Positions 1-56,682 of a DNA stretch of 56,682 nucleotides are shown here, in pieces (positions within the stretch are counted from its first letter, which is position 1; each line of letters begins with the position of its first letter). Position numbers and translations under genes: made by a program. A model generated the notes under the pieces. That model was not told the origin of the DNA and made no database searches. It worked only from the letters and a program-made list of their open reading frames with translations. Origin of the DNA: a virus (taxonomy: Duplodnaviria; Caudoviricetes); the IMG/VR virus record IMGVR_UViG_3300028780_000007, positions 1 to 56,682 of that record; one strand, given 5' to 3'.

Positions 1-93
1 CTTAGCGGCAGCGCAACATCCGTTGCGAAGTGGGGCGCATTGGAAGCTGTCGACGCAATAAATGCCATGCTCCAAAAAACTTAGTACTAGTTC

Positions 94-122
94 TTGAAAA
101 ACAGCGAGCGTTGGAATAGAGT
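94..122 (+). promoter_or_regulatory. sigma70-like promoter with AAAACAGCGAGCG motif in spacer
   Basis: TTGAAA-17 nt-TAGAGT upstream of RBS AAGGAAGG and ORF 149. Confidence 0.55.
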
Positions 123-148
123 TCCATCTGAAAGGAAGGTGTCCATAT

Positions 149-1039
149 ATGGACGAATCGAAAGCACCGCTTCTTTACACCAGTTGGGCCTCTTTTGAAG
201 TAACCGAGTTCACATATTCCCAGGCAAACGACATGGCCAAATGCGGGATGTATTCCAAGCTCTCTCGCATTGAAGGTTGGACCGACATCCACGAGCGCGC
301 GACCATGCAGTTTGGCAACTGCATTGAGGCTGGCGTCCGCAACTACTACATGAATGGCATCGATCCGATCCAATCGTTCGCGGACGAATGGGCGCGCCGC
401 AAGAAGTGGAACCTCGAGTACAACAAGAAGTCCGGAGATTGGTCCGAGATGGACGGCCTCGGCCGGAACTTGATGACTCAATTGCTCGCCAGCGACGGAA
501 AGATCACCGGGGACGACATGCAGGAGCATTCTCTTCAGGGCTTCACGTTCAATGAGAAGCTGACGAAGCCTGATTGGTACAAGGGAACGCCGCTTGTGTA
601 CATCGCGGACGCGTACAAGCCGGGCGAGATCGTTATTGATATCAAATGTTTAGGCGCGAAACTTTCCGACGAAGATAAATTTAAGGGTTTCGTTGCCCTC
701 GACCCACAACTTCGTACTGGTGCGCTAGTGAGCGGGGCTCGCCGGGTAGGATTCATGAATTTCATCCGCACAAAAACGAATCCACGGATTCAATGGAAAG
801 AGGTAGCGGTCACCGAAGACTTGATCGTCGACATCGATCTTTGGTTAAAAGATCAATACGACAAATTGATGGGAAGAAAATTCCACCGCAACGCTGGGAT
901 TCGCTTTCCTTCTTCTCAGTGCACTTTTTGTTCCATGCTGCCGATCTGCACGAACAACGAGACGCTGGCAAAAGAAACGTTGCGCAGAAAAGAGGCGCGT
1001 GACACGGAAACTGAATTTTTGAGTCTTGATGATGATTGA
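149..1039 (+). CDS. PD-(D/E)XK nuclease (RecB/AddB/Cas4-like)
   Basis: 296 aa; E...YIAD...VIDIK catalytic motif, QL motif, N-terminal Cys plus C-terminal CxxCxxxxxC. Confidence 0.75.
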   Translation: MDESKAPLLYTSWASFEVTEFTYSQANDMAKCGMYSKLSRIEGWTDIHERATMQFGNCIEAGVRNYYMNGIDPIQSFADEWARRKKWNLEYNKKSGDWSEMDGLGRNLMTQLLASDGKITGDDMQEHSLQGFTFNEKLTKPDWYKGTPLVYIADAYKPGEIVIDIKCLGAKLSDEDKFKGFVALDPQLRTGALVSGARRVGFMNFIRTKTNPRIQWKEVAVTEDLIVDIDLWLKDQYDKLMGRKFHRNAGIRFPSSQCTFCSMLPICTNNETLAKETLRRKEARDTETEFLSLDDD

Positions 1040-1045
1040 TTTTGT

Positions 1046-1135
1046 GGTGAGTCATGCCAAGGCTGGGCCTGGTGGGTTCAGGTAAGGCGAGATTTGGCGA
1101 GCAGCGGTCAGGTAAGTTATGGCGTGGTAAGGTCA
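1046..1135 (+). repeat. phased GGY-NN pentamer tract 1 (18 units), candidate guide RNA
   Basis: Perfect 5-nt phase; all 18 units start with G and 12 are exactly GGC/GGT; last two bases vary. Confidence 0.85.
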
Positions 1136-1154
1136 AAAATCTAAAGGAGAATAA

Positions 1155-1772
1155 ATGGCAACAGCACCAGTAACAGAAATAAACAACGTTTCAAATGATG
1201 CGGAGTTTACGATCGACATGAGCGTGCCGTACACGGCGTTCATAAAGGTCAAGGGAGTTTCTCCGTTTATTTTCCATAGGTGGTCCGTTGAAGATGTTGC
1301 GGCAAAGGGAGCGGCAGCGAAGGGCTCGAAGGCCAAGAAGGAAGACAATCTCGAGTCGTACGTGTATCGCGATGCAAAAGGGATCCTTTCAATTCCGGGG
1401 GAATATTTCCGCATGTCGATTATTCATGCGGCACGGTACAAACAAGATCCTCGGTCGCCGCGAAAAAGTGCGATGGATCTTTTCAAGGCCGGCATTGCTG
1501 TTCTCGAAGAATACTGTCCGCTTGGTTTTAAGGAATGGGATTACGTTGATCGGCGTCGTGTGGTGGTACAAAGGAATGGGATCACGCGCGCTCGGCCAAC
1601 GATGCGAGAGGGATGGGAGTGCAAGGTTCAACTTGAGGTTTTAACGCCGGAATATATTAGTCAAGCGCTTTTGAACGAAACCGTCGCGATGGCTGGCCGA
1701 CTGATCGGCGTTGGAGATTTCCGTCCGAGTTTTGGAAGGTTTCAGGTTGTCGATTTCAAGACAACTAGATAA
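1155..1772 (+). CDS. stand-alone RAMP/Cas7-like protein (Vipr-like)
   Basis: 205 aa; RBS AAGGAG; N-terminal IKVKGVSPFIFH strand, LSIPGEYFR segment, RARP, C-terminal Gly-rich loop AGRLIGVGDFRPSFGRF typical of RAMPs. Confidence 0.75.
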   Translation: MATAPVTEINNVSNDAEFTIDMSVPYTAFIKVKGVSPFIFHRWSVEDVAAKGAAAKGSKAKKEDNLESYVYRDAKGILSIPGEYFRMSIIHAARYKQDPRSPRKSAMDLFKAGIAVLEEYCPLGFKEWDYVDRRRVVVQRNGITRARPTMREGWECKVQLEVLTPEYISQALLNETVAMAGRLIGVGDFRPSFGRFQVVDFKTTR

Positions 1773-1779
1773 GTTTTCT

Positions 1780-1974
1780 GGCGGGGCGTGGTAGGTCGTT
1801 GTGGGGCACGGTGTGTTGAGGTTAGCTTTGGCATGGTGCGGTTCGGTGAGGCCCGGTTAGGCCCGGTGTGGTTCTTTTGGGACTGGTCGAGTGAGCTTTG
1901 GAATGGTGAGTCCGGGCAAGGTACGGCATGGTCCGTTCGGGCGGGGCGTGCTTAGGAGCGGTATGGCGAGGTTA
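1780..1974 (+). repeat. phased GGY-NN pentamer tract 2 (39 units; two 19-unit halves split by TTTTG at 1875-1879)
   Basis: Unbroken 5-nt phase; 26 of 39 units are exactly GGY and most others differ by one base. Confidence 0.9.
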
Positions 1975-2040
1975 AATAAACGCAGAAAAGAGGGGAAAGA
2001 TACGGCCGACGAATTCGCAAGTTTGGACGAAGATTAGCCG

Positions 2041-2127
2041 ATGAGCGCCCTCGGAGCCGCTGCGGTCGTGCTGTTCGTGCTGGCGGTTGGCGGAGCGATT
2101 TACGCGATTGGACGGAGGGGCCGATGA
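2041..2127 (+). CDS. small membrane peptide
   Basis: 28 aa MSALGAAAVVLFVLAVGGAIYAIGRRGR; ATGA overlap with next gene. Confidence 0.45.
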   Translation: MSALGAAAVVLFVLAVGGAIYAIGRRGR

Positions 2128-2366
2128 CACTGACCGACACCCTAATCGGCGCGCTTGCTGCAACTATATTTGTAGCTTATTTCGTGGCGACGGGGGCTGT
2201 TCTGGAAAGATGGATAGAAGGCGCGTGGCCACATGGAACTGGCAATCATAACTATCTGAATACATCTGGAGCGTCGCTAGCACTCCACGTGTGTTTTGTG
2301 GCCTTTGTGATGGTGATCAATCTACTGGGACACTTCCTATACGAATTACTCCGGAGGGGCCGATGA
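2124..2366 (+). CDS. hypothetical membrane protein
   Basis: 80 aa, two hydrophobic segments, GGAGG RBS. Confidence 0.6.
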   Translation: MTLTDTLIGALAATIFVAYFVATGAVLERWIEGAWPHGTGNHNYLNTSGASLALHVCFVAFVMVINLLGHFLYELLRRGR

Positions 2367-2554
2367 GCCGGAAGCCGAAGTTTCGTCGAGGGCAAGTCGT
2401 TGCGACGAAAGATAGCTTGGAGTTTTTTGAGCTCGCGTCATGGTGGTATGGCCACGACGGTGAAATCCGCTGGGATATTACGCAGGACAGTGGAATCCAT
2501 ATCAAGGAAAGCGCGCTGCGCCCGCTGACGCGCCGCGAGAAGGGAGAAACCTAG
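2363..2554 (+). CDS. hypothetical protein
   Basis: Start re-called at coupled ATGA with GGAGG RBS; MSRKPKFRRGQVV. Confidence 0.6.
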   Translation: MSRKPKFRRGQVVATKDSLEFFELASWWYGHDGEIRWDITQDSGIHIKESALRPLTRREKGET

Positions 2555-2557
2555 CCG

Positions 2558-2950
2558 ATGACGCTGGAGCAGACCATTCAGGCAACGCTGGCCGCACACT
2601 ATCGCGTGATGAACGTGGTCGGAGACTTTTCTTCGTACCGCTGTGCGTGCGGCGCGGAGCCGTGGCTCAACTCGCATCTCGCCTCAGAACTCTCGAAGGC
2701 GGTCGAGGGGCAGCGGGAGTACACGCAGGATGACATGGACGAGGGGCGCACCGAGGCTCACGCAGCCGGATATAAATTAGCGGAGTCTACGCGGTGCGAG
2801 CGCGAAGCGGCAGCCGTTGCCTCACTGATTGTGGCGCTGCGGCGAATTCAGGACATGATACCTAACACGAAGATGACTGACGACGTTCATGCGGTGATTC
2901 GGCTTGCGCTAGCTGCGGAGTCCGAGCGGCTGCGGGGCGAGGCGAAATGA
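2558..2950 (+). CDS. hypothetical protein
   Basis: 130 aa, operonic, GGAG RBS. Confidence 0.6.
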   Translation: MTLEQTIQATLAAHYRVMNVVGDFSSYRCACGAEPWLNSHLASELSKAVEGQREYTQDDMDEGRTEAHAAGYKLAESTRCEREAAAVASLIVALRRIQDMIPNTKMTDDVHAVIRLALAAESERLRGEAK

Positions 2951-3237
2951 GCGAGACTAAGTCGCGTAATGTTTTGACCAAACGGCAGCGCGAGATTCTG
3001 ACGATCATGCGCGACAAAGACGAGGAGTTAATCTATGAGCACGGTCGCGGTTTCATTGGATGGTCATCCGTTGCCCCTCGAACTGTTTTTGCGCTGCTAC
3101 GGATGTGTGCGATTCATTCCGATTCAATGGACGACGTGTATTACCGTATCACGGGTACCGGCGTGAAGTTGCTGAACAACGACACGTCCGATCTGAAGCT
3201 GCTGGCCGAAGAGACATTGAAAGCGGTGCAGCCATGA
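2947..3237 (+). CDS. hypothetical protein, possible winged helix
   Basis: 96 aa; LTKRQREIL...YYRITGTG. Confidence 0.55.
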   Translation: MSETKSRNVLTKRQREILTIMRDKDEELIYEHGRGFIGWSSVAPRTVFALLRMCAIHSDSMDDVYYRITGTGVKLLNNDTSDLKLLAEETLKAVQP

Positions 3238-3434
3238 CCGAGCCAACACACGCAGAATTAGTCGCTGCTCTGCGTTGGGCGTTGCGTGAAGGGCAAAAAG
3301 GATTCCACACCGTATCGCAAGGCGACGCGATTTGGTATCACTGCCGGTTCTGTCATGCTGTCGCTCGCGACCCGAAGAAACTGAACCATGAAGATAGTTG
3401 CGAATACTATCACGTAAAAAGGATGGCGGTATGA
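3234..3434 (+). CDS. small Cys/His protein
   Basis: Coupled start MTEPT; CxxC...H...C. Confidence 0.55.
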   Translation: MTEPTHAELVAALRWALREGQKGFHTVSQGDAIWYHCRFCHAVARDPKKLNHEDSCEYYHVKRMAV

Positions 3435-3637
3435 CCGAGCCAACTGTGACGCAGCGCGAGCTGAAGCCGTGTCCATTTTGTGGGGGCGAAGCCTACAAGA
3501 CCGAGAGTGTTAACGGCGATAACATGGTCTACGTAGGCTGTGGGCCGTGTGGCATTCACTTCAAGGCCCAGAAGGACTGCACAAATGGCAAGCTAACGCG
3601 TGACGTGATTGCCGCGTGGAATCGGAGAAACTCGTGA
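3431..3637 (+). CDS. Lar-family restriction alleviation protein
   Basis: ELKPCPFCGGEA...CxxC...AAWNRR signature. Confidence 0.75.
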   Translation: MTEPTVTQRELKPCPFCGGEAYKTESVNGDNMVYVGCGPCGIHFKAQKDCTNGKLTRDVIAAWNRRNS

Positions 3638-4107
3638 CCGAATACGAAGACGCTATCAGGCTGGCGAATCACATCCTTGATAGACCAAGCGGTGACCCAG
3701 ATGACGATTTGGCGGTTTTGTCGCGACAATTTCTACGCGCATTGGAGCGTGTCGAGCGTATCCGTGCCGAGGCCGAGGCAGCGATCCTGTTGGCGGCGGC
3801 TGACCGATGTGAAGCTTGGGCTATCAAGAATTACATGGATGATTTTGGTAGTTTCGTAGCGCGCAATGTGGCCGTCAACCTACGCGATGAAATCAAGGCC
3901 CTGCAATCCCCCGACGCCGCTGCCGCACTCACGCGACGGGACGCGGAGACACGGCTGGACGAAGGGCTAACTTGGTTCGAGCACGTTATCAGCTATCTGA
4001 AGCCAGCGGCGAACTCTTGGGACGACTGCGACCACACAACGTGGGCCAAGAACCGCATGGATACACTCACCCGCCAACTGGAGGCGCTCGATGCAAAGAA
4101 TGTGTGA
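3634..4107 (+). CDS. hypothetical protein
   Basis: GTGA-coupled start; LDRPSGDPDDDLAVLSRQFLR. Confidence 0.6.
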   Translation: MTEYEDAIRLANHILDRPSGDPDDDLAVLSRQFLRALERVERIRAEAEAAILLAAADRCEAWAIKNYMDDFGSFVARNVAVNLRDEIKALQSPDAAAALTRRDAETRLDEGLTWFEHVISYLKPAANSWDDCDHTTWAKNRMDTLTRQLEALDAKNV

Positions 4108-4351
4108 GAAGTGCCGGGTCGATTACGATGACGCCGACTGTTCGACGATCTGTCCTCACAGTCAGATTATGTCGGATGAAAACTTGAAGCAGAAGAAGGC
4201 CGCGATCGAGCTATTTGGCCACGACGTGTGCTTTGCGCACGAGCCGAATGGCAAGCGGTATCACATCCAGGCAATGGGCTGGAACGGGATGCTCACGCTT
4301 GTTGGGATGTCCGGGGAATTCGCTCCGCATCTGTTTGTTAAAGCAAAATGA
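4091..4351 (+). CDS. small Cys-rich hypothetical protein
   Basis: 86 aa, CEKC...CPH, GGAGG RBS. Confidence 0.55.
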   Translation: MQRMCEKCRVDYDDADCSTICPHSQIMSDENLKQKKAAIELFGHDVCFAHEPNGKRYHIQAMGWNGMLTLVGMSGEFAPHLFVKAK

Positions 4352-4455
4352 CGGCCGAAGAAATCACGTTTGTTTGGGTAATTGGAATAACTTGTGGTTT
4401 CGTCGGCCTTATAATTGGCGGCGTGATCGGCTACCACATAAAGAAGTGGGGATGA
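4348..4455 (+). CDS. small single-TM peptide
   Basis: 35 aa, ATGA overlaps at both ends. Confidence 0.5.
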   Translation: MTAEEITFVWVIGITCGFVGLIIGGVIGYHIKKWG

Positions 4456-5336
4456 AGATGAAGAACAGCGAACGATTACTGCGGTACGTGAACAAACGTC
4501 CAGATATGGACGTTTTGCCGCCGCGGCCTGGCGACAAGGTGGACGTCGTAGAGTTCTACGTGCGTCAGCTAAAGCTGCACAAGCCATTGGACATTCCGGA
4601 TCTTGTGTTGTCGAGGATGATATTGCATTCTTCGGGGTTGTGGGTATCCGAACGCAAGTCACTTGAGCTTACCGATCTTGCCCAGTTTCCAGTACCGCAG
4701 ATGCCACAATCCGGTTTTTTGTTTAGTATTGGTTCGGCCACTCCGTCTATGGTGTGGACGGGTGTTGACGAAGCAGAAAAGAATCCCATCCCTCCGGACT
4801 CTGCGTCATTTGAAATGAATCTGACCGAGGCGCTGGTTGGATGGCGAGTTTGGCATGTCGGTCGCGATGGATTTTTGCGATCGATTTATGCGCACAACGG
4901 TAAATTTAAGGCGAAATGGATGCCCGACGTACCGATGGAGTCAGCGTGCAAACACAACCATGAAGTCCCTGCCGAGTTCTGTCAGTGTGGCGTGTACGCC
5001 AGCGATTCTCGAGAGGAGGCCGAAGATCGGATAGTGGATCATGGGATTATTTTAATCGTTGGCGAGGTCTACGGTTGGGGTCGTTACGTCCGCGGCGACA
5101 GTGGATGGCGTGCGCAGTACGCGTATCCGAAAGCGTTTCACGTTGGTCGCGAAAGTTTTTCACCAGATGTCTTTGATAATTTGCGGCAATACCATGTCCC
5201 CGTTTACGTTGATCAGCCCACGTTGTTTTATAACCCGGAGGATGACGGATATGAAAATCGGCAAGAAGACACGTACGGGAATAGCGGAACCGATCCGGAG
5301 CCCGATGCCGGTGAAAGCGCCGGCGAAGACGCCTGA
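4452..5336 (+). CDS. hypothetical phage protein with Cys/His cluster
   Basis: Start re-called at coupled ATG; GWRVW...CKHNH...CQCGVYA...GWRAQYAYP. Confidence 0.65.
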   Translation: MKMKNSERLLRYVNKRPDMDVLPPRPGDKVDVVEFYVRQLKLHKPLDIPDLVLSRMILHSSGLWVSERKSLELTDLAQFPVPQMPQSGFLFSIGSATPSMVWTGVDEAEKNPIPPDSASFEMNLTEALVGWRVWHVGRDGFLRSIYAHNGKFKAKWMPDVPMESACKHNHEVPAEFCQCGVYASDSREEAEDRIVDHGIILIVGEVYGWGRYVRGDSGWRAQYAYPKAFHVGRESFSPDVFDNLRQYHVPVYVDQPTLFYNPEDDGYENRQEDTYGNSGTDPEPDAGESAGEDA

Positions 5337-5379
5337 AAAGGTTCCGACCGAGGCCGTGAAAGTCTTGAAGATAGTTTGA
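5251..5379 (+). CDS. small Pro-rich peptide overlapping the end of the previous gene
   Basis: GGAGG RBS; MKIGKKTRTGIAEPIRSPMP. Confidence 0.4.
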   Translation: MKIGKKTRTGIAEPIRSPMPVKAPAKTPEKVPTEAVKVLKIV

Positions 5380-5389
5380 AAAGGAGACG

Positions 5390-5719
5390 GTGATGAAAGT
5401 AGCGCTTGTTATTGTCGTGGCGGTTATATTTCTTTACGGAATCGGTTTCTTGATGACCGGAGGAGATCTGGTCATTTACCGATTCTGGGCGCCTAAACAG
5501 GAGAACGCGAAGCGCGTAGTGTTCGAGAACACGCAGAGCTACGTGCAGGGTAAACAAGAATACCTCTCACGTCTTTGCCAACAGTATAGGGACACCGCTT
5601 CAGCCGACCAGAAGGCTTCTCTGCGGACGATGATCTTGGATGAAGCTTCAACCGTAGACAACTCGAAATTATCTGGCAGCGTGCCGGCGTGCATTAACGC
5701 ATTGGGTGGTGGTCAATGA
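5390..5719 (+). CDS. membrane-anchored hypothetical protein
   Basis: N-terminal TM, RVVFENTQSYVQG, AAGGAG RBS. Confidence 0.7.
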   Translation: MMKVALVIVVAVIFLYGIGFLMTGGDLVIYRFWAPKQENAKRVVFENTQSYVQGKQEYLSRLCQQYRDTASADQKASLRTMILDEASTVDNSKLSGSVPACINALGGGQ

Positions 5720-6240
5720 AGTTAGGGATGATTGCGCTGCTTTTTGCGATGTGGTTGGGACAGCAAGGAAGCAGTTGCGACGATGCAACCCCGCCTTCAG
5801 ATAAAGCGCAAAGGGATCAGCAAGAGCAATTGAGCAACGAAAGTAACCGGCAGGTGGGAATGCCGGGGATCACCAACTTCACCGAGAAGAAAATTGTTCG
5901 CAAGCTTTACGAATTGCGGGACCAGAACATCGCTACGCACACTTATGTCATGGATCTGAATGGCAGATTATTTCATGTCTGCGAATCGATCGGGTATGGG
6001 CTGCCTTATGGTGTGCAGTTTTCAAACCCGGATAAAGTAATCCAGAGTTACAGTTCGTCCTTTGGCGCTATCCCGCAGTCGGAGCCCAACGGTTTGTTCA
6101 TGCCGCCGACCGCTGAAGGTACCTGGGTAATTTGTGCGAGTCACGAAAAGGCCGGCGACATAGCTCCGGTTTATGTTGAGCCGCGAGTTATTGTCAGTCC
6201 GTTTAAGTTGAAAGCAGTAGGTGAGTGGCAGGAACAATGA
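5716..6240 (+). CDS. putative secreted protein or lipoprotein
   Basis: Signal-like N-terminus with Cys; SIGYGLPYGVQFSNP, EPNGLF, GTWVIC motifs. Confidence 0.7.
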   Translation: MKLGMIALLFAMWLGQQGSSCDDATPPSDKAQRDQQEQLSNESNRQVGMPGITNFTEKKIVRKLYELRDQNIATHTYVMDLNGRLFHVCESIGYGLPYGVQFSNPDKVIQSYSSSFGAIPQSEPNGLFMPPTAEGTWVICASHEKAGDIAPVYVEPRVIVSPFKLKAVGEWQEQ

Positions 6241-6250
6241 TTGGGAAGTC

Positions 6251-6280
6251 TTGACTTTGAGAAGGCGCTCGCTGTAGTCT
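6251..6280 (+). promoter_or_regulatory. sigma70-like promoter
   Basis: TTGACT-18 nt-TAGTCT, with partial CGCTCGCTG motif. Confidence 0.4.
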
Positions 6281-6357
6281 GTCGGTGTTTGCGGACGTTC
6301 TTTCCGGGGGGCGGTGGCCACATCCATCGCCCTTCAATCCTCATGTGGGAGGATGCG

Positions 6358-6783
6358 GTGAATCAATTTACAACTAAGGTTTTACTTTGGTACAGCATGA
6401 TGTACGGGTGTTTCAAGACACTACCGAATAAGGAAAAGAAAGCTCTCGAAAGATGGGAAACCTTCAACGGTTGTACATCTGATTGGCCCGGCTGGGAGAA
6501 ATACATTGGTAAGCGGCCGGCGCCGCCTCCTTGCGTAAAAATAAAAACAGCGTTCGTTTCATCGCACCTGAAGCTTTTAATTTTCAAACGCGACGGCTAT
6601 AAGTGCGTGTGGTGTTCCTCGGCAGTTGATCTGGTACCCGATCATATCGTTCCGAGCTCCCGTGGCGGCCCAACCACGATCGACAACCTTCGGACTCTTT
6701 GCGCAAAATGCAACAATTCCAAAGGCAGAAGGCTCGATAGTGAGATGAAAAAAGGGGGCGCGCGTGAGCTCGAAGGACGTTAA
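6358..6783 (+). CDS. HNH endonuclease
   Basis: RDGYKCVWC...DHIVPSSRGG...NLRTLCAKCN; GTG start after GGAGG. Confidence 0.85.
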   Translation: MNQFTTKVLLWYSMMYGCFKTLPNKEKKALERWETFNGCTSDWPGWEKYIGKRPAPPPCVKIKTAFVSSHLKLLIFKRDGYKCVWCSSAVDLVPDHIVPSSRGGPTTIDNLRTLCAKCNNSKGRRLDSEMKKGGARELEGR

Positions 6784-7747
6784 AAAGAACCTTTTGCCGT
6801 GGCTAGATCGCCCTGTTTCCTTCCATCGAATCCTCGCTAAAGCGTGCGGCGACGTCGCATCTGGACTCTTTCTCTCGCAGTGTATTTACTGGCAGTACGT
6901 GGTGCTCCCGGCGATGCCGGACGAGAAGAAAAACAAGCACCAACTCGAAGGCTGGTTCTATAAGACCCGCGAGGAATGGCGTGAGGAGACGTGTCTTAGC
7001 CGTCGAGAGCAGGAGGGCGCCCGCAAGAATCTGAGAAGCTTGGGGTTCTTGGAAGAAATGCTCGCCGACGTCCCTGCTAAACTCTATTTTCGGGTTAATC
7101 TTGAGGCTCTAAACATAGCTTTTGATCCCACCAACTTGCAGGGCGGAAACGTACCAACAAGGGAGCTCGATACGGACCAGCAAGAAGGTACTGAACGTAC
7201 CAGCAAGGAGGCTCAAAACGAGCCACCATTTAGTTCTTCAGAGAGTACCTCAGAGAGTGCGCCAGAGATTTCTCGCAGCGCCCCCCGAAGAAATAGAAAC
7301 TCACCCCCCCAAGGGGGTAAGTTTCTTACACCTTCTCAAGAAACCAGCAGCGAGGAAGACCTCAACAGCTTAGACGAGCCCCAGGCGGCGCCGGCGAACC
7401 CGGAGGAGTACGAGGGGGTGGACTTGCGGTTCTCGCAGGACATCGTGGCCTGGATGCGGGACGCGGCCGGGGTGTGCGGGAAGCACTGGAAGCACGGAGG
7501 GAAGCGCGGCAATAAGGGGCCGCATAAGGCCATGGAGTCGCCGATCAGGGAGAAAGAGCGGTTTGTGGGGCGGCGCAACTTTCGGTCGTGGTGGGTGGAT
7601 TTCTTGCGGTCGCCGCAAAGCGATGAGCCGATGTACCCGTACGGGGCATTCTTGGAGGGGCCGTACCAGGTTCGATTGAACCAGTTGCCGCCAGATCCAG
7701 CAGATGCACCGCCTGAAATTCCGGGAGCGAATGATCCGTTCGTGTGA
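6764..7747 (+). CDS. phage replication initiator (N-terminal winged HTH)
   Basis: LFLSQCIYW...GWFYKTREEWREETCLSRREQEGARK...PAKLYFRVN; low-complexity middle containing iterons. Confidence 0.7.
   Translation: MSSKDVKKNLLPWLDRPVSFHRILAKACGDVASGLFLSQCIYWQYVVLPAMPDEKKNKHQLEGWFYKTREEWREETCLSRREQEGARKNLRSLGFLEEMLADVPAKLYFRVNLEALNIAFDPTNLQGGNVPTRELDTDQQEGTERTSKEAQNEPPFSSSESTSESAPEISRSAPRRNRNSPPQGGKFLTPSQETSSEEDLNSLDEPQAAPANPEEYEGVDLRFSQDIVAWMRDAAGVCGKHWKHGGKRGNKGPHKAMESPIREKERFVGRRNFRSWWVDFLRSPQSDEPMYPYGAFLEGPYQVRLNQLPPDPADAPPEIPGANDPFV
7149..7209 (+). repeat. putative replication origin iterons, 3 copies at 23-bp period
   Basis: ACG(T/G)ACCA(A/G)CAAG at 7149, 7172, 7195. Confidence 0.6.
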
Positions 7748-7757
7748 AAGGGGAAAA

Positions 7758-8228
7758 ATGACTGAAGGATTAAAGCTCTTCAATGCAATTGCGGCAAAAG
7801 ATGCAGCGTACCAAGAACGCGATCGTCTTGTTGCTGCACTTTCAAAAATCTTTCCAGCTTTTCTTGAGCGTCATTCGGAAGAAGATAAAACATGGGACGA
7901 CGATTGGCGTTGGATCGTGTTTATTCTACTTCCGAGTGGGCAGGTAAGTTGGCATATCCATGATTCGGAATTAGGTATGTTTGATCATGTTCCACGTTTG
8001 GTTGGCCATAAATGGGATGGCCACACAACGCCAGAGAAGTATGAGCGTCTTGCAAAACTTCCTTGTGATCTTATTGAAGTTTGGAAAGAAATTAAGCGCA
8101 AAGCGCGAGAGCAGGTACTTGATATCGTCAACGATGAATTGGGCGATTGGGGCGGTCCAGAACGGCAGGTGATGTCTAACCGAGCCAAAGAAATTTTCAG
8201 GCGTACCGTCGAGCTCAACGCAGAATGA
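7758..8228 (+). CDS. hypothetical protein (WDGH motif)
   Basis: LPSGQVSWH...WDGHTTPEKYERL. Confidence 0.7.
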   Translation: MTEGLKLFNAIAAKDAAYQERDRLVAALSKIFPAFLERHSEEDKTWDDDWRWIVFILLPSGQVSWHIHDSELGMFDHVPRLVGHKWDGHTTPEKYERLAKLPCDLIEVWKEIKRKAREQVLDIVNDELGDWGGPERQVMSNRAKEIFRRTVELNAE

Positions 8229-10180
8229 GATCGGATTCCGAACTCAACGAGATTCGCAATCGCGTCTCGATCGTGGACGTCATTTCTCACTACACGCGCG
8301 TGGTGAAAGAGGGCGCCGGGTTCAAGGCCGTGTGTATCTTCCACGCGGACAAGAATCCGTCGATGAGTATCGATCCGGAGAAGCGAGTTTTTCACTGTTT
8401 CGGTTGTTCTGCGGCCGGTAATGTATTTCAGTTCGTTGAGAGAGCAGAGAAAATATCTTTTGAGGAAGCGGTAAAGAAGCTTGAAGGCGATCGTCCATAT
8501 CTGGACGAATCAAAAAAAGTTAGTTCCACGTTTCAGCGATTCTCAAACGCCGTGGAGTGGCCGATCGACAAGTGGATGCCGTGCCACAAAGCGGCGATGG
8601 AAAGTCAGGAGCTCGCCAAGGAATTCGCGGCGCGCGGGATTAAGTTCGAAACCATCTATCGTCATCACATCGGATTCATTCCTACCGGAGAGAAGTTGGT
8701 TTCCCAGAACGATGAAAGATTGGCATCGTTTCGCAAGAAGCCGTGGATTGGCTTCGCCTACGTGTACGGCCAAACCGTGCGGATGATCAAGTGGCGCCCG
8801 TTCTTTTCTGTCGGCAAGGAATTCATGCGCATCAAGGGCATGGCCGAAGTTCTTTACGTGGACAATCCGGAGCCCGATTCTTTGGAAGAAATTTTACTCG
8901 TTGAAGGAGAGATGGATGCCTTGACTTTATGGCAGTGTGGATACCGTGCGGCGTCGCTACCTTCGGGCTCGCAATCGAAGATCACTGGCGAGATGTCGGA
9001 TTACCTCGGTGGCTTCCGGAATATTTATCTTTGCGTGGACAACGACGACGCTGGAAAGCTTTGCCTTCGCCGGCTGTTGAAGATTCTCCCCGCGGATAAA
9101 ACGCGGATAGTTACCGTGCCGGCCGAGCATAAAGATGTGAATGGGATGTTTGTGAAGGGCTGCGGGGCCGACGATGGCGCGTTTCGTTTGGTGATGGACA
9201 AGCTTTTGAGCGAGGCTGAAAAGCCTTCGTCAGTAGCGTTCGAGTCGTTGGACAAAGCGTTTGAGGCGTACATCCGGTTTCTGGGAGATGAAGGAAACAA
9301 AGAGAAGTTTTTCGAGTTGCCGTGGCGCGCGGCGGACAACATGGTTGTGTTCGCGCCAGGTCAGACGGCCACGCTCGCGAGCACTCGGAGTAAGCAGGGC
9401 AAAACTTCGTTTATGATCCAAACGGCTATGCACAACGCGCTCTATCGCGCGCGGCGCATCGGCTACTACACCGCCGAAATGGATCTGGTCAAAGAAATGA
9501 TTCCTATGATCACCGCGCAAATCATGCGGCAGGATCGCAACCACCTGGAAGTGGACGACGTGGAGCAGGCACGCAATCGTTGCGTGGGCGCCGAGTTTTA
9601 CTTTGGTTACGATCCTGCGGCGCAGACCTGGGAAGACGTTGCGGCGCTGATTGACATGGCTGTTCGCCGGTTAGGTTTGGATGTGGTGATCATCGACCAC
9701 TTGGACTACATCATTCGCGAGCCGGATTTTCGCAAAGAGATGTCGGCGAAAAGCATGGCCATGAAGTATTTCAGCGAGCAGTTGGCCAAGAAGTACGGGA
9801 TCCTCGTGTGGATTTTGCGGCAATTCAACAAGCCGCATCAAACGAGCGGGAAAAAGCGAGATGAGCCTGGAGATATTTACAGCGTTCCCGGTTCGATTTC
9901 TGGAATTACGGACGTGCATCATGCGTTCATTCTTTGGCGCAAGATGGTTGCTTCGCTCGAGGAGAGCGGTTCCGGGGACGCGTACGAGAACGAATCGAAG
10001 CTGATTTTGGGGCTTACGCGCGCGAAAGGCACGGGCGGCCGTGTATGTAATTTGCAGTTTAATGGGAAATTTGCCAGATTCGATCGGCCGAACAGTAGTG
10101 ACGAAAAAGGCCCCGATGGAAAAGTCGTAGAGATGCCAGCGCCGCAAACTAATCTACCTTATCGGGATGCCCCGGATTAG
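8225..10180 (+). CDS. primase-helicase fusion (CHC2 Zn finger, TOPRIM, DnaB-like helicase)
   Basis: CIFHADKNPS...FHCFGC; VEGEMDAL and DNDDAG; QGKTS Walker A, VVIIDHL Walker B. Confidence 0.9.
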   Translation: MRSDSELNEIRNRVSIVDVISHYTRVVKEGAGFKAVCIFHADKNPSMSIDPEKRVFHCFGCSAAGNVFQFVERAEKISFEEAVKKLEGDRPYLDESKKVSSTFQRFSNAVEWPIDKWMPCHKAAMESQELAKEFAARGIKFETIYRHHIGFIPTGEKLVSQNDERLASFRKKPWIGFAYVYGQTVRMIKWRPFFSVGKEFMRIKGMAEVLYVDNPEPDSLEEILLVEGEMDALTLWQCGYRAASLPSGSQSKITGEMSDYLGGFRNIYLCVDNDDAGKLCLRRLLKILPADKTRIVTVPAEHKDVNGMFVKGCGADDGAFRLVMDKLLSEAEKPSSVAFESLDKAFEAYIRFLGDEGNKEKFFELPWRAADNMVVFAPGQTATLASTRSKQGKTSFMIQTAMHNALYRARRIGYYTAEMDLVKEMIPMITAQIMRQDRNHLEVDDVEQARNRCVGAEFYFGYDPAAQTWEDVAALIDMAVRRLGLDVVIIDHLDYIIREPDFRKEMSAKSMAMKYFSEQLAKKYGILVWILRQFNKPHQTSGKKRDEPGDIYSVPGSISGITDVHHAFILWRKMVASLEESGSGDAYENESKLILGLTRAKGTGGRVCNLQFNGKFARFDRPNSSDEKGPDGKVVEMPAPQTNLPYRDAPD

Positions 10181-10184
10181 TCGG

Positions 10185-10367
10185 ATGGCGAGCAAGCGGC
10201 GGATTCGCCGAAGGCAGTGCGACGGAAAGATCAGGCACTTGACGATGACGGCGGCGTGCGCCGCGGCCAAGAGTTTGCGGAATCGTGGCCACGGATTGGT
10301 GACGGCGTACGGATGCCGGTGGTGCCACGGATTTCATGTTGGTCATAGAAAGGGGATCAGTTTATGA
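10185..10367 (+). CDS. small basic Zn-binding protein
   Basis: CDGKIRH...YGCRWCHGFHVGH. Confidence 0.6.
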   Translation: MASKRRIRRRQCDGKIRHLTMTAACAAAKSLRNRGHGLVTAYGCRWCHGFHVGHRKGISL

Positions 10368-10627
10368 GTTCTCGAAAGAAGAAATTCAACGTGGGTGGCC
10401 GGGAGATTATGGGGCAGGAAATAGCTTTCGAGGGCGAACGGGAGTCGTGGAGCACTTACACTCTCGATGATGGGACCACACTGCGATTGAAATGCGTTGT
10501 GTCAACCATTGTTCGGCTGGATGAATATTTGCCGAATGGCGATCCCGCGTATTGGGTTATGGCCACAAACGTAGTGGCAACGGATGTACCGGAGCAGTTG
10601 AGAAAAGACACCGCTGCTCCAAATTAG
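10364..10627 (+). CDS. hypothetical protein
   Basis: 87 aa, coupled start. Confidence 0.65.
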   Translation: MSSRKKKFNVGGREIMGQEIAFEGERESWSTYTLDDGTTLRLKCVVSTIVRLDEYLPNGDPAYWVMATNVVATDVPEQLRKDTAAPN

Positions 10628-10645
10628 AAAGGGGGTGAACACACA

Positions 10646-10954
10646 ATGACACTGAGAAAAAGTCTGAGCCTAAGCAGGCTTCTGGAGATTGCGACGAGCG
10701 CACTGGTTTGTGCGTCACGACGAGCAGCATCACGTTTGATCAGCACGCCCCATTTCTGGTACCTGAGCATTACGAGTGTGCTGGCAAGTATGCTCTTGTT
10801 ACTCAGCATACCGACGATGGCGAGCAGTGGTCTTGCATTCCAATCCCAGAGCCTCCAGCTAAAAGCTCAGACTGAGCCGCGAACTGAGAGCCGGGTAGGT
10901 TCTGCGGCAAAAGTAACCGGCACACTCCTTGACACGCTCGCTGTTTTGATGTAG
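10646..10954 (+). CDS. hypothetical protein, possibly membrane
   Basis: 102 aa, purine-rich RBS, hydrophobic stretch. Confidence 0.35.
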   Translation: MTLRKSLSLSRLLEIATSALVCASRRAASRLISTPHFWYLSITSVLASMLLLLSIPTMASSGLAFQSQSLQLKAQTEPRTESRVGSAAKVTGTLLDTLAVLM

Positions 10955-10982
10955 GTTTCCACACGCCCAGAAAGGAAATCCA

Positions 10983-11231
10983 ATGGCTCTTCGGCCTCCA
11001 GCTTTTCAGATCGACCCAAGCGACATCCTTGCGGTAGACATCCTCAGAACTTACAAACAGCGGTACAACGGGTTTCTCCAAATGCGTTGGGCGAGATGTA
11101 TTTCTCCGGAAGAGAAAAAGAAAGTGTCCGACACCATGATTCACCGCATCGAGGAAATCGAGGCGATGATTGTGGCGTATGAGAAATTCCAAAAAGAAAA
11201 TGAAGGGACTGTTGGATGGCGGGACAGTTAG
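10983..11231 (+). CDS. hypothetical protein
   Basis: 82 aa, AAGGA RBS. Confidence 0.55.
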   Translation: MALRPPAFQIDPSDILAVDILRTYKQRYNGFLQMRWARCISPEEKKKVSDTMIHRIEEIEAMIVAYEKFQKENEGTVGWRDS

Positions 11232-11932
11232 TTCGCTCGAACAGGGAGGCCGAGGAAACGCGCCAGGAGTTGCAGCAAGACCTGAAGCGTATGTCGGAGC
11301 TTCGGACCGAAGCCGACAAACTCATGCCGCGGGTAGGCTTCAACGTCGTGAAGATTCGCGACGAGAAGTGGTGGCGGTTGTGGACGTCGAAGAAAAGCAA
11401 GCATGCCTTCGAGAGTTTTGGCCAGTGGATTGAGGAAGAGGCGGAGCCGTTCGGCCTCGGGGCGCGCTCGAAAGTTTACGAACTGATCTCGATCGCTGAA
11501 AACCTGCGGGAAATTCCCAAGTCAAAAGTCATGGAGTTCGGCCATTCCAAATGCGTGCAGCTTGCGCGCGTGGCGCGCCACAAGCCGAAGCAGCTTGGAA
11601 AAGTCATTGGATTCCTCGAGAAGAATCCGGAGATGCCGGTCCGGGAAGTGATGGATGCGGTCGCAAACGTTTTGGCCGGCCAGCACCTTGAGAACCGCGT
11701 GTATCGCCAGATGAATTTCGCTTTGAACGCGGAGGATTACAAAGCAATCTCACAGGCGATTAAGGTCAAGCAGATCATGGATCCACTGCCCGATCCGGAT
11801 TCTTTCGCGGCGCCGGGGATCCACTTGGCGAACATGATTCGGGATTTCATGTCTGGGGCGGAGCAGATTTCGGTGCTTAAGCAGCTTGATAAGTACGGGA
11901 AGAAAAAGCCCGGATTTGTTTTGGAAGCATAA
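11216..11932 (+). CDS. putative DNA-binding protein (DUF3102-like N-terminus)
   Basis: IRDEKWW...FESFGQWIEEE...GARSKVYELISIAE helix-turn-helix-like pattern. Confidence 0.55.
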   Translation: MAGQLVRSNREAEETRQELQQDLKRMSELRTEADKLMPRVGFNVVKIRDEKWWRLWTSKKSKHAFESFGQWIEEEAEPFGLGARSKVYELISIAENLREIPKSKVMEFGHSKCVQLARVARHKPKQLGKVIGFLEKNPEMPVREVMDAVANVLAGQHLENRVYRQMNFALNAEDYKAISQAIKVKQIMDPLPDPDSFAAPGIHLANMIRDFMSGAEQISVLKQLDKYGKKKPGFVLEA

Positions 11933-11945
11933 AAAAGGAGGAACT

Positions 11946-12284
11946 ATGTTTTTCGGCAGGAAAATAGCAGAAGTAACAGAGGTGGTCAAATCGGGTTTTC
12001 CCCGACCGCCAGCCAACGTGGATGTTCGAACTTCAAAGCCGCCTGTCGAAATTCCCGTATATGGGGATCAGGCAGCGGGGCTCACTCAGTTCGGAACCAC
12101 TTGGCTTTGTTTGGATGACATTCAGGTTGTGGAATTTGGTCCCCCAGATGGTTGTGGGGCGGAGATTCAGTTTCGCGGGACTTCAGGCGAGAACGAGTGG
12201 CACATGCCTGTTGCGGATGGGCTTGCTTTGCGGGCTTATCTCGAAGGGATGAATCAAGCCAAAGAGGCTGTTGACAAGGGGTGA
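11946..12284 (+). CDS. hypothetical protein
   Basis: AAGGAGG RBS. Confidence 0.6.
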   Translation: MFFGRKIAEVTEVVKSGFPRPPANVDVRTSKPPVEIPVYGDQAAGLTQFGTTWLCLDDIQVVEFGPPDGCGAEIQFRGTSGENEWHMPVADGLALRAYLEGMNQAKEAVDKG

Positions 12285-12511
12285 GCGATCGTCGGGACGA
12301 ACAAGATAGGCGTAAGCGTAGGGCCGAGCTTAAAGCCAACGGCCAGCCTTACCTAACCGACGAAGATGTGCGGGGAATTGTCACCGCAGGTAATGCACTC
12401 GCCGAAGCGTTGGACGACATTTTGTATCAAGAGGGCGCCAGTGGTTCTCTGAAAATGGAATGCGAGGCAGCGTTGACCACATGGAAGACCGCCTTAAGCG
12501 CGTTGTCCTAG
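12281..12511 (+). CDS. hypothetical protein
   Basis: 76 aa, GTGA overlap. Confidence 0.55.
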   Translation: MSDRRDEQDRRKRRAELKANGQPYLTDEDVRGIVTAGNALAEALDDILYQEGASGSLKMECEAALTTWKTALSALS

Positions 12512-12615
12512 ACCAAAAAGAATATCGGGAGTTGTGGAAAAAGTACTTCGATTCGTTTTGGAGGCATGATGGAAGATCACGTAGTGGTGGACGTCGAGAT
12601 TCAAAAGACGATTGA
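12481..12615 (+). pseudogene. truncated paralog of the N-terminus of HNH 13138
   Basis: MEDRLKRVVLDQKEYRELWKKYF versus MNDDLKRVVLTGPEYRELWWKKYF. Confidence 0.6.
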
Positions 12616-13141
12616 AGAAACACCCGGTGGGTGGGATGCGACCGATAAACTCGGCGTGGCTTGTGCTGTGGTGTACGAGTATATTGGCCAGCGATTTCGT
12701 ATTTATGGTCCGGATGACGTGAAAGCTTTGAAAGAGCGTCTTATGCGTGCCGATAGGATCAGTGGTTACAACATCTACCGCTTCGATTTTCCGGTAATTT
12801 TTGGGCTTTCTGGTCGTGGTCGAGTGTTGGAACTTCAGTCTAAGACAAATGATTTATTGATGCGAATTTGGCGTGCTCTTGGTTTGAATGATGACGCCGT
12901 GGATTTTACTGACCTTCACAAAGGCTGGAGTCTTGATGTTGTCACGAAGGGCACGCTTGGAATTGGGAAGATTGGTTTTGGTGGCGATGCCCCGAAGTGG
13001 TTTCAGGCTGGTCAATGGGGGCGTGTGGTGAATTACTGCGCCGATGATGTGGCGTTGGAGCGTGACTTGACGGATTTTGTGGATCGTTACGGTTTTGTGG
13101 TGAACGGAAAGACTAACCAAGTTTTGCGATTAAAAGATTGA
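12566..13141 (+). CDS. RNase H-like/DnaQ-type 3'-5' exonuclease
   Basis: VVDVE, GYNIYRFDFP, YCADDV (DEDDy-like motifs). Confidence 0.8.
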   Translation: MMEDHVVVDVEIQKTIEETPGGWDATDKLGVACAVVYEYIGQRFRIYGPDDVKALKERLMRADRISGYNIYRFDFPVIFGLSGRGRVLELQSKTNDLLMRIWRALGLNDDAVDFTDLHKGWSLDVVTKGTLGIGKIGFGGDAPKWFQAGQWGRVVNYCADDVALERDLTDFVDRYGFVVNGKTNQVLRLKD

Positions 13142-13389
13142 ACGACGATCTCAAGCGCGTTGTTCTGACTGGTCCGGAATACCGCGAATTGTGGTGGAAG
13201 AAGTATTTTGAGCAGGAAGGGAAATGCGCGGATTGCGGGAAGTCTGGAGGGCTGCAATTACACCACATTCACGGCCGTGGGCTTGCTGGAGGCTTCAGAA
13301 GAGATACGGAGTTGGAGACAGTGCTTTTATGCCGTTCTTGCCACTCAAAGGAAGATCAATCCAGACCGTCTAAATATGCCGAAGAGTAA
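13138..13389 (+). CDS. HNH endonuclease
   Basis: CADC...LHHIHGRG...LCRSCH. Confidence 0.75.
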   Translation: MNDDLKRVVLTGPEYRELWWKKYFEQEGKCADCGKSGGLQLHHIHGRGLAGGFRRDTELETVLLCRSCHSKEDQSRPSKYAEE

Positions 13390-14425
13390 AAAAGACGAAA
13401 AGAACGCTCGGATTGATTCCGCGCTCGCCACGATTACCAAGAAGTTCGGTGCCGGTACGGCCGTCCAGCTTGGGAAGCAGCCGCCAATGGAGCCGATCGA
13501 CAGTTTTTCTACTGGTTCGATTCTTGGCGATCACATGATTGGATGTGGGGGCATTCCGCGAGGACGTATCACTGAAGTAAATGGCCCAGATGGTGGGGGC
13601 AAGACCACGAGCGCTTTGCAGGTCGTTGCCAATGCGCAAGCACAGGGGGAAAACGCAGCGTACATCGACGGCGAGCAGGCTTTCGATCCCATCTACGCGG
13701 CTAAATTGGGAGTTAACGTTCCGGCGCTCTATCTCTCGCAACCAGAGTACGGCGAGAAAGCGATTGAGATTATTTTGACGCTTCTCGAAACGAAAGCGTT
13801 TGGAATCGTCGTTATGGACTCGGTGCCATCATTGATTCCCAAGGTTGTGCTCGAGAGCGACGTCGGCGATATGGGTTTTGCTTTGATTGCTCGCCTGTTG
13901 TCTGTTGAGCTTCCGAGGCAGCTTCCGATTTTGCGGAAGACAAACACGGCCATGATTTACATCAATCAGGTGCGCGATCGGATGAATGCGTATCCCGGTC
14001 AATCCACAACGCAAACTCCTGGCGGTCGTGCTTTTAAGCATTCCGCTTCGCTTCGCCTCGAGATTCGCCGGAAAGCTTCTCTGAAAGACGGCGATCGCGT
14101 GATTGGAGCTCGAACCGTCGTCAAGATGATCAAAAACAAAGTTGGCGGGGCGCCGTACACCACATTTGAGTACGACATGATTTACGGGTACGGGATCTCG
14201 CGCGAGGCGGAAGTAATCGAGCTTGGCGTGAAGTGTGGCGTTCTCGAGAAAGAAGGCTCGGTTATTATTTACAAGAATCAGCGTTTAGGGAACGGCCGCG
14301 AGGCCGCGCGCCGCTTCCTGGTGGATACTCCGGAGGTGATGGTCGAACTTTTGCCGCTGGTAAAAGAGGCTGTGAAGCACGACAAGGATTTGCAATTACC
14401 CTCGAGTCCGGCCGATGCAGAGTAA
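13376..14425 (+). CDS. recA: RecA recombinase
   Basis: GGIPRGRITEVNGPDGGGKTT, YIDGEQAFDP, VMDSV, INQVR, PGGRAFKH, KNKV; start re-called at MPKSKK. Confidence 0.95.
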   Translation: MPKSKKDEKNARIDSALATITKKFGAGTAVQLGKQPPMEPIDSFSTGSILGDHMIGCGGIPRGRITEVNGPDGGGKTTSALQVVANAQAQGENAAYIDGEQAFDPIYAAKLGVNVPALYLSQPEYGEKAIEIILTLLETKAFGIVVMDSVPSLIPKVVLESDVGDMGFALIARLLSVELPRQLPILRKTNTAMIYINQVRDRMNAYPGQSTTQTPGGRAFKHSASLRLEIRRKASLKDGDRVIGARTVVKMIKNKVGGAPYTTFEYDMIYGYGISREAEVIELGVKCGVLEKEGSVIIYKNQRLGNGREAARRFLVDTPEVMVELLPLVKEAVKHDKDLQLPSSPADAE

Positions 14426-14600
14426 GACTTGCGCGGATTGCGGCTGTCACTTGCTGACGATGAAGGATGGAAAGAGCGAGTGCTCGGCGTGCGGATCGAC
14501 GCGGCGGCGGTATTCAAAGCATCCGTTTGCGGTAGAGCAAAAGTGCCATTTTTGCAGGAAGGTCCCCACGGGGAAACTCTGCGCGATGCCAGTAAAGTGA
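14415..14600 (+). CDS. small Zn-finger protein
   Basis: Three CxxC motifs. Confidence 0.5.
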   Translation: MQSKTCADCGCHLLTMKDGKSECSACGSTRRRYSKHPFAVEQKCHFCRKVPTGKLCAMPVK

Positions 14601-14607
14601 GGTCGTG

Positions 14608-14751
14608 ATGGAATGTCAACACGATTGGAAGGAAGAGTATTACGGCTTCCGTTGCACAAAATGCGACCAATTTCATCCGTATGGTTTGGAACCATGGGCT
14701 TACTTCGACGAGTCGGAAGAAGAATTTCAAATGCGGGACGATGATGTGTAA
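14608..14751 (+). CDS. small Zn-finger peptide
   Basis: MECQHDW...CTKC; GAGG RBS. Confidence 0.5.
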   Translation: MECQHDWKEEYYGFRCTKCDQFHPYGLEPWAYFDESEEEFQMRDDDV

Positions 14752-14955
14752 ATGAGCTACCACGAGCCCGGAAAATACGTAGTGAAGTGGGACAAAACTT
14801 TTGCTTTTTACTACGCGCGGTATCGCGTTTTGAGTTTGGCTGGTTTGGACAAAGATACGATTGCATCCTACAAGTCGTTACCGGAAGCTTTTGCCGATAT
14901 CGCCCGTGTGATTGAAAACAATAAGCGTGTTGAGCGTCAGCGTGGAGGTTTGTAA
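14752..14955 (+). CDS. hypothetical protein
   Basis: Abuts both neighbouring genes. Confidence 0.5.
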   Translation: MSYHEPGKYVVKWDKTFAFYYARYRVLSLAGLDKDTIASYKSLPEAFADIARVIENNKRVERQRGGL

Positions 14956-15266
14956 TGCACCAAATGACTGATGGTCGAACGTGCAGATGGCCCGAGGGTC
15001 ATAGGGGTTGTTGTACTCTTTTTAAGCCTACTGTTTACGACGAAATTCGCCAGGAGCGGAAGGCGCAGGACAAGAAGTGGGGCGGCGCTGCGCACGATGA
15101 TGTGCATACGCAGTTTGATTGGTGTGAATTCATCCGACACCATACAAGCAGGGCCGTGGGTGGCCGTAAAAAGGACGATTACCGGAAGCAAATGATTCGA
15201 GTTGCAGCGCTCGCGGTTGCCGCCGTTCAATCGTTCGATCGAATCCACGGCAAAACGAAAGGATAA
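14955..15266 (+). CDS. MazG-like all-helical protein
   Basis: EIRQERKAQDKKWG...MIRVAALAVAAVQS. Confidence 0.6.
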   Translation: MHQMTDGRTCRWPEGHRGCCTLFKPTVYDEIRQERKAQDKKWGGAAHDDVHTQFDWCEFIRHHTSRAVGGRKKDDYRKQMIRVAALAVAAVQSFDRIHGKTKG

Positions 15267-15271
15267 ATTTT

Positions 15272-15622
15272 ATGGATCTAAATGGTTACGCCAAGCAAGT
15301 TCACGTTGCTAACGAAAAGTGGTGGAAGGATGTGCGGACGGGCGAGCCGGTCGATCGCAATTTCGGAGAATTGATTGCCTTGTGTCATTCGGAGTTGTCG
15401 GAAGCGTTGGAAGGTCACCGCAAGGATTTGCAGGACGACAAACTACCAAACCGCAAAATGGTTGAGGTCGAGTTAGTGGACTGTATGATCAGGATTTTCG
15501 ACATGGGCGCTGGGCTTGGAATGGATCTCGAAGGCGCCTATCAAGAGAAAATGGCTTTCAACGCTGCCCGCGCGGACCACAAGCCAGAGAATCGCGTTCT
15601 ACCTGGTGGGAAAAAGTATTAG
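15272..15622 (+). CDS. MazG-like nucleotide pyrophosphohydrolase
   Basis: ALCHSELSEALEGHRK...EVELVDCMIRIFD...EKMAFN. Confidence 0.8.
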   Translation: MDLNGYAKQVHVANEKWWKDVRTGEPVDRNFGELIALCHSELSEALEGHRKDLQDDKLPNRKMVEVELVDCMIRIFDMGAGLGMDLEGAYQEKMAFNAARADHKPENRVLPGGKKY

Positions 15623-15624
15623 AG

Positions 15625-16194
15625 ATGCTTGACCTTGCCCCATATCGAATCGCCGATGCGCAGGAGTCGGCAGACCTTCATCGACGTGCGCTCGGCGATT
15701 CGATCATCTACGACGGATCCTTCAAGCCTGTAACGCTCTCGCACAAGTTTGAGTTTGACTGCAAGCGTACCGGGAAGTGCTGCCGGCGCCGCGGGCCGGC
15801 GCAGAACTTCATTGGCATTACGTCCGACGTGCGGAGGATTAAGAACTATTGTGACGAGCACGGAATGGTGGTGGCCGGTTTGGTTCACGGGCGCGTGTTG
15901 AATCTTGACGGTTACTCGGAGAAGCGACGGCCGGTGGCGTACCTCGGCGGAGCGATTCTTGATTGCCAATTCTTGCGGGAGAATGACTGCTCGATTCATC
16001 CGGCGCGGCCGACGCTGTGCGCAACGATGCCGATTGGGTTCATTGTCGACCATCCCGCAAAACTGGTGGCGCTGGGATTTCAGACCAAGATGTTCGATAT
16101 CTGCCCGGAGTGTATGCAGGGGCCGTTGGTTTCGGTTGAGGATCACATTCGCGGCGTGATAACGCTGGAGTTGATTAAGGGGATGGAGGGTTGA
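15625..16194 (+). CDS. YkgJ/CxxCxxCC-family Cys-cluster protein
   Basis: CKRTGKCC...CQFL...CSIHPARPTLC. Confidence 0.75.
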   Translation: MLDLAPYRIADAQESADLHRRALGDSIIYDGSFKPVTLSHKFEFDCKRTGKCCRRRGPAQNFIGITSDVRRIKNYCDEHGMVVAGLVHGRVLNLDGYSEKRRPVAYLGGAILDCQFLRENDCSIHPARPTLCATMPIGFIVDHPAKLVALGFQTKMFDICPECMQGPLVSVEDHIRGVITLELIKGMEG

Positions 16195-16366
16195 TTGACG
16201 ATATACGGAATTTCTCTGCGGCCGAGAGATGGATGGGGGTTCTGTTGACGTTCGCCGTTCTGGTTTTGTTCTGGATCTTTCTCGCTGTTCTTTGCGTCGT
16301 GTTTATCCCGCTTACGATATTGGGGCCGGCAGTGGGATCGGACTTTTACCACGAAAAGAGAATTCG

Positions 16367-16813
16367 ATGAACACTGCGGCTAAAGGTCGGCGCCTTTTGA
16401 ACAAAACTGTGGCGAAGCTCAAGGAAATGGGCGCGCTTGCGGTTTTCCCGGCTAAAGGACTTCATCGCGGAGCTACGCATGGTGAGGGAATTCACCAAGT
16501 GGATTTAATCGCCTTCTTTGAAGATCATGTGGCGTGGGTGGAGTCGACCGACAAAAACCACCGTTCTCGAGCGCGAAAATACTTGCAAGCGTTGCCGGTA
16601 TTTCCCGTGATATACGTTTTGAGATTTATGGTTTTTGCTTGGGAAGAGAAGAATCCACACCCACTCATAGAAATTGTTCATGTTAAGCTACCGTCCATAT
16701 CTGGACGCGACTGGAGTAACGCCAATGCCGATGGTTCCAACGATGCTCGATTGCCCGACGTGCCTGAAGGAAGGGAAGCACAACCGTCTGAGCCGCGACG
16801 TACTGACGGATGA
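16367..16813 (+). CDS. putative Holliday junction resolvase-like nuclease
   Basis: MNTAAKGRR...VDLIAF...WVES; PD-(D/E)XK-like but degenerate. Confidence 0.45.
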   Translation: MNTAAKGRRLLNKTVAKLKEMGALAVFPAKGLHRGATHGEGIHQVDLIAFFEDHVAWVESTDKNHRSRARKYLQALPVFPVIYVLRFMVFAWEEKNPHPLIEIVHVKLPSISGRDWSNANADGSNDARLPDVPEGREAQPSEPRRTDG

Positions 16814-17207
16814 GCATTACTGTTTGGCCGATCACAAGTTTGCCGGCGAGCCGGCTGAGGCGGTAGCGGTCGCTCCGGATCCAGAGCCCGCGCGCGTGAA
16901 CGCGCCACCACCGGCGCCGCCAGTAAAGCCAGCGTCGGATGATCCTCCGCAGCCGCCAAGCGTGTTGACGCAGCAGGGTTTCGAGGTTCTTCGCGAGGCT
17001 GCCGCGAAAGAACTGGAAGATACATTTGGAAAGGCAATGAAACCAGAGGTCGAAGTAACTGCCGGCAACGATCGCCGCGTGACCGTCACGATTCCGGAAC
17101 GCGATTGGTCTGGGATCGTGGCATTAGCCGAGGAGAACAAAACATCGCCAGAACAGTACGTTCAAGATCGTATTGAGTATGGGTTGTCCAATGGCTGGTT
17201 CTTCTAA
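16725..17207 (+). CDS. Zn-ribbon plus C-terminal RHH-like protein
   Basis: CPTC...YCLADHKF, Pro-rich linker, ends GWFF; resembles ORF 44974. Confidence 0.6.
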   Translation: MPMVPTMLDCPTCLKEGKHNRLSRDVLTDEHYCLADHKFAGEPAEAVAVAPDPEPARVNAPPPAPPVKPASDDPPQPPSVLTQQGFEVLREAAAKELEDTFGKAMKPEVEVTAGNDRRVTVTIPERDWSGIVALAEENKTSPEQYVQDRIEYGLSNGWFF

Positions 17208-17429
17208 ATGGCCGACGCCCGATTCAAGGCCGGGGATGTAACCGAGACGCTGATTCACGCCACTGAAAAAGCGTCGGAGATGGAAACCACGGATGTGTTG
17301 GTGCTTCTTTACAAGAGAGATCCCGATTCGGATAGTTTCCGTCTCAAGATCGTATGTTCGGATGATGTGACAATTGAGTGTGCGAACTGGTTGCTCGACA
17401 AAGCCAAAATGTTTTTGTTGAACGAATAA
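17208..17429 (+). CDS. hypothetical protein
   Basis: 73 aa, operonic. Confidence 0.55.
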   Translation: MADARFKAGDVTETLIHATEKASEMETTDVLVLLYKRDPDSDSFRLKIVCSDDVTIECANWLLDKAKMFLLNE

Positions 17430-17447
17430 ATCTGATTGGAGGAAAGA

Positions 17448-17852
17448 ATGAGATTAGCATTGGCAAGTTTTTGGTTCGCTCTCACGATCACGATGATTGT
17501 TGTGCAGGATGTAAAGCCGCCCCAGGCGCCAGCGCCTCAAGCCGCGCCTGTACCGGTGCCGCCTGCAGCGCCGAAAGTTTATAAGCCCACCGAGGTTCAA
17601 GGGTTGAAGCTTCAGGTCGCCAAGGACCAAGTGGACATGGTGAAGATGCAGTATCAGAACGCCATGGGGCAGTTGAATTCAACCGTGGAGGCGGTCCGGA
17701 AGGAAGAGGGCTGGCCGGATACGGTGCTGTTCAACATGGACAGCATGACGTTCGTGGAAGGGCCGCCAAAGGCCGCCGCAGTGCCACCAACAACGCCGGC
17801 GCCAGCGAAGCCAGTGGAAGCTCCGAAGCCCGCTCCAAAGCCAAAGAGCTAA
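17448..17852 (+). CDS. membrane-anchored or secreted Pro-rich protein
   Basis: GGAGG RBS, hydrophobic N-terminus, Pro/Ala-rich segments. Confidence 0.6.
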   Translation: MRLALASFWFALTITMIVVQDVKPPQAPAPQAAPVPVPPAAPKVYKPTEVQGLKLQVAKDQVDMVKMQYQNAMGQLNSTVEAVRKEEGWPDTVLFNMDSMTFVEGPPKAAAVPPTTPAPAKPVEAPKPAPKPKS

Positions 17853-17870
17853 ACGTGCCAGAGTAAAACC

Positions 17871-18221
17871 ATGCGGAATCTTTACCAAAACTATCCGTGG
17901 TCGGCCGAGGTTCCTGAAGAGAACGCGGCGTTTGATCATATCCGTTTGACGGCGTTTCATCGGGACACGGAAGATAAGATCAACCCTGAAACCGGCGAGG
18001 TTTGGCCTGCTACGTTTGAGTATTACGGCCGGATCCTCGCTGTTCGCAAGCGAGACGGAACCTTTTTCTACGTGAATATGACCTTGGACAAAGACTTCGC
18101 TGAGTGGCCGGAAGAAAAGCAGCAATCTTATTTGGATTCCAAGGTGATCATTTCGATGATGTTTCTAAACACGTTTGCGGATTGCGCTTGCACCGCGCAG
18201 CAGCCTTGTCCGCGGCATTAG
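17871..18221 (+). CDS. hypothetical protein
   Basis: 116 aa, last gene of the plus-strand block. Confidence 0.6.
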   Translation: MRNLYQNYPWSAEVPEENAAFDHIRLTAFHRDTEDKINPETGEVWPATFEYYGRILAVRKRDGTFFYVNMTLDKDFAEWPEEKQQSYLDSKVIISMMFLNTFADCACTAQQPCPRH

Positions 18222-18339
18222 GTGGGAAGCGGAGGCGCTCGGGGGAGCGCCCCGCAGGGGTGTTCGGTTGTCCCGCGGTGAAGGGGACGGACTGAACGCT
18301 TCGAAAGATACCTTCAGTACTGGTACTGCGTCAAGCGGA

Positions 18340-18513
18340 TTAGCCGAGAAAAACGTCCAAGAACTTCTGCCATGCGCTCTTTGGAAGAGCCACAACGACT
18401 ACCGGCTCCTTTGTGAACACTCGAGCGGGGATGGCAGTGGGGGCGATCTCCGCGATTACGTGATGCTTCACCGGCTTCTTCGATTTTGGATGTTTCTTGT
18501 TGCGTTTGGGCAT
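18340..18513 (-). CDS. small basic hypothetical protein
   Basis: 57 aa MPKRNKKHPKSKKP...; AAGGAGG RBS. Confidence 0.55.
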   Translation of the reverse strand: MPKRNKKHPKSKKPVKHHVIAEIAPTAIPARVFTKEPVVVVALPKSAWQKFLDVFLG

Positions 18514-18531
18514 GACAGCCTCCTTTTTTAA

Positions 18532-19032
18532 TTAAGAAACGAGATCGGGACCATCTTCAAGGGCACAACACGCTGTAGGAGCCACGCCAGCCGCCCAGAT
18601 CCGGCAAAATAAGGGCCTGCCGTCGTTATCTGGATGTTTGGCCTTATCTGCGTACTCGCAGCGCTTACAACCGAAGCCAAGGGCCTTGGGGCGCTCCGCG
18701 TAGCCGGCCATTTCCTTCGAGTATTTCTTGGATGGAACGGTGTCCGTGCCACGTTCGGCTTCCTCGCGCTTCCAGAACATGCAGGAGCCGGCTTCCATGG
18801 AAATCTTGCCTTCTACCCAAGTACAGCCGCTCGAGCCCTTCTTACGAATGCACTCACCGCACAGGTAATCTCCGTGGTGATCGTAGAAAGGGCCAAATTC
18901 GTAGTAAAACGCGGCGGTCTCCGCCTCGTGGCGCCGGCGAGACTCCGCGCCATAGTCGCGGTTTTTGGGCTCAAGGTAGCCCGAGGCGTTCTTGGTTAGC
19001 TGGTCGATCGCGACGTCGAAATCACGCGGCAT
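18532..19032 (-). CDS. tandem HiPIP-like 4-Cys repeat protein
   Basis: CGEC...CTWVEGKIS...GSCMFW and CKRC...CRIWAAGVAPTACC. Confidence 0.5.
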   Translation of the reverse strand: MPRDFDVAIDQLTKNASGYLEPKNRDYGAESRRRHEAETAAFYYEFGPFYDHHGDYLCGECIRKKGSSGCTWVEGKISMEAGSCMFWKREEAERGTDTVPSKKYSKEMAGYAERPKALGFGCKRCEYADKAKHPDNDGRPLFCRIWAAGVAPTACCALEDGPDLVS

Positions 19033-19105
19033 GGCCAGAAGGGTAGCAAAGTGCAGGGATGGCTCAAAGAAATTCGTAGGGGTGTGGTTCTGTACGGTAA
19101 ACGGC

Positions 19106-19134
19106 TTGACGCGCTCGCTGTTTTGCCTTAGATT
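19106..19134 (+). promoter_or_regulatory. sigma70-like promoter with CGCTCGCTGTTTT in spacer
   Basis: TTGACG-17 nt-TAGATT. Confidence 0.6.
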
Positions 19135-19155
19135 GCTTTGGGGACGTTTGGAAGG

Positions 19156-19198
19156 AACCGGGGAAGCTAATGAGCTCCCAAGCTTACCTTCCCCGGTT
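19156..19198. terminator. hairpin, possibly bidirectional terminator
   Basis: AACCGGGGAAG...CTTCCCCGGTT next to the stop of ORF 19198-19431. Confidence 0.55.
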
Positions 19199-19431
19199 TA
19201 TTTCTTTCTGAAATCACTCGCATTCGGACACGAAACGAAATGCGGCTCGCGCACGTCGCCGGTAGCGTGCTGAATCGTGGCCGTGCTCTTCACGCTCATC
19301 GGCATTTTCTTCCCACCGTTTGTAATCCACCACTCAATTGTCTCGCCGCAGCCGCGACAATTTGCGTCCCCGGTGTACTCGTAGCCAGCAGCTTTCAGTT
19401 CGTCGGATGTCGCTGGAAATTTCAAAGCCAT
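19198..19431 (-). CDS. small Zn-binding phage protein
   Basis: CRGCGETIEW...KKMPM...PHFVSCPNA. Confidence 0.7.
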   Translation of the reverse strand: MALKFPATSDELKAAGYEYTGDANCRGCGETIEWWITNGGKKMPMSVKSTATIQHATGDVREPHFVSCPNASDFRKK

Positions 19432-19474
19432 TCGGTTCTCCTTTTTTTGCGTTTGTCCATATATGGACGATTCG

Positions 19475-19753
19475 TCAACCCGTGTAGCCTGGGGCGCCTG
19501 GAGTATTCCAGTTCACTTCGTCGCTTTTGATGTGGCGTTTCACGCGTTGCAGCGAGCCGAGATCGTCCGCGCGCACCAGGCGCCGACAGCACACCCACTT
19601 GATTTCCAGTTGGTTCATCAACAGTAATAGCATGTGGACGCCGCGCACGCGGTCCGCCTCGAGAACTTCCTTGACGTGGCCTTCGAAGCCGCGGCGGACC
19701 ACGGCGCTGCCGGGGAGGATGTCGCAGTTGCAGACGATGGGCTCGAGTTTCAT
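19475..19753 (-). CDS. hypothetical protein
   Basis: 92 aa, GAGG RBS. Confidence 0.5.
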   Translation of the reverse strand: MKLEPIVCNCDILPGSAVVRRGFEGHVKEVLEADRVRGVHMLLLLMNQLEIKWVCCRRLVRADDLGSLQRVKRHIKSDEVNWNTPGAPGYTG

Positions 19754-19848
19754 TTATCCTCGTAGCGGTGGTGGTGAGATTCTGTGAAAAACTAACGCCG
19801 CCGTTATAAAGATGGTCACGAAGATCAGGTTAATGGTGGCGAGTACCT

Positions 19849-20091
19849 TCATTGTTGGATGGTTACCTCGCCGACGAGACGAGCACGACCAAAGGCAGAA
19901 CAGTTTTCGAGTCGGTGCGAAACCATGGCCGTCAATAGTTCGGGAAGCGCTAACACGGCCAACGCTTCAAGGTCGCAATCGTGTGCGATGGTTGGAGGGA
20001 AGGGAACGGCTGCATTCGCCGATTCTTCTTCCGGTTCTTCGTGGAATCGTGCTCCGCAGAGCTCGCAAGAGTAAATGCCGAACTTTTTCAT
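19849..20091 (-). CDS. hypothetical protein with CxxC
   Basis: 80 aa, AAGGA RBS. Confidence 0.55.
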   Translation of the reverse strand: MKKFGIYSCELCGARFHEEPEEESANAAVPFPPTIAHDCDLEALAVLALPELLTAMVSHRLENCSAFGRARLVGEVTIQQ

Positions 20092-20191
20092 CGTTTTCCT
20101 TTTGGCCAGAATTTACGGAATCCCCATAAAATAAACATGAACAGAAATGGGGTGAGTTTCAGCAAGCGTTCGTCGATTGGGATCAATAGAT

Positions 20192-20353
20192 TCATGTTTT
20201 GCTTTCGAGTGTCATCGTGATTCGCGTTGGGAATGGGCGCGGCAGGTCTGCTTTCGGGATATAGATTTTGTATGCGCCACCGATGGAAGCGTCACCGTAA
20301 ATCACGGTGTTGGGTGTCTCGCGGATTGGGCCTAGCTCAGTGATTATTTTCAT
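20192..20353 (-). CDS. hypothetical protein
   Basis: Coupled start MKIITELGP. Confidence 0.5.
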   Translation of the reverse strand: MKIITELGPIRETPNTVIYGDASIGGAYKIYIPKADLPRPFPTRITMTLESKT

Positions 20354-21417
20354 GGTTGTGATGGGTCGAGGCTTTGGATGATCTCGTCGAGCTCCTGAAG
20401 CATGGTTGAATCCATATTCCACGAATAGCTTTCACGGAATGCGCGCAAGCGTTCGGCCGGCGTTTTGGTGCTTGGGATGAACCACGATTTAACTTTGCGA
20501 AGCAGCGTTTTGACTGTTTCGGGAACCAAAACCCATTTCATGCCGGCGCTGGTAGCGCGTTCGATTTCGTCTTGACTTGAAACTGGTACGGCTGCCGGGC
20601 CGTGCTTCGCAACGAAATACCGATATTGATGATTTACCAGCGGCTTTTCGGGACTGGCGTGTGCTTCAATGTAGCGAACATCCGGTGCCTGGGTGCGAAG
20701 AAGTTCAAGTGCGCGATTGCTTTTTCGGTCTACCCAGAGTCTCGAGGTTTCGTAGCTTAGATCGAAGCCGTTCACCATTCCGCGGTCGCGATCGAGCTTG
20801 ATGATTCCTGGTGGGAATGAATAACCGCAATGAAAATCCTTTGCGGTCGATACATATAAACTTCCAACGTAAATGCGGCCTTTTTCTTGCGGTTCTTCAA
20901 GGATCCAAGAAAGTTTGCTGTCTTTGGAAGAAGCGTGGATGTTCTTTTGAATCATTTTCCAGTCTGACGGCAGAATGCCGCCAACAAGGAATTGAACGCC
21001 TTTGTGTTCCTCGTGCGGTTCCGTGTAGATGTTCAGTACCGTGGAGTTGAAGGTTTCATCGTGCTCGAGTCGTGCCGTCCATTTTTCGCTGCCGCTCAGA
21101 ATCTCTACGCCGTGAGTTTTCAGACGGCACAAGACCAACAACGCCAGTTTGTAGCCTTCGCCAAACTTCCCGCGTTGATCCTGGTCGTCGCGCTTGGATG
21201 TTTTTCCCAGAACGAGAGTTTCCGGAGAGAGTTGTCCTTTCGAAGTGGTGATGCGCAGAATGCCTTGAGCAACGTCGTCCTCGTATTCAATCTTTGCGAT
21301 GCACGTCGGATCGTGCGTTTGCTCGTCGAGCGCATTCTGGTAAATCTCGCGTATCGCCTCCCAAAGCCCCCAGTGCGCAACGTACTCCGGAGAAATTGGC
21401 AACGTGAATTTGTTCAT
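20350..21417 (-). CDS. GHKL-type ATPase domain protein
   Basis: EAIREIYQNALD; LVLGKTSKRDD...GKFGEGYKLALLVL. Confidence 0.75.
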   Translation of the reverse strand: MNKFTLPISPEYVAHWGLWEAIREIYQNALDEQTHDPTCIAKIEYEDDVAQGILRITTSKGQLSPETLVLGKTSKRDDQDQRGKFGEGYKLALLVLCRLKTHGVEILSGSEKWTARLEHDETFNSTVLNIYTEPHEEHKGVQFLVGGILPSDWKMIQKNIHASSKDSKLSWILEEPQEKGRIYVGSLYVSTAKDFHCGYSFPPGIIKLDRDRGMVNGFDLSYETSRLWVDRKSNRALELLRTQAPDVRYIEAHASPEKPLVNHQYRYFVAKHGPAAVPVSSQDEIERATSAGMKWVLVPETVKTLLRKVKSWFIPSTKTPAERLRAFRESYSWNMDSTMLQELDEIIQSLDPSQP

Positions 21418-21650
21418 TCGCTAACCTCGTTTTTCTCAAGTTCCCAGGCCTTTACGGTCGCGTAAGCGCTGGCAATCGCAGTACTTACCACGTCGGCGCT
21501 GACGATAACGACCAGGAAAACGAGATAGAGAATCCCTAAGATCGCCGAGAGGATGTTGCGGCAAACATCGTTGTAAATAGCCTCCGGGCGCGGTCGGCTG
21601 GACGCCAAACGCTCGGTTGCCTCTTTCGCGCGGGCGAGAAGTGATGTCAT
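21414..21650 (-). CDS. membrane protein
   Basis: 78 aa, one TM, coupled. Confidence 0.55.
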   Translation of the reverse strand: MTSLLARAKEATERLASSRPRPEAIYNDVCRNILSAILGILYLVFLVVIVSADVVSTAIASAYATVKAWELEKNEVSE

Positions 21651-21862
21651 TTTGCCCCCATGCTTTTTGCTGCGGCCAGAGCTTTTTCGAGCAGTCGTTC
21701 GATCATGGTTATTTCGACGATTTCGCCTTTTGGTCCCGGTTTGTTGACCATGAAGTTAGCCTCGCCACGCTGTCTTGCGGACAGCAAAATGCTCGATAAA
21801 ACGCCTAATTCGTATGCTGTCAGTCGTATAACGCGATCTTCAGGAAGCCAGTTCGATGCCAT
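21647..21862 (-). CDS. hypothetical protein
   Basis: 71 aa, GAGG RBS. Confidence 0.55.
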   Translation of the reverse strand: MASNWLPEDRVIRLTAYELGVLSSILLSARQRGEANFMVNKPGPKGEIVEITMIERLLEKALAAAKSMGAK

Positions 21863-21905
21863 TTTTCCTCTTTCTCCGTGTCGCTTTCACTTTTCCTCGT
21901 TACCT

Positions 21906-22091
21906 TCAAAGTGGTGGTCGCTTAAGCCCTTCTAAGTGCATTTTGTGCAAAATGTCCGCGAGGATCTCAAGATCGCTAAGAGTCGCTGGAATGTCCTGAA
22001 AACGCGCGGAGCGCAGAGCGTTCTTGAGCCATTCCGAAGTGCTGGAATTGGACAACAACCTCTCCGCTTCGAGTTGAGCTTTACTCTTCAC
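21906..22091 (-). CDS. hypothetical protein
   Basis: 61 aa; STSEWLKNALRSA. Confidence 0.5.
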   Translation of the reverse strand: MKSKAQLEAERLLSNSSTSEWLKNALRSARFQDIPATLSDLEILADILHKMHLEGLKRPPL

Positions 22092-22266
22092 GTGTATCCC
22101 TGAGTAGGTTTTTGACTTTCACGCCAACGCTGCCGGCTTTGGCCTCGTCGATCAGGCAACCGCGCGGGCAAATTATTTCTCCGGTGATGGCTTCGTTGAG
22201 CATAGCCTTCTCCATTTCCGTGAAATTCTCTCGAATGCGGTTCCAATCTTCTGCTGTTAGCAACAT
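22081..22266 (-). CDS. hypothetical protein
   Basis: 61 aa, operonic. Confidence 0.5.
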   Translation of the reverse strand: MLLTAEDWNRIRENFTEMEKAMLNEAITGEIICPRGCLIDEAKAGSVGVKVKNLLRDTREE

Positions 22267-22276
22267 TTGTGGCCTC

Positions 22277-22474
22277 TCACTTGGGGATCGTGATTACCTC
22301 AACAACTGCGCTTTGGTGCGGTTTAACAAGTGCTGGTTTGTCGTGCGCGCCGCCCAAGTGGATGTAGAGTCTACCGTTTTCTTGGGACCAGCAAACGGTA
22401 ACTGCGGCCGCATTGAGCCCTTCATTGCGAACTTCAACGGATTTGACGCCTAATACCGGGAATGGTGCGGTCAC
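22277..22474 (-). CDS. hypothetical protein
   Basis: AAGGAG RBS adjacent to palindrome copy 22486. Confidence 0.5.
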   Translation of the reverse strand: MTAPFPVLGVKSVEVRNEGLNAAAVTVCWSQENGRLYIHLGGAHDKPALVKPHQSAVVEVITIPK

Positions 22475-22502
22475 AATGCTCCTTTGTCCATATATGGACG
22501 AT

Positions 22503-22979
22503 TCAGTTGATGAATTCCACCTGAATGCCGTTTACGGCGAAGAGTTCGGCGATCTTTTCCTCGCGTTGTTTTTCGGTTATAAGGCGGTTGTCGTTTGTGT
22601 CGTAAATTTCACTGATATTGCCATACGCCTTAAAAATCGCCCATTGAGGCCACAGTTTGGCTGTGTTTGCGCAACCGTATGCGGTTTGCACATCAAGAAG
22701 CACGTTGTCTGGGATTCCAAGAGCTTGACCAAAAATACCCACGCAACAGCGTTTCCCGTCATGGGTTAGTGATCCGCGCACGTATTTTGCGCAGAAAACG
22801 ATATCGTGGAAGTCTCGCAAATGAATAATAACTAGGTGTCTTTGCCGATGTGAGGCGAGCTCTACGAAGCATTCCAGGCAGAGAATCTTTTTCCACCATC
22901 GCCGCGCGAGCAATTTCCATCCCCGGTCGCCGATATGCCAAGAGATGACCATTTCGCGTTTGCAGTTAGCGCACTTCAC
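22503..22979 (-). CDS. hypothetical protein, possibly two fused small domains
   Basis: 158 aa, N-terminal CxxC pairs, C-terminal YDTND...IAELFA. Confidence 0.55.
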   Translation of the reverse strand: MKCANCKREMVISWHIGDRGWKLLARRWWKKILCLECFVELASHRQRHLVIIHLRDFHDIVFCAKYVRGSLTHDGKRCCVGIFGQALGIPDNVLLDVQTAYGCANTAKLWPQWAIFKAYGNISEIYDTNDNRLITEKQREEKIAELFAVNGIQVEFIN

Positions 22980-22982
22980 GTT

Positions 22983-23246
22983 TTAGACTCCGAGCGCTTT
23001 GCGCGCTTTTTCGGGGATGTGGGCCTGAACTTTGGCAAGTGGGCCGCGAATGGTCTTTTTGCTGTCCGGAAGCGTCACTTCGAAGTAATCCTTGTAGTTG
23101 CAGCGGATCACCGTTGTGTACTTGAATACGCTTTTGCGTGCCTCCTGAACGAGTTTACGGGCTCCGTAGAGCGGAATGTGACAATAGATAATGCGGAGTC
23201 CGTCCGATCCAATAGCAAGGAAATCGTAAGCGTTTAGATTGCTCAA
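22983..23246 (-). CDS. hypothetical protein
   Basis: 87 aa, coupled. Confidence 0.5.
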   Translation of the reverse strand: MSNLNAYDFLAIGSDGLRIIYCHIPLYGARKLVQEARKSVFKYTTVIRCNYKDYFEVTLPDSKKTIRGPLAKVQAHIPEKARKALGV

Positions 23247-23482
23247 AATAGGCTCGGTTGGAACAGGTGCGGCAGTTGGCCGGCAGCTTCCATGCGGTTA
23301 GTGAAGATGGCTACGGTCTTAACTTCGAGCTTGGCAGGTTCTTCGCCGGCACCAAATGCCGGAATGGGGATTTCGCTTCTCACGGCGATCTGCACGCGGG
23401 CGCATGTCGGACACCAGAATGCGCCGGTATCGCGCCCTTCGAGCGCTGGAGACATCGTTTTACCGTCAAAGACGCAGAACAT
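23243..23482 (-). CDS. small Zn-ribbon-like protein
   Basis: 79 aa, CPTC. Confidence 0.5.
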   Translation of the reverse strand: MFCVFDGKTMSPALEGRDTGAFWCPTCARVQIAVRSEIPIPAFGAGEEPAKLEVKTVAIFTNRMEAAGQLPHLFQPSLF

Positions 23483-23718
23483 TAGTTCACCTTCCTGGGT
23501 ACTTTTTCGCGCCAGCGCAACCCAATAGCTGCGCCTGCGGCTACGAGTGAACGGAAAATGCCCGCCGAGTTTGAGGTTGCGTCGGTAATGACCATCATAG
23601 ATGCGTTTTCGACCAATTTATTCAGTTCGGCGGGGTCAATTTTGAGCGCGGCGCACATTTCTGGCACAGTAGGCAAATTTTCTTCGGCCACGCCATCCAT
23701 CAGTTCAGGAATTGTCAT
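23482..23718 (-). CDS. hypothetical protein
   Basis: Start re-called after AAGGAG RBS and promoter. Confidence 0.6.
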   Translation of the reverse strand: MTIPELMDGVAEENLPTVPEMCAALKIDPAELNKLVENASMMVITDATSNSAGIFRSLVAAGAAIGLRWREKVPRKVN

Positions 23719-23740
23719 TGTGCTCCTTAACCTCGCGCTG

Positions 23741-23769
23741 ACAATAGCGCGGAAAACAGCGAGCGTCAA
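23741..23769 (-). promoter_or_regulatory. sigma70-like promoter with CGCTCGCTGTTTT motif
   Basis: TTGACG-17 nt-TATTGT. Confidence 0.65.
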
Positions 23770-23950
23770 CTGCTTTTCGTGCGGATGCTGCGAATCATGC
23801 TGAACGGATGGAAAGGAACGAATTGCACGGGCCTCGCGCCCAGGTCAAAGTACCCAAGCGCGAGGTATCCGAGGCGCCACGCGTACGCTGACAGCGTAAC
23901 GTGGCCGGGGCAATTGCGGAGCGGAACCAGTATAAACGGTGGTTTAATCC

Positions 23951-24334
23951 TCATTCGAACTTTCCGAATAGTTTGGGTGGTTGAGATTCGATTACGTCGG
24001 CGATCTCCGCGAAAGACTTTCCAGTGTCATTAAGACCGATTAAACTTCGCTCGCCGCTGTCCAGCAGGGTGTTGTAAACGCCTGCCGTAGTGGCCAGTCC
24101 GAGCCATTCGGCGACTACAACCGGCAAATTGGTGCGTTGGTCGGCATAGAAAAACCGGCCTTCAGATTCTCTTGCCGGTGGAATTATGCCGGCATCAACA
24201 GCCAATTCGCACGCGACTCCTAAACAGCAATACCGTTTTTCGCCTTCTTCGCCGATCAGGCATAGCGAGGCGTGGGCTTGCTGGAATTTCCCGCTCCGTA
24301 GAGCTTCAATCCATTTCTTTGCATTTTCGTTCAT
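23951..24334 (-). CDS. conserved-type phage hypothetical protein
   Basis: WIEALRSGKFQQ...CCLGVACE...LNDTGKSFAEIADVIE; AAGGAG RBS. Confidence 0.7.
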   Translation of the reverse strand: MNENAKKWIEALRSGKFQQAHASLCLIGEEGEKRYCCLGVACELAVDAGIIPPARESEGRFFYADQRTNLPVVVAEWLGLATTAGVYNTLLDSGERSLIGLNDTGKSFAEIADVIESQPPKLFGKFE

Positions 24335-24343
24335 AACGCTCCT

Positions 24344-24562
24344 TTATTCACAGTTTAAGCGCTCTACGAGCGCATCAATTTGTACTTCGTTCAATGGCTG
24401 GTGATCTTCGAAAAACGGCATAAAATCGTTTTGGGTGTTCGCTTGGGCGGGCAGGTAATCCGGGCCGATCTTGGATTGCCAGAACCGCAACGCGGCCAGA
24501 ATGGTTGCAAACTCGCGCGGGTTGACATTGAATGTGTGAATCCTTCGTGGAAAACTAGCCAT
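24344..24562 (-). CDS. hypothetical protein
   Basis: REFATILAALRFWQ...IDALVERLN; GGAGG RBS. Confidence 0.65.
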   Translation of the reverse strand: MASFPRRIHTFNVNPREFATILAALRFWQSKIGPDYLPAQANTQNDFMPFFEDHQPLNEVQIDALVERLNCE

Positions 24563-24893
24563 TGATTCGTACCTCCGCTAGAAGTTTTTCTCTTGCATGG
24601 ATGAGCCTTACCACAAGCGCGCGAAATGTAATGTCCTGGGTGTTCTTCGCCTTTTCGTGCGCGTCGTCGAGATACTCAATCCAGGCCGAATGTCCGTCGC
24701 GTTCGTAGAAAACCACGTATCCGCCCGTATCCATTTTTCCGCGGTAAAGCGTGCCTAATAGCGTCCCTTCGTTTGCGATGTAATCATGGCCGCGCCGGGT
24801 TGTGATGTCGTGCAAGAACAGGGCTAGCAGGTTGTTCTTGTACTTTAGCTGCTGGATTTCTAAGATCAATTCGCCTCTGGTGATTTGTGGCAT
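24555..24893 (-). CDS. hypothetical protein
   Basis: 112 aa, GGAGG RBS. Confidence 0.6.
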   Translation of the reverse strand: MPQITRGELILEIQQLKYKNNLLALFLHDITTRRGHDYIANEGTLLGTLYRGKMDTGGYVVFYERDGHSAWIEYLDDAHEKAKNTQDITFRALVVRLIHAREKLLAEVRING

Positions 24894-25051
24894 TAACCCT
24901 CCACGACTAGCAGCGCCGTATTAACGTTGGTTCCCTGTTCTTTGAACGTGTCCGCTGGAAGTACTTCCCAAGTGCCGAGCGGTTTTAGTTGATCGTTTTG
25001 GCGTGGGCCGTTAGCGCAGATCGCCACGAGGCGGCCGCCCGGCTTCAGCAT
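24893..25051 (-). pseudogene. C-terminal remnant of an N6-adenine DNA methyltransferase
   Basis: MLKPGGRLVAICANGPRQ...LPADTFKEQGTNVNTALLVV; SAM-binding and NPPF motifs absent. Confidence 0.65.
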
Positions 25052-25067
25052 CGTCGCTAAACATGAT

Positions 25068-25349
25068 CTAGGCTCCTTTGCGTGTTTCCGGGTATTGAGT
25101 AGTGTTTACTTCTTTCTCGCGCTGGTCGGCCAGTTTATACGCGTGGCGCGTAGGTCGCTGTGGGACAATCCCATTCTCAAAGAGCACGCGCCATTCATAA
25201 GCAATCACGCGCTCCGCGATATCAAGCGCATCCCCGCCAGCACTCGCATAACTCACGGCCACCGCCGCCAGTACAGCCTTCGGCATCTCATCAAATAACT
25301 TGCCGAGTGCCTTCGAGTATTCGTTGTGCATAGTGTTTATCCCGCTCAT
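25068..25349 (-). CDS. hypothetical protein
   Basis: Start re-called at MSGINT; PKAVLAAVAVS...EWRVLFENGIVPQRP. Confidence 0.6.
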   Translation of the reverse strand: MSGINTMHNEYSKALGKLFDEMPKAVLAAVAVSYASAGGDALDIAERVIAYEWRVLFENGIVPQRPTRHAYKLADQREKEVNTTQYPETRKGA

Positions 25350-25446
25350 TACTTTCTTCCCCTTCCGTACACCAATAAAAGAACTACATTGAGCCACCAG
25401 AACACAATCAAATACAGCCGATCTTCCAGCGCGAACACGCGTATAT

Positions 25447-25929
25447 TCATAGGTTTGCAAGAATATTGCGCGCTTCGGCGAGAGACTGACAAGCGGCCCA
25501 CCAATCAAGGATTTCAGGGCCACGGGAGCGGAGATATTCGGTTAAAGCGCGGCTGTATGAGCGTTCGAGCCAGTCAATACCCGCGTTGCGGCGGGTTGAG
25601 GTGAGGCGGAAGCCCTTCTCTGGGCAGAGAGTAGCAGGGCTTCCGGTTTGTGTGGCGGGAACGTCTGTAGGTAGGTGCGCTGAGGAATCGGTATTAAAGG
25701 ATGCTCCCCCGTCAAGTTGTGCGCTCGCGGTTACGCGCGTAACCTGTTGAGTAGCAGTAACTTGCCCCGTCGAAGCATCCATTGATACTGATTCTTGCAA
25801 TTCTTGAGGTAGAAACTTAATCGCTGTCCATGTGTCCTCCGCGTCCATATATGGACGCGGGGCTGTACCAGTACGCGCGTCTCCTTTGCCGCCGTCGAAC
25901 AGCCCCGCTTGAGAGTCTGTGTTTCTCAT
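25447..25929 (-). CDS. hypothetical protein, possibly near-leaderless
   Basis: 160 aa; ATG lies 9 nt downstream of a -10 box. Confidence 0.4.
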   Translation of the reverse strand: MRNTDSQAGLFDGGKGDARTGTAPRPYMDAEDTWTAIKFLPQELQESVSMDASTGQVTATQQVTRVTASAQLDGGASFNTDSSAHLPTDVPATQTGSPATLCPEKGFRLTSTRRNAGIDWLERSYSRALTEYLRSRGPEILDWWAACQSLAEARNILANL

Positions 25930-25938
25930 CGCACGCTG

Positions 25939-25967
25939 ACCGTAACGGAAAACAGCGAGCGTGTCAA
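25939..25967 (-). promoter_or_regulatory. sigma70-like promoter with CGCTCGCTGTTTT in spacer
   Basis: TTGACA-17 nt-TACGGT. Confidence 0.65.
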
Positions 25968-26163
25968 GTACCAGGACTACGAATAGTCAAAGAAAGTTTA
26001 TAAGTAGGTACAGTACTCATAGTAGTACTAGTCTAATTTCCGCTTCTGCACTCTTATCAAGCTGTTTCGCGTCGATAATCGCACAAAATTGTCCAGATAT
26101 GGACGATCCTGAAACGTGAGTACTGGGCCTTGACTAGGGTGATACCCTCGGTGAAATGGACGA

Positions 26164-26529
26164 ATGCGAAAGGTCACAAGTGAAGCCTCTATTGATTGGG
26201 TTCGCCTGTGGGTTCCTGCTCGGTTGCTTCGTGTGTATGATTTGTTGGTTGCTGAGGATTACATGAGCACATTGCCGGAAGCGCTCCGCGCCCACAAGTA
26301 CGAAATCTGTCCTCAGTGTCACGGCGAAATCCGCCGGCGCCCAGGCCCACGGTGCCGCGTGCGCGGCGAGCTAACCCGCGCGTACCTTTATGGCTGTCGC
26401 TGCGGCGAGCGATTCTTCCTGGTCGAGTGGCCTGTACTGTCTGGATGCTACGTGGTCGGCTCACACATGCCGTTGCCGGGTGATATGGAAACGGATGTGT
26501 CCCTGCCGCTGCGCGGCTTCGTTAGTTAG
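26164..26529 (+). CDS. hypothetical Cys-containing protein
   Basis: 121 aa, CPQC...CRC; start uncertain. Confidence 0.4.
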   Translation: MRKVTSEASIDWVRLWVPARLLRVYDLLVAEDYMSTLPEALRAHKYEICPQCHGEIRRRPGPRCRVRGELTRAYLYGCRCGERFFLVEWPVLSGCYVVGSHMPLPGDMETDVSLPLRGFVS

Positions 26530-26784
26530 ATGGTGATCGGCTCCGCCGCTCCCGGCGCGCGTTGCTTCCCCATCGCGTGTGCCTACTCTCCGTCGTCGCT
26601 TGCGTCTGCTTGAGTGTGTGTGTCGCTCTCTAGGTGCGACGTGTGCGCGAAGGGGTTGAAGCCAGAAAACCACCGGCGATATGACAAACCCGATAATGGA
26701 GCGGACTTGTATAGTTTTGGGAGGGGGTGCGCTCGTTGTTATTTTTTTTGTTGCAATTTTTTTTATTCCTGATATTTTGATTTT

Positions 26785-27525
26785 GTGGAATTGGCTTATA
26801 AGAGAGTGGCACATTTCAAGAGATCGGCAACGTTGGAGGAGCGGTATTGGAACCACGTAATCAAGAACGGGGAGGGGTGCTGGGGGTGGGTGGGGAGCAC
26901 GCGGCTGGGGTACGGGAAGTTCATGTACGAGGGAAAGTGGATTTACGCGAGCCGATTCAGTTTAGAGAGGAAACTTGGGAGGAGGTTGAGGAAGGGGAAG
27001 TTGGCATTACACGAGTGCGATAATCCGCCGTGTTCGAAGCCTGAGCATTTGTACGAGGGGACGCACAAGAACAACGCGGATGATGCAATAAAGCGGGGGC
27101 GCTGGTCGAGGAGAGCGAATTTGACCGAGAAGCAGGTTTTAGAGATTCGGAAGATGCGTAGTCAGGGGATGAGATCGATTGAGATTTCAAGGGCGCTTGG
27201 GATTTCGTACGGGAATGTTTATGGTGTGGTGACAGGTCGGACGTGGAAGGAATTGGGACCGGTCAAGGCTGGAAAACGGAGATCGGTGGGCAAGAAATCA
27301 GAAACTAAATTTCGTTGTGTAGAGTGCGGAAAGATTTCTACTGGGAGGATACCGCACTCTGGTTGGATGCAGGGAGATTTGACTTTCCGATATCCGCGTC
27401 GGCATTTGGTGAATGGGGAACCGTGTCCGGGAATGTTGAAGGAGGCGGAGTGGGTAAGGGTAAGGGTTAGGGTGACGATCGAGATAAGAAAAGCGAAGAA
27501 AGGGGTGGTCGATGGAACCAAATGA
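26785..27525 (+). CDS. HNH homing endonuclease with HTH
   Basis: CWGWVGS...GYG...LHECDNPPCSKPEHLYEGTHKNNADD; LTEKQVLEIR HTH. Confidence 0.85.
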   Translation: MELAYKRVAHFKRSATLEERYWNHVIKNGEGCWGWVGSTRLGYGKFMYEGKWIYASRFSLERKLGRRLRKGKLALHECDNPPCSKPEHLYEGTHKNNADDAIKRGRWSRRANLTEKQVLEIRKMRSQGMRSIEISRALGISYGNVYGVVTGRTWKELGPVKAGKRRSVGKKSETKFRCVECGKISTGRIPHSGWMQGDLTFRYPRRHLVNGEPCPGMLKEAEWVRVRVRVTIEIRKAKKGVVDGTK

Positions 27526-28096
27526 ACGGGATTGGAAGACGGACGAGTTTGGCGGTGAGGAGATTTGCGGGGACGTTTGGGAGCCACCGGATGGAAGGCA
27601 GCGCCGGGTGTGCAACTACAGGAAATTCCCTCGTCATGACTATCATAGTGATGACAACGGTAAAAACTTTTGGAAGAGCGGGATGCCCAAAGGTGGGCTT
27701 GCGACGGTTCTCGGAACGCCGAAAGATCCCAGCCTGATTCCCGGTGGCCACAAGATTTTGGTGATTGAAGCGGGGAAGCCGAAAGTTCTGAATCTCGAGA
27801 ATCCGATTCATGTTGGCACGGTGCAATCGGACGGGTCGTTCACGATCGAGTGCGGGGACGGGTACGATTATTTCGTGCTCGGGGACGGGTCGGTGAGTGG
27901 ATGGGGGTACAACAAATACCGGGTTGGACGGGAAGAGGAAATGCAGTTGTTGCGGTCAGATGTGATGAGAGAGATGCGAATGATGGAGAAGACCATCGAC
28001 AATTTTGTGCGTGAGATGTATTTGGCGCGGAATAAGCCCACCTGGTGGTCGCGGCTGCGCGATAAGTTCGTCAAGTGGCGGGAGATGGCGGAATGA
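27512..28096 (+). CDS. hypothetical protein
   Basis: 194 aa, operonic. Confidence 0.55.
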   Translation: MEPNERDWKTDEFGGEEICGDVWEPPDGRQRRVCNYRKFPRHDYHSDDNGKNFWKSGMPKGGLATVLGTPKDPSLIPGGHKILVIEAGKPKVLNLENPIHVGTVQSDGSFTIECGDGYDYFVLGDGSVSGWGYNKYRVGREEEMQLLRSDVMREMRMMEKTIDNFVREMYLARNKPTWWSRLRDKFVKWREMAE

Positions 28097-28263
28097 CCAG
28101 AACGCTAAAGGAAATCATTAAGGAAGCGGTGATCGGCGCCATGCTCGACGCGGAAAACAACGTGGCCAAGGCTGCGCGGATCTTGGGGGTCGGCCGGGCG
28201 ACCGTGTACCGGAGGCTCAAGGAATACGGGATGCTCAAAAGGAACGTGAGGTCGATTCGATAA
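28093..28263 (+). CDS. Fis-type HTH protein
   Basis: NVAKAARILGVGRATVYRRLKEYG. Confidence 0.8.
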   Translation: MTRTLKEIIKEAVIGAMLDAENNVAKAARILGVGRATVYRRLKEYGMLKRNVRSIR

Positions 28264-30011
28264 TGAGTTACATCGTGCTCGGAAAATCGGGAGCGCATAA
28301 CGCGAAGCTTGATATCGACATCTTGCTTCGCACGCGCCTTCTCATTCAGGCCAATTCCGGTGGTGGCAAATCCTATTTGCTGCGGAGAATTGCCGAGCAA
28401 CTCTTCGGGAAAGTCCCCGTTATCATCATCGATCCGGAAGGTGAGTTCGCCACGCTGCGCGAGAAGTTTGGGTTTGTTTTGGTCGGCAAAGGTGGCGAGA
28501 CACCGGCAGACCCGCGGTCCGCGGCGCTTGTAGCTCATAAGCTACTCGAGCTCCGCGCCTCCGCGGTGTGCGATTTGTACGAGATGAAGCCTTCGGAGCG
28601 GCATCGGTGGGTGCGATTGTTCGCTGAAGCGATTGTGGACGCACCAAAAAAGCTGTGGCGGCCGACGATTTTCATCGTGGATGAGGTTCACACGTTCGCT
28701 CCAGAGCGCGGCGCCGGCGAGAGTGAAGCGTCGGAAGCGCTAATTGGGATGGCCACGCGCGGCCGGAAACGGCGTTTTTGCTCGATTTGGGCTACGCAGA
28801 GGCTTGGGAAAGTCCGGAAGGACGCTACCGCGGAGTTCTTGAATCGCCTCGTTGGGTCGACGTTTGAGGACGTCGACTTGAAGCGTGCGGCTGAATTGCT
28901 GAGTATTCGTCCAGAAGATCGGCGCGAGTTCGATGCTGAGATGCGCGTGCTGGAGCCTGGCAATTTCTACGGGCTCGGTCGAGCGATCGCGAAAGAGCGG
29001 ATTTTGATTCACATTGGCCCGGTTGAAACGAGCCATGAAGTTGAGGATGCGAAGTACGGCGATGCGCCGCCCCCGGCACCGGATGAAATCCAGAAGCTTT
29101 TGCCGAAGCTGGCGGACTTGCCGAAGGAAGCCGAGGAGAAGGCGAAGACCGAGGCGGAATTGCGTACAGAGATTCGATCTCTCAAAGCGCAGTTGCGTAG
29201 TCAGCCGACCCATAAAATTGAAACGAAGCAGCCTGACAATTCGCAGTGGAATGAAATACAAAGGTACAAGGCTGGCGAAGCTCATCACAAAAAAGAATTC
29301 GAGGATTTATTGAGCATCACGCGGCAAGTCGTAAACGGCGTGGGGCAACTTTCGGTGCTGGCAAGTGAATTGGCAAGAATGAGGATTCCTAAGAGGTTCA
29401 ATATTCCCCGATCGTCAAATTTGCCGAAGGTAAGAGTTTCTAGTGATGATCCACCAAAGCCGTCGCCGCTTCCTCCGCTGCCGAAGCTTGAGAAGTTTCC
29501 GCCAATTGAGCGGGATGCGTCGAACGGAGATTTGGGTGGACCGGAGAAAAAGATTCTTCGCGCACTCTCCGAACTGCGCTCGATCGGGAAAGAAACTCCG
29601 CCGAAAGAAATGGTTGCAGCTTGGGCTTTGTATTCGCCGAACGGTGGGGCGTTTGTGAATCCGCTCGGGAAACTGCGGACACTCGGGCTTGTGGAGTATC
29701 CGGCGCCGGGAGTTGTTTCTCTTACAGCTAGCGGACTTTCCACCATCGGAGAGATTCCGCCGCCTGATTCCGAAGAGATTATGCGGAGGCTTCAGAGTAT
29801 TTGCAGTGGCCCTGAGTGGAAAATCCTCTATGCGCTATTCAAGGAAAGTGGCCAAGAGGAAGTGTCGCGTGCGGATCTCGCGATGCGGAGCGGGTACGAA
29901 GTAAAAGGCGGAGCGTTCGTAAATCCTTTGGGCGCGTTGCGGACCAAGGGGATACTCGATTACCCGCGGCCGGGATTTGTGAAAGCCGCAGATTGGATCT
30001 TCGTGGAATGA
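28263..30011 (+). CDS. HerA-like (DUF87) ATPase with C-terminal winged-helix repeats
   Basis: QANSGGGKS, IIDPEGEF, IVDEVH, ATQR; two GGAFVNPLG repeats. Confidence 0.85.
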   Translation: MSYIVLGKSGAHNAKLDIDILLRTRLLIQANSGGGKSYLLRRIAEQLFGKVPVIIIDPEGEFATLREKFGFVLVGKGGETPADPRSAALVAHKLLELRASAVCDLYEMKPSERHRWVRLFAEAIVDAPKKLWRPTIFIVDEVHTFAPERGAGESEASEALIGMATRGRKRRFCSIWATQRLGKVRKDATAEFLNRLVGSTFEDVDLKRAAELLSIRPEDRREFDAEMRVLEPGNFYGLGRAIAKERILIHIGPVETSHEVEDAKYGDAPPPAPDEIQKLLPKLADLPKEAEEKAKTEAELRTEIRSLKAQLRSQPTHKIETKQPDNSQWNEIQRYKAGEAHHKKEFEDLLSITRQVVNGVGQLSVLASELARMRIPKRFNIPRSSNLPKVRVSSDDPPKPSPLPPLPKLEKFPPIERDASNGDLGGPEKKILRALSELRSIGKETPPKEMVAAWALYSPNGGAFVNPLGKLRTLGLVEYPAPGVVSLTASGLSTIGEIPPPDSEEIMRRLQSICSGPEWKILYALFKESGQEEVSRADLAMRSGYEVKGGAFVNPLGALRTKGILDYPRPGFVKAADWIFVE

Positions 30012-30418
30012 AAGCACTTTCTATGACGCAGCCGTGGGCATCGTTGGTAGCGCTCGAAGAAAAGCGAATCGAGACGCGCTCGTGGAAAACACCGTACCGA
30101 GGGCCGTTGGCAATCCATGCGGCGAAAACGTATCCAGGATGGGCGAAGGAATGGTGCAAGGAACCCACGTTCGCTAAGGCGCTAGGCAATTGCTGCCCAG
30201 AACTCTATCGCGGCTCGATCGTGTGTGTGACGAGTTTGCTGGATTGTGTTCGGACAGAAGACATCCGTGACAAATTGGAGTCAAAGGAAATAGCGTTTGG
30301 CGATTACGGGATGGCTCGGTGGGCATGGATTCTCGGTCCAGTGGTAAAGCGGTTTGGAAGCGTCGAGTTTCCGGCAACCGGGCATTTGGGATTGTGGGAG
30401 TGGGACGAACGCTCGTAG
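30008..30418 (+). CDS. ASCH domain protein
   Basis: MKALSMTQPWASLV...KRIETRSWKTPYRGPLAIHA...GLW. Confidence 0.85.
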   Translation: MKALSMTQPWASLVALEEKRIETRSWKTPYRGPLAIHAAKTYPGWAKEWCKEPTFAKALGNCCPELYRGSIVCVTSLLDCVRTEDIRDKLESKEIAFGDYGMARWAWILGPVVKRFGSVEFPATGHLGLWEWDERS

Positions 30419-30460
30419 TTTATTCTTGACTATATTTCTGGTCGGAGGTAGATTTCGAAC

Positions 30461-30991
30461 ATGCAACGGCTATCAGATGCGATTATGCTTGGATCAACGT
30501 TGAAAAAGCATGGGCGTAGAGGAATGTTGTTTGACGATGACGGTGGGGCTTGTGCGGTAGGAATGGCATATACCGCCATTGGTATGACGAGGGAAATTTA
30601 TTTTGCTACTCCGCCAGAATACGTAACTAAATTTATAAGGAACCAGGGATGGTTTTGGTGTTTTGACAAAACTGCAATGCTTCCATCGTGGGCATTGAAA
30701 TGGACGCCGGGTGAGGTGGAGGATTATCGCGTCTCTGACATCATTACCTATTTGTACGATCACTATGTTTCCACAGACAAGGCTACGCTCGAGATGCTGG
30801 TTGATTGGGTTCGCTCCGTCGAGGACGAGCTTGGCGTCTATGCAAATGGATCGTCCGAAGGTCTGGACGACAAGGTTCCTAGCGATAGTCCTAAATTGGA
30901 CTGTTTGCCGGAAGAAGGTGCCGTAACATTGGGTACTGCGGGAAACTGTGTGGTGAACACGGCTCCTGCGTCAGTAACGCTAGTGACGTAA
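30461..30991 (+). CDS. hypothetical protein
   Basis: RLSDAIMLGS...GACAVG; GGAGG RBS. Confidence 0.6.
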   Translation: MQRLSDAIMLGSTLKKHGRRGMLFDDDGGACAVGMAYTAIGMTREIYFATPPEYVTKFIRNQGWFWCFDKTAMLPSWALKWTPGEVEDYRVSDIITYLYDHYVSTDKATLEMLVDWVRSVEDELGVYANGSSEGLDDKVPSDSPKLDCLPEEGAVTLGTAGNCVVNTAPASVTLVT

Positions 30992-31016
30992 ACTCGCAGC
31001 GGCACCAAAAAGTTTG

Positions 31017-31215
31017 GTACAGAGCATCACCTGGTTGTAAAAATTTATCAAGAAAGGAGGACAACCGATGGCTTTGAATTCAACCGAAACTGCTCGCCTT
31101 GCTGACCTGGTGAAAATTCCAGTGGCCCAGCGTACTCCAGCACAAACGAAAGAGATTTCGGATCTACAATCAAGACAGAATAGCTAAGGTTTGCACGTCA
31201 GGTGATGTTCTGTAC
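31017..31215. repeat. 17-bp inverted repeat enclosing a small ORF
   Basis: GTACAGAGCATCACCTG (31017-31033) and CAGGTGATGTTCTGTAC (31199-31215). Confidence 0.75.
31068..31187 (+). CDS. 39-aa peptide inside the inverted repeat
   Basis: AAGGAGG RBS; MALNSTETARLADLVKIPVAQRTPAQTKEISDLQSRQNS. Confidence 0.6.
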   Translation: MALNSTETARLADLVKIPVAQRTPAQTKEISDLQSRQNS

Positions 31216-31266
31216 TTATGTAATTCCCTAAAGTTCGCCGTCCATATCTGGACGGCAGGAGAAAAA

Positions 31267-31602
31267 ATGGAAACCCCGATGAATGAAAACGAGATCCAGA
31301 TTCGTTCGCACGAATTGAGTCTTTTGGGCGATCACCTGACGCGCCACGGTTTGACCGATCCGGTCATTCGGAAGTATATCGACGACCGCGGGAAGGCGCT
31401 GCGTTACGTGGCGCCGGCCGAGAAGCGCGCGTTCGTGCGGCGCGAAGGCCCGGTTCCTGCGGACAAGATGTTCAAGCCGTATCCGCTTGCGGGCGGGCCG
31501 CGTGGCGGATCGCCGACACCGATTTCCGGAACTGGCGCAAAGCCGTTCACTCCGTATCCGGTCGCACCGGCCGCGCAACAGCCCGGAAAGAGCGCGCGAT
31601 AA
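31267..31602 (+). CDS. hypothetical protein, Pro-rich C-terminus
   Basis: AGGAG RBS; F(K/T)PYP repeat. Confidence 0.6.
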   Translation: METPMNENEIQIRSHELSLLGDHLTRHGLTDPVIRKYIDDRGKALRYVAPAEKRAFVRREGPVPADKMFKPYPLAGGPRGGSPTPISGTGAKPFTPYPVAPAAQQPGKSAR

Positions 31603-31606
31603 TTTC

Positions 31607-31682
31607 GCCAGCGTAGTTCAACGGTAAGAACGCTTCTCTCATAAGGAAGAAATGCACGGTCCAATTCCGGCCGCTGGTACCA
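31607..31682 (+). tRNA. tRNA-Met or Ile2 (CAT)
   Basis: Cloverleaf, loop CTCATAA, CCA end. Confidence 0.8.
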
Positions 31683-31701
31683 CTAACCTCGAAAGGACAC
31701 T

Positions 31702-32061
31702 ATGAAAGCTGAACAGGTTGCAAGGGTTTGCCATGAGGCCAATCGGGCCTACTGTGAGGCGATCGGCGATAACTCGCAGGTACGGTGGGAAGATGCTCCG
31801 ACGTGGCAACGCCAGTCGGCCATCACTGGCGTTGAGTTCGTTTTAAAGTCGCTGAGAGAATCAAAAACACTTCCGAGCCCGAGCATGTCGCACGAAAGTT
31901 GGTTGCGGGAGAAGACGAAGGATGGATGGAAATACGGGCCAGTGAAGGACGTCGAGAAGAAAGAGCATCCGTGTTTTGTTTCTTACGATCAATTGCCGCC
32001 GCAGCAGCGCGCGAAAGATTTTCTGTTTCTGGCGGTCGTGGAAGCGTTGTACAATTTCTGA
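31702..32061 (+). CDS. RyR-domain protein
   Basis: HESWLREKTKDGWKYGPVKDVEKKEHPCFVSYDQLP. Confidence 0.8.
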   Translation: MKAEQVARVCHEANRAYCEAIGDNSQVRWEDAPTWQRQSAITGVEFVLKSLRESKTLPSPSMSHESWLREKTKDGWKYGPVKDVEKKEHPCFVSYDQLPPQQRAKDFLFLAVVEALYNF

Positions 32062-32139
32062 CGCGGACATTGAGCTACGGTGCGCTCGCATCTCTCATAA
32101 GGATGGCCTTATCTGGTTCAACTCCAGAGTCCGCAACCA
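32062..32139 (+). tRNA. tRNA-fMet-like (CAT)
   Basis: C1:A72 mismatch, loop CTCATAA, CCA. Confidence 0.8.
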
Positions 32140-32141
32140 AC

Positions 32142-32215
32142 TGGGAAGTCGGCCAAAGGTAGGCCGCTGGGCCTTGGACTCAGCTATCCACGTTCGAGTC
32201 GTGGCTTCCCAGCCA
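32142..32215 (+). tRNA. tRNA-Gln (TTG)
   Basis: Cloverleaf, loop CCTTGGA (C33), CCA. Confidence 0.85.
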
Positions 32216-32222
32216 AATTTTT

Positions 32223-32296
32223 GCGCAGTTAGGTCAGTGGTAGACCGCCCGCCTCCAAATCGGGAAACGGAAGTTCGATCCTTTCGCTGCGCGCCA
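32223..32296 (+). tRNA. tRNA-Trp (CCA)
   Basis: Cloverleaf, loop CTCCAAA, CCA. Confidence 0.85.
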
Positions 32297-32297
32297 C

Positions 32298-32387
32298 GGA
32301 GAAATGCTCGAGAGGCTGAAGAGGTCCGACTGCTACTCGGACGTGCTGTAAAAGGCACCGTTGGTTCGAATCCAACTTTCTCCGCCA
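32298..32387 (+). tRNA. tRNA-Ser (GCT)
   Basis: Long variable arm, G73, CCA. Confidence 0.9.
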
Positions 32388-32391
32388 GTTC

Positions 32392-32467
32392 GGTCCCGTA
32401 GCTCAATTGGAAAGAGTTCCAGATTACGAATCTGGCGATCGCGGTTCGAATCCGTGCGGGACCGCCA
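32392..32467 (+). tRNA. tRNA-Arg (ACG)
   Basis: Cloverleaf, loop TTACGAA, CCA. Confidence 0.9.
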
Positions 32468-32472
32468 AGTTT

Positions 32473-32560
32473 GGAGCAATGGCACAGCGGCAACTGCCCC
32501 GGACTGTAAATCCGGTGTCCCTTCGGGACTACGAAGGTTCGAGTCCTTCTTGCTCCACCA
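32473..32560 (+). tRNA. tRNA-Tyr (GTA)
   Basis: Long variable arm, loop CTGTAAA, CCA. Confidence 0.9.
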
Positions 32561-32565
32561 TTTTC

Positions 32566-32641
32566 GGTTCCGTCGTCCAATTGCACAGGACACTACCCTC
32601 CGAAGGTAAAAATTCCGGTTGGAATCCGGACGGGACCGCCA
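32566..32641 (+). tRNA. tRNA-Arg (CCG)
   Basis: Cloverleaf, variant T-loop TTGGAAT, CCA. Confidence 0.8.
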
Positions 32642-32649
32642 AATAACTA

Positions 32650-32686
32650 TTGCAAGCCTGAAGTCTTTCCTGTAAAACAGCAAGCG
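32650..32686 (+). promoter_or_regulatory. sigma70-like promoter overlapped by AAAACAGCAAGCG
   Basis: TTGCAA-17 nt-TAAAAC just before a tRNA. Confidence 0.5.
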
Positions 32687-32687
32687 T

Positions 32688-32762
32688 GCTCTCGTGGCCG
32701 AATGGACTAGGCGCTCGAGTCCTAATCGAGTAACGCGAGTTCGAATCTCGCCGAGAGCTCCA
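32688..32762 (+). tRNA. tRNA-Arg (CCT)
   Basis: Cloverleaf, loop GTCCTAA, CCA. Confidence 0.85.
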
Positions 32763-32763
32763 T

Positions 32764-32840
32764 GCGAGCGTGGTGCAACTGGTAGACACGGTGACCCCAA
32801 AAGTCATTTTTTGCGAGTTCGAATCTCGCCGCTCGCACCA
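32764..32840 (+). tRNA. tRNA-Leu (CAA), short variable arm
   Basis: Loop CCCAAAA (C33), A73, CCA. Confidence 0.8.
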
Positions 32841-32854
32841 ATATTGGAGGGGTG

Positions 32855-32995
32855 ATGGGAACTACTTGTAAGCACGGAACGGACAATATGTTTACGTGTC
32901 CTCATTGCCGAAAAGAATTTAAGGTTTCCGAAGCGATCAGGGAGCCGAGAAAAGAAGAGAAGTCGATGGAAGAGCAGCAACGAGAAGTTGAGTGA
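32855..32995 (+). CDS. small Cys/His peptide
   Basis: GGAGG RBS; CKHG...CPHC, 46 aa. Confidence 0.5.
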   Translation: MGTTCKHGTDNMFTCPHCRKEFKVSEAIREPRKEEKSMEEQQREVE

Positions 32996-32999
32996 CATT

Positions 33000-33082
33000 G
33001 CGCGAGTGGTGGAATGCATACACATCAGCCTTAGAAGCTGACGCCTTCGGGATTGGGGGTTCGACTCCCTCCTCGCGCACCA
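33000..33082 (+). tRNA. tRNA-Leu (TAG)
   Basis: Variable arm, loop CTTAGAA, CCA. Confidence 0.9.
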
Positions 33083-33092
33083 AATTTAGAAT

Positions 33093-33169
33093 GCGCCACT
33101 ATCCCAACTGGAAGAGGACGTGGACTTAAAATCCACTAGATCGGAGTTCGAATCTCCGGTGGCGCACCA
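33093..33169 (+). tRNA. tRNA-Leu (TAA), short variable arm
   Basis: Loop CTTAAAA, A73, CCA. Confidence 0.8.
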
Positions 33170-33179
33170 AAATCGTGCC

Positions 33180-33431
33180 ATGAAATCAGCGTGCCCAAAT
33201 TGCTTAACTCCGAGCGATCTCCCGGTAAACATACGGCCGGATTGGTTCGTTCTCTGCTTTTCCTGCGCGTTCATTGGGGTTCTCGCGGCGGATATGAGCG
33301 TGCGAGAGGCAACCGATAGGGATTTCGCCGAGGCGACCGAGTACGCTAGGGGCTGGATGTATCGCAAACAGAACCTCGTGTTGATAAATATTTACAGAAA
33401 AAGGTTTGCACGGCACGCGGACATGAATTAA
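33180..33431 (+). CDS. hypothetical Zn-ribbon-like protein
   Basis: CPNC...CFSC; fills the gap between tRNAs. Confidence 0.5.
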   Translation: MKSACPNCLTPSDLPVNIRPDWFVLCFSCAFIGVLAADMSVREATDRDFAEATEYARGWMYRKQNLVLINIYRKRFARHADMN

Positions 33432-33439
33432 ATTTCTTT

Positions 33440-33517
33440 GGGGCTGTGCGGTAAGGGACATCCGGCCCGTCTTCTAAGCGGGATAATTTGAGAGTTCGAA
33501 TCTCTCCAGCCCCACCA
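33440..33517 (+). tRNA. tRNA-Arg (TCT)
   Basis: Loop CTTCTAA, CCA. Confidence 0.8.
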
Positions 33518-33519
33518 GT

Positions 33520-33594
33520 GGCGCGGTAGCCAAGTGGGAAGGTTGGGGCCTGCAAAGTCCCGATGAGCGTGTTCGATTCACGCCCGCGCCTCCA
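33520..33594 (+). tRNA. tRNA-Cys (GCA)
   Basis: Loop CTGCAAA, U73, CCA. Confidence 0.9.
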
Positions 33595-33618
33595 AGATTC
33601 GTAAGGGAGGAAAAAGTA

Positions 33619-33819
33619 ATGTTTTTGACTCCTGTAGTTACAGTGCTTGAAAAGATTGCCGTGTCGATCAACAGGCTTACAACTGCTGTCGATACGAGAG
33701 GAGAACAGATTTCTAATGTTCTCGGTCAAATCTTGAAGGCACTTCAGAAGCAACCACAAGTACCTGGGGAGGCGGTTTCCCTGAAACTCACCCTCGGTAA
33801 AGCAGTGCAACAGAAGTAA
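33619..33819 (+). CDS. hypothetical protein
   Basis: GGAGG RBS; ends GEAVSLKLTLGKAV, similar to the end of the next ORF. Confidence 0.6.
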   Translation: MFLTPVVTVLEKIAVSINRLTTAVDTRGEQISNVLGQILKALQKQPQVPGEAVSLKLTLGKAVQQK

Positions 33820-33840
33820 AATTCACGGAGGAAAAACGAA

Positions 33841-34221
33841 ATGGCAAACCCACAGATTGGAGATACCCAGCAGGCGCCTTATTCTGTAACCGGTTTGGAC
33901 GCGGACGGACAGCCGGCGCAGCTTGAACCAGGTGATGTGGTAACTGTCACGTCTTCGGCCCCAGCATCGCTTTCGGTTGTTCCCGACGCAACGCCGGCTC
34001 CGGGCTCGCTCGCTTCCGGTCAGTTGGTTGGCGGAACGACGCTTGCGGTTGGAGTGACGATCACGGCGGTCATCACGCACACGGACGGCACTTCGGCAAC
34101 GGCGACGGATACGATTGACGTCGTTTCCGGTGAGGCTGCAACGTTGGCAATCGGGCTCGGCGCACCTGTGTCGCAGACGCAGCCACCGGCGCCGGCTTCG
34201 GCTCGTCAGGCTGGTCGGTAA
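33841..34221 (+). CDS. beta-rich, possibly Ig-like protein
   Basis: GGAGG RBS; Thr/Val/Ala-rich alternating strands. Confidence 0.65.
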   Translation: MANPQIGDTQQAPYSVTGLDADGQPAQLEPGDVVTVTSSAPASLSVVPDATPAPGSLASGQLVGGTTLAVGVTITAVITHTDGTSATATDTIDVVSGEAATLAIGLGAPVSQTQPPAPASARQAGR

Positions 34222-34238
34222 CATCGTTTCGTAGTTTG

Positions 34239-34288
34239 GGTTGGGGTACGCGAAGGGCAAGCCGTGTAGACGGCGCGTACCCCGGCCA
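34239..34288 (+). ncRNA. small stem-loop element ending in GCCA
   Basis: 13-bp stem GGTTGGGGTACGC/GCGTACCCCGGCC with inner hairpin GCCGT/ACGGC. Confidence 0.4.
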
Positions 34289-34351
34289 TCATTCAAGTTT
34301 GTTTTAATAGGCCGATCCTTGTTAAAGGAAACGGCCTATAATTTTAATATG

Positions 34352-34443
34352 GGTCGCCAGCACTGGGTGCGGGTTCGGCTTATACCCGAGCGAGATTCCC
34401 GGATTGGGGAGACGGCACGGATCGTAACCGTGGGCGACCACCA
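34352..34443 (+). tRNA. atypical tRNA with TAT anticodon (Ile-UAU-like), long variable arm
   Basis: Acceptor GGTCGCC/GGCGACC, loop CTTATAC, T-arm CACGG-ATCGTAA-CCGTG, ACCA end. Confidence 0.7.
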
Positions 34444-34445
34444 TC

Positions 34446-34533
34446 GGAAGGCACTGCTGCAAGGGCGGCAACTGGCCCTGAAAGCCAGGGCGTCTCCAAC
34501 GGGACGGGGGTTCGAATCCTCTGCCTTCCGCCA
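34446..34533 (+). tRNA. tRNA-Ser (TGA)
   Basis: Long variable arm, extended D-stem, loop CCTGAAA (C33), G73, CCA. Confidence 0.8.
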
Positions 34534-34561
34534 AATTTCATTTGTCCAGATATGGACGAAT

Positions 34562-34635
34562 GGTGGCGTAGCTCAGTGGCAGAGCTCGCGGTCGATAACC
34601 GCGCGACGGGTGTTCGATTCACCACGTCACCACCA
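34562..34635 (+). tRNA. tRNA-Ile (GAT)
   Basis: Loop TCGATAA (C33), CCA. Confidence 0.85.
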
Positions 34636-34637
34636 AC

Positions 34638-34711
34638 GCTGACTTCGTACAATGGAAGTACTCTCGTTTGAAGCACGAGCAACGTCCGTTCGATTCGGAC
34701 AGTCAGCGCCA
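34638..34711 (+). tRNA. tRNA-Phe (GAA)
   Basis: Loop TTGAAGC, CCA. Confidence 0.8.
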
Positions 34712-34726
34712 CTCTTAGGAGGAGCA

Positions 34727-35098
34727 ATGAAAAAGCCGTATGAGTATGCTGACGAATTGGTGACCACCGGTGGAAAGGATGCTCTTGAGCACCTTGAAAC
34801 GAATATCAAAACTCACACGACTCGTTTTCGCTTGTACACTGCAATTCACAGCTATTCAATTTCAATGATTCTCCCGTCGCCAGAGAAGCCAAACGGTTAT
34901 ATGGGTTGTATTGCATCTTGTCGCGCTCCGTATCCCGGAGAGACGCACACGCGAGGGAATGATTTGCCGGATGGGCCGTACAGCGATGAAACGTGGCACG
35001 CAATCCTGGCTGCCATTGTGAGGTATGAGATTTTGCCGCTCTATCGGAGTTCTGGGTTTATTCCAGTGCGAAACACGGGTACTGAAGCGAATGCTTGA
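34727..35098 (+). CDS. hypothetical protein
   Basis: AGGAGGAG RBS; YMGCIASCRAPYPGE...RGNDLPDG. Confidence 0.7.
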   Translation: MKKPYEYADELVTTGGKDALEHLETNIKTHTTRFRLYTAIHSYSISMILPSPEKPNGYMGCIASCRAPYPGETHTRGNDLPDGPYSDETWHAILAAIVRYEILPLYRSSGFIPVRNTGTEANA

Positions 35099-35123
35099 CG
35101 GTCGCTCGCTGTTTAGATACCAT
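35095..35123 (+). promoter_or_regulatory. sigma70-like promoter with CGCTCGCTGTTT in spacer
   Basis: TTGACG-17 nt-TACCAT, 7 nt before tRNA-Val. Confidence 0.65.
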
Positions 35124-35130
35124 TCATTTC

Positions 35131-35203
35131 GCCGGCCTTGTCGTCTGGTGACGGCCCTCCCCTTACAAGGGAGTTAAGCAGGATTCGATTTCCTGGGTCG
35201 GTA
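35131..35203 (+). tRNA. tRNA-Val (TAC)
   Basis: Loop CTTACAA; no encoded CCA. Confidence 0.8.
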
Positions 35204-35204
35204 C

Positions 35205-35277
35205 GCCGGCATAGCTTAGTGACAAAGCATCGCATCGGTAATGCGACGACCTGAGTTTGATTCTCAGTGCTGGCTCC
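35205..35277 (+). tRNA. tRNA-Thr (GGT)
   Basis: Loop TCGGTAA (C33), ends TCC. Confidence 0.8.
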
Positions 35278-35351
35278 GGGAGTGTAATTCAGTGGAAGAA
35301 GCCCTCTCTCTTAAAGAGGAAACGAGTGTTCGATTCACTCCACTCCCACCA
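35278..35351 (+). tRNA. tRNA-Lys (CTT)
   Basis: Loop CTCTTAA, CCA. Confidence 0.85.
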
Positions 35352-35358
35352 AGTTTAT

Positions 35359-35434
35359 TGGGCAGTAGCATAATTGGTATTGCGTTCCGCTGTTACCGGA
35401 AAGGATGACCGTTCGAATCGGTCCTGCCCAGCCA
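35359..35434 (+). tRNA. tRNA-Asn (GTT)
   Basis: U1-A72, loop CTGTTAC, G73, CCA. Confidence 0.85.
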
Positions 35435-35463
35435 ATTTTGTTGATTGTGATCGAGGAGGAAAT

Positions 35464-35835
35464 ATGAAATCGAAATACAAGTCGTTGCTCGTGTTCTTCG
35501 GCTTCTTGCTGTTCGCAACGGTTTTGATGGCGCAGACAGCGCCATCGGCGCCGGCCGCTCCAACGCAGTCGATGGGCATTGCGCAGACTGTCATCGTTCT
35601 TGCTGGGGTGGTTGCCTCGATACTGCAAGGCGTGAAGCAACTGGTCCCGCAGATTAACGGGAAGGTTGCCATAGCCATCAGCATCGCCGCGTCGCTTGCA
35701 TTGGCTTATGCCGCCGCGCAGCCTGGGCAGGTGATCAGCATTCAATTTCTTATCACCACGCTCGGCACGGCGTTAGGCTCTAACGGCATTTACGATTTCT
35801 TGAAGAAACCAAAAGCGCCAGTACCAGCGGCGTAA
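35464..35835 (+). CDS. multi-pass membrane protein, holin-like
   Basis: GAGGAGG RBS; signal peptide plus about 3 TMs; ends GSNGIYDFLKK. Confidence 0.6.
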   Translation: MKSKYKSLLVFFGFLLFATVLMAQTAPSAPAAPTQSMGIAQTVIVLAGVVASILQGVKQLVPQINGKVAIAISIAASLALAYAAAQPGQVISIQFLITTLGTALGSNGIYDFLKKPKAPVPAA

Positions 35836-35861
35836 CCGGAGGTAGTCATGAGAGGTGACCG

Positions 35862-36047
35862 ATGATTTTGCTTATCATTGTGCTGATTCTGGTGTTCGGT
35901 GTGGGCGGCGGTTATTACGGCAATAGCCGCTGGGGAGCGCAGGGCGGGTTCGGGATGGGGCTGGGCACGATCCTGATAATCCTTTTGATTCTGTATCTGC
36001 TAGGTGCCTTTGGCGGCGGTGGCTTCGGGCACGGCAGATTGTTCTAA
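35862..36047 (+). CDS. DUF3309-like small membrane protein
   Basis: LILVFGVGGGYYGNSRWG...LGTILIILLILYLLG. Confidence 0.7.
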   Translation: MILLIIVLILVFGVGGGYYGNSRWGAQGGFGMGLGTILIILLILYLLGAFGGGGFGHGRLF

Positions 36048-36050
36048 GAG

Positions 36051-36176
36051 TGGCGCGTTCCGCGTGTTGACCCGAGCGCGGATTCACCGCGGGCTTAACA
36101 GCCCACATCGGGTCCAGAACGGGAAGCAGCTACCAAAAGTGCTGCGATGCGGCTAATACCGCCTAGCGGCGCGTCA
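36051..36176 (+). ncRNA. multibranch structured RNA candidate
   Basis: Closing stem TGGCGCGT/GCGCGTCA, nested GACCCGA/TCGGGTC and four hairpins. Confidence 0.55.
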
Positions 36177-36178
36177 AC

Positions 36179-36252
36179 GGGCGATTAATTTAGTGGGAAA
36201 AGATCGGGCTTTTACCCCGAGAACGAAGGTTCGATTCCTTCATCGCCCACCA
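36179..36252 (+). tRNA. tRNA-Lys (TTT)
   Basis: Loop CTTTTAC, CCA. Confidence 0.8.
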
Positions 36253-36253
36253 A

Positions 36254-36327
36254 GCGGGTGTCGTATAGTGGAATTACCCCTGTCTTCCAAACAGGTGACG
36301 AGTGTTCGATTCACTCCATCCGCTCCA
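36254..36327 (+). tRNA. tRNA-Gly (TCC)
   Basis: Loop CTTCCAA, U73, CCA. Confidence 0.9.
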
Positions 36328-36331
36328 TTTC

Positions 36332-36405
36332 GCCGATGTCGTCCAGTGGGAAGACGTCGATCTCGTACATCGAAGACGACTGTTCGATTCAGTCCATCGG
36401 CTCCA
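36332..36405 (+). tRNA. tRNA-Thr (CGT)
   Basis: Loop CTCGTAC, CCA. Confidence 0.85.
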
Positions 36406-36423
36406 ATTTCAGAAAGGATCGCC

Positions 36424-36834
36424 ATGACCGAAGCTCAAATCGAAGATGTCGGCGAAGCTTTGAACCGGCGCGTTCCGAAAAAATATCACGAGGGAGCTCC
36501 TCATCCGCGTCCAATTGGCAGGCCGTTTTTCACGGGTTTCAAAACCAATGTTCCCGCACAGAATTTGTCGGAGGAAGAAAACGCGAAGTTGGTGGCGGCC
36601 GTAGAAAAGCCCGGCGATTTAGGGTATGTGGCGCAATTTGTTTTTTACGCAAAGATTGCGGGGGGGCCGTTCTTTTACGTGAATCTTCCTAATATGAAGG
36701 GCGGCAGGTACGAGATCGGCGAAAGCTTCGACATCGGCGAGGAGCGAGTGCATTGCGATATCTCGCAGCGGGATTTAGAGTCGATGTTGGAAGCTGGCTA
36801 CAAAAAGATTTGTGAGATTTCTGGGGTTGTCTGA
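36424..36834 (+). CDS. hypothetical protein
   Basis: AAGGA RBS; start re-called at MTEAQ; stop lies inside the next tRNA. Confidence 0.6.
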   Translation: MTEAQIEDVGEALNRRVPKKYHEGAPHPRPIGRPFFTGFKTNVPAQNLSEEENAKLVAAVEKPGDLGYVAQFVFYAKIAGGPFFYVNLPNMKGGRYEIGESFDIGEERVHCDISQRDLESMLEAGYKKICEISGVV

Positions 36835-36896
36835 CAGTGGAAGTCAATCTCCCTCTCGAGGAGAAAACGCGGGTTCGATTCCCGCCAACCCTACCA
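36823..36896 (+). tRNA. tRNA-Glu (CTC)
   Basis: Loop CTCTCGA, CCA. Confidence 0.8.
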
Positions 36897-36900
36897 AGTT

Positions 36901-37000
36901 CGCGGCGAGGGGGATACCGTTTGAATATTTTTGGTGAATAAAACGGCCGCTTGGCGGATGTTACGGTCCAAGCGCGTACCGCCCTACTTAGCTCGCCGCG
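36901..37000 (+). ncRNA. three-way-junction structured RNA candidate
   Basis: CGCGGCGAG/CTCGCCGCG closing stem; hairpins CCGTTT/AAACGG and CGCTTGG/CCAAGCG. Confidence 0.55.
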
Positions 37001-37012
37001 ATTTAATTTCAC

Positions 37013-37087
37013 GCCGCCATAGCTCAATTGGTAGAGCCTCTCACTTGTAACGAGAAGACGAGGGATCGTAACCTTCTGGCGGCTCCA
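37013..37087 (+). tRNA. tRNA-Thr (TGT)
   Basis: Loop CTTGTAA, T-loop ATCGTAA, CCA. Confidence 0.85.
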
Positions 37088-37103
37088 GTTTTGAGGGGTT
37101 TAT

Positions 37104-37562
37104 ATGGCAGACGTAATTGAAATGCAGCCGAAACAAGAACGGCATTCGCTTGAGAAGAAACGGAATGACGGTTACGTGATCGTTGAGGAGGTCGTCGATG
37201 GTAAGACGACCGGCAAACGATTCCATTGCGAGCACAATGTCTTAGAAGTCGATGAGCGCCGCGGGGTGGTGATATGCAAGACCTGTGGTGACGAAATGTC
37301 TCCGCTTGAAGCTCTAAAGCTTCTCTATCGCACGATTTGGTGGGAAGAGAACACGCGCGAGCGGCAAATTGAGTACGATCAAAAGCGCGTTTCGAAGGTT
37401 CAAGTCGCGGCGCTTATTTGTCTTTACGAGGCCGGTGTGACGCCAGAGAAGTACGCCGAGCGGTGGAACAAAGAACACGCGCGCCGCGCTACGCTGGAAA
37501 TTGCGAAGGTTGCGGAGAAGCAAGTGGCGATTGACGGCGGGTCAGAAAAGCCAGTAGCCTAA
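37104..37562 (+). CDS. hypothetical protein with CxH...CxxC
   Basis: CEHNVLEVDERRGVVICKTCG; GAGG RBS. Confidence 0.65.
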   Translation: MADVIEMQPKQERHSLEKKRNDGYVIVEEVVDGKTTGKRFHCEHNVLEVDERRGVVICKTCGDEMSPLEALKLLYRTIWWEENTRERQIEYDQKRVSKVQVAALICLYEAGVTPEKYAERWNKEHARRATLEIAKVAEKQVAIDGGSEKPVA

Positions 37563-37603
37563 AAAAAGTTGCAAAACAGCAAGCGCTGTGCAATTCTCTT
37601 TTC

Positions 37604-37680
37604 GGGGTTATCGTCTAGACGGCCCAGGATCCAAGATTTTCACTCTTGAGACGCCGGTTCGAATCCGGCTAACCCTGCCA
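37604..37680 (+). tRNA. tRNA-Glu (TTC)
   Basis: Loop TTTTCAC, CCA. Confidence 0.9.
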
Positions 37681-37682
37681 AT

Positions 37683-37757
37683 GGGGGCGTAGTGACAAAG
37701 TGAACACGGCTCGCTTGCACCGAGCAAAAGCCCGTTAGAATCGGGTCGCCTCCACCA
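37683..37757 (+). tRNA. tRNA-Ala (TGC)
   Basis: G3:U70, loop CTTGCAC, CCA. Confidence 0.85.
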
Positions 37758-37865
37758 AGATCGACGCAGTATTTAGCGTCAACGAGCGAGGTCAAGTGCG
37801 ATGGTCGGGCGCGCACAGGGACCAATTTATCCGCTTCGGCCCGCTAGATTGTAGAAGGGGCGGAT

Positions 37866-38129
37866 ATGACAAATCTGAAGGGAGCTTTGCCGATGCCAGC
37901 GCCAGGATTTCAGGGAATCACGGAACAAAATTTGAAGAACTGGTTTACGTACCACAAGCCCACCGAGGGGCAGAACGAACAGTACCTTGCCATCCGCGAA
38001 GCGGCGCTTATTTTCGCGCGCACGATCGTGGCGAACACGCCAGTGAGCGCGGACCAGTCTTCTGCGATTCGGCATGTTCGTATGGCGACGATGGAAGCGA
38101 ATCAATCGATCGCTTGTGGCGGACACTAA
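37866..38129 (+). CDS. Acb2/Tad1-like helical hairpin protein
   Basis: NWFTYHKP...QYLAIREAA...PVSADQSSAIRHVRMATMEANQSIA; start could be 37893. Confidence 0.55.
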   Translation: MTNLKGALPMPAPGFQGITEQNLKNWFTYHKPTEGQNEQYLAIREAALIFARTIVANTPVSADQSSAIRHVRMATMEANQSIACGGH

Positions 38130-38136
38130 AAAGTTC

Positions 38137-38213
38137 GGAGGCGTAGAGGAGTGGCCGTCCTCGGCTCACTGTCTATGAGCAAACCGTGGGTTCGAATCCC
38201 ATCGTCTCCGCCA
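38137..38213 (+). tRNA. tRNA-Asp (GTC)
   Basis: Loop CTGTCTA, G73, CCA. Confidence 0.85.
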
Positions 38214-38215
38214 AT

Positions 38216-38291
38216 GGTAGATGAAGCCAAACGGTGCGGCGCCTGATTGTGGATCAGGTTCTAGTGGGTCCGACTCCCATCTTCTACCCCA
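38216..38291 (+). tRNA. tRNA-His (GTG)
   Basis: G-1:C73, loop TTGTGGA, CCA. Confidence 0.85.
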
Positions 38292-38297
38292 AGTTTC

Positions 38298-38373
38298 GGC
38301 GGAGTAGGGTAACGGCTATCCCACCTGCTTTGGGAGCAGGGAACTGCGAGTTCGAATCTCGCCTCTGCCACCA
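38298..38373 (+). tRNA. tRNA-Pro (TGG)
   Basis: Loop TTTGGGA, CCA. Confidence 0.85.
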
Positions 38374-38395
38374 ATTTCCACATACCACACAGAGA

Positions 38396-38480
38396 GGGGC
38401 AGGGAGGCGTAAAACCGCGGGCGAGAACCGAGGCGAAAGCCAAAGTACACCTGTTGGGTAGTGCGCGCCTCCCCAGTCCC
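38396..38480 (+). ncRNA. structured RNA candidate
   Basis: GGGAGGCG/CGCCTCCC closing stem, GGC-GAAA-GCC tetraloop hairpin. Confidence 0.5.
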
Positions 38481-38490
38481 GTTTAAGATT

Positions 38491-38565
38491 CGAGGCGTAG
38501 CGAAGAGGAAACGCGCAGCTTTCGGGAAGCTGAGATCGCCAGTTCGAGTCTGGCCGCCTCGACCA
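38491..38565 (+). tRNA. tRNA-Pro (CGG)
   Basis: C1-G72, loop TTCGGGA, CCA. Confidence 0.9.
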
Positions 38566-38584
38566 AATTGGAGGTTTCGATGTC

Positions 38585-39013
38585 ATGGCTTTTACGCGCA
38601 AAGAAATCCAGCTGAGATATAGACTCAGGCATCCTGGTTATTGGAAGAAAGATGCGGCGCGTGCGGCAAAATGGGCGCGAGACAATCCGGAATGGTTTAA
38701 AAACTATCGAAATACCCATAGAATTAAATTTCGCGAGTGGAGACGTAACAGTAAGATTAAACGAAAATACGGCATCAGTGCGGCTGAATATGGTTCTTTG
38801 TTGAAAGCGCAGAATAATATTTGCGCAGTATGTAAGAAGCCATTTGCAGGTAATCTTCGATGTGGCACCGATCCAGTTCTTGATCATCGGCATGGTGGCA
38901 AGATAAGAGAATTCATCCATCGCAAGTGCAATGTGGCGATTGGGTTTTTGTGTGATGATCCAGTGTTGTGTCGTTTGGCCGCTGAATATCTGGAAAAGCA
39001 CGCTAGCTTTTGA
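38585..39013 (+). CDS. endonuclease VII-like homing endonuclease
   Basis: KYGISAAEY...QNNICAVC...LDHRHGGKIREFIHRKCNVAIG. Confidence 0.85.
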   Translation: MAFTRKEIQLRYRLRHPGYWKKDAARAAKWARDNPEWFKNYRNTHRIKFREWRRNSKIKRKYGISAAEYGSLLKAQNNICAVCKKPFAGNLRCGTDPVLDHRHGGKIREFIHRKCNVAIGFLCDDPVLCRLAAEYLEKHASF

Positions 39014-39021
39014 TGATTTCA

Positions 39022-39151
39022 TGGGGTATCCCCCAGTCGAGCCAATGCTGTTGCGGTTGTAAAACAAAAAGAACTGACAACAAAATGGAACTACCTCTCG
39101 CGGCCTAACGGCTAGCGAGGCGCTTCCCGGTGAGCGAAATCACCGGGTTTT
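39022..39151 (+). ncRNA. tmRNA-like mRNA domain (pseudoknot, tag DNKMELPLAA, stop hairpin, terminator) without visible tRNA-like domain
   Basis: AAAAAGAACT then GAC AAC AAA ATG GAA CTA CCT CTC GCG GCC TAA (39076-39108); hairpin around the stop; terminator CCCGGTGA/TCACCGGG-TTTT. Confidence 0.6.
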
Positions 39152-39155
39152 CAAT

Positions 39156-39231
39156 TCCGGGGTCGTCTAATTCGACAGGATAATCGCCTCTGAAGCGATC
39201 GATAAAGGTTTGAATCCTTTCCCCGGAGCCA
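39156..39231 (+). tRNA. tRNA-Gln (CTG)
   Basis: U1-A72, loop CTCTGAA, G73, CCA. Confidence 0.85.
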
Positions 39232-39273
39232 AATCCCTTGCTGTCCATATATGGACAAGCGTAAACTCGCCGT

Positions 39274-39567
39274 ATGGCAGACCCAGTAATTGGCCAGCAG
39301 ATCCCGAATACACCGCAGCAGCGTGAGTACACTCAGCCTGGCGGCATAGGTACTCCGACCTTCCCGCAGCAAACCACCGACGAAATGAACGGCCGGTATT
39401 ATCCCGGCTGCGGCCATTCCATCACGGCGTACGATGTGCGCCAGCAAGGGATTGGCGACCCTCCTGTTTCTTCCGCGCTCGCGTGCTGTCCACTTTGCGG
39501 TTTCCTTCAGACGATCATCACACCGTATTCCGATTTCATTAACAGCGACACCATCTTTCTCGCATGA
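39274..39567 (+). CDS. hypothetical Zn-binding protein
   Basis: CGH...CCPLC. Confidence 0.6.
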   Translation: MADPVIGQQIPNTPQQREYTQPGGIGTPTFPQQTTDEMNGRYYPGCGHSITAYDVRQQGIGDPPVSSALACCPLCGFLQTIITPYSDFINSDTIFLA

Positions 39568-39766
39568 GCGAAATTTGCAAATGCGGGCATCACGTCGACG
39601 ACCATTTTGGAATGTGTGCGGTTCTTGGATGTCTGTGCGAGGAGTTTGATGCCTCTGACGGTTCTACCGAGGATGCGCGTATCGCTCTCGCGATTTCTGA
39701 GCAAGAAGAGCAATACTGGAAAGCTTGGCTGCGTGGCTAAGATTTCCAGGGCAGAGGGAAGGGAGT

Positions 39767-40393
39767 GTGGATCCGGCTGAACGTGAAGTGGTGCGGTGTC
39801 GGCTTTGCAAGTTGAACCAGTTCAAGCTCAATAGTGGGAAGTGTCGCCGCTGCAATTGCGTGCTTGTGCTGCCCGTTGTTACGCTCGCGGAGCGGGTGAT
39901 TCGGAAGCATATTTTCCCGTTGCAGTACGGGGATGCTGTTCGGCGAGTCACTTCGAATCTTAGAATAATTTTCTATATGTACGGCCTGGGAATGAACGGA
40001 GCGGCTTCGCTGATTGGAGTGAAGCGCAATTACGTTTATCGGGTCGAGAAGGGCTATTACAAGCTAAGGCTCGATTTTCTGTTCAAGGTGGCTGACGCCC
40101 TCGGGATCACAGTTCACGATATTTTGACGCTAAACATGTGCATCGTGAAAAACGATGAGTTCATGCGCGAGGTCGCCGGGCTGATACACAGAGTCGATCC
40201 GGCACAGTTCGTGAACATTCTCCGGTGTATGGACGACCTTCGGCAATTAGAAGGGCCGCGAAAGAGGAATACGCTTGCTGTTTTAAGGTTCCGTGTGTTA
40301 GAAAAGACGAAGGCCAATGAGCAAGCCAATTTCTCCCAAACACTTCCAGTCCAAATGCGAGCTCGCCGCGTCAGTGCTGCGGGACGAACCTGA
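39767..40393 (+). CDS. Zn-ribbon plus XRE-type HTH regulator
   Basis: CRLC...CRRC; AASLIGVKRNYVYRVEKG...FLFKVADALGITVHDIL. Confidence 0.7.
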   Translation: MDPAEREVVRCRLCKLNQFKLNSGKCRRCNCVLVLPVVTLAERVIRKHIFPLQYGDAVRRVTSNLRIIFYMYGLGMNGAASLIGVKRNYVYRVEKGYYKLRLDFLFKVADALGITVHDILTLNMCIVKNDEFMREVAGLIHRVDPAQFVNILRCMDDLRQLEGPRKRNTLAVLRFRVLEKTKANEQANFSQTLPVQMRARRVSAAGRT

Positions 40394-40634
40394 TATTACC
40401 TTCATCGTCTGCGCGTTTCCGAACGTGGAAGACAAGGGCAAACAATTCTCAATTGGCGGTATCTACACGAATTTGCATCGGCATACGGAGGACGAAGAGA
40501 CGGGGAAGTTGAAAATCGAGCCAGCGACGATCGGCGATTTTGTGGATTTGATGATTCGTTGTCGGCATCAGATTAAGCCGCAGGAAATAAACGTCGAGGA
40601 GTTTCGAGATCCTGAGTCAAAATTGAAACAGTGA
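40317..40634 (+). CDS. hypothetical protein
   Basis: 105 aa, operonic. Confidence 0.6.
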   Translation: MSKPISPKHFQSKCELAASVLRDEPDITFIVCAFPNVEDKGKQFSIGGIYTNLHRHTEDEETGKLKIEPATIGDFVDLMIRCRHQIKPQEINVEEFRDPESKLKQ

Positions 40635-40644
40635 AAGGGGAATT

Positions 40645-40959
40645 ATGTGGGATCAACAGATCCGATCAGTTGTTTGCAGTAATGTCGGGCATAAGTTTGA
40701 GACATTCGCCACTCATGTTTGGGATTCGAAGGCTGGATGTCTTGTTCCGACCGACCAGAAAATCATGTGTACGGCGTGCGGCGGAACACTTGAGGAATTG
40801 ATCAGGCCACTGAAGAAAACTCGCGTGGCGAAGCCGAGGACGACCGCGGTGCCAGCACAACAGGAAGCCCAGCCAGAAAACCAAGAAGCTCAAAGTTCAT
40901 TCGTCGCCCCACCGCCGTCCGGAACGGAAGAAAATCTCGAACAGCTTGACCAAAGTTAG
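40645..40959 (+). CDS. Zn-finger hypothetical protein
   Basis: CSNVGH...CTAC. Confidence 0.6.
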   Translation: MWDQQIRSVVCSNVGHKFETFATHVWDSKAGCLVPTDQKIMCTACGGTLEELIRPLKKTRVAKPRTTAVPAQQEAQPENQEAQSSFVAPPPSGTEENLEQLDQS

Positions 40960-40967
40960 GAGATCCA

Positions 40968-41279
40968 ATGTCCAAGGCTCCAGGTTTTGCCCCGATCAAG
41001 GTGCCGCTGATGATTTGCAGCGAGTGTGGCGATCAGATGCGGCTCGAGATCGAGTGTCAGAAGAACGGGAAAATTGTAGGCACAAAATATTACTGCGATG
41101 CGTGTGAGTACTGTTTTGTGGCCAGTTTCGATTACGCTTACGGCAGTACGTTCACGAATTTGTATCGGAAGCCACCAGAAGGATACAAGGCGCCGAATTT
41201 GCCGTGGATCCGGAAGGTGGATATCAGCGTCAGCCAGAAAGATGACAAGAAGGCGCTGGCCACAGTCCAGTCGAAGTAA
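40968..41279 (+). CDS. Zn-ribbon protein
   Basis: CSEC...CDAC; AGGAG RBS. Confidence 0.65.
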   Translation: MSKAPGFAPIKVPLMICSECGDQMRLEIECQKNGKIVGTKYYCDACEYCFVASFDYAYGSTFTNLYRKPPEGYKAPNLPWIRKVDISVSQKDDKKALATVQSK

Positions 41280-41548
41280 TGCTCGGTCTGGACATTCTCG
41301 ATGAGGACATCCATAACTTCAAGCGTGAGGGCGGCGCTGTTTTGATCATCGAGTCGGCTTTGGGTCGCGTGGCGATCGTTCCGGAACGTCGGCCGAAGCC
41401 GTTTTTCTTGGAAGCGGTCGAGTATGTTCCAGAGGAAGTGCGCGCGCTGCTTGATTTCGAGAGCCCGGACGTCGAGAAAGTTCATCGTTTCAAGGCCGTG
41501 TTTGGCGGCTGTTTAAGGCGGAAGGGAGAAGAAAGTGCCTCTCTGTGA
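41279..41548 (+). CDS. hypothetical protein
   Basis: TAATG-coupled start. Confidence 0.55.
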   Translation: MLGLDILDEDIHNFKREGGAVLIIESALGRVAIVPERRPKPFFLEAVEYVPEEVRALLDFESPDVEKVHRFKAVFGGCLRRKGEESASL

Positions 41549-41813
41549 CAGGAAGGGCCGGCCGTTCAAGGTTGGCCGGAAGGTTGTTCTTCACATCAAT
41601 CGATCGATCGAGGCCGAGATTACGGCCGTACATAATAGCGAAGGGCTTGTGATTCAGCGTGGCGACGATCAGGTTTTGCAGATCGCCAACATCATCATTC
41701 GGCCGAACGACATCATTTGTCCGCAGACGAATCCAGCTAGCCCGGTTTTCGACGGAATGTGGATTGTTGAAGATCCGGACAATCCCATTGTTCCGGCCAA
41801 GAAGGAAGGTTAA
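41535..41813 (+). CDS. hypothetical protein
   Basis: 92 aa, GGAG RBS. Confidence 0.55.
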   Translation: MPLCDRKGRPFKVGRKVVLHINRSIEAEITAVHNSEGLVIQRGDDQVLQIANIIIRPNDIICPQTNPASPVFDGMWIVEDPDNPIVPAKKEG

Positions 41814-42304
41814 TGGAAACCGCTCTTGGGGTTCTGCTTGGTTTTTGTATTGCCGCGCTCACGGCTTTCTGCGTGATTACGCTTCTTCAATTCAGTGCTG
41901 CGCGGAAGCAGATGGCTGTTCTCGCCGAGGAAACCAAGAAGACCAGAGAATCCCTTGAGGTTTTGCAACAAATTCCCGCAGCGGTTTCGACGTTACAGCA
42001 ATCCATTGCGCAGCTTTCGAGAGCCTTTGCTGCGTGCGAAAAGATGATCCCGCTTGGCGAGAAGATGTTTATTCAGATGGGGATTCTCGCCCAAGTGACC
42101 GGGAAATTCTATCTTGCTGTCGTCAAGGACGCTGGCGCCAAAAACGGCGGCGGAGATCAAAGCGATTTCCTTGCGTACGATGAAGCTAACGCTTACAGGA
42201 AAGAAGTGGAAGAGCTCGCCAAGAAAATGGGAGTCAAAGTCAACGAGGAGCCCGGCGAAGAAATTCCCTTGGAGAGCATGAAGGGCGCCGGCGAGTCATC
42301 GTAG
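41813..42304 (+). CDS. membrane-anchored coiled-coil protein
   Basis: N-terminal TM followed by a helical region. Confidence 0.6.
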   Translation: METALGVLLGFCIAALTAFCVITLLQFSAARKQMAVLAEETKKTRESLEVLQQIPAAVSTLQQSIAQLSRAFAACEKMIPLGEKMFIQMGILAQVTGKFYLAVVKDAGAKNGGGDQSDFLAYDEANAYRKEVEELAKKMGVKVNEEPGEEIPLESMKGAGESS

Positions 42305-42925
42305 ATGCGAGGAAAGGGCAGAACCGCGGTTACGACGAAGCGCGATGCGCTTGCGGTTCGTGACAAGATTCGCAACGTCGACAAAGAGCCGATTCATCGT
42401 TATCGGTTGACGCGCTTTCGGAATGGTTCGAAGCTCGACGCGATCGCCACGGAAGATAACTGTTCCATGGAGGATGTCAAGAAGTCGATCGCCATGGTGC
42501 AGACGCACGACGCGATATTCAGCGTTCCAGCGCTCGAGAATGCCGAAGTGAAGATGTTTTTGGATGTTTTGGAGTTGGAGCGCAAGGCGCTCGAGGGCGC
42601 GCTCACGGCCACAAAGAAGGTATTTGCGGAAGTCAGCGATCCGGATACAGGTGAAAAGACGTTGGAACTGGCGAGCGAGGAGCCAGATTACGATACTCAG
42701 CTTCGGTGTTTCGAGGCTAATACTGGTCGGATTGCCTCCATCATGGGGAAGAAGGACAAGGGGGCGCCGATCAATTTGGGCATTGGGGTGACGGTCAACA
42801 ACGAATCTTCATCTTCGAGAGACAGTTTCGAAAGCCGCTTGCGCGATATTCAGGCTCGACGTGCTGGCGGCGGAACTGTCATCGAAGCTACTGCGGTGGA
42901 GGGGGACGGCAACGAGTCTCCCTAG
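42305..42925 (+). CDS. putative terminase small subunit
   Basis: Directly upstream of the large subunit; N-terminal HTH-like segment. Confidence 0.5.
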   Translation: MRGKGRTAVTTKRDALAVRDKIRNVDKEPIHRYRLTRFRNGSKLDAIATEDNCSMEDVKKSIAMVQTHDAIFSVPALENAEVKMFLDVLELERKALEGALTATKKVFAEVSDPDTGEKTLELASEEPDYDTQLRCFEANTGRIASIMGKKDKGAPINLGIGVTVNNESSSSRDSFESRLRDIQARRAGGGTVIEATAVEGDGNESP

Positions 42926-44961
42926 TGCGCCTTAATCGCAAAGATCCATATCTGGACGATGCGCTCGAATTGCTGGATCGCCATATCGAGAAGGCCAATG
43001 GCGATTTCCGGCTGGCGTATACCTTTCTTACTCCGCACGAATTAGTTTTCATCGACGGCGAGATTGAGAAATGTGTTTCAAACTTCCGCTACTACGCTGA
43101 AAATTACCACGTTATCGCTTCGGAATATGAAGGCCACAAAGTTCTCCATCCTTGGTGGGATAGTCAAGAAATCTTCTATGAAAAAGTTTTCGAGATTCAA
43201 ATTGCAGGGAAACCGGTTCGCATTATCGTTCTGAAAGCGCGTCAGCTTGGCCTGTCCACAATTTGCCAAGCGCTTACTTTCCACAAAACGATTTTCACGC
43301 CTAGTTGTAATACTTTGATCATCGCGCAGGATCCTGGACAAGCCGACTATCTCTTTAGCATGTCTCGTACGGCGTACGAAAGTTTGCCGTGGTGGATGCG
43401 GCCAGAAACCCGTTACGAAGCCAAGTCAAGGTATATGGTCTTCGATCGCAAGGATCCTACTGAGCGCATGATGAGTCCTGGATTGCGATCGCAGATTTTC
43501 GTCGATGCGGCCAACAAAATGACTGGTGCTGCCGTTGGAAAAACTATCCGTGCGGTTCACATGAGCGAGTTGAGTGAATGGGACAATGCCTCGATTTTGA
43601 CCGAGAACCTTTTCCCGACCATGAACGCACCTGATGAATTGGCAATCATGGAGTCTACGGCGCGCGGAACCGTTGGTTTTTGGTACAGGTTTTGGAAGTC
43701 GGCGATGGAGGGAAAGACCGACTGGCAACCAGTTTTCATTGAGTTTTTCCGGGTTAAGAAATATTCGACTTCAATTCCGGCCGGCGAGAAATTTGAGCTT
43801 ACGCCGGAAGAGGTTGCGCTTCGCGGGAAGGTTAAGAAAGAAGCAAACTTTGATTTGGCTGACGAGCAACTCAAGTGGCGTCGAGACAAGATCAACGAGT
43901 TCATTGCGGCTGATGGGGAAGAATGGGGATTCTATCAGGAGTATCCGGGCGCCACATGGCTCGAGGCGTTTCAGGGCAGTGGTTTGTGTGCTTTTGACAA
44001 AAGGAAGCTTCAGACAATGCTCGAGACGCAGTGTTGCCCTCCGATTTTGTTTGGTGAAATTGATTTGGACCGAGAAAAAGACGGAAAGCTTCGGCCTCAC
44101 CTAAAGGCCATGCGCAAGGTTGACAGGAACACGCTTATTCCGCCGCAAGAAAACTACGGATCAAGGCTTCACATCTGGGAGAAACCGATAGCTGGGGAAA
44201 GATATTCTATCGGAGCCGACGTCGCCCAGGGAATTCTGGGTGGCAATTATTCTTGTGCCCAGGTTTTCAAGATCGGCAAAGGAATGAAAAAAGACGAACA
44301 GGTCGCCGAATGGCATGGGTTAATCAACCCAACGCCGTACGCTTCCGTTCTTGCTGGGCTTGGTTTTTATTACAACACCGCTGAAATCGCCGTCGAGTGC
44401 AACAACGACGTTGGCGGAACGACCAACAACCAATTGTTGCGTGTGATCGAATACCCGAATATGTTCCGGTGGAAGCACTACGACAAGATCAAGAATTACT
44501 TCTCCGACTTCATGGGCTGGTACACCAATTCCAAGACTCGCGGTCAGATCATCACAAAGATGCGGGAGAGCATCAGCGACGGGACGATTATAATTCGCAG
44601 CGAGGCTATGATTGAGGAAATGCGGAACTTCGCTAGGGAAGAGGGAGAGCGAAGGTATGAGGGTCAGGGGACCGACGACGACCGTGTAATGTCCGGGATG
44701 ATTTGTATTTTCTGCCCGCACGATATGGATTGGGGCGTGGACAAGACCGAATCGGAGGAAGAGGACGAAGAGACGATCCGGAAAAGGAAGAGAGAGGATT
44801 ACATCAACACCGATTACGCGCCGGCTTTCGAGGGGTCGAGGAAGAAGAACCTTCCGCCAGGGAAAGCACAGTTGCCCAGCGAGCTTGGTTTGCCGACAGA
44901 TATGACCACTTCGCAGATTCGTTCCGATGTGCCCGAAGAAGATCAGTGGAAGCTTCTTTAG
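42925..44961 (+). CDS. terL: terminase large subunit
   Basis: IIVLKARQLGLST, HMSE, MESTARG, QEYP, IGADVAQG, VECNN, DDRVMS. Confidence 0.92.
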   Translation: MRLNRKDPYLDDALELLDRHIEKANGDFRLAYTFLTPHELVFIDGEIEKCVSNFRYYAENYHVIASEYEGHKVLHPWWDSQEIFYEKVFEIQIAGKPVRIIVLKARQLGLSTICQALTFHKTIFTPSCNTLIIAQDPGQADYLFSMSRTAYESLPWWMRPETRYEAKSRYMVFDRKDPTERMMSPGLRSQIFVDAANKMTGAAVGKTIRAVHMSELSEWDNASILTENLFPTMNAPDELAIMESTARGTVGFWYRFWKSAMEGKTDWQPVFIEFFRVKKYSTSIPAGEKFELTPEEVALRGKVKKEANFDLADEQLKWRRDKINEFIAADGEEWGFYQEYPGATWLEAFQGSGLCAFDKRKLQTMLETQCCPPILFGEIDLDREKDGKLRPHLKAMRKVDRNTLIPPQENYGSRLHIWEKPIAGERYSIGADVAQGILGGNYSCAQVFKIGKGMKKDEQVAEWHGLINPTPYASVLAGLGFYYNTAEIAVECNNDVGGTTNNQLLRVIEYPNMFRWKHYDKIKNYFSDFMGWYTNSKTRGQIITKMRESISDGTIIIRSEAMIEEMRNFAREEGERRYEGQGTDDDRVMSGMICIFCPHDMDWGVDKTESEEEDEETIRKRKREDYINTDYAPAFEGSRKKNLPPGKAQLPSELGLPTDMTTSQIRSDVPEEDQWKLL

Positions 44962-44973
44962 AAAGGAAATCTC

Positions 44974-45606
44974 ATGCCTGAAGTAGTGACGAGCAATTTG
45001 GAGTGCCCGGAGTGCGCGAAAAGGGGGGTTGAAGGTATTCGCCTCAAAAACGTACAGGGGCGAAACGAGTATTACTGTGATGCCGGGGGGCACAAGTTTC
45101 GGGATACCGAAGAATTGATGGCAATGAAGCCACGGATGCTGACTTTTATTCCGCCTGTCAAGAGGCCGCCAGAAGGCGCCGCAACGCTCACGATTCCGAT
45201 CAACGGAGAAGCGCTGACAAAACTTCGAGAAAGGTTTGGCGTAAAGCTTGAGGGGGCTGTCGTTTCCGTGATGGGGAGTCTCTTGGAGCCTGACTCTTTT
45301 GTTGTGGATCACCGAGCGGCAAAGAAGATGGAGGACGTTTTTGGTAAGAAGCCTCGTTACTCCGATGAGTTAGCTGGGATGGTTTTCGCTTTGAACGTGG
45401 AGAAGGTTCAAGCACTATCGGACCTGAAGGACGCGCGTGCCGCGGCTGGCGGTGGTGGTCAGCAAGTTGTGATTGGTGGAATCACTTTGGCTTTTGAGCC
45501 CGAAATAGTCGCAAAGCTTGTCGAGAGGGCGACTTTCAACGGCAAGAAAGTTGTGCCGTATTTGCAGGAAACCATTCTTTATGCGTTAGAGCAGGGCTGG
45601 TTCTAA
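44974..45606 (+). CDS. Zn-ribbon plus RHH-like protein between terminase and portal
   Basis: CPEC...YYCDAGGHKF; ends GWF. Confidence 0.65.
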   Translation: MPEVVTSNLECPECAKRGVEGIRLKNVQGRNEYYCDAGGHKFRDTEELMAMKPRMLTFIPPVKRPPEGAATLTIPINGEALTKLRERFGVKLEGAVVSVMGSLLEPDSFVVDHRAAKKMEDVFGKKPRYSDELAGMVFALNVEKVQALSDLKDARAAAGGGGQQVVIGGITLAFEPEIVAKLVERATFNGKKVVPYLQETILYALEQGWF

Positions 45607-45609
45607 AAC

Positions 45610-47553
45610 ATGGCTTCGAATTTCCTTCCTCGAGAACTGACGCCGAATATCGCCGACGCTGGCGGAGAGCAGATCATCCACGGTACCGGCGACAAGGTTA
45701 ACGATTACCGGCAACAGATTGGATATTGGTTGAGCGGCGCTTACGAGGAAGCGAAGTTCGACATGAACCAGAACGACGATATCCGCCGTGGCGGTCAGTA
45801 CATTGAGTACATTACCGGAAAGCAGTGGCCGGGAGCTCGTCCTTCCTATCGCACATCTCCTGTAAACAACCGCATCTGGCGCCTCGTTTGGGAATTGGTT
45901 GCCACTCTCACCGACATCCGGCCGGTCTTTGAAATCAAAGCCACGAATCCGGATTACGACAAGCACGCCAATATGATCAACAAGGTCACGCGGGCGTGGT
46001 GGACGGAATCGAATTGCGAATCTAGCTTGGCGATGATCATCCTGTATTCGATTCTCTGTACGGGGTACGGAAAGCTTCAATGGAATCCGGAGTTGCGCGG
46101 CGGAGAAGGTGATTTTGAGATTTTGTATCTTGGTCCGACTGAGGTTTTGCCGTTAAAGCCGACGACGGATCTTCAGTCTTCGCAGATGGTGATTTTGGAG
46201 CAAGCGAAGCCGTTGAGTTGGTTCCGTAGGAAATTCCCCCTTGTTGGCTCGATGGTTAAAGCCGACATGGATCTCTCGCGTTATTCGCTTCCTTCCCAGG
46301 CGCCGGGTCACATCCCACAGGTTCTTTTTGAGGTTCTTTCTCCGCAGATGCAGCGCATGGTAGGACGTCCAGAGAAATCCTTTCAGACCGTGTTTCCAGT
46401 CGCTCGCTATCGCGAGTTTTGGTTCAAGGATTGGACTGTTAACGCGTCGAATGTGCCTGTTGTGATGGGCGATCCGACAACGAATTGGTCTTACATAGCG
46501 CAGCCGAATGAACTTCTTTATCCTCGCGGGCGCGTGATTTGTACGGGCGGAGAAAAGAATTACGTCGTTTACGACGGTCCAAACCCTTATTGGCACGGGA
46601 TGTATCCGTTCGAAGCCCTTCGTTTGAATGCGGTGCCGTGGCAATTCTTGGGAGTGTCCGAACTTCGGCCGCTGATTCCGTTGCAGGACATCATCAACAA
46701 CACTTTGGCTGGCATCTTGGACATGATCAAGAAGGCCGTGAACCCAGGATTCTTGGCGCCGAAGAACGCTTTTAGCGATGCGCACTTGAACAGCATCGAC
46801 TGGTCGATGCCTGGCGCGAAAGGCGTTTATAGCGCGCTTTCACCGCACCAGCCGCAGTTTGTTCCCCAGCCTCAGTTGCCATCGTTCGTCCTGCAAGTTT
46901 TGCTTATGGCTGCGCGGGAAATGGATCAATCTTCCGGCATTGCGGCCGTCGACGAAGCGGTAAGAAAGAATCAGGTTCCGAGCGGAGACACGCTCGACCA
47001 AATTAAAGATTCGAAGCAAACCCCGTTGCGGCTGAAGGGAAAGAATATCGAGGGGTTTTTGCGCACCCTTGGACAGCAAACGATCTCCAACGTTTTCCAG
47101 TTTTACAGCATGAAGCGCAGAATGTTCATGGTCGGTAAAGAAGCGCTCACGTTCGAAGATTTCGATTGGAATCCAGGAAGTGTTATCCCTCAAGGTACGA
47201 AACCAGAAGAGTTCGCGCGCCGATTTGTGTTCCTGATTCAGAGCGGCTCGCTGCTAAACATCAATCGCGTGGAGCGCGCGGCCACATTGCAGCGTTTGCG
47301 CATGATGAAGGACATCGATCGCCGCACGTTGATCGAGGGGTTGGATATGGGCATTAACATCCCTGAAGTCGAGATGCGGCTGAAGAAAGAAGCGATGGAC
47401 CAGGCTGACACGGCAGCAAAGCAGCGTACGATCTTAATGGCTGCACAAGCGATGCTTCAGCAGCAGCAAAATCCTTTCGCGCAGATGATTGTTAAATTGC
47501 TGTCGAGCGACCAGAATCCACCGGAAGGAACGGCGCAATTGACCAATGCCTAG
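45610..47553 (+). CDS. portal protein (P22-like)
   Basis: 647 aa after terminase; YITGKQW, NRIWRLV, PNPYWHGMYPF, LIPLQDIIN. Confidence 0.85.
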   Translation: MASNFLPRELTPNIADAGGEQIIHGTGDKVNDYRQQIGYWLSGAYEEAKFDMNQNDDIRRGGQYIEYITGKQWPGARPSYRTSPVNNRIWRLVWELVATLTDIRPVFEIKATNPDYDKHANMINKVTRAWWTESNCESSLAMIILYSILCTGYGKLQWNPELRGGEGDFEILYLGPTEVLPLKPTTDLQSSQMVILEQAKPLSWFRRKFPLVGSMVKADMDLSRYSLPSQAPGHIPQVLFEVLSPQMQRMVGRPEKSFQTVFPVARYREFWFKDWTVNASNVPVVMGDPTTNWSYIAQPNELLYPRGRVICTGGEKNYVVYDGPNPYWHGMYPFEALRLNAVPWQFLGVSELRPLIPLQDIINNTLAGILDMIKKAVNPGFLAPKNAFSDAHLNSIDWSMPGAKGVYSALSPHQPQFVPQPQLPSFVLQVLLMAAREMDQSSGIAAVDEAVRKNQVPSGDTLDQIKDSKQTPLRLKGKNIEGFLRTLGQQTISNVFQFYSMKRRMFMVGKEALTFEDFDWNPGSVIPQGTKPEEFARRFVFLIQSGSLLNINRVERAATLQRLRMMKDIDRRTLIEGLDMGINIPEVEMRLKKEAMDQADTAAKQRTILMAAQAMLQQQQNPFAQMIVKLLSSDQNPPEGTAQLTNA

Positions 47554-47743
47554 CATAAAGCCGATGCCGGCGAAATTGTCTTTGGATGGAGTTGATATCG
47601 AACTTCCGCGCGAGGCTTTTGAGTGCGCGTTTTTCTTGATTGGTGATACTCAAGGCACAAAAAAGTCTGGATCTTTGACGATTCATTTCCGCGACGGGGT
47701 TCCTGTTGGCGTCGACTCGGTTACAAAAAAGGTCTATAAGTGA
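47546..47743 (+). CDS. hypothetical protein
   Basis: KSGSLTIHFRDGVP. Confidence 0.55.
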   Translation: MPSIKPMPAKLSLDGVDIELPREAFECAFFLIGDTQGTKKSGSLTIHFRDGVPVGVDSVTKKVYK

Positions 47744-47839
47744 TTTTAGTTGTTGACGTTTAATCTGTACGTTCTGCAAGATGAACGCGACCTGGTAATT
47801 TGAGCTCGGATTGAAGTCCCGAAAGGGCCGACTTCAATG

Positions 47840-47874
47840 GCTCGCTAACAGAAGATTGTTGGCGGGCTTTTTTT
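47840..47874 (+). terminator. intrinsic terminator in a structured leader upstream of head genes
   Basis: GCTCGCTAACA/TGTTGGCGGGC plus T-run; preceded by TTGAAGTC/GACTTCAA hairpin. Confidence 0.65.
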
Positions 47875-47887
47875 ATTTGGAGACGAC

Positions 47888-48094
47888 ATGGCTGAAAGGC
47901 ACAAAGATTTTAAGCCTGTCAAACGGCCGGGGGCGCTTACCAAGAAAGCCAATCGTGCTGGCGAGAGTAATCAAGAATTTGCCAGTAAGCATTACAACGA
48001 TAGTGGGCTTACTGGTGAGCAAGCGCGCTTCGCGAAGATTGCCAAGACCTGGCGCCACAAGGGTCGGGAATCAAAGCGAGGCGGTGGTCGCTGA
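47888..48094 (+). CDS. small basic protein
   Basis: VKRPGALTKKA...QARFAK. Confidence 0.65.
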   Translation: MAERHKDFKPVKRPGALTKKANRAGESNQEFASKHYNDSGLTGEQARFAKIAKTWRHKGRESKRGGGR

Positions 48095-48253
48095 ATGCCG
48101 CTAACGCCGGGAAATTCGAGAGCAGCCGTCAGTAGCAATATTTCGCAACTTGTAAAAGAGGGAAGACCACAAAAGCAAGCTGTGGCGATTTCTCTTAGCA
48201 ACGCGCGCAGGAAAGGCCGTTCGAGGTCCGGACGGAAAACTTCTGGGAGGTAA
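48095..48253 (+). CDS. small basic phage protein
   Basis: MPLTPGNS...NISQLVKEGRPQKQAVAISLS. Confidence 0.65.
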   Translation: MPLTPGNSRAAVSSNISQLVKEGRPQKQAVAISLSNARRKGRSRSGRKTSGR

Positions 48254-48258
48254 TTGAA

Positions 48259-48390
48259 ATGGCACACGAAGAAGAGAAGCGCGAAGAGAAGAAAGAGCAC
48301 AAGCGCGAAGAGAAGAAAGAGCACAAGCGCCACGGCAAGCGTGAGCGCTCTCTTCACCGCGGCGAGAAGGGTCGTAAGGAAAGCCGCTAA
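48259..48390 (+). CDS. small highly charged peptide with 24-nt tandem repeat
   Basis: GGAGG RBS; (KREEKKEH)x2 at 48277-48324. Confidence 0.5.
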   Translation: MAHEEEKREEKKEHKREEKKEHKRHGKRERSLHRGEKGRKESR

Positions 48391-48436
48391 CTCTGTGCGT
48401 TTTGGCTTTTAGGATCCCAGTTTTTGGAGGTAACAA

Positions 48437-48625
48437 ATGGCTACAAAGAAAACACCGATGAGCAAGGAATACGAAGGCCACGGCGAAGATAGCAAGGTGG
48501 TTTTCGGCGTTTCGAAGGGCGAGTACATACAGGTTGGAACCGTTGCCCCGCTTACTACCGATAACGGCACGAGCGTGAATACGAAGACGCCGCGGGAAGA
48601 TCACGGCGCCGGTGAGAAAATCTAA
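48437..48625 (+). CDS. hypothetical protein
   Basis: GGAGG RBS. Confidence 0.6.
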   Translation: MATKKTPMSKEYEGHGEDSKVVFGVSKGEYIQVGTVAPLTTDNGTSVNTKTPREDHGAGEKI

Positions 48626-48653
48626 CCGTCCATATCTGGACGTTTGAGGGTCA

Positions 48654-49097
48654 ATGGCAAGTCCAGCTTCACCGATGGTTGGCGGTCCACCGCCACAACC
48701 GCCGAGCGTTACCGGTCAGCAAGGCGCTCCCTTGGCAAGTGTCGCTCAGGGGATTGCCGCGCGCGCCGCACAGGGCGGTGGTGGTACGCCGGGCGTGGAC
48801 GACCAGAGCAAGAACGCGATCGACAAGAGCTATGCAGCCCATCCTAAAGGCGCCTTCCTGGCGCAGACCGAAATCTTGAGAAAATCGCTCGAGCAAATCG
48901 GCAAGACCGAAGAGGCTTTTGCCCCATTTGCGCAGCGCATGATCGAGATTATGCGGATGGGCGTCGATCAGGTCGCGAAGAGTAATCCCGATGCAGGGCC
49001 GCCTGCAGGCGCCGGCCAAACGGCCGGTGGGCCAGTGGCGACCAAGCCTCCGGATGGAAGTCAGGTGGGTGCTACGGCGCCCGGTTTCCCTGGGTAG
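48654..49097 (+). CDS. Pro/Gly-rich hypothetical head-region protein
   Basis: 147 aa, GAGG RBS. Confidence 0.65.
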   Translation: MASPASPMVGGPPPQPPSVTGQQGAPLASVAQGIAARAAQGGGGTPGVDDQSKNAIDKSYAAHPKGAFLAQTEILRKSLEQIGKTEEAFAPFAQRMIEIMRMGVDQVAKSNPDAGPPAGAGQTAGGPVATKPPDGSQVGATAPGFPG

Positions 49098-49170
49098 TAA
49101 CTCCATGAAGGTGAGGCGCAGCCCCAGCACTTCGGGGAAGCCAACCGCAGCCTGGAGAAAGGACAAGTAA

Positions 49171-50100
49171 ATGCCAGATGCTTTTGACGAATTGATTGCG
49201 ACGATCACGGACGAGGGAGACAGGAATTCCCTGCTCGCCATGTCCACGCGGCACAAGATTCTTCGAGAGGGATACCTTCGCCAGTCCGATTACGATCGGA
49301 TGATGAACGAGGCCAAAAAAGCTAACGATAAATTGAAGGCCGATTACGACGCGAAGGTTAAGGCGGCTGATGACAAAACCAAAGAGGCCACTGAGCTAGT
49401 GGACAAGAACAAGAAGTGGTGGGCAGAAACGGAACCGATTTTCACAAAGGCAAAAACCACTCAAGCGGAGCGGGACAGTCTCTTCGAAGAAAAGAAGAAG
49501 CTCGAAGCCAAAATTACCGAATTGTCCGCGGCTGCGGCTAGCGGCAAGGGGAGCGAGGGTAGCGTCGTGGACCAGGCCGAACTTGCAAAAGCGGTGGAAG
49601 AGCGCGTGAAGGGCATGGGGTTCGTGTCCGAATCGAAGCTGATGGAAATCGTTTTGCAGGAAGCTGGCAAACAGCGCGACACCTTCCTTAAGGAAACCCT
49701 TCCGGCCACGATGGAATACATTTTCAGCGTGAACGATATCGCAATGCGGCACCGCGAGGAGTTCCACGAGCCGTTCGATCGCGTGGCTTATTTGAAGTTC
49801 ATTCACGAGAACCAGCTTGGCAATTTGCTCCCGGACAAGGCTTACGACCAGTACATCTCCGAAAAGCGCGGGAAGAACAACGAAGCCAAGATGCGCGAGG
49901 AGATCGAGAAAGACATCCGTACCAAGATGTCGATCCCCGGAACCGGAACCGTTACCGGGCCGCCGACTGGTTCGATCCCGGAAGAAGGCAGCGCGCTTGT
50001 CGAGTACATCAAGGCCACCGCTGCGAAGGACGACGGCGGAACGATGTCCGGAGCGATGGCAGCCGCGGCCGAGTTGAGGAAAGAAGGCAAGGCCGCATAA
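49171..50100 (+). CDS. capsid scaffolding protein
   Basis: Coiled-coil, GYLRQSDYDR motif, immediately upstream of the capsid gene. Confidence 0.75.
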   Translation: MPDAFDELIATITDEGDRNSLLAMSTRHKILREGYLRQSDYDRMMNEAKKANDKLKADYDAKVKAADDKTKEATELVDKNKKWWAETEPIFTKAKTTQAERDSLFEEKKKLEAKITELSAAAASGKGSEGSVVDQAELAKAVEERVKGMGFVSESKLMEIVLQEAGKQRDTFLKETLPATMEYIFSVNDIAMRHREEFHEPFDRVAYLKFIHENQLGNLLPDKAYDQYISEKRGKNNEAKMREEIEKDIRTKMSIPGTGTVTGPPTGSIPEEGSALVEYIKATAAKDDGGTMSGAMAAAAELRKEGKAA

Positions 50101-50233
50101 CAAGTTTCGGCTTTACCGGAAGGGGAAACCCGCAGTCGGTAAGAGCCAGTGGATGTGAAGACTGAAGGGAAGCCGAGTGGCGCAGCCTGAAGGTCTGGGG
50201 TTGTTGAATTAAATTCAGCGGAGGAACGAGAAA

Positions 50234-51196
50234 ATGGCCCTTACGTACGATGACATCACCTCTAAAACAAACAAGTTCATCGTTCCGCGCCTAGTTGACA
50301 ACGTTTACAAGTCTTCCCCAATCTTCACTAGGCTGCGCACGAAGAACGCAGAAAAGTTCGAGGGTGGCACGACGATTCGGCACCCGATCATGTATGCCGC
50401 GTTGAAGGGCGGTCCCTTCACTCGCGGTGCAACGTTTGACATCACGTACGTGCAGACGGACACCGCACTCGAGGTGAACGTCAAGTACTACTACGTGAAC
50501 ATCACTCTCTACGGCACGGATAACGTGCTCAACCGCGGCCCCGAGGCCGCAATGTCGTACGTCGAATCCAAGATGGTGAACGCTGCCGGCCGGATGGCGC
50601 AATTGCTCGGCACCGATCTCTTCTTGGACGGCCAGGGCACGCTTAGTCCAACGATTTCGTTGGACGGCTTGACCGCGGCCGTGGACGACGGAACGAACTA
50701 CGCCACCTACGGTGGCATCACCCGGACGGACATCGCCACGGGCGACAACGTGGGAATCAACGGCTATTACGCAAGCGTTCCAACGCTTTCGTTGGCGGCC
50801 GTGCAAACGGCGTTCGGCGCAACCTGGTTCGGAAACGAACGCACGGACTTGATGCCGACCGACCAAAACACCTGGAACATTCTGTGGAACAAGATCCAGC
50901 CGCAACAGCGGTTCAACGAGACGTCTTCGGACGTCGCGAAGATCGGCTTCCAGTCGTTGCAGTACAACGGCGCGCAGGTCGTGGTTGACCAGTACGCCCC
51001 GGCTGGCGTGCTCTGGTTCTTGAACACGAAGTACATCCAGTTCTGGATCTCCACCATGCGGAAATACCAATTCGGTTTCACCGGATGGAAAGAGGCCCAG
51101 AACACAGACGACGTTGCCGGTCAGTACATGTTCGGCGGCAACTTGCTCGTGGTAGCGCCACGTTTGATGGGGCGCATCGCGGGCATCACCGGCTAA
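50234..51196 (+). CDS. major capsid protein
   Basis: 320 aa, strong codon bias; LVDNVYKSSP, GGTTIRHPIMY, YGGITR, IGFQSLQYNG. Confidence 0.88.
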   Translation: MALTYDDITSKTNKFIVPRLVDNVYKSSPIFTRLRTKNAEKFEGGTTIRHPIMYAALKGGPFTRGATFDITYVQTDTALEVNVKYYYVNITLYGTDNVLNRGPEAAMSYVESKMVNAAGRMAQLLGTDLFLDGQGTLSPTISLDGLTAAVDDGTNYATYGGITRTDIATGDNVGINGYYASVPTLSLAAVQTAFGATWFGNERTDLMPTDQNTWNILWNKIQPQQRFNETSSDVAKIGFQSLQYNGAQVVVDQYAPAGVLWFLNTKYIQFWISTMRKYQFGFTGWKEAQNTDDVAGQYMFGGNLLVVAPRLMGRIAGITG

Positions 51197-51211
51197 GGGG
51201 GAGGAACTCAC

Positions 51212-51793
51212 ATGGCCTTCGCGATACCAAGCGATTACGCAACATCAGTACAAACCGCCGAAGTGTACACGGGCGCTTTCTCGACCGTGAACGACGCCTA
51301 CATCGCTTCTCCGGGCTTGTCCCAGGGAGCGATTGGGCTTACCAACGGCGCGCGCAACCCTCTTGGCCGAACGGTGTACTCAACCGATTTGACAACCGGA
51401 CGTCGTTTCAAAAACAAGTACGTCCGGTTGAATTCGACCACCACGGCAACTCTCATCGTCGGTCCTGTGTATTACAAGGACGAAACGTTTGAAGTTGTCA
51501 CCATCCAATCCAGCGAATCGCAGTTCGGAGTCAACGGCATCGCCGGCATCTTGTTGAACGTCAACGCCACAAACGGGAATTACGTTTACATTCTCACGAA
51601 CGGAATTCTCGCGGGCGTGGCGGTTCCGGCTTCAACAGCGGCAGGTGACTGCTTGATCGGTGCAGCCGGCGCGCAGGCACTTGCCCGCGTGGCGGCAAAC
51701 ACCGCTCCGACCAACCGGAAGTGCGCTTGGGCGCTCACTGCGGTTGCAAGCGGCGTTTCGGATATCTACGTCGAAGTCGACGACCTCGGCTAA
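51212..51793 (+). CDS. putative capsid decoration protein
   Basis: Follows the capsid gene; Ala/Gly/Thr-rich beta protein. Confidence 0.6.
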   Translation: MAFAIPSDYATSVQTAEVYTGAFSTVNDAYIASPGLSQGAIGLTNGARNPLGRTVYSTDLTTGRRFKNKYVRLNSTTTATLIVGPVYYKDETFEVVTIQSSESQFGVNGIAGILLNVNATNGNYVYILTNGILAGVAVPASTAAGDCLIGAAGAQALARVAANTAPTNRKCAWALTAVASGVSDIYVEVDDLG

Positions 51794-51807
51794 AAGGGGA
51801 GGACAGC

Positions 51808-52143
51808 ATGGCGATCGGAATAACTCTAATAGCCGATGGAAACGATGTTTGGGGAAGGACCAGGATTCAGCAATTCCTGGCGGCTCTCGACACTTCGTAT
51901 CCGACTGGCGGGTATCCAATCACGCCCGCGCAACTTGCGTTGCGAACCATCTTGGGCATTATCGTTCGTGCGGTGAATACCGGATTCGTGACTAATTCGG
52001 CGACGTTTGCCGGGTTAATTCCGGTCTGGAATACCACCACCGGGAAGCTGCAACTTATTGTGGCTTCAACCGGCGCGGAGTTGGCTAACGCCTCGAACGT
52101 AAGCGCAACAGTTCTTACCTTGGAAGCTGCCGGTCCTGGGTAA
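51808..52143 (+). CDS. putative virion protein
   Basis: GGAGG RBS; DTSYPTGGYPI...ELANASNVS. Confidence 0.65.
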   Translation: MAIGITLIADGNDVWGRTRIQQFLAALDTSYPTGGYPITPAQLALRTILGIIVRAVNTGFVTNSATFAGLIPVWNTTTGKLQLIVASTGAELANASNVSATVLTLEAAGPG

Positions 52144-52250
52144 AGAAAAGATCTTTCGGGGCGCACGCAACGGCCCGGAAGTAGAGACACCGGATTTGGC
52201 GGACCATCTGCACTGCCCGCAGATGGTCCGCTGTAATCCTGGAGGTTCCC

Positions 52251-52559
52251 ATGGGCGGTTTTGACCCTTCTGCTGGTCTTGATCCATCGGCGCTTGCAAG
52301 CAGCATTTCCGGATCTCCGTCCGGAGCTATGGGCGGTGATTCTGCGGCCGTTAGTTCCGGCCGGAACGCTCAGATGACCGATCGAATGCTCCCGAGGATG
52401 CCGGGCGCGCGCGCTCGAGCTCCGAAGGGACCGTCTTCAAAGCCTCGATCGAAAAATCCTGGGGCTTCCATGCGTGGAGCGATCAAGAGGATCGGTAAGC
52501 CGCGGCGCCGTACAGGAATCCGCTTGTCGGGCGGCGGTGGTCGTAGGCCAAAGTTTTGA
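52251..52559 (+). CDS. Gly/Ser/Arg-rich basic protein
   Basis: GGAGG RBS after a long hairpin. Confidence 0.5.
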   Translation: MGGFDPSAGLDPSALASSISGSPSGAMGGDSAAVSSGRNAQMTDRMLPRMPGARARAPKGPSSKPRSKNPGASMRGAIKRIGKPRRRTGIRLSGGGGRRPKF

Positions 52560-52676
52560 GGCTGGAATGTCCAATGGTGTCTTCAGAATTCCGCAACGCG
52601 GTCCCACGCGCCTGAAAGGGCGTTTTGCTATTTCCTTCCAAACGTCCAGATATGGACGAATCGTAAAGCAGGTTTC

Positions 52677-53627
52677 ATGCCGGTAACTGTCTTAACTTCG
52701 CCGAATACTCAGGCGCCGAGCACGCAGCTTAATGCTGCGCAGATGTGGGGCGAGGTGCTTCAGTGGAATCCGGACGCGCCGATAATGATGGCGAAGCGCT
52801 GGATCCAGAACAGCTATCGCAAAATCATCGATTTCCGTTTGTGGTCTGGGCTGGTTTACAAGGGCCAGGTAATTGTGCCGGCGTCTTACACGACCGGGAC
52901 GGTGACGGTAGTTACTGGTTCGAATTCGGTGCAGGGAGTTGGAACGGCCTTCACTTCGTCGATGGTGGGCGAGCAGTTCCGCGTGGGATTTACGAACCCG
53001 ATTTACACGATCAATCAAGTCAATGTGGGCTCTCAGGTTCTCACATTGGATTTGCCGTACGGGGGAACGTCGATCGCTCAAACCGGCTATCAGATTTTCC
53101 AGAACTTGGTGAACTTCGGACCGAATCTGAAATATCTTTTTCAGTGCGTGAATCAGAAACAGGGCTACGCAATGCAGTTGAATGTGCCGCAGAACGTTTT
53201 GAATATCCGAGATACATGGAGGACGGCGACCGGTTGGACATATCTAGTTTCTGATCGCGAGATGTCGCCAGCCGGCATTCCGCAAAAAGAACTCTATCCG
53301 ATTCCAACGTTCGCGCAGTCGTTTCCGTTTTTGGCGTACGCGCAGCCGCCAGATTTGAATGGCCCGGAAGATTTTCCGTATCCGTTTATCCGCTCGGATG
53401 TGATTGTGCTTGGCGCCATTGCTGACGCGCTCGTGTTCCGCGGGAAAAACTCGAAGTATTACGACCCGCAGACTTCGATGATGAAACGGAACGAGCAAGC
53501 GCTCGAGATGCAGATGATGGGCGTAAGAGACAACGAACAGATCCAGAAAGATTTGATTTGGGAATTCGATCGCTGGCCGCTTTACCAGATGGGCGCAGAT
53601 TTTTTTCAAACTCACGACGCGGAGTGA
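52677..53627 (+). CDS. putative head-tail adaptor
   Basis: Position; YTTGTVTV...VQGVGTAFT insert; ELYPIP motif. Confidence 0.6.
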   Translation: MPVTVLTSPNTQAPSTQLNAAQMWGEVLQWNPDAPIMMAKRWIQNSYRKIIDFRLWSGLVYKGQVIVPASYTTGTVTVVTGSNSVQGVGTAFTSSMVGEQFRVGFTNPIYTINQVNVGSQVLTLDLPYGGTSIAQTGYQIFQNLVNFGPNLKYLFQCVNQKQGYAMQLNVPQNVLNIRDTWRTATGWTYLVSDREMSPAGIPQKELYPIPTFAQSFPFLAYAQPPDLNGPEDFPYPFIRSDVIVLGAIADALVFRGKNSKYYDPQTSMMKRNEQALEMQMMGVRDNEQIQKDLIWEFDRWPLYQMGADFFQTHDAE

Positions 53628-53631
53628 TTTT

Positions 53632-53787
53632 ATGGCACACGGTAAGAAAGAAACGCCGGCCGACGAAATGCGCGAGCAGCGCCAAGGAAAGCACGGGAGG
53701 GGAATCCTTCTTCTCGTCATCCATCACGGCGGCGGGCGCAAGGACGCTGGCAAGCGCATGAAGGCGCCGCGCGGCGGGAGGCGGTAA
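53632..53787 (+). CDS. small basic protein
   Basis: 51 aa MAHGKKETPADE...GGRR; TAATG-coupled to next gene. Confidence 0.5.
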   Translation: MAHGKKETPADEMREQRQGKHGRGILLLVIHHGGGRKDAGKRMKAPRGGRR

Positions 53788-53975
53788 TGCCGGGCGGCGG
53801 CACAGGGCTCGTAAGCGGGAACATCAATATGTCCGCTGATGTGGCGCCGTCGCACGGCGGCAATTTCAATTTCCCGTCCATGAAGAAGGGCGGACGAATC
53901 AAGAAGACCGGGGTGTATCGCTTGCATCGCGGCGAACGGGTCGTGCCGGCGCGTAAAGCTGGTCGGAGGAAGTAA
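53787..53975 (+). CDS. small basic GG-KKTG-HxGE motif protein 1
   Basis: MKKGGRIKKTGVYRLHRGERV. Confidence 0.7.
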   Translation: MPGGGTGLVSGNINMSADVAPSHGGNFNFPSMKKGGRIKKTGVYRLHRGERVVPARKAGRRK

Positions 53976-54145
53976 TGGGCGCAACGAATCCAAATCAGGC
54001 TCAATTGGAAGAGATGGCCATCGGCAATGCGATGGGCTCTTTCAAGCGTGGTGGCAAGGTGAAGAAGACCGGCCGGTATCTCGTCCATAAGGGTGAACGG
54101 GTGGAGAAGGGTCGTAAGAAGGAACGGTCTGATAGGAGGAAATAA
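53975..54145 (+). CDS. small basic GG-KKTG-HxGE motif protein 2
   Basis: 56 aa; FKRGGKVKKTGRYLVHKGERV. Confidence 0.7.
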   Translation: MGATNPNQAQLEEMAIGNAMGSFKRGGKVKKTGRYLVHKGERVEKGRKKERSDRRK

Positions 54146-54147
54146 TC

Positions 54148-54258
54148 ATGCGCATCATGGCTGCTGGTGGTGGTCTTGGTGGTCCCGGTAGTTCTAAGGG
54201 TGGTCCGGTAAAAAAGACGCGTCCCGCAAAGAAAGACCGTGGCGGTCGGAGGAAATAA
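54148..54258 (+). CDS. small basic peptide with partial motif
   Basis: 36 aa; SKGGPVKKT; AGGAGG RBS. Confidence 0.5.
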   Translation: MRIMAAGGGLGGPGSSKGGPVKKTRPAKKDRGGRRK

Positions 54259-54611
54259 TGGAAATCCCAACTGCGGCAACAACGGATGATGCAGCGCTTT
54301 CATCGGGGATGAAAGACAAGGCGCGCTCGGCGGGGATTAAGGCCGGGCTGGCGTCGGCTGGAAAGACTCTTTCTTCCGAGATGAACAAACGGCCTTCCAG
54401 TGCTCCTCGATCGGGCGGTTCTTCCGGTGGTGGGGGCGGCCCGGTTTCTGGCCCGGTGGGACGTCCGATGCCGGCAATGCCAGCGATTGGATCGTTCAAG
54501 AAGGGCGGTCGCGTCAAGAAGACTGGTAATTATCGCGTCCACAAGGGTGAAAGAGTCGAGAAGGGGCGCAAGGGCGAACGTAAGAGCGAGCGCAAGGGTG
54601 GACGGCGGTGA
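54258..54611 (+). CDS. small basic GG-KKTG-HxGE motif protein 3
   Basis: FKKGGRVKKTGNYRVHKGERV. Confidence 0.7.
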   Translation: MEIPTAATTDDAALSSGMKDKARSAGIKAGLASAGKTLSSEMNKRPSSAPRSGGSSGGGGGPVSGPVGRPMPAMPAIGSFKKGGRVKKTGNYRVHKGERVEKGRKGERKSERKGGRR

Positions 54612-54847
54612 GGCGTACCGGGTTCCCCGGCCTCTCCTCCGCGAAGCTCAATACGCCAACGCGCGAAGGGATCGGCAAGGGGAAGTTGGCTACTGAGGCT
54701 GCTGGAACGCGCACGGAAGCTAGGAAGCCGATGGGATCGTTTAAGCACGGTGGCCGGGTGAAGAAGACGGGGCCTTACAAATTGCATCGCGGCGAGCGAG
54801 TCGAAAGGAAAGAACATGGAAGGGACGGCGGACGGTCTAGGCGTTGA
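54608..54847 (+). CDS. small basic GG-KKTG-HxGE motif protein 4
   Basis: FKHGGRVKKTGPYKLHRGERV. Confidence 0.7.
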   Translation: MRRTGFPGLSSAKLNTPTREGIGKGKLATEAAGTRTEARKPMGSFKHGGRVKKTGPYKLHRGERVERKEHGRDGGRSRR

Positions 54848-55118
54848 TTGTGCTGGTTGCGGCAAGCGAGTGCGGCATTATTTCGTGATCGTCGGGAAAG
54901 GCGATTTTTGTTCTGCGTGCGCGCCGGTTGCCAGATACCAGGGCAAATCAACTTTTCCGTTTACGACCACGAATATCAACGGGAAGTCGATTGAGGTTCA
55001 ATCGCTAAAACATCTTCGGAGTTTGGAGAAAGAACACGGTGTCCAATCTTTCGCTTACAACATGGACAATCCGGAAGCGCCGAGACACAACCGAGAGGTA
55101 AGGGAGGTACGGAAATGA
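54816..55118 (+). CDS. Zn-ribbon protein
   Basis: CAGC...CSAC; IEVQSLKHLRSLEKEHGV. Confidence 0.6.
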   Translation: MEGTADGLGVDCAGCGKRVRHYFVIVGKGDFCSACAPVARYQGKSTFPFTTTNINGKSIEVQSLKHLRSLEKEHGVQSFAYNMDNPEAPRHNREVREVRK

Positions 55119-55396
55119 AACCCAAGGGCACACATTTGGATTTGTTGGGATCTCCGGAGAGTCTTTTAGACGACAAGTCTCCGATGAACGACATCCCGGC
55201 CGGCGCGCAGATGGGCGAGGACGATTGCCGCCATCACATTCGCCGGAAGAACTTTTTGAACGAGGGAGAGGAGGTTACAAACTCTCTCGGGCTGCGCGCG
55301 TCGGTGTCTACCGATTGCGGGCAGACGAAGACGGAGCCGGATGAGAACGGGGCGTACGGCGGTTTTATGACGCATTCGCACACGAAGGGTGAGTAA
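55115..55396 (+). CDS. hypothetical protein
   Basis: GGAGG RBS, coupled. Confidence 0.6.
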   Translation: MKPKGTHLDLLGSPESLLDDKSPMNDIPAGAQMGEDDCRHHIRRKNFLNEGEEVTNSLGLRASVSTDCGQTKTEPDENGAYGGFMTHSHTKGE

Positions 55397-55407
55397 GGGA
55401 GGAAGAT

Positions 55408-55950
55408 ATGGCGCAGCGCGCGACTCGCTATTATGCAATTGCGGCCGGTGGATCGCCGCAGCCAGTTTTTGGGACGAAACTGACGGCCGCGGCTGCGGCT
55501 TCTAAAAACCCTGTCACTCTCGTGGTGGCTGACAGTTCGCCGTTTTTTGTGAACGAGTTCGCGGTTCTTGAACCCTTGGCTTCTTTCCCAGAACGTCAAA
55601 GGGTAACTGCAATTCCAGATTCCACGCACGTCACGGTCGCGGGACTTCAGTTTGCTCACGCGAGCGGTGTTTACGTTGCGCTCGGCGCGCAGTTGAGCAG
55701 TCTCTACATTCAAGCCAAAGACGGAAATGTTGGGGCGCTTTATATTGGAAACAATCCAAATTTGAAGAAGGATACTGGATCACCGGCCGGGCAGTCTTTG
55801 ATTGTGAAACTTCAAGTTGTTGGAGCCGGTGGCCAGCCGTTCGATTTCAATTCCACGACGTCGGGAATCACGGATGCTGGGTCGGCGTCCGAGTGGTGGA
55901 TCGACGGAACGACCGGCGATCTTTATCTTCCTTCTTTCACGCAGGTATAA
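55408..55950 (+). CDS. putative virion structural protein
   Basis: 180 aa beta-rich; IQAKDGNVGALYIG. Confidence 0.65.
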   Translation: MAQRATRYYAIAAGGSPQPVFGTKLTAAAAASKNPVTLVVADSSPFFVNEFAVLEPLASFPERQRVTAIPDSTHVTVAGLQFAHASGVYVALGAQLSSLYIQAKDGNVGALYIGNNPNLKKDTGSPAGQSLIVKLQVVGAGGQPFDFNSTTSGITDAGSASEWWIDGTTGDLYLPSFTQV

Positions 55951-55952
55951 CG

Positions 55953-56682
55953 ATGAAAAAGATCATCGGATTTTTGATTCTGGTCCTCGCTTCTTGCTCG
56001 TCCATATATGGACAAACAAGCGGCGGGGGAGGGGGCGGCCAAGTTGGCGGCGGCAATGTCACGGTGCAAGGAACCGTGACACCGAACGATTGCGCGAAGT
56101 TCGTTTCGCCAAACGTCATTACGGACACTGGGGCGACCTGTAGCGGAGGCGGCGGGGGCAGCGTCACCGTCGTTACTGGCACCACGAACCAAATAGACGT
56201 AGCGACTGGAACGACGACGCCGGTTGTGTCGCTTGACCCGAACATCATCGGCAATTTTACAAACTACACTTCTTCGGGAATGTCTTTCCCTGCCGTCACG
56301 GTGACACCGACAGGAGGCACGCAAGGTTCGGTCAGTTGTACGAGCAATTGCTATATCTATTACGTGGTCGCAACGGATTCTCAAGGGTTGACTCGCACTG
56401 TGTCAGGCTCAACCAGCGCGGGACCGACGACTCTCAGCGGTGCCGCTTACAACACCGTCACCGTGGCGGCGTTCACTGGGGCGGACTCGCCCGTAGGGAC
56501 TTGCACGGTTTACAGGTCACTAGGCCAAAATCCCCCAACGATTCAGGGCAGCATCGGTACAATCGCATCCTGCGCTGCTGGTGGAACCCTTGTAGACACT
56601 GGTTTGACAGCCACCGCTGGCAGTCCTCCGAGTGATTCAAGCGGCGTACTGACTGCGATAGGAGCAATCAACCCTTCGTCGA
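55953..56682 (+). CDS. Gly/Thr-rich fibre-like protein with signal peptide (runs off the window)
   Basis: Open from MKKIIGFLILVLASCSSIYGQ; GTTNQIDVATGTTTPVVSL fibre-type repeat. Confidence 0.7.
   Translation, partial: MKKIIGFLILVLASCSSIYGQTSGGGGGGQVGGGNVTVQGTVTPNDCAKFVSPNVITDTGATCSGGGGGSVTVVTGTTNQIDVATGTTTPVVSLDPNIIGNFTNYTSSGMSFPAVTVTPTGGTQGSVSCTSNCYIYYVVATDSQGLTRTVSGSTSAGPTTLSGAAYNTVTVAAFTGADSPVGTCTVYRSLGQNPPTIQGSIGTIASCAAGGTLVDTGLTATAGSPPSDSSGVLTAIGAINPSS

Follow-up and report, generated by a model that had tools for sequence, protein, structure and literature searches.

A recurrent dyad-symmetric palindrome at gene starts in a tailed phage genome, probably the binding site of a phage-specific expression regulator

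The fifteen copies and their symmetry

The window, that is, the whole 56,682-nt stretch of tailed phage DNA that was analysed (Caudoviricetes; IMG/VR record IMGVR_UViG_3300028780_000007), carries 14 exact copies of the palindrome GTCCAKATMTGGAC and one copy with a single mismatch (ATCCATATCTGGAC, at 42944), recurring about every 4 kb (Table 1). No further copy was found in the window at up to two mismatches. The background, 100 dinucleotide-preserving shuffles, gave 0.00 exact copies and 0.31 copies at ≤2 mismatches. The preliminary description of this DNA had all 15 coordinates and sequences right, and the excess over background that it proposed to count is confirmed (14 exact and one near copy vs. 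0 expected), as are its placements inside the primase-helicase (8493) and terminase (42944) genes, in the tRNA region and near start codons.

Table 1. Palindrome copies in the window and the gene of the candidate binding protein
Feature	Position	Strand	Context
GTCCATATATGGAC	141..154	.	overlaps ATG (149) of ORF 149-1039
GTCCAGATATGGAC	4498..4511	.	within ORF 4215-5336, codons RPDMD
GTCCATATCTGGAC	8493..8506	.	in primase-helicase gene 8225-10180, codons 90-94 (RPYLD), directly after the Zn-ribbon domain
copy	16693..16706	.	17 nt upstream of ATG 16724 (ORF to 17207), GGAG between
copy	19455..19468	.	23 nt upstream of ATG 19431 of minus-strand ORF 19198-19431, AAGGAG between
copy	22486..22499	.	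28-nt intercistronic gap in minus-strand block
copy	25843..25856	.	12 nt upstream of ATG 25830 (minus strand), GGAGG between
copy	26091..26104	.	59 nt upstream of ATG 26164 (+); second copy of a divergent intergenic region
copy	31240..31253	.	13 nt upstream of ATG 31267, AGGAG between
copy	34544..34557	.	28-nt spacer between tRNA-Ser (34446-34533) and tRNA-Ile (34562-34635)
copy	39243..39256	.	11 nt past the last tRNA (39156-39231); 17 nt upstream of ATG 39274
ATCCATATCTGGAC, one mismatch	42944..42957	.	codons 7-11 (DPYLD) of terminase large subunit gene 42925-44961
copy	48628..48641	.	2 nt past stop of ORF 48437-48625; 12 nt ahead of ATG 48654
copy	52644..52657	.	19 nt upstream of ATG 52677 (tail-fibre-like gene)
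copy	56000..56013	.	codons 16-21 of predicted lipoprotein ORF (ATG 55953, lipobox LASC)
Candidate binder: Zn-ribbon (N-terminal CxxC...CxxC) plus XRE-type HTH_3	39725..40393	+	third gene of the block headed by copy 39243

Nine of the 15 copies either overlap a called start codon or end no more than 25 nt before one (expectation 6.1%, P=3.9e-8), and nine are fully intergenic, compared with 11% of positions (P=7e-6). The divergent gene pair has one copy beside each gene (25843 and 26091). Copy 141 is 18 nt downstream of the -10 element of a sigma70-like promoter (TTGAAA 94-99, 17-nt spacer, TAGAGT 117-122), and copy 25843, where the local palindrome reaches 22 bp, is in the leader behind a sigma70-like promoter near 25925-25965. 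Copy 16693 overlaps the 3′ end of ORF 16229-16813, copy 22486 is 3 nt past the stop codon of ORF 22503-22979 and 11 nt ahead of GTG 22474, and a terminator-like hairpin with a T tract ends 12 nt before copy 52644. Some copies are found 19-59 nt within genes; copy 4498, for example, is 46 nt downstream of an in-frame ATG (4452), the start of ORF 4215-5336 being putative.

The variants GTCCAGATATGGAC and GTCCATATCTGGAC, asymmetric at first sight, are mutual reverse complements, and the site is therefore a single dyad-symmetric one that tolerates change in either half. The variants within the window are solely T6>G and A9>C, the same change on opposite strands, with four and five occurrences, all nine in plus-strand gene or tRNA regions; the palindromes of the related record G005 have the same mirror-image spectrum. 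In a set of 19 sites (the 15 copies plus four new ones from the near-identical record G001), position -1 is a pyrimidine in 18, position +1 a purine in 19 and position +2 an A in 14, giving a real unit of about 18 bp, tY-GTCCAKATMTGGAC-Ra. The dyad symmetry extends through the centre (ATAT, AATT or AAWTT), where hairpin pairing is impossible. The core-adjacent flanks are pyrimidine on the left and purine on the right without Watson-Crick covariation, left T being accompanied by right G in six of seven sites. In G008 either side may have A or G as its outer base (five symmetric and seven asymmetric sites). The outermost A...T of the G015 sites is conserved (16 and 15 of 17), the position between it and the core being complementary in only 5/17. 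Across 117 sites, complementarity of the flanks beyond the core did not exceed the shuffled-partner level. The two half-sites vary independently.

Spacing, and counterparts in related phages

The gaps between successive copies are 4357, 3995, 8200, 2762, 3031, 3357, 248, 5149, 3304, 4699, 3701, 5684, 4016 and 3356 bp. Their coefficient of variation (CV) is 0.43; sets of 15 random positions average 0.91 (P=0.0007) and sets of 15 randomly picked gene starts 0.93 (P=0.0008). Spacing more even than that of random positions or gene starts also occurs in G005, G008 and G013. The evenness described earlier is thus statistically real. The conclusion then drawn from it, that even spacing speaks against a promoter or operator role, is not supported, in view of the ties to start codons, the intergenic bias and the placement at orthologous genes.

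Ten of the 12 related phage lineages examined have a recurrent palindrome of their own, including GTCCAAATTTGGAC, CTCCAAATTTGGAG, TCCAAAWTTTGGA, AGTCC-N7-GGACT and GTGCAC-N2/3-GTGCAC; terminase identity to that of the window is 53% in G006/7 and 46% in G008. Despite the differing motif sequences, sites are kept ahead of orthologues of 52677, 48654, 39274 and 31267. Copy 52644 has syntenic counterparts in G005, G013 and G015, copy 48628 in G004 (12597) and G005 (35581), and copy 39243 in G004 (site 3304), and a palindrome also precedes the G005 match to 31267-31602 (41% over 46 aa, E 9e-5). Among the copies inside genes, the G001 paralogue of the 55953 ORF has the same motif at the same place, and the G008 position homologous to 8493 encodes DPELE with merely a degenerate version of the motif. 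By sequence comparison, the palindrome sets evolve in concert across related phages, and such concerted evolution at orthologous genes calls for a sequence-specific trans-acting factor. As to abundance in the host, a check that the preliminary description had named, the motif is nearly absent from the inferred host clade: just four single hits occurred in 101 genomes from the class of the Acidobacteria-labelled MAG G039, and none in three Acidobacteria-labelled MAGs with terminase relatives.

These placements bear on two readings in which the sites do not serve expression. A dimeric protein could fold, mark or process the DNA through evenly spaced sites, which would then be parS/matS/Noc-like anchors, nick or packaging signals or replication priming sites. 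The spacing in the window, G005, G008 and G013 fits, and the sites of ParB, MatP, Noc and SlmA are typically palindromes of 13-16 bp. A tie to start codons and intergenic gaps and conservation before particular orthologous genes would be unexpected for such sites, however; Pfam scans of the window, G008 and G013 gave no partition-type (ParB-like) family, and known phage nick sites are asymmetric and on one strand. Sites of the parS/matS/Noc type are unlikely, and a non-expression role as a whole is very improbable: the start-codon, intergenic and orthologous placement points to gene expression rather than to such organisation or self-marking. Alternatively, the copies could be selfish palindromes of the REP or MITE type that have colonised intergenic gaps where they are tolerated, being genome-specific, hairpin-capable, multi-copy and mostly intergenic, with an IS605-type TnpB gene adjoining one G008 copy. 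Their length of a mere 14-18 bp, the absence of flanking duplications and the lack of a transposase gene in the window make this explanation extremely improbable, as do the positions kept before orthologous genes with differing motifs, which indicate in-place co-evolution and not insertion.

RNA-level and promoter readings

In G005, G013 and G015 the 3′ arm provides GGAG at Shine-Dalgarno distance (GGAG-N5-7-ATG/GTG at 9/19 sites in G005), which means that the site is transcribed there and that an RNA-level role is possible. The palindrome could be a 5′-UTR or intercistronic RNA hairpin bound by a sequence-specific RNA-binding factor, either controlling translation by sequestering or exposing the ribosome-binding site or marking transcripts for processing or stabilisation, with long transcripts cut into units as at RNase III sites in T7. 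The location 5-25 nt upstream of start codons, between stop codon and Shine-Dalgarno sequence, suits this idea, as do the GGAG arm, which would pair with a CUCC/UUCC 5′ arm, and the start codon inside the stem at copy 141. Predicted folds range from -6 to -20 kcal/mol; in three of the eight sites folded only 0-1 of 200 shuffles were as good, and in three of eight the minimum-energy fold has a locally longer stem of 9-11 pairs, whereas two were no better than shuffles (z -0.5 and 0.0). The inter-arm spacer varies by 1 bp within G010 and within G017, which a hairpin tolerates more easily than a rigid dimer. T7 RNase III sites are likewise evenly spaced and present in every gene module; with the lambdoid boxB nut hairpins they share an intercistronic, hairpin-capable nature and occurrence in early and late regions, and the specificity of boxB and N protein co-varies between phages. 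RNase III sites are long irregular duplexes, however, and nut sites number two per genome, neither having a dyad-symmetric loop; with 5-7 pairs, the stems here fall short of the length that RNase III needs. The unpaired centre of the palindrome retains dyad symmetry, mirror-symmetric variants occur within one transcript orientation, and the core-flanking positions are conserved without complementarity, covariation beyond the core being absent in the 117 sites. In addition, the inter-tRNA copy has no translation to regulate, and no Rfam family was matched. The RNA hairpin is accordingly a doubtful alternative.

A phage-specific promoter core has also been considered, in which the palindrome, or one half with the A/T centre, would be recognised by host RNA polymerase redirected by a sigma-like protein or appropriator, transcription starting in or just after the palindrome to give very short leaders. 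A density of about 20-25 copies per 100 kb, placed where gene blocks begin in every module, is typical of phage-specific promoters. The structural region showed no conserved promoter of the sigma70 type, whereas five or six early and tRNA promoters are marked by a conserved sigma70-like motif distinct from the palindrome, and the terminator-like hairpin before copy 52644 leaves just about 55 nt for a new promoter. Several genes ≤10 nt behind a site lack a Shine-Dalgarno sequence, namely in G004 (37722 and 39582) and G008 (48656), and G008 encodes a Sigma70_r4 protein. The available part of one report describes phage sigma promoters with a -10-like element only in phiEco32 and 7-11 relatives (PMC4331800). 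Sigma-type recognition nevertheless leaves the strict dyad symmetry unexplained. A -35-like element at constant distance is lacking, the enrichment of TTG at -19 to -17 is only weak, with the hexamer form in few sites, and the centre (ATATAT, AAATTT or AAWTT) is not a consistent -10. Where GGAG of the arm serves as Shine-Dalgarno sequence (G005, G013 and G015), transcription would have to start upstream of the 3′ arm. The copies within genes do not fit, terminators are not enriched upstream of sites (6/82 vs. 7.8% of random positions), searches of the window, G001 and G004-G007 found no sigma gene, and those of G008 and G013 no RNA polymerase. A promoter core is thus quite unlikely.

A candidate regulator and the operator reading

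Recurrence at gene starts, together with the relatives' own versions at the same places, indicates that the palindrome is probably a binding site for a phage-specific regulator of expression. The dimeric protein bound genome-wide that the preliminary description envisaged is still the best reading, given the dyad symmetry, the independent half-sites and the co-evolving sets. Of the five binder ORFs named there, only that near 39767 (39725-40393, HTH_3) has some support and is the leading candidate. ORF 28075-28263 has a Fis-type HTH but no relative in other phages, and ORFs 11216, 16724 and 44974 have no DNA-binding signature. The candidate Zn-ribbon/XRE gene is present in all four records with RTCCA-N4-TGGAY sites (G000, G001, G004 and G008), directly behind a palindrome site in G008, while G013, G015 and G006/G007, where the palindromes are of odd length (17 bp), have a second XRE type. 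XRE type tracks palindrome parity in six lineages and does not follow the order of terminase similarity. By sequence, the nearest solved relatives of the candidate HTH are XRE regulators, including restriction-modification (R-M) controller proteins and the 434 repressor, which bind short palindromic operators as dimers. Counting against the operator reading, searches did not find the XRE candidate in G005 (not even at the position expected from synteny), G009-G012 or G017, and its tblastn match in G001 has in-frame stops within.

On the operator reading, given a probability of about 0.5, the copies are double-stranded DNA operators of about 18 bp that stand where gene blocks begin and are recognised by a dimeric, sequence-specific DNA-binding protein encoded by the phage. 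They occupy the interval from a preceding stop codon to the following ribosome-binding site, leaders downstream of host-type promoters, and tRNA arrays. A dimer bound there would gate RNA polymerase, acting as a roadblock against read-through from the preceding block or else hindering initiation or promoter clearance by occlusion. As the block of the XRE candidate itself begins with a site, autoregulation may occur.

Operators of XRE HTH dimers (434 repressor/Cro, P22 C2 and R-M C-boxes) are likewise dyads of 14-18 bp whose outer arms are conserved and whose A/T-rich centre is weakly specified, and the candidate HTH matches by sequence; the known ones, however, occur in two to six copies at one or two promoters, in contrast to 15 in 57 kb at gene starts genome-wide. 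In RK2 (KorA/KorB), P1 (C1) and phiC31 (conserved inverted repeats), one repressor coordinates expression through about 7-20 dispersed operators, those of KorA, KorB and phiC31 being palindromic; these elements are plasmids or temperate phages. Their operators overlap or adjoin promoters, whereas the sites here occupy the interval from stop codon to ribosome-binding site, and the Pfam scans (window, G008 and G013) yielded no ParB-like family.

A stoperator-like role is possible. In the available parts of two reports, the immunity repressors of Cluster A mycobacteriophages (L5, Bxb1) block transcription elongation at 20-30 genome-wide copies of a short motif, mostly outside promoters, whose lineage-specific consensus co-varies with the repressor (PMC6550527, PMC9283540). 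The sites here resemble them in copy number, in genome-wide spread and in having a consensus particular to each lineage. Stoperators, 13-14 bp long, are asymmetric and follow the direction of transcription, and the temperate-phage repressor that binds them is a monomer, whereas the sites here are strict palindromes tied to start codons. The complete relative G013 has no lysogeny module, with no integrase or resolvase found, so a genome-wide repressor of L5-type lysogeny is not expected; no lytic-cycle precedent was found in the literature searched. The SAS/ESAS of Cluster K, as far as the available text of two reports goes, are also repeated directly upstream of many start codons, conserved across subclusters ahead of same-family genes and built on a GGAG core, as in the G005, G013 and G015 variants, but are non-palindromic, in one orientation, 3-7 bp from the start, always with a Shine-Dalgarno sequence and confined to the non-structural half (PMC3203893, PMC12699233). 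The palindrome, in contrast, stands 5-25 nt from the start, usually with a Shine-Dalgarno sequence of its own following it, and is found in every module as well as in tRNA arrays. If the operator reading is true, one protein could jointly switch about 20-25 transcription units over the whole genome of roughly 100 kb.

Copy number, symmetry and regularity of the palindrome

Regarding the palindrome itself, GTCCAKATMTGGAC is matched exactly at 14 places of the 56,682-bp window, the copy at 42944 departs from it by a single mismatch, and no further copies occur in the window at up to two mismatches. The chance level, estimated with 100 dinucleotide-preserving shuffles, is 0.00 for exact copies and 0.31 when up to two mismatches are allowed, showing that the motif is highly non-random; all 15 copies located in the preliminary description were recovered. 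The variants GTCCAGATATGGAC (4 copies) and GTCCATATCTGGAC (4 exact copies and the one-mismatch copy) are mutual reverse complements; therefore, they represent one dyad-symmetric site in which T>G is tolerated in either half and never in both. When the 15 sites of the window are aligned with 4 new ones from the near-identical record G001, the symmetry continues outward from the core, with a pyrimidine before it in 18 of 19 sites, a purine after it in all 19, and then A in 14 of 19, and the palindrome unit is ~18 bp. The even spacing proposed earlier also withstands testing: with a coefficient of variation of 0.43, the gaps vary less than those between randomly placed positions (0.91; P=0.0007) or between 15 gene starts drawn at random (0.93; P=0.0008). 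The sites of related phage records are likewise more evenly spaced than random in G005 (P=0.0007), G008 (P=0.019) and G013 (P=0.012), and no more even than random in G004 (P=0.24). Scanned for exact copies of GTCCATATATGGAC, the viral contigs yielded G001 as the sole multi-copy record, with a close pair in two unrelated records and single matches in the remainder; a scan for GTCCAAATTTGGAC gave mostly single matches among the matches listed.

The genes of the window, a virus record with an estimated completeness of 54%, are on the plus strand apart from a minus-strand block at ~18.5-25.9 kb. Its 33 tRNA genes, which cover most amino acids, fall within 7.6 kb (31607-39231) and are interspersed with small ORFs; the window also has several HNH and endonuclease VII genes. 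Pfam and PHROG scans of the window gave no integrase, neither an RNA polymerase nor a sigma factor was detected there, and family searches found no integrase in G001, G007, G008 or the complete relative G013. Resolvase-type genes are present in G007 and G008 and a short tyrosine recombinase in G011; G013 contains neither integrase nor resolvase. G001 is 97.9% identical to window positions 38842-56122, extends ~28 kb beyond, retains all 5 shared sites and adds 4. A blastn comparison of 7 kb of the structural region with the phage collection gave no match.

A second conserved motif, CGCT(C/T)GCTGTTT(T), occurs in 9 copies in the window. In 5 copies, it forms the spacer of a sigma70-like promoter (TTGACR, motif, TAnnnT), and the copy at 100 is inverted within TTGAAA-N17-TAGAGT. 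Related copies are found in G005 (3), G001 (1) and G008 (1). These loci are probably host-type early and tRNA promoters sharing a regulator site.

Placement of the sites at gene starts

Placement was tested with explicit gene calls. Nine of the 15 sites lie wholly outside coding and tRNA sequence, compared with 11.1% of positions (P=7e-6), and nine overlap a called start codon or end at most 25 nt upstream of one, compared with 6.1% of positions (P=3.9e-8). Eight sites are 11-23 nt before the called start codon and one overlaps it; a separate Shine-Dalgarno-like sequence separates site and start in five of these eight. The preliminary description had considered both a dimeric binding protein and genome-organising sites. 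The former stands as the best reading, and the latter does not agree with the strong tie to gene starts; as no ParB-like family appeared in Pfam scans of the window (~54% of the genome), G008 and G013, counterparts of parS/ParB, matS/MatP or Noc-NBS find no partner either, and organising, nicking or packaging sites are very improbable.

Positions and properties of the palindromes and associated features (window coordinates unless a record is named)
Feature	Position or record	Detail
Replication initiator-like gene	6764-7747	
Primase-helicase	8225-10180	
RecA	13208-14425	
RyR-domain protein	31702-32061	small ORF among the tRNAs
tRNA-like match	38217-38288	additional Rfam match, absent from the ARAGORN list
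Endonuclease VII	38585-39013	small ORF among the tRNAs
Terminase large subunit	42925-44961	
P22/SU10-type portal	45610-47553	
Major head protein	50234-51196	
Terminator-like hairpin	52600-52632	CGCCTGAAAGGGCG and T tract; 12 nt upstream of the 52644 palindrome, between head module and tail-fibre-like gene
Tail-fibre-like gene	52677-53627	
Predicted lipoprotein gene	55953-56681	
Paralogous lipoprotein gene	G001 (reverse complement) ~19470-19600	
Second-motif regions	94-122, 10930-10975, 19106-19134, 23741-23769, 25925-25965, 35085-35125; also 32676, 37575, 40282	
Site	141	overlaps its own start codon; 18 nt past the -10 of a sigma70-like promoter
Sites	22486, 48628	stop, 2-3 nt, palindrome, 11-12 nt with Shine-Dalgarno, start
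Site	25843	end of a ~90-nt leader behind another sigma70-like promoter
Sites	25843, 26091	each flanks one gene of a divergent pair
Site	31240	palindrome, AGGAG, ATG
Site	34544	in a 28-nt spacer separating two tRNAs
Site	39243	between the last tRNA and the first late-region gene
Sites	48628, 52644	precede structural genes
Intragenic sites (4)	4498, 8493, 42944, 56000	
Window palindrome	G000/G001	15 copies in the window (56.7 kb), 19 with the G001 extension (~84 kb)
gcGTCCAAATTTGGACgc	G004	16 copies by the search pattern used
CTCCAAATTTGGAG	G005	19 copies
acRTCCAAATTTGGAYgt	G008	12 copies
aTTCCAAAWTTTGGAAt	G013	16 copies
agTCCAAAWTTTGGAst	G015	17 copies
AGTCC-N7-GGACT	G006/G007	6-8 copies
GTAAACC-S-GGTTTAC	G011	8 copies
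GTGCAC-N2/3-GTGCAC	G010	10 copies
GTACC-N1/2-GGTAC	G017	7 copies
CRISPR-like arrays	G006 26471-26681, 40178-40395, 40838-41138, 42915-43047; G007 76114-78983	
3502-aa ORF	G008 86649-97157	SNF2 and Strawberry-notch helicase domains, portal-like PHROG segment
IS605-type TnpB gene adjoining a Sigma70_r4 gene	G008 20247-22264	palindrome copy (21613) between them
Long terminase large subunit	G008 51949-55191	intein or LAGLIDADG Pfam domain

Three of the four intragenic copies encode (R/D)P(Y/D)(L/M)D in one frame. The position homologous to 8493 in the primase of G008 encodes DPELE and carries a degenerate motif only; therefore, a peptide already encoded there may have made it easier for the 8493 copy to arise. 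The copy at 56000 and one copy of G001 occupy the same place in the two paralogous predicted lipoprotein genes. In both lipoproteins, a signal peptide running to the lipobox Cys is followed by SSIYGQT, and the palindrome is embedded in these codons.

The dyad symmetry of the site, the missing -35 element and the service of GGAG from the arm as Shine-Dalgarno in some relatives make a promoter core for a redirected host polymerase quite unlikely, even though the late region has no other conserved promoters and several genes at most 10 nt behind sites lack a Shine-Dalgarno sequence. The terminator-like hairpin immediately upstream of 52644 would suit such a promoter, but upstream terminators are not enriched (6 of 82 sites vs. 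7.8%). An apparent -35 element, TTG at -19 to -17 (10, 10 and 12 of 19), failed on inspection of the sites, and the 19-site position matrix contains no hexamer pair of a sigma70-type promoter. A phage sigma factor was rejected as the common factor, being found, among the records searched, only in G008. An N4-type hairpin promoter for a virion RNA polymerase was rejected as no polymerase was found: no RNA polymerase family was detected in the window or G013, and the 3502-aa protein of G008 has SNF2/helicase domains only, bears no signature of an RNA polymerase and, by sequence, is without a relative in the PDB. Intrinsic terminators were also discarded; no T tract follows the sites, and a simple scan flagged 26091 alone, on the minus strand.

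Lineage-specific palindromes in related phages and occurrence in bacterial genome bins

Terminase homologues lead to a large family of ~90-110 kb contigs, of which 172 relatives were confirmed in the viral collection (80 of the 172 listed). Twelve lineages were read fully or largely, together with three small fragments (G027, G028 and G029). The presence in related phages that had been proposed as a check takes the form of an own recurrent palindrome in 10 of the 12 lineages, with positions before orthologous genes kept. No recurrent palindrome was found in G009 and G012, and no relevant repeat in the three fragments; the TCCCAATTGGGA copies of G028 were dropped because they lie within tRNA variable arms, the 12-mers of G012 because they are a coding repeat, and the repeats of G009 because they are terminal tandem repeats. 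The local palindrome precedes relatives of the tail-fibre-like gene (52677) in the window, G005, G013 and G015, and relatives of 48654 in the window, G004 and G005. The window shares this arrangement with G004 at the relative of 39274 and with G005 at the gene matched by 31267. That orthologous genes keep a palindrome ahead of them although the motif differs between lineages argues against REP/RAYT or MITE-like selfish elements; of genes linked to mobile elements, only the TnpB of G008 was seen, and an origin of this kind is hardly credible. In G005, 9 of 19 sites have the form GGAG-N5-7-ATG/GTG, in which the 3' arm itself stands at Shine-Dalgarno distance; many sites of G013 and G015 share this pattern, and in G015 the TAG stop of the upstream gene often abuts the left flank.

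Other features of these relatives are listed here for completeness. G006 and G007 contain CRISPR-like arrays with ~36-nt repeats of two types beginning GTTGCAGACTA, a period of ~66-73 bp and unique spacers. The 3502-aa ORF of G008 may be a putative polyvalent injected protein. Terminase large subunits of 930-1130 aa with intein or LAGLIDADG Pfam domains (P0026, P0030, P0040, P0060, P0074, P0083, P0093, P0113 and that of G008) suggest putative inteins in the terminase gene.

The family derives from peat and soil metagenomes, and members also appear on contigs placed in Acidobacteria bins. Among bacterial genome bins, the closest terminase relatives belong to MAGs labelled Acidobacteriaceae, Candidatus Acidiferrales and Acidobacteria, weakly suggesting an acidobacterial host. 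One such MAG contig is 102,762 bp, the size of an entire phage genome, and may therefore represent co-binning rather than integration. The motif is absent from all three MAGs bearing terminase relatives and gives 4 single matches in 101 genomes of the class of one of them (G039, labelled Acidobacteria); therefore, the palindrome is no general repeat of the likely host clade. Four RNA libraries labelled peat metagenome contain near-identical fragments of the window as assembled contigs, none of which covers a palindrome among the matches listed.

A putative dimeric regulator and its relation to known systems

The palindromes are interpreted, with a probability of about 0.5, as putative operators that stand at the 5' edge of gene blocks and would be bound by a dimeric regulator encoded by the phage. 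The centre of the site (ATAT, AATT or AAWTT) is dyad symmetric though unpairable in a hairpin, and the variants that it tolerates mirror each other: T6>G and A9>C in the window (4 and 5 copies, 9 of 9 in plus-strand gene or tRNA regions), A6>G/T and T9>C/A in G005. These features speak for a symmetric dimer that reads double-stranded DNA, as do conserved flanks that lack Watson-Crick covariation. Six of 7 window sites with T on the left have G on the right; in G008, both A and G occur as the outer base of each side, and 5 sites are symmetric and 7 asymmetric; and G015 keeps its outermost A...T in 16 and 15 of 17 sites, with the position between this pair and the core complementary in just 5 of 17. 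Across 117 sites of nine sets, complementarity at offsets 1-10 past the core shows no excess over shuffled partners (best P of 0.05-0.07, at offsets 2 and 4), which favours the same reading.

An RNA hairpin, read by an RNA-binding factor that controls translation or processing, is a possible though doubtful alternative. The arm provides GGAG as Shine-Dalgarno in G005, G013 and G015, so those sites are transcribed; the start codon at 141 lies within the stem, and the spacer differs by 1 bp inside G010 and G017. Folding of 8 sites gave -6 to -20 kcal/mol with minimum-energy stems of 9-11 pairs in 3 of 8, but 2 of 8 were no better than shuffles. At least four extra pairs past the core occur in 7 of 117 sites, three of which are repeats of a longer G010 element, and no Rfam family matches the sites. 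In a broader, rather unlikely version, the palindromes would be the cis half of a phage-wide 'punctuation' system, in which a fast-evolving sequence-specific factor would read the hairpin (RNA or extruded DNA) heading every gene block. Translation or transcript boundaries would thereby be set genome-wide, in early, tRNA and structural regions alike, and the factor and ~20 sites would re-specify jointly per lineage in an uncultured family probably infecting Acidobacteria. If true, the system would parallel N/boxB or coat-protein/operator pairs on the scale of a whole genome, a kind of system so far undescribed.

As ~20 sites are identical within a genome and different between genomes, with positions kept, hairpin formation alone is not the selected property, and the sites must evolve in step with a reader specific for their sequence. 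XRE-type helix-turn-helix proteins are the sole recognisable candidates for the reader; a Fis-type helix-turn-helix protein (28075-28263) was rejected, having no relative in the other phages. The candidate protein (39725-40393), in the block headed by site 39243, combines an N-terminal CxxC...CxxC zinc ribbon with HTH_3, and the nearest relatives of its HTH by sequence are solved XRE regulators, including restriction-modification controller proteins, SinR and 434 repressor. Small conserved proteins encoded in the same block (39274-39567 and 40968-41279) are alternative candidates. The zinc-ribbon/XRE gene (type A) is present in G000, G001, G004 and G008, beginning 12 nt behind a site in G008. 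When the viral collection was scanned by pattern, the complete zinc-ribbon/XRE protein appeared in only 4 records, exactly those with RTCCA-N4-TGGAY sites; L336, which was reached via the zinc-ribbon pattern, has no TCCA-N4-TGGA. A smaller XRE protein (type B) accompanies odd-length (17 bp) palindromes in G013, G015 and G006/G007. G013 and G015 share both motif and presumed recognition-helix start (ISK.HA), and G006/G007 differ in both. Thus, XRE type tracks palindrome parity in 6 lineages, departing from the order of terminase similarity (53% for G006/G007, 46% for G008). The candidate is weakened because no such XRE gene was found in G005 (syntenic place included), G009-G012 or G017, and because the 95% identical copy of G001 has two adjacent in-frame stops in the zinc ribbon-HTH linker (tblastn) and may be split or inactivated.

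Under the operator reading, a dimer would occupy the stretch from the preceding stop codon to the following ribosome-binding site, or a leader behind a host-type promoter, where it would stop or gate RNA polymerase and so may repress or activate. A single protein could then time some 20-25 units together, with even spacing reflecting one gate per ~7-gene block. A lysogeny repressor of the L5 kind is unlikely because the complete G013 lacks integrase and resolvase, and a lytic-cycle timing switch is more likely.

The 14-18 bp dyad, conserved arms, A/T centre and element-encoded XRE protein of XRE-family dimer operators are matched here, with binding remaining putative. Operators of the 434 type have a site anatomy like that of the palindrome; unlike it, they occur in few copies only. 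Further analogues are global operator regulons, i.e., RK2 KorA/KorB, P1 C1 and the conserved inverted repeats of phiC31. Cluster A stoperators are closest in function and are alike in their many genome-wide copies: 20-30 copies are reported to occur genome-wide, largely outside promoters (PMC6550527), with a consensus that is particular to each lineage and changes with the repressor, and with a block of elongation (PMC6550527; PMC9283540). Stoperators are asymmetric, oriented and monomer-bound and belong to temperate phages, whereas the palindrome is a strict dyad without single orientation (both variants occur in plus-strand gene or tRNA regions, 4 and 5 times) and is therefore not a member. 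Closest in placement are the start-associated sequences of Cluster K, a motif a few bases upstream of starts whose function is still unknown according to the available text (PMC3203893; PMC12699233). These are non-palindromic, in a single orientation and confined to non-structural genes, whereas the palindrome also precedes structural genes and lies in tRNA arrays; their position (3-7 bp, with a Shine-Dalgarno core) is unmatched in the window and matched only by the variants of G005, G013 and G015. In the 7-11 and phiEco32 group, the promoters of phage sigma factors consist of a short -10-like motif that is asymmetric (PMC4331800). In the literature, supplements aside, no palindromic start-associated genome-wide motif of lytic-type phages was found, and the only analogues found were those of mycobacteriophages.

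The element is a new form of the known genome-wide phage regulatory repeats, set apart by strict symmetry, a gene-start position in every module, even spacing and lineage-by-lineage re-specification across an uncultured family. If the operator reading is true, a ~100-kb tRNA-rich phage family would run its whole gene programme via one dimeric regulator and ~20 identical sites, as a palindromic lytic-type counterpart to mycobacteriophage stoperators and the still unexplained start-associated sequences. The sites would also provide a simple operon-boundary marker for uncultured phage genomes, and the candidate protein and 18-bp site are small enough for direct in vitro work without the host. Joint re-specification of sites and regulator in at least 10 lineages would make this family a natural series for specificity change between protein and operator.

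Follow-up and report, generated by a model that had tools for sequence, protein, structure and literature searches.

Organization of the locus

The window, meaning the entire stretch of DNA that was analysed, is 56,682 bp long and represents a complete virus record from a peat-soil tailed phage, and its phage genes include a replication initiator, a primase/helicase, a UvsX-like recombinase, two HNH endonucleases, a terminase, a portal, and a major head protein. Here, we describe a 941-bp cassette at positions 1040–1980, in which a single gene for a 205-aa protein is flanked on both sides by tracts of 5-nt GGY-NN units (Table 1). The gene and the candidate RNAs are named vipr and vrRNA after the phage VIPR systems with which they are compared below. 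An initial annotation of the sequence had placed the ORF at 1155–1772 and the tracts at 1046–1135 (18 units) and 1780–1974 (39 units, split 19/19 by a TTTTG unit), and these coordinates and counts were reproduced exactly. No Cas family was detected with PADLOC among the 104 ORFs of the window, and no CRISPR-like array was found in it, in agreement with the earlier statements that cas1, cas2, and cas3 are absent and that the tracts do not form a CRISPR array. On the plus strand of positions 1–4000, the only sigma-70-like site lies at 94–122, upstream of the nuclease gene that precedes the cassette (a consensus match only), and no promoter-like site was found on this strand between 123 and 4000.

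Table 1. Features of the cassette and its flanks, in window positions
Feature	Positions	Strand	Remarks
PD-(D/E)XK (RecB/Cas4-like, PDDEXK_1) nuclease gene	149–1039	+	296 aa; upstream neighbour of vipr
Left copy of 57-nt imperfect direct repeat	983–1039	+	Final 19 codons of the nuclease gene, with its stop
T-run leader TTTTGT	1040–1045	+	Directly 5' of tract 1
Candidate vrRNA1	1046–1135	+	18 GGY-NN units; 36 guide-specifying bases
Shine-Dalgarno-like AAGGAG of vipr	1144–1149	+	Read from the sequence
vipr	1155–1772	+	205-aa single-RRM RAMP (Cas7-like); bracketed by tracts
T-run leader GTTTTCT	1773–1779	+	5' of tract 2
Candidate vrRNA2	1780–1874	+	19 units; 38 guide-specifying bases
TTTTG spacer, in phase	1875–1879	+	Unit 20 of tract 1780–1974; presumed vrRNA2/vrRNA3 boundary
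Candidate vrRNA3	1880–1974	+	19 units; 38 guide-specifying bases
Right copy of direct repeat	1981–2037	+	Stranded in-frame remnant of a nuclease-gene 3' end; carries a stop codon of its own

Phased GGY-NN tracts on both sides of the gene

When cut from 1046 and from 1780, both tracts keep the 5-nt phase without a break. In the upstream tract, position 1 is G in all 18 units, and both GG and the full GGY occur in 12; among the 39 units of the downstream tract, the corresponding numbers are 36, 29, and 26. The description of GGY as near-constant in the initial annotation was therefore accurate for the G at position 1 (54/57 units), which is the near-invariant base, but not for the triplet as a whole, which is complete in only 38/57. 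All four bases are used at unit positions 4 and 5 in both tracts, and the autocorrelation of G over 1780–1974 is +0.41, +0.50, and +0.50 at lags of 5, 10, and 15 nt and −0.26 at a lag of 3 nt, both of which agree with the proposed strict 5-nt phase with a freely varying dinucleotide. A scan of the whole window on both strands for in-phase GG (6 of 8 units) called these two tracts and nothing else, with no call on the minus strand; in 30 first-order Markov simulations, short calls averaged 0.47, with a maximum of 2. At a looser threshold, a G-rich stretch at 26855–26928 was also flagged, but it lies inside an HNH endonuclease gene and was rejected as a tract. Tandem Repeats Finder left the tracts uncalled except for one 25-nt fragment, so that the view of them as something other than a simple tandem repeat was correct.

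A T-run precedes every tract (TTTTGT, GTTTTCT, and TTTTG), and these runs may act as boundary signals, the last of them presumably between vrRNA2 and vrRNA3. The 3' end of the vrRNA1 tract lies 19 nt upstream of the vipr start codon. A comparison of the three tract ends in the window revealed no common sequence that could be a shared 3' tail, and none of the three tracts folded better as RNA than its shuffled counterparts (z-scores of −1.07, −0.69, and +0.38). Positions 1–6000 of the window gave no match to Rfam at E ≤ 1, indicating that there is no hammerhead ribozyme there.

Vipr as a divergent single-RRM RAMP

Searches of Pfam, NCBIfam, and PADLOC with the Vipr protein gave no match, and in PHROGs it matched the unannotated family phrog_4652 (E = 3e−16). 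Among 177,635 PDB chain sequences, the only match was 36pp_D, the "SUSP1 Vipr protein"; with the single sequence this match was confined to the C-terminal third (E = 7.8e−5), and with a profile of 36 sequences it was nearly full length (E = 1.2e−10; profile positions 29–199 against chain residues 5–188). The C-terminal Gly-rich loop GVGDFRPSFGRF is present in the 205-aa ORF as the initial annotation had it, and in the alignment it falls on the G-loop of SUSP1 Vipr, whose structure is solved. The residues that contact GGY in SUSP1 are H17, E71/M72, R138, D177, W178, and R179, as given in the available part of the structural report (10.64898/2026.04.26.720927). In the profile alignment these correspond to H41, E83/Y84, R147, D188, F189, and R190, all of which are invariant in the 36 clade members, except for Y84, which is nearly so. 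Judged from this alignment, the G-loop and thumb residues that grip GGY appear to be kept in the window Vipr.

An AlphaFold model of the protein (pLDDT 85.6, pTM 0.80) matched 126 PDB chains at E ≤ 0.001 in Foldseek, with type VII Cas7, Cas7-11, and Csm3 at the top, so that the RAMP/Cas7 fold put forward earlier was borne out by structure prediction. The identity of Vipr to Cas7-family RAMPs (type VII Cas7, Csm3, Cmr4, and Cas7-11) is 10–15%, and that to SUSP1 Vipr is about 24%. By sequence, the window clade is distant from the studied SUSP1 system, and any mechanism transferred from SUSP1 to the window is carried over this long distance.

Linkage of gene and tracts and variation of units among relatives

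Of 5,353 candidates in a family search, 5,255 proteins passed E ≤ 0.001, and the best match apart from Vipr itself had 72% identity. Relatives are encoded at 377 places in viral contigs, 80 of which were kept as the viral locus set; at 33 places in metagenome contigs; and at 81 places in genomes sampled at one per species, 80 of which were kept. The genome relatives occur in Acidobacteriota (the best, with 62% identity), Planctomycetota, Proteobacteria, Bacillota, Actinomycetota, Cyanobacteria, and others. With adjacency defined as a phased tract on the same strand no more than 400 nt from the gene, a tract adjoins vipr in 179 of 191 related loci across the three collections, namely in 76/80 viral loci, 29/31 metagenome loci (in both misses the contig was cut at the gene), and 74/80 genome loci (63/64 where the gene was whole and both flanks were present). 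Within 400 nt on either side of the gene in the viral loci, 31% of the sequence belongs to tracts, compared with 0.5% of the remainder of the locus and 0.1% of the opposite strand. The scanner also recovered the one upstream and three downstream vrRNAs of vipr-vap in phiSUSP1, used as a positive control; this set is known from small-RNA sequencing according to the available text of the discovery report (10.64898/2026.04.26.720920).

Across 320 runs from 81 loci, the information content at unit positions 1–5 is 1.47, 0.79, 0.43, 0.01, and 0.00 bits, the values at positions 1–3 being partly built in because run detection required G at position 1. The comparison of close relatives drew on 18 locus pairs whose vipr genes are at least 85% identical, which gave 20 flank alignments; one comparison is counted twice in this set, as L046 was paired with both L055 and L056 and the alignment rows are identical. 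The mismatch rates at unit positions 1–5 are 0.044 (22/498), 0.116 (57/493), 0.306 (149/487), 0.379 (186/491), and 0.325 (160/493), and the rate outside the tracts in the same pairs is 0.151 (536/3543). Mismatches are thus about 3 to 8 times as frequent at NN as at the two G positions. These results answer the question about homologs raised with the initial annotation: the tracts adjoin the gene, GG(Y) is conserved, and NN varies. Two other assemblies of the window phage (L082 and L083) are base-for-base identical to the window across the cassette and are therefore uninformative on the turnover of NN.

The upstream run ends no more than 30 nt from the predicted start codon in 26 of the 59 loci that have an upstream run, the window included. 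No clear conserved motif was found at the 3' side of 319 run ends (272 array-terminal and 47 internal), the commonest last unit, GGTTT, accounting for 15/272 array-terminal ends, and the start and end logos of the runs are flat.

The same data bear on whether the tracts are guides at all. Open frames do cross them (ORFs 1788–1955 and 1891–2037), similar pseudo-ORFs occur in 23 and 12 of 81 relatives, and GG at 5-nt spacing is compatible with a motif for two-tetrad G-quadruplexes, which accommodates such spacing, so that the tracts might encode low-complexity peptides rich in Gly, Arg, and Val or form a G-rich structure. We consider this extremely unlikely: the constraint has a period of 5 and not 3, as the negative autocorrelation at lag 3 also indicates; unit positions 4 and 5 carry practically no information; the recurring "ORFs" lie on both strands, as expected from reading through a repeat; the tracts accompany vipr on its own strand in nearly all related loci; and the partner protein appears to keep the GGY-gripping residues of the solved complex.

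Comparison with published VIPR and other RNA-guided systems

The first description of VIPR (Viral Interference Programmable Repeat) appeared in 2026 and presents a Vipr RAMP that acts with vrRNAs in which GGY and NN alternate and which read a gapped target (10.64898/2026.04.26.720920). The available text of that report refers to 667 listed systems and describes seven types, all with GGY/NN vrRNAs; sets the repeat criterion at tandem YNNGG or GGY-NN with at least 4 units; notes frequent degeneracy within vrRNAs; and states that VIPR loci "typically" have two genes, with some stand-alone matches (10.64898/2026.04.26.720920). In SUSP1, cryo-EM shows one protomer per repeat with NN displayed, as far as the available part of the structural report goes (10.64898/2026.04.26.720927). 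A further preprint concerns VIPR in competition with satellites (10.64898/2026.10.15.759431; available in part), and the accessible portion of a language-model survey (2026 preprint) recovers 99 VIPR-like clusters. As VIPR was already in print in 2026, the window locus belongs to a known kind, as a further member of it, and the match to phage VIPR given in the initial annotation was correct by the available text of the discovery report (10.64898/2026.04.26.720920).

The window locus combines a RAMP that has a G-loop and thumb with adjacent GGY/NN repeats in a viral, non-CRISPR context; GGY is conserved and NN hypervariable across its relatives (with positions 1–3 partly built in, as noted above), and homology to a studied Vipr is established through 36pp_D. 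It shares with SUSP1 VIPR (type II, Escherichia phage phiSUSP1, PDB 36pp) a small RAMP with one RRM, in which the G-loop motif and the residues that contact GGY are the same, GGY-NN tracts on the strand of the gene both upstream and downstream, a T-run ahead of the first unit, and a phage host without cas genes. In contrast, SUSP1 has vap1 after vipr, and its vrRNAs carry a leader and a tail of about 40 nt, both conserved and both seen with the same script, whereas the window locus has no vap and neither of these elements. The window guides have 18–19 units against 9–16 reported for the studied SUSP1 and P. fulva (type II) clades; adjacent guides in the window are separated by a single 5-nt T-run, unlike those of SUSP1; and the upstream tract ends 19 nt from the start codon, abutting the ribosome-binding site, compared with 96 nt in SUSP1. 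The locus therefore falls outside type II, which is characterized by an invariant structured 3' tail, vap1, and 9–16 units. It also falls outside the ribozyme-interspersed form, examples of hammerhead ribozymes between vrRNAs being shown for types I and V in the available text of the discovery report (10.64898/2026.04.26.720920).

The nearest GenBank phage protein is a homologue in phage DSL-LC04 (OR003939.1), with 55% identity over 99% of the query. As in the window, phased GGY-NN tracts lie upstream of its gene, which in DSL-LC04 is preceded by a 320-nt gap that holds them. Unlike the window locus, it is followed by an overlapping gene for a Lys-rich 147-aa protein, a possible vap, and its upstream tract region contains a long inverted repeat and a terminator-like hairpin. 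A Lys-rich downstream protein occurs in 4/81 loci in addition to DSL-LC04. Clustering of the neighbouring genes in the 81 loci gave no partner in more than 5 loci except pseudo-ORFs that read the tracts. In the vap search for the window, 9 of 11 neighbouring ORFs had no match in the 80 viral loci, and the other two had one weak short match each.

Class 1 CRISPR-Cas systems are characterized by an array, cas1/cas2, and further effector subunits, none of which accompanies the window locus, and the window as a whole has no array and no other cas genes. The step of VIPR is 5 nt with three bases sequestered, compared with 6 nt and one flipped base for class 1 Cas7 RAMPs, and its guide is non-contiguous, unlike the guides of class 1 CRISPR effectors.

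The upstream nuclease gene and the direct repeat

The nuclease sequence gave no match in Pfam, PHROG, or PDB; its assignment comes from an Atlas feature score of 0.97, with 29/30 matches in the PF12705 set, and from its structure (TM 0.80). This nuclease was found in 0/80 related vipr loci, and no relatives of the nuclease were found in viral contigs. Since it is not conserved together with vipr, the nuclease is probably encoded by a phage recombination gene rather than by an accessory (vap) gene.

The cassette sits between the two copies of a direct repeat that involves the end of this gene. In a local alignment, the left copy and positions 1981–2035 are identical at 37/55 positions, with an exact 13-mer at the start, and the direct-repeat score of 19 exceeds the maximum of 16 in 600 mismatched-locus controls. 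The peptide read from the right copy agrees with the C-terminus of P0121, an 88%-identical nuclease homologue, at 16/18 residues, and the C-terminus of the present nuclease agrees at 13/18. Because the stranded copy is closer to P0121 than the present gene end is, this pattern suggests that the cassette may have brought in a foreign end that replaced that of the nuclease gene. Among 78 loci tested, the window alone has a flank duplication above the controls. Three further loci (L044, L048, and L054) only reach the control maximum of 16, which looks like chance similarity of GC-rich sequence, so that flank duplication was rejected as a general rule.

Targets of the candidate guides and RNA-library coverage

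The guides were scanned in the 1-nt-skip form against the window, the 81 loci, and 34 more (1.58 Mb counting both strands). The best match was 25/36 (69%), inside the range of shuffled guides (maxima of 24–26), and skips of 0, 2, or 3 nt and 12-unit sub-guides gave nothing above shuffled guides in the same 1.58 Mb; the published threshold for a target is 80% of NN positions. Against the genome of the phage itself, the best matches reached 61–63% of NN positions, in line with the absence of self-targeting that the available text of the discovery report gives for published VIPR systems (10.64898/2026.04.26.720920). RNA-library contigs cover 1315–1554 and 1627–1780 of the window (runs X22–X24) and, in run X23, additionally 2049–2284 and 2333–2483; they reach the vipr coding sequence and downstream genes, outside the tracts, and are of a kind that cannot show small RNAs and may hold DNA.

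A decaying or idle remnant, with an intact gene and eroding guides that direct nothing, would account for the lack of a target in the 1.58 Mb scanned, for the 19/57 units without a full GGY, and for the missing tail and vap, and the adjoining stranded gene fragment suggests a recent rearrangement. We nevertheless regard decay as very unlikely. The ORF is whole, and each residue tested is invariant across 36 relatives; G is kept at position 1 in 54/57 units, with the phase unbroken over 195 nt; and the locus is base-for-base the same in two other assemblies of the phage. Internal degeneracy is frequent in vrRNAs by the available text of the discovery report (10.64898/2026.04.26.720920), and the target search spanned 1.58 Mb only.

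Proposed mechanism

We conclude, with a probability of roughly 0.9, that window positions 1040–1980 constitute a minimal VIPR cassette, with one vipr and three candidate vrRNAs (18 units upstream; 19 + 19 downstream), that likely works by the mechanism of SUSP1. The tracts would be transcribed, probably within the surrounding early operon, and the RNA may be processed at the T-runs; we infer that three guides of 90–95 nt are made and bound at this locus. Along this RNA, Vipr would polymerise with one protomer on each 5-nt unit, each GGY being gripped by the RRM sheet, the thumb, and the G-loop, and the NN pairs remaining exposed. One subunit per GGY displaying NN, as the initial annotation had proposed, is what cryo-EM reported for SUSP1 in the available part of the structural report (10.64898/2026.04.26.720927), and by analogy the same may hold in the window. 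Double-stranded DNA would be read by the exposed NN, each unit leaving out one base, so that a guide would span 54–57 bp and specify 36–38 bases of it, and the bound filament would keep a competing phage, satellite, or prophage from being transcribed. That the target is DNA rather than RNA and the outcome silencing is likewise carried over from SUSP1.

A VIPR-type ribonucleoprotein with another output, either binding or cutting of RNA or control of its own expression through vrRNA1 at the vipr ribosome-binding site, appears improbable. The top structural matches of Vipr are all subunits of RNA-targeting effectors, the upstream tract ends close to the start codon in the window and in many relatives, no vap is present although vap1 strengthens defence in SUSP1 by the available text of the discovery report (10.64898/2026.04.26.720920), and identity between the clade and the only studied protein is about 24%. 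However, SUSP1 Vipr silences DNA, and all six residues with which it contacts GGY are kept in the clade, all seven VIPR types described in the available text use GGY/NN vrRNAs (10.64898/2026.04.26.720920), and no guide matches the phage genome at more than 63%.

We offer one tentative and rather doubtful idea about the clade, which is that it represents a stripped-down VIPR without vap, tail, or ribozyme, in which short T-runs are all that delimits the guides of 18–19 units in a read-through phage operon. Since the upstream guide extends to the ribosome-binding site of vipr (no more than 30 nt from the start in 26/59 loci), Vipr loading on its own leader could free this guide and at the same time curb translation of vipr. 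The duplicated end of the nuclease gene further suggests that the 941-bp unit may move between phages with a replacement 3' end.

Implications for phage VIPR systems

This locus adds a peat-phage example to a system studied mainly in enterobacterial and Pseudomonas phages, and it reveals that one divergent VIPR clade is very common, with 5,255 proteins, 377 places in viral contigs, and members in genomes of many phyla. The close homologue in phage DSL-LC04 is annotated as a "helix-turn-helix transcriptional regulator" in a record that has no VIPR annotation, indicating that such loci are still missed by routine annotation. If it is true that the guides work without a tail or an accessory gene, the cassette would be a programmable DNA-binding unit smaller than the published one. 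Furthermore, the natural targets of its guides would reveal competing elements in peat communities.

Direct repeat and recombination at the VIPR cassette

The VIPR cassette, which comprises vipr and its flanking GGY-NN tracts, is bracketed by an imperfect direct repeat (see table), whose content is the final 19 codons plus the stop codon of the upstream PD-(D/E)XK nuclease gene. When both copies were compared with the C-terminus of P0121, the nearest homologue of the nuclease, the downstream copy matched at 16/18 positions vs 13/18 for the gene's own end. This closer match of the downstream copy hints that the cassette arrived together with a replacement 3′ end for the nuclease gene.

L082, another assembly of the phage to which the window belongs, begins 1,346 nt upstream of the first base of the window. 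The two sequences share 99.5% identity as far as position 2372, beyond which L082 is mosaic, and the comparison places a recombination breakpoint immediately to the right of the VIPR cassette.

Features of the window and of L081
Feature	Sequence	Positions	Description
57-nt imperfect direct repeat	window	983-1039 and 1981-2037	brackets VIPR cassette
23-nt repeat, 3.2 copies	window	7147-7220	within lambda-O-like replication initiator gene (6764-7747)
Upstream gap	L081	2180-2500	GGY-NN tracts, broken up by inverted repeat and hairpin
Lys-rich 147-aa protein gene	L081	3115-3558	downstream, overlapping

Relatives of the vipr locus

The sole close homologue of Vipr in a GenBank phage, encoded by L081 (Phage DSL-LC04, OR003939.1), is annotated as a helix-turn-helix regulator. 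The inverted repeat interrupting its upstream tracts is 11 nt long and encloses approximately 60 nt, and the hairpin is terminator-like. The gene for the Lys-rich protein may be a vap, the accessory gene that typically lies beside vipr in published VIPR systems. A single cyanobacterial MAG contig of 343,696 bp (L097/L098 and L123/L124) carries two vipr copies approximately 100 kb apart, both with 56% identity to the query, and the tract positions are identical between L097 and L098; these copies may represent a duplicated prophage region. In the long arrays of relatives (L014, L018, and other loci), the 5-nt phase is frequently broken by single-base slips, some of which follow a GGTTT unit, in a manner resembling the “staggered” overlapping vrRNA arrays mentioned in the discovery paper (10.64898/2026.04.26.720920). 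No such shift occurs in the window's own tracts.

Genome context and the start of vipr

The plus strand of the whole window is G-rich (G 0.297 vs C 0.237) and carries 77 of the 119 mechanically chosen ORFs. The 23-nt repeats within the replication initiator gene are candidate origin iterons. Two large proteins (28263-30011 and 42925-44961) match terminase-large-subunit families, the former additionally matching HerA-like ATPase models (PADLOC).

A gap of 19 nt (window 1135-1155) separates the upstream tract from the vipr start codon, and the tract ends at the Shine-Dalgarno site. Among the 59 loci of the L001-L081 set that have an upstream run, this run ends ≤30 nt from the predicted vipr start in 26, including the window. 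Through the position of the upstream tract, translation of vipr may be linked to guide loading or processing.

Follow-up and report, generated by a model that had tools for sequence, protein, structure and literature searches.

The phage record examined here comes from peat (Caudoviricetes; completeness only ~54%) and carries an array of 34 tRNA genes. At the distal end of this array, in the window (the whole stretch of 56,682 nt that was analysed), lies a tmRNA-like unit, referred to below as the module. It is contained in a 142-nt gap (39014-39155) that has a gene of the endonuclease VII family on one side and tRNA-Gln on the other (Table 1). Besides its tRNAs the phage encodes its own primase-helicase and RecA, and a Pfam scan of the 79 ORFs in the window found no integrase family.

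Table 1. Features at the distal end of the tRNA array, in window coordinates
Feature	Position	Strand	Basis and description
tRNA-Pro(CGG), upstream neighbour	38491..38565	+	ARAGORN; Rfam tRNA, 61.2 bits; complete cloverleaf, encoded CCA
Endonuclease VII-family (His-Me finger) gene, 142 aa	38585..39013	+	Pfam PF02945, E 1.3e-12
Hairpin H1	39022..39035	+	predicted fold; G-run with C-run, 5 pairs
Hairpin H2	39049..39082	+	MFE and centroid folds; 10 pairs, one bulge, 13-nt A-rich loop
A-rich segment ending AACT	39062..39075	+	nhmmer alignments; comparison with 31 Acidobacteriota tmRNAs
Tag-like frame DNKMELPLAA and TAA stop	39076..39108	+	sequence and ORF list; aligned to tag frames of real tmRNAs
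Helix 5 analogue	39096..39120	+	predicted fold; 10-pair hairpin
Terminator-like hairpin and TTTT (inferred function)	39126..39151	+	consensus scan and fold
tRNA-Gln(CTG), last tRNA of the array, downstream neighbour	39156..39231	+	ARAGORN; Rfam, 53.7 bits; complete cloverleaf

The endonuclease gene and the folded gap

The 142-aa product of the neighbouring gene, placed in the endonuclease VII family by Pfam, is presumably a free-standing homing endonuclease. An identical protein is encoded on 35 contigs, and it has few other relatives (four, at 41-50% identity). More distant relatives of the phage do not have the gene at the equivalent place, and in one of them (L012) a different, HNH-motif ORF stands directly before the last tRNA. 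Contigs from four RNA-library runs cover 38723-39036, 38769-38994, 38822-38972 and 38945-39095 at a depth of 3-12, while no such contig reaches tRNA-Gln or the remainder of the module; contigs of this kind show neither transcript ends nor levels.

An earlier note on this DNA, made from the letters alone, had described a tag frame with an A-rich resume context and a hairpin over the stop, and all three elements were recovered. The frame has no start codon of its own, is abutted upstream by the A-rich segment and ends, like tmRNA tags, with a hydrophobic residue, two alanines and a stop. Its last codons are paired with downstream bases as in helix 5 of tmRNA (39096-39105 with 39110-39120), so that the 5' strand is made up of the Leu-Ala-Ala codons and a 4-nt loop contains the stop codon. 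Of the 31 Acidobacteriota tmRNAs used for comparison, 28 likewise have the stop within the loop. The intrinsic terminator that had been proposed downstream of this hairpin corresponds to a terminator-like hairpin at 39126-39147 with 8 pairs (6 G-C) and a loop of 6, followed by four T; this T-run ends 5 bases before tRNA-Gln on the same strand.

The pseudoknot proposed in the same description is not supported. Its TGTT/AACA pairing belongs to an ordinary 10-pair hairpin, H2, of which GGTTG is the 5' strand rather than a separate stem, and the CGAGCC/GGTTG stem would have only 4 standard pairs across 6 positions. The 3' strand of H2 straddles the point of resumption, with 4 bases from immediately upstream of the resume codon and 7 from the start of the tag frame. 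The resume codon is therefore buried in a predicted hairpin instead of being single-stranded, and pseudoknot 1 of tmRNA has no counterpart here.

Taken singly, two of these elements are unremarkable. LAA-stop endings number 5 in the six frames of the window against 2.0 +/- 1.5 in shuffles, and are not special alone, and terminator-like sites as a class show no enrichment over expectation (14 against 12.8). The 142-nt gap as a whole folds better than all 200 of 200 shuffles (z -3.34); the two other gene-free spacers of the array also fold strongly (z -1.8 and -3.4). The structured spacers at 36897-37012 and 38374-38490 were considered as lost parts of a tmRNA and rejected, as the profiles gave no match there. 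A frameshift that would carry endonuclease translation on into the tag frame was also rejected, the tag frame being offset from that of the endonuclease, and a 32-aa ORF that starts at 39010 is broken by a 1-base deletion in a sister strain.

Likeness to tmRNA tag regions and the missing tRNA-like domain

Profile searches with nhmmer were run over the whole window on both strands (Table 2). With the Acidobacteriota tag-region profile, 39062-39128 was the only significant match on either strand, and the module was the best match for five of six taxon-specific profiles; the Gammaproteobacteria profile did not find it. The matches are confined to the segment before the resume codon, the tag, helix 5 and a few bases after it. 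None of 100 dinucleotide shuffles reached the 15.2 bits obtained with the Acidobacteriota profile (maximum 10.9), and in other phage loci, 114,818 bases in all, the same profile had no match with E <= 10. This support is modest, at ~15 bits for a region that is short, A-rich and partly of low complexity.

Table 2. Scores of the module in nhmmer profile searches
Profile	Sequences	Module score	Remarks
Acidobacteriota tag region	31	E 4.8e-4, 15.2 bits	next match 0.29
Mixed tmRNA	71	E 3.4e-4, 15.9 bits	next match 4.7
Permuted coding piece	39	E 0.0014, 11.5 bits	sole match
Verrucomicrobiota	30	E 0.017, 11.0 bits	module ranks first
Actinomycetota	25	E 0.014, 10.7 bits	module ranks first
Alphaproteobacteria	32	E 0.036, 7.1 bits	ranks first; 0/30 shuffles reach score

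The best pairwise local alignment to a real tmRNA scored 52, a value that none of 200 shuffles reached (27.6 +/- 3.2, maximum 46); it covers bases 1-104 of the module and positions 36-137 of the tmRNA, and begins two bases past the stop codon of the endonuclease gene. Many of the 31 Acidobacteriota tmRNAs have AACT directly 5' of the resume codon, and one of them resumes at an Asp codon with the tag DNNNYALAA. The frame as originally read, with resumption at an Asp codon, thus matches the build of real Acidobacteriota tmRNAs. Natural tags with the same ending (ELPLAA or LPLAA) were found at 5 of 120 bacterial loci, and among 38 viral loci there are 6 with a complete permuted tmRNA, carried by a phage, whose tag ends ELPLAA.

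Other models were less discriminating. Our own covariance model, built from the same 31 sequences with only 2 consensus pairs and thus poor in structure, gave the module 11.8 bits (E 0.11), and a chance match in the terminase gene scored no worse (12.3 bits, E 0.085). A 7-sequence profile of coding pieces from betaproteobacteria and phages matched 25731-25776 at E 0.014; this match was rejected as spurious, as it falls within a 160-aa ORF and no G-run precedes it, and because of it we do not trust E values of ~0.01 from small profiles here. Permuted tmRNAs of the beta type occurred in 3 of 81 genomes of one order, too few for a profile of their own. The best Rfam score, from an E-value scan, was a permuted-tmRNA match at 39002-39108 with 16.4 bits against a gathering cut-off of 47, and we do not rely on it because it was absent from three other scans. 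As a gauge of noise, ordinary sequence without a tRNA in a relative (G001) gave a global match of 12.2 bits. When the module was compared by BLAST with 401 Acidobacteriota genomes, only chance-level matches of 17-35 nt were returned, and none of the 15 best lay in a tmRNA. In the profile searches and the pairwise alignment, the module has significant likeness to part of a tmRNA, and both ends of a tmRNA gene are absent from it.

That the tRNA-like domain is missing was confirmed by ARAGORN (33 tRNAs, 0 tmRNA), by Rfam, in which all 30 matches at the gathering score were tRNAs, and by full-length tmRNA profiles, which outside the tag region matched only the T-arms of tRNAs. Over the whole record, the tmRNA models RF00023 and RF04321 (permuted) matched only tRNAs. 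A contig of the sister strain adds ~28 kb, in which profiles and ARAGORN found only tRNA-Gln, and neither half of the domain was detected in the resulting ~85 kb of phage DNA (window and sister-strain contig). A regular-expression search of the window and these 28 kb for an acceptor piece (a complementary 3' strand with CCA) gave no candidate beside a T-arm. T-loop-like words outside annotated tRNAs occur at 8 sites in the window, all of them far from the module and without an acceptor strand. We also considered tRNA-Pro(CGG) and tRNA-Gln as the missing domain and rejected both, since each is a complete cloverleaf with an acceptor stem of its own.

The central proposal of the earlier note, a tmRNA-like tag module that lacks a tRNA-like domain, holds. 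SmpB and EF-Tu recognise the tRNA-like domain. Having no acceptor stem, T-arm or CCA end, an RNA from the module cannot take alanine or enter a stalled ribosome, and so the module alone cannot perform trans-translation.

The sister strain and other relatives

All relatives found to carry the unit are near-identical (97.9-99.3%). In the sister strain the base preceding the resume codon has changed from T to C (T39075C), at a position occupied by T in all 31 Acidobacteriota and all 32 alphaproteobacterial tmRNAs compared. The substitution turns a G-U pair of H2 into G-C, and the profile score of the sister strain's module is 11.8 bits instead of 15.2. The same strain has a 1-base deletion in the G-run, which weakens H1. 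The substitution and the buried resume codon may be read as signs of relaxed constraint.

Ten more distant records contained neither the unit nor a tmRNA detectable with the permuted model, and five of these, searched with the module DNA and the standard tmRNA model, again gave nothing. None of the relatives found has an intact tmRNA at this position. A DNA search of phage GenBank records gave no match, and the best identity in a tblastn search with the terminase was 29%. Searching IMG/VR with three proteins returned one sister strain only, and a metagenome scan anchored on tRNA-Gln returned one contig, whose module is identical. When the downstream 97-aa protein was compared with 5.8 billion proteins, nothing fell between 55% and 99% identity.

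Origin of the module and comparison with known systems

The earlier note offered three readings of the module, namely a minimal RNA working in trans, a decoy of host trans-translation and a tmRNA broken by the adjacent endonuclease gene. The last of these fits best, and the other two are without positive evidence. We favour it because the tmRNA alignment starts two bases after the endonuclease stop codon, because both tRNA-like halves are missing from ~85 kb and because the base before the resume codon has changed in the sister strain. The module seems to us a tmRNA-derived fragment, most likely a relic that was cut at the endonuclease gene and now forms its 3' tail and terminator, and we put the probability of this at roughly 0.5.

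An ancestor of the phage would have had its own tmRNA gene, as is seen in other phages, and this gene would have lain within the tRNA array. Its ends would then have been lost through cassette turnover, which may have included the arrival of the endonuclease VII-family gene at the 5' edge. The piece left in the gap would begin near where the pseudoknot-1 region ends, contain the tag frame and helix 5, and stop roughly at the first bases beyond helix 5, both halves of the tRNA-like domain and the later pseudoknots having been lost. This remnant would make up the 3' end of the endonuclease transcript, which would stop at the hairpin and T-run. With its intact tag frame and strong hairpins the module is tidier than a relic need be.

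The gap might instead hold only a structured spacer and a terminator that follow the endonuclease gene, with a tag-like frame and an A-rich run that arose by chance. The other LAA-stop endings, the unenriched terminator-like sites, the two strongly folding gene-free spacers and the absence of the unit from more distant relatives would all suit this, as would the failure of the covariance model to separate the module from a chance match and the spurious match of a small profile elsewhere at E 0.014. We nevertheless regard coincidence as unlikely, given that the window-wide E values of 3.4e-4 to 4.8e-4 stand 600- to 14,000-fold clear of the next matches, that the score is reached by none of 100 shuffles and the control phage DNA (115 kb) has no match, that the module comes first for five of six independently sampled taxon profiles, that 28 of 31 real tmRNAs share its hairpin with the stop in the loop, and that the unit sits within a tRNA array. 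There is also a small likelihood that the fragment was taken up from a host tmRNA gene, the possible routes being illegitimate recombination, an imprecise excision or an attachment site within that gene. Both PMC9004378 and PMC4131195 describe pieces of ssrA that occur in prophages and where islands have integrated. The best profile is that of the Acidobacteriota, a phylum that appears in the titles of several soil MAGs, and DNA of the phage occurs in peat-metagenome runs. Against such an uptake, the 79 ORFs of the window include no integrase family, and a primase-helicase, RecA and 34 tRNAs are generally better suited to a lytic phage. Moreover, copies at attachment sites keep the 3' end of a gene, which in a one-piece tmRNA is the T-arm and acceptor strand and not the tag region, and the 401 Acidobacteriota genomes yielded only the short BLAST matches given above, with 0 of the 15 best in a tmRNA.

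The remaining alternatives would give the module a function. It could be the coding half of a working split tmRNA whose acceptor piece comes from a host with a two-piece tmRNA or from a still unsampled region of the phage genome; the endonuclease gene would then lie within the segment excised from the precursor or would have taken its place. Permuted coding pieces (phage locus L251 and others) have the same layout as the module, in which tag and helix 5 are followed by a single terminal hairpin and a T-run and later pseudoknots are lacking; the 5' part of the module opens with a G-run as theirs does, and the profile of 39 coding pieces finds it at E 0.0014. The record, moreover, is far from complete, and intervening segments of permuted genes measure ~5 to ~80 nt in the examples compared. 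We consider a split gene improbable all the same: no acceptor-piece candidate was found in the window (regular expression, T-loop scan) or in the extra 28 kb (regular expression, profiles, ARAGORN), the profile likeness stops short of the 5' tRNA-like part, the G-run of the sister strain has one base fewer, pseudoknot 1 is absent and a hairpin buries the resume codon. The odds are similarly poor that the module is a stand-alone coding piece, either served in trans by an acceptor piece from the host or another part of the phage genome, so that rescued ribosomes would add a tag of the phage's choosing, or acting through its tag region as a decoy of host rescue. Very unlikely, in our view, is a working RNA that does without a tRNA-like domain altogether, be it a decoy for trans-translation factors or a cis element for the stability or level of the endonuclease message. 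The strong fold (z -3.34, 0 of 200 shuffles), the intact tag frame and helix 5 and the single substitution of the sister strain, which strengthens a pair of H2, are what such an RNA might show. In PMC4131195, mycobacteriophage DS6A is reported to have a tRNA-like domain alone, with an inhibitory role proposed for it, and this domain-only RNA is the reason to think that partial tmRNAs may be used. However, the established target of SmpB and EF-Tu is the very domain that is absent here, conservation does not extend beyond near-identical strains, and the RNA contigs, admittedly a poor measure, run from the endonuclease into the module at depth 3-12 and show no abundant small RNA.

If the module is a relic only, it makes a modest annotation point, and it also warns that ARAGORN and Rfam overlook tmRNA remnants. 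The complete phage tmRNA of locus L251 was likewise overlooked by ARAGORN. Were the module a working RNA, the two functions of tmRNA would be separable and could be supplied in trans, a novelty both in ribosome rescue and in the conflict between phage and host. Phage-borne tmRNAs are rare and their role is unsettled; PMC9004378 counts them in 402 of 18,146 phage genomes. A tag-coding middle that stands alone beside a mobile endonuclease gene, in an array of 34 tRNAs, illustrates how tmRNA genes are lost or rebuilt in such arrays. The best match being to Acidobacteriota tag regions, the profiles may also offer a weak lead to the host of this uncultured peat phage.

As for the surroundings of the module, free-standing homing endonuclease genes are reportedly present in other phage tRNA clusters, SegB of T4 and the endonucleases of T5 being examples, and there, as in the peat phage, the endonuclease gene lies between tRNAs of the array. 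The peat phage enzyme, however, belongs by its Pfam match to the endonuclease VII family and not to the GIY-YIG type, and homing by it is putative. The module itself shares the order of tag, helix 5, hairpin and T-run, and the lack of pseudoknots 2-4, with the permuted coding pieces of Alphaproteobacteria, some Betaproteobacteria and phages, but it has no upstream acceptor piece, no detectable 5' acceptor or D-loop-like segment and no pseudoknot 1, and its G-run lies ~54 nt from the resume codon compared with ~83-90 nt in permuted examples.

Complete phage tmRNAs are listed in PMC4131195 and PMC9004378 as one-piece forms in Bxz1-group mycobacteriophages and Bacillus phage G and as two-piece forms in marine phages such as Melnitz. 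Like the module they present a tmRNA-type tag region in a phage with tRNA genes, but they keep both tRNA-like halves and exceed the Rfam cut-off by a wide margin (scoring, for example, 84-144 bits), whereas the module has neither and reaches 16.4 bits at best. PMC4131195 also reports tmRNA pseudogenes and fragments. Known fragments and the module have in common their partial likeness, missing gene ends and adjacency to a mobile gene; the module differs in that both ends are gone and the middle is kept, in its place in a phage tRNA array and in having an endonuclease VII-family gene, not an integrase, as its neighbour.

Also comparable is the 'TLD only' remnant of DS6A (Hudson, Lau and Williams 2014, PMC4131195), likewise a part of a tmRNA in a phage and the only other partial phage tmRNA on record. 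The tRNA-like domain of DS6A could plausibly bind SmpB by itself, while a lone tag region has no known partner. If the module did serve as a stand-alone coding piece, it would be the mirror image of the domain-only RNA. As described in PMC4131195, DS6A keeps the tRNA-like domain without the tag region, and the peat phage, in which this is reversed, provides its natural counterpart.

The tag module and its surroundings

The earlier note had described a tmRNA-like tag module, which lies in the 142-nt gap between an endonuclease VII-family gene and tRNA-Gln(CTG). The tag frame DNKMELPLAA with its stop is present, as are the A-rich run preceding it, the hairpin over the stop codon (H3 of the predicted fold, the analogue of tmRNA helix 5) and a terminator-like hairpin after the frame (H4). 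The predicted fold of the whole module has a z of -3.34 and is better than 200 of 200 shuffles. The pseudoknot that had also been proposed is unsupported: its stem 2 is part of H2, and its stem 1 has four standard pairs only, with bases already taken by the 5' strand of H2. H2 pairs cover the last four bases before the proposed resume codon (the first codon of the tag frame, here Asp) and the tag's first seven bases. Frames ending in LAA and a stop are not rare in themselves: the six frames of the window have five, against about two expected.

Features of the module, the tRNA array and the wider record
Feature	Position	Description	Support
Second endonuclease gene, HNH	6241-6780 (+)	in replication module	PF01844/PF14279
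tRNA array	31607-39231	34 tRNA genes	33 by ARAGORN, 1 by Rfam only
RyR-domain ORF	31702-32058 (+)	119 aa, between first two tRNA genes	PF02026, E 6.6e-11
Gene-free spacer	36897-37012	closed multi-branch fold, long closing stem	z -1.77, matched by 10/200 shuffles
Acb2/Tad1 hairpin-domain ORF	37866-38126 (+)	87 aa, inside tRNA array	Pfam PF24729, E 8e-08
34th tRNA of array	38217-38288 (+)	missed by ARAGORN	Rfam, 43 bits
Gene-free spacer	38374-38490	closed multi-branch fold, long closing stem	z -3.44, matched by 1/200 shuffles
Endonuclease VII-family gene	38585-39013	upstream neighbour of module	Pfam PF02945, E 1.3e-12
Module (third gene-free spacer)	39014-39155 (+)	tmRNA-like tag stretch	
H1	39022-39035	small stem, G-run with C-run	predicted fold
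H2	39049-39082	10 pairs, one bulge, A-rich loop	predicted fold
H3	39096-39120	10 pairs, stop codon inside 4-nt loop	predicted fold
H4	39126-39147	followed by four T	predicted fold
tRNA-Gln(CTG)	39156-39231	downstream neighbour of module	

The window spans an entire IMG/VR phage record of 56,682 bases, with an estimated completeness of about 54%, which is present in sequencing runs labelled peat metagenome and carries primase-helicase, RecA, portal and large terminase genes. Most spacers of its tRNA array contain small protein genes ending at most a few dozen bases before the next tRNA, and three are free of genes. The two gene-free spacers besides the module match no Rfam family or tmRNA profile. 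The anticodon loop of the 34th tRNA, read by eye, suggests tRNA-His (GTG) with an extra 5' G. Seven bases are common to the 3' strand of H3 (39116-39122) and the 5' acceptor strand of tRNA-Pro(CGG) (38491-38497), 600 bases upstream; such a match within 142 nt is expected in about 1% of cases, and we judge the identity to be coincidental.

The Acb2/Tad1 hairpin domain defines an anti-defence 'sponge' family. All 21 mismatches of a 2,997-base metagenome contig (L027, 99.3% identical) fall within 37922-38123, inside this ORF, which on the sequences compared is a sharp local variation hot spot or an allele swap. A 14-base motif with the core AAAACAGC(A/G)AGCG has nine copies over both strands at up to two mismatches (0.5 expected; 0 of 100 shuffles reach nine), at positions 97, 10935, 16434, 19112, 23752, 25948, 32673, 37572 and 40272. 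The dispersed motif may serve the phage as a promoter or operator; one copy is placed between promoter-like hexamers, upstream of a minus-strand ORF that starts at 25929.

Likeness to natural tmRNA tag regions

Natural tags were sought by scanning genomes, one for each species, for a back-translation of the last six tag residues, which gave at least 120 loci; five of the 120 listed fall in tmRNA genes. Three permuted genes among these have ANDDYAELPLAA, and the other two tags read ANYDELPLAA and AEAELPLAA. Run on viral contigs, the scan gave 38 loci, and six of these are complete permuted tmRNAs carried by phages, all with an ELPLAA tag ending: ARAGORN called five (these tags end in QELPLAA) and Rfam alone the sixth. 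This last, on the IMG/VR phage contig L251 (locus positions about 430-790, minus strand), is a complete permuted tmRNA by RF04321 (87.9 bits), with about 75 nt from acceptor piece to coding piece and no encoded CCA after the acceptor strand.

Profiles were built from the excised tag regions of real tmRNAs sampled evenly per group and were used to search both strands of the whole window. Six genomes flagged as unpublished were encountered; loci from four of them were left out of every profile, and none of the six supports a claim made here. With statistics that depend on short profiles made from ARAGORN-called tags, the Acidobacteriota profile (n=31) matched the module at 39062-39128 with 15.2 bits (E 4.8e-4; next best 0.29), the pooled profile (n=71) at E 3.4e-4 (next best 4.7) and the permuted coding-piece profile (n=39) at E 0.0014, its sole match in the window. 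The module also ranked first with the Actinomycetota (n=25, E 0.014), Verrucomicrobiota (n=30, E 0.017) and Alphaproteobacteria (n=32, E 0.036) profiles, and was not found when the Gammaproteobacteria profile (n=29) was run over both strands of the window. None of 100 dinucleotide shuffles of the window reached 15.2 bits with the Acidobacteriota profile (maximum 10.9), none of 30 simple shuffles reached the module score with the alphaproteobacterial one, and 114,818 bases of control DNA from other phage loci gave no match at E <= 10. The top pairwise local alignment of the module with a real tmRNA scored 52 (shuffles 27.6 +/- 3.2, 0 of 200 reaching 52) and starts two bases past the endonuclease stop codon.

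AACT ends the A-rich run of the module right before the frame, as it does in many Acidobacteriota tmRNAs. One of these resumes at Asp, with the tag DNNNYALAA; further tags of the group are ANNEMALAA and ADTQLPLAA. In 28 of the 31, the Ala-Ala codons lie in the 5' strand of a hairpin that has the stop codon within or close to its loop. A covariance model built on these 31 sequences contained no more than two consensus pairs; run globally, it scored the module at 11.8 bits (E 0.11) and a chance place in the terminase gene at 12.3 bits. A seven-sequence beta/phage coding-piece profile gave E 0.014 at 25731-25776, inside a protein gene, a match rejected as spurious, and only E 0.28 at the module. 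Because the covariance-model and seven-sequence results count against it, we regard the evidence for homology to tmRNA as good but not overwhelming, and put its probability at roughly 85%.

Search for a tRNA-like domain, relatives and transcripts

The reported lack of a tRNA-like domain held up: ARAGORN finds no tmRNA, and across the whole record the Rfam models match only tRNAs, with nothing for tmRNA at gathering score. A weak permuted-tmRNA match at the module (16.4 bits, cut-off 47) was not reproduced in three further scans. Besides the tag region, full-length tmRNA profiles matched only T-arms of ordinary tRNAs, and regular-expression searches gave neither a 3' strand complementary to the module G-run with CCA beside a T-arm, nor usable T-loops outside tRNAs. 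As candidates for the missing domain, tRNA-Pro(CGG) and tRNA-Gln were rejected, both being complete cloverleaves with their own acceptor stems. A contig of a near-identical sister strain (97.9% identical over 17.3 kb) adds about 28 kb of genome, and with this extension yielded only tRNA-Gln and the module and no tRNA-like domain.

Among the relatives found, only near-identical strains carry the module. It is identical in one metagenome contig and differs twice in the sister strain, by a one-base deletion in the H1 G-run and by T39075C. This substitution alters the base adjoining the resume codon on its 5' side, replaces a G-U pair of H2 by G-C and brings the sister-strain profile score down to 11.8 bits. 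Eight more distant phage contigs were recognised by homologues of the downstream 97-aa protein (30-54% identity); on two of these the homologue likewise sits behind the final tRNA of an array, and one of the two has an HNH-motif ORF just before that tRNA. The permuted model found no tmRNA in the records of 10 relatives, the five of these searched with the module DNA and the standard tmRNA model yielded neither, and the collections searched contained no relatives of intermediate divergence. In a BLAST search of 401 Acidobacteriota genomes, all matches to the module were short and at chance level, so the module was not copied recently from any host gene sampled.

About 24 bases at the end of the sister-strain contig (L009, locus 2268-2291, minus-strand reading) are unrelated to the phage and resemble an adapter from library preparation or template switching. 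Where this contig ends, at about window position 38841, would then be a library artefact, not a genome end. Four RNA-library runs match parts of the module and endonuclease stretch (contig depth 3-12), with contigs that cover the endonuclease gene and reach into the module to 39036 and 39095. These contigs, which show neither ends nor levels and may include DNA carry-over, do not point to any very abundant small RNA.

Probable origin of the module and known parallels

The module is most likely a tmRNA-derived fragment in which the pre-resume segment, the tag frame and helix 5 survive with a few bases after it, while both tRNA-like halves, pseudoknot 1 and everything further on have been lost. 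In trans-translation the tRNA-like domain is the part that is charged with alanine, bound by SmpB and delivered by EF-Tu, so RNA from the module cannot rescue ribosomes alone. An arriving endonuclease cassette would have cut off the tmRNA gene, leaving a relic that may now be transcribed as the endonuclease gene's 3' tail and terminator. Such a relic fits with the tmRNA likeness beginning at the endonuclease stop codon, with the base before the resume codon varying between strains and with the resume codon being buried in a hairpin. Of the readings in the earlier note, a tmRNA broken beside the endonuclease gene thus fits best. The ancestor may have been a one-piece tmRNA, as the better score of the one-piece Acidobacteriota profile suggests (15.2 bits, against 11.5 for permuted pieces), or a two-piece one, toward which the single hairpin and T-run past helix 5 point.

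PMC9004378 counts complete tmRNAs in 402 of 18,146 phage genomes and, by ARAGORN, 53 two-piece ones among them. For bacteria, PMC4131195 describes tmRNA pseudogenes and fragments made by integration, and it also describes phage DS6A, which carries little beyond the tRNA-like domain. The literature searched, with most subscription journals outside its coverage, contained no report of a phage remnant consisting of the tag region only. The module has its hairpin and T-run past helix 5 in common with permuted coding pieces such as that of L251, and shows both the AACT before the frame and the stop-in-loop hairpin of many Acidobacteriota tmRNAs.
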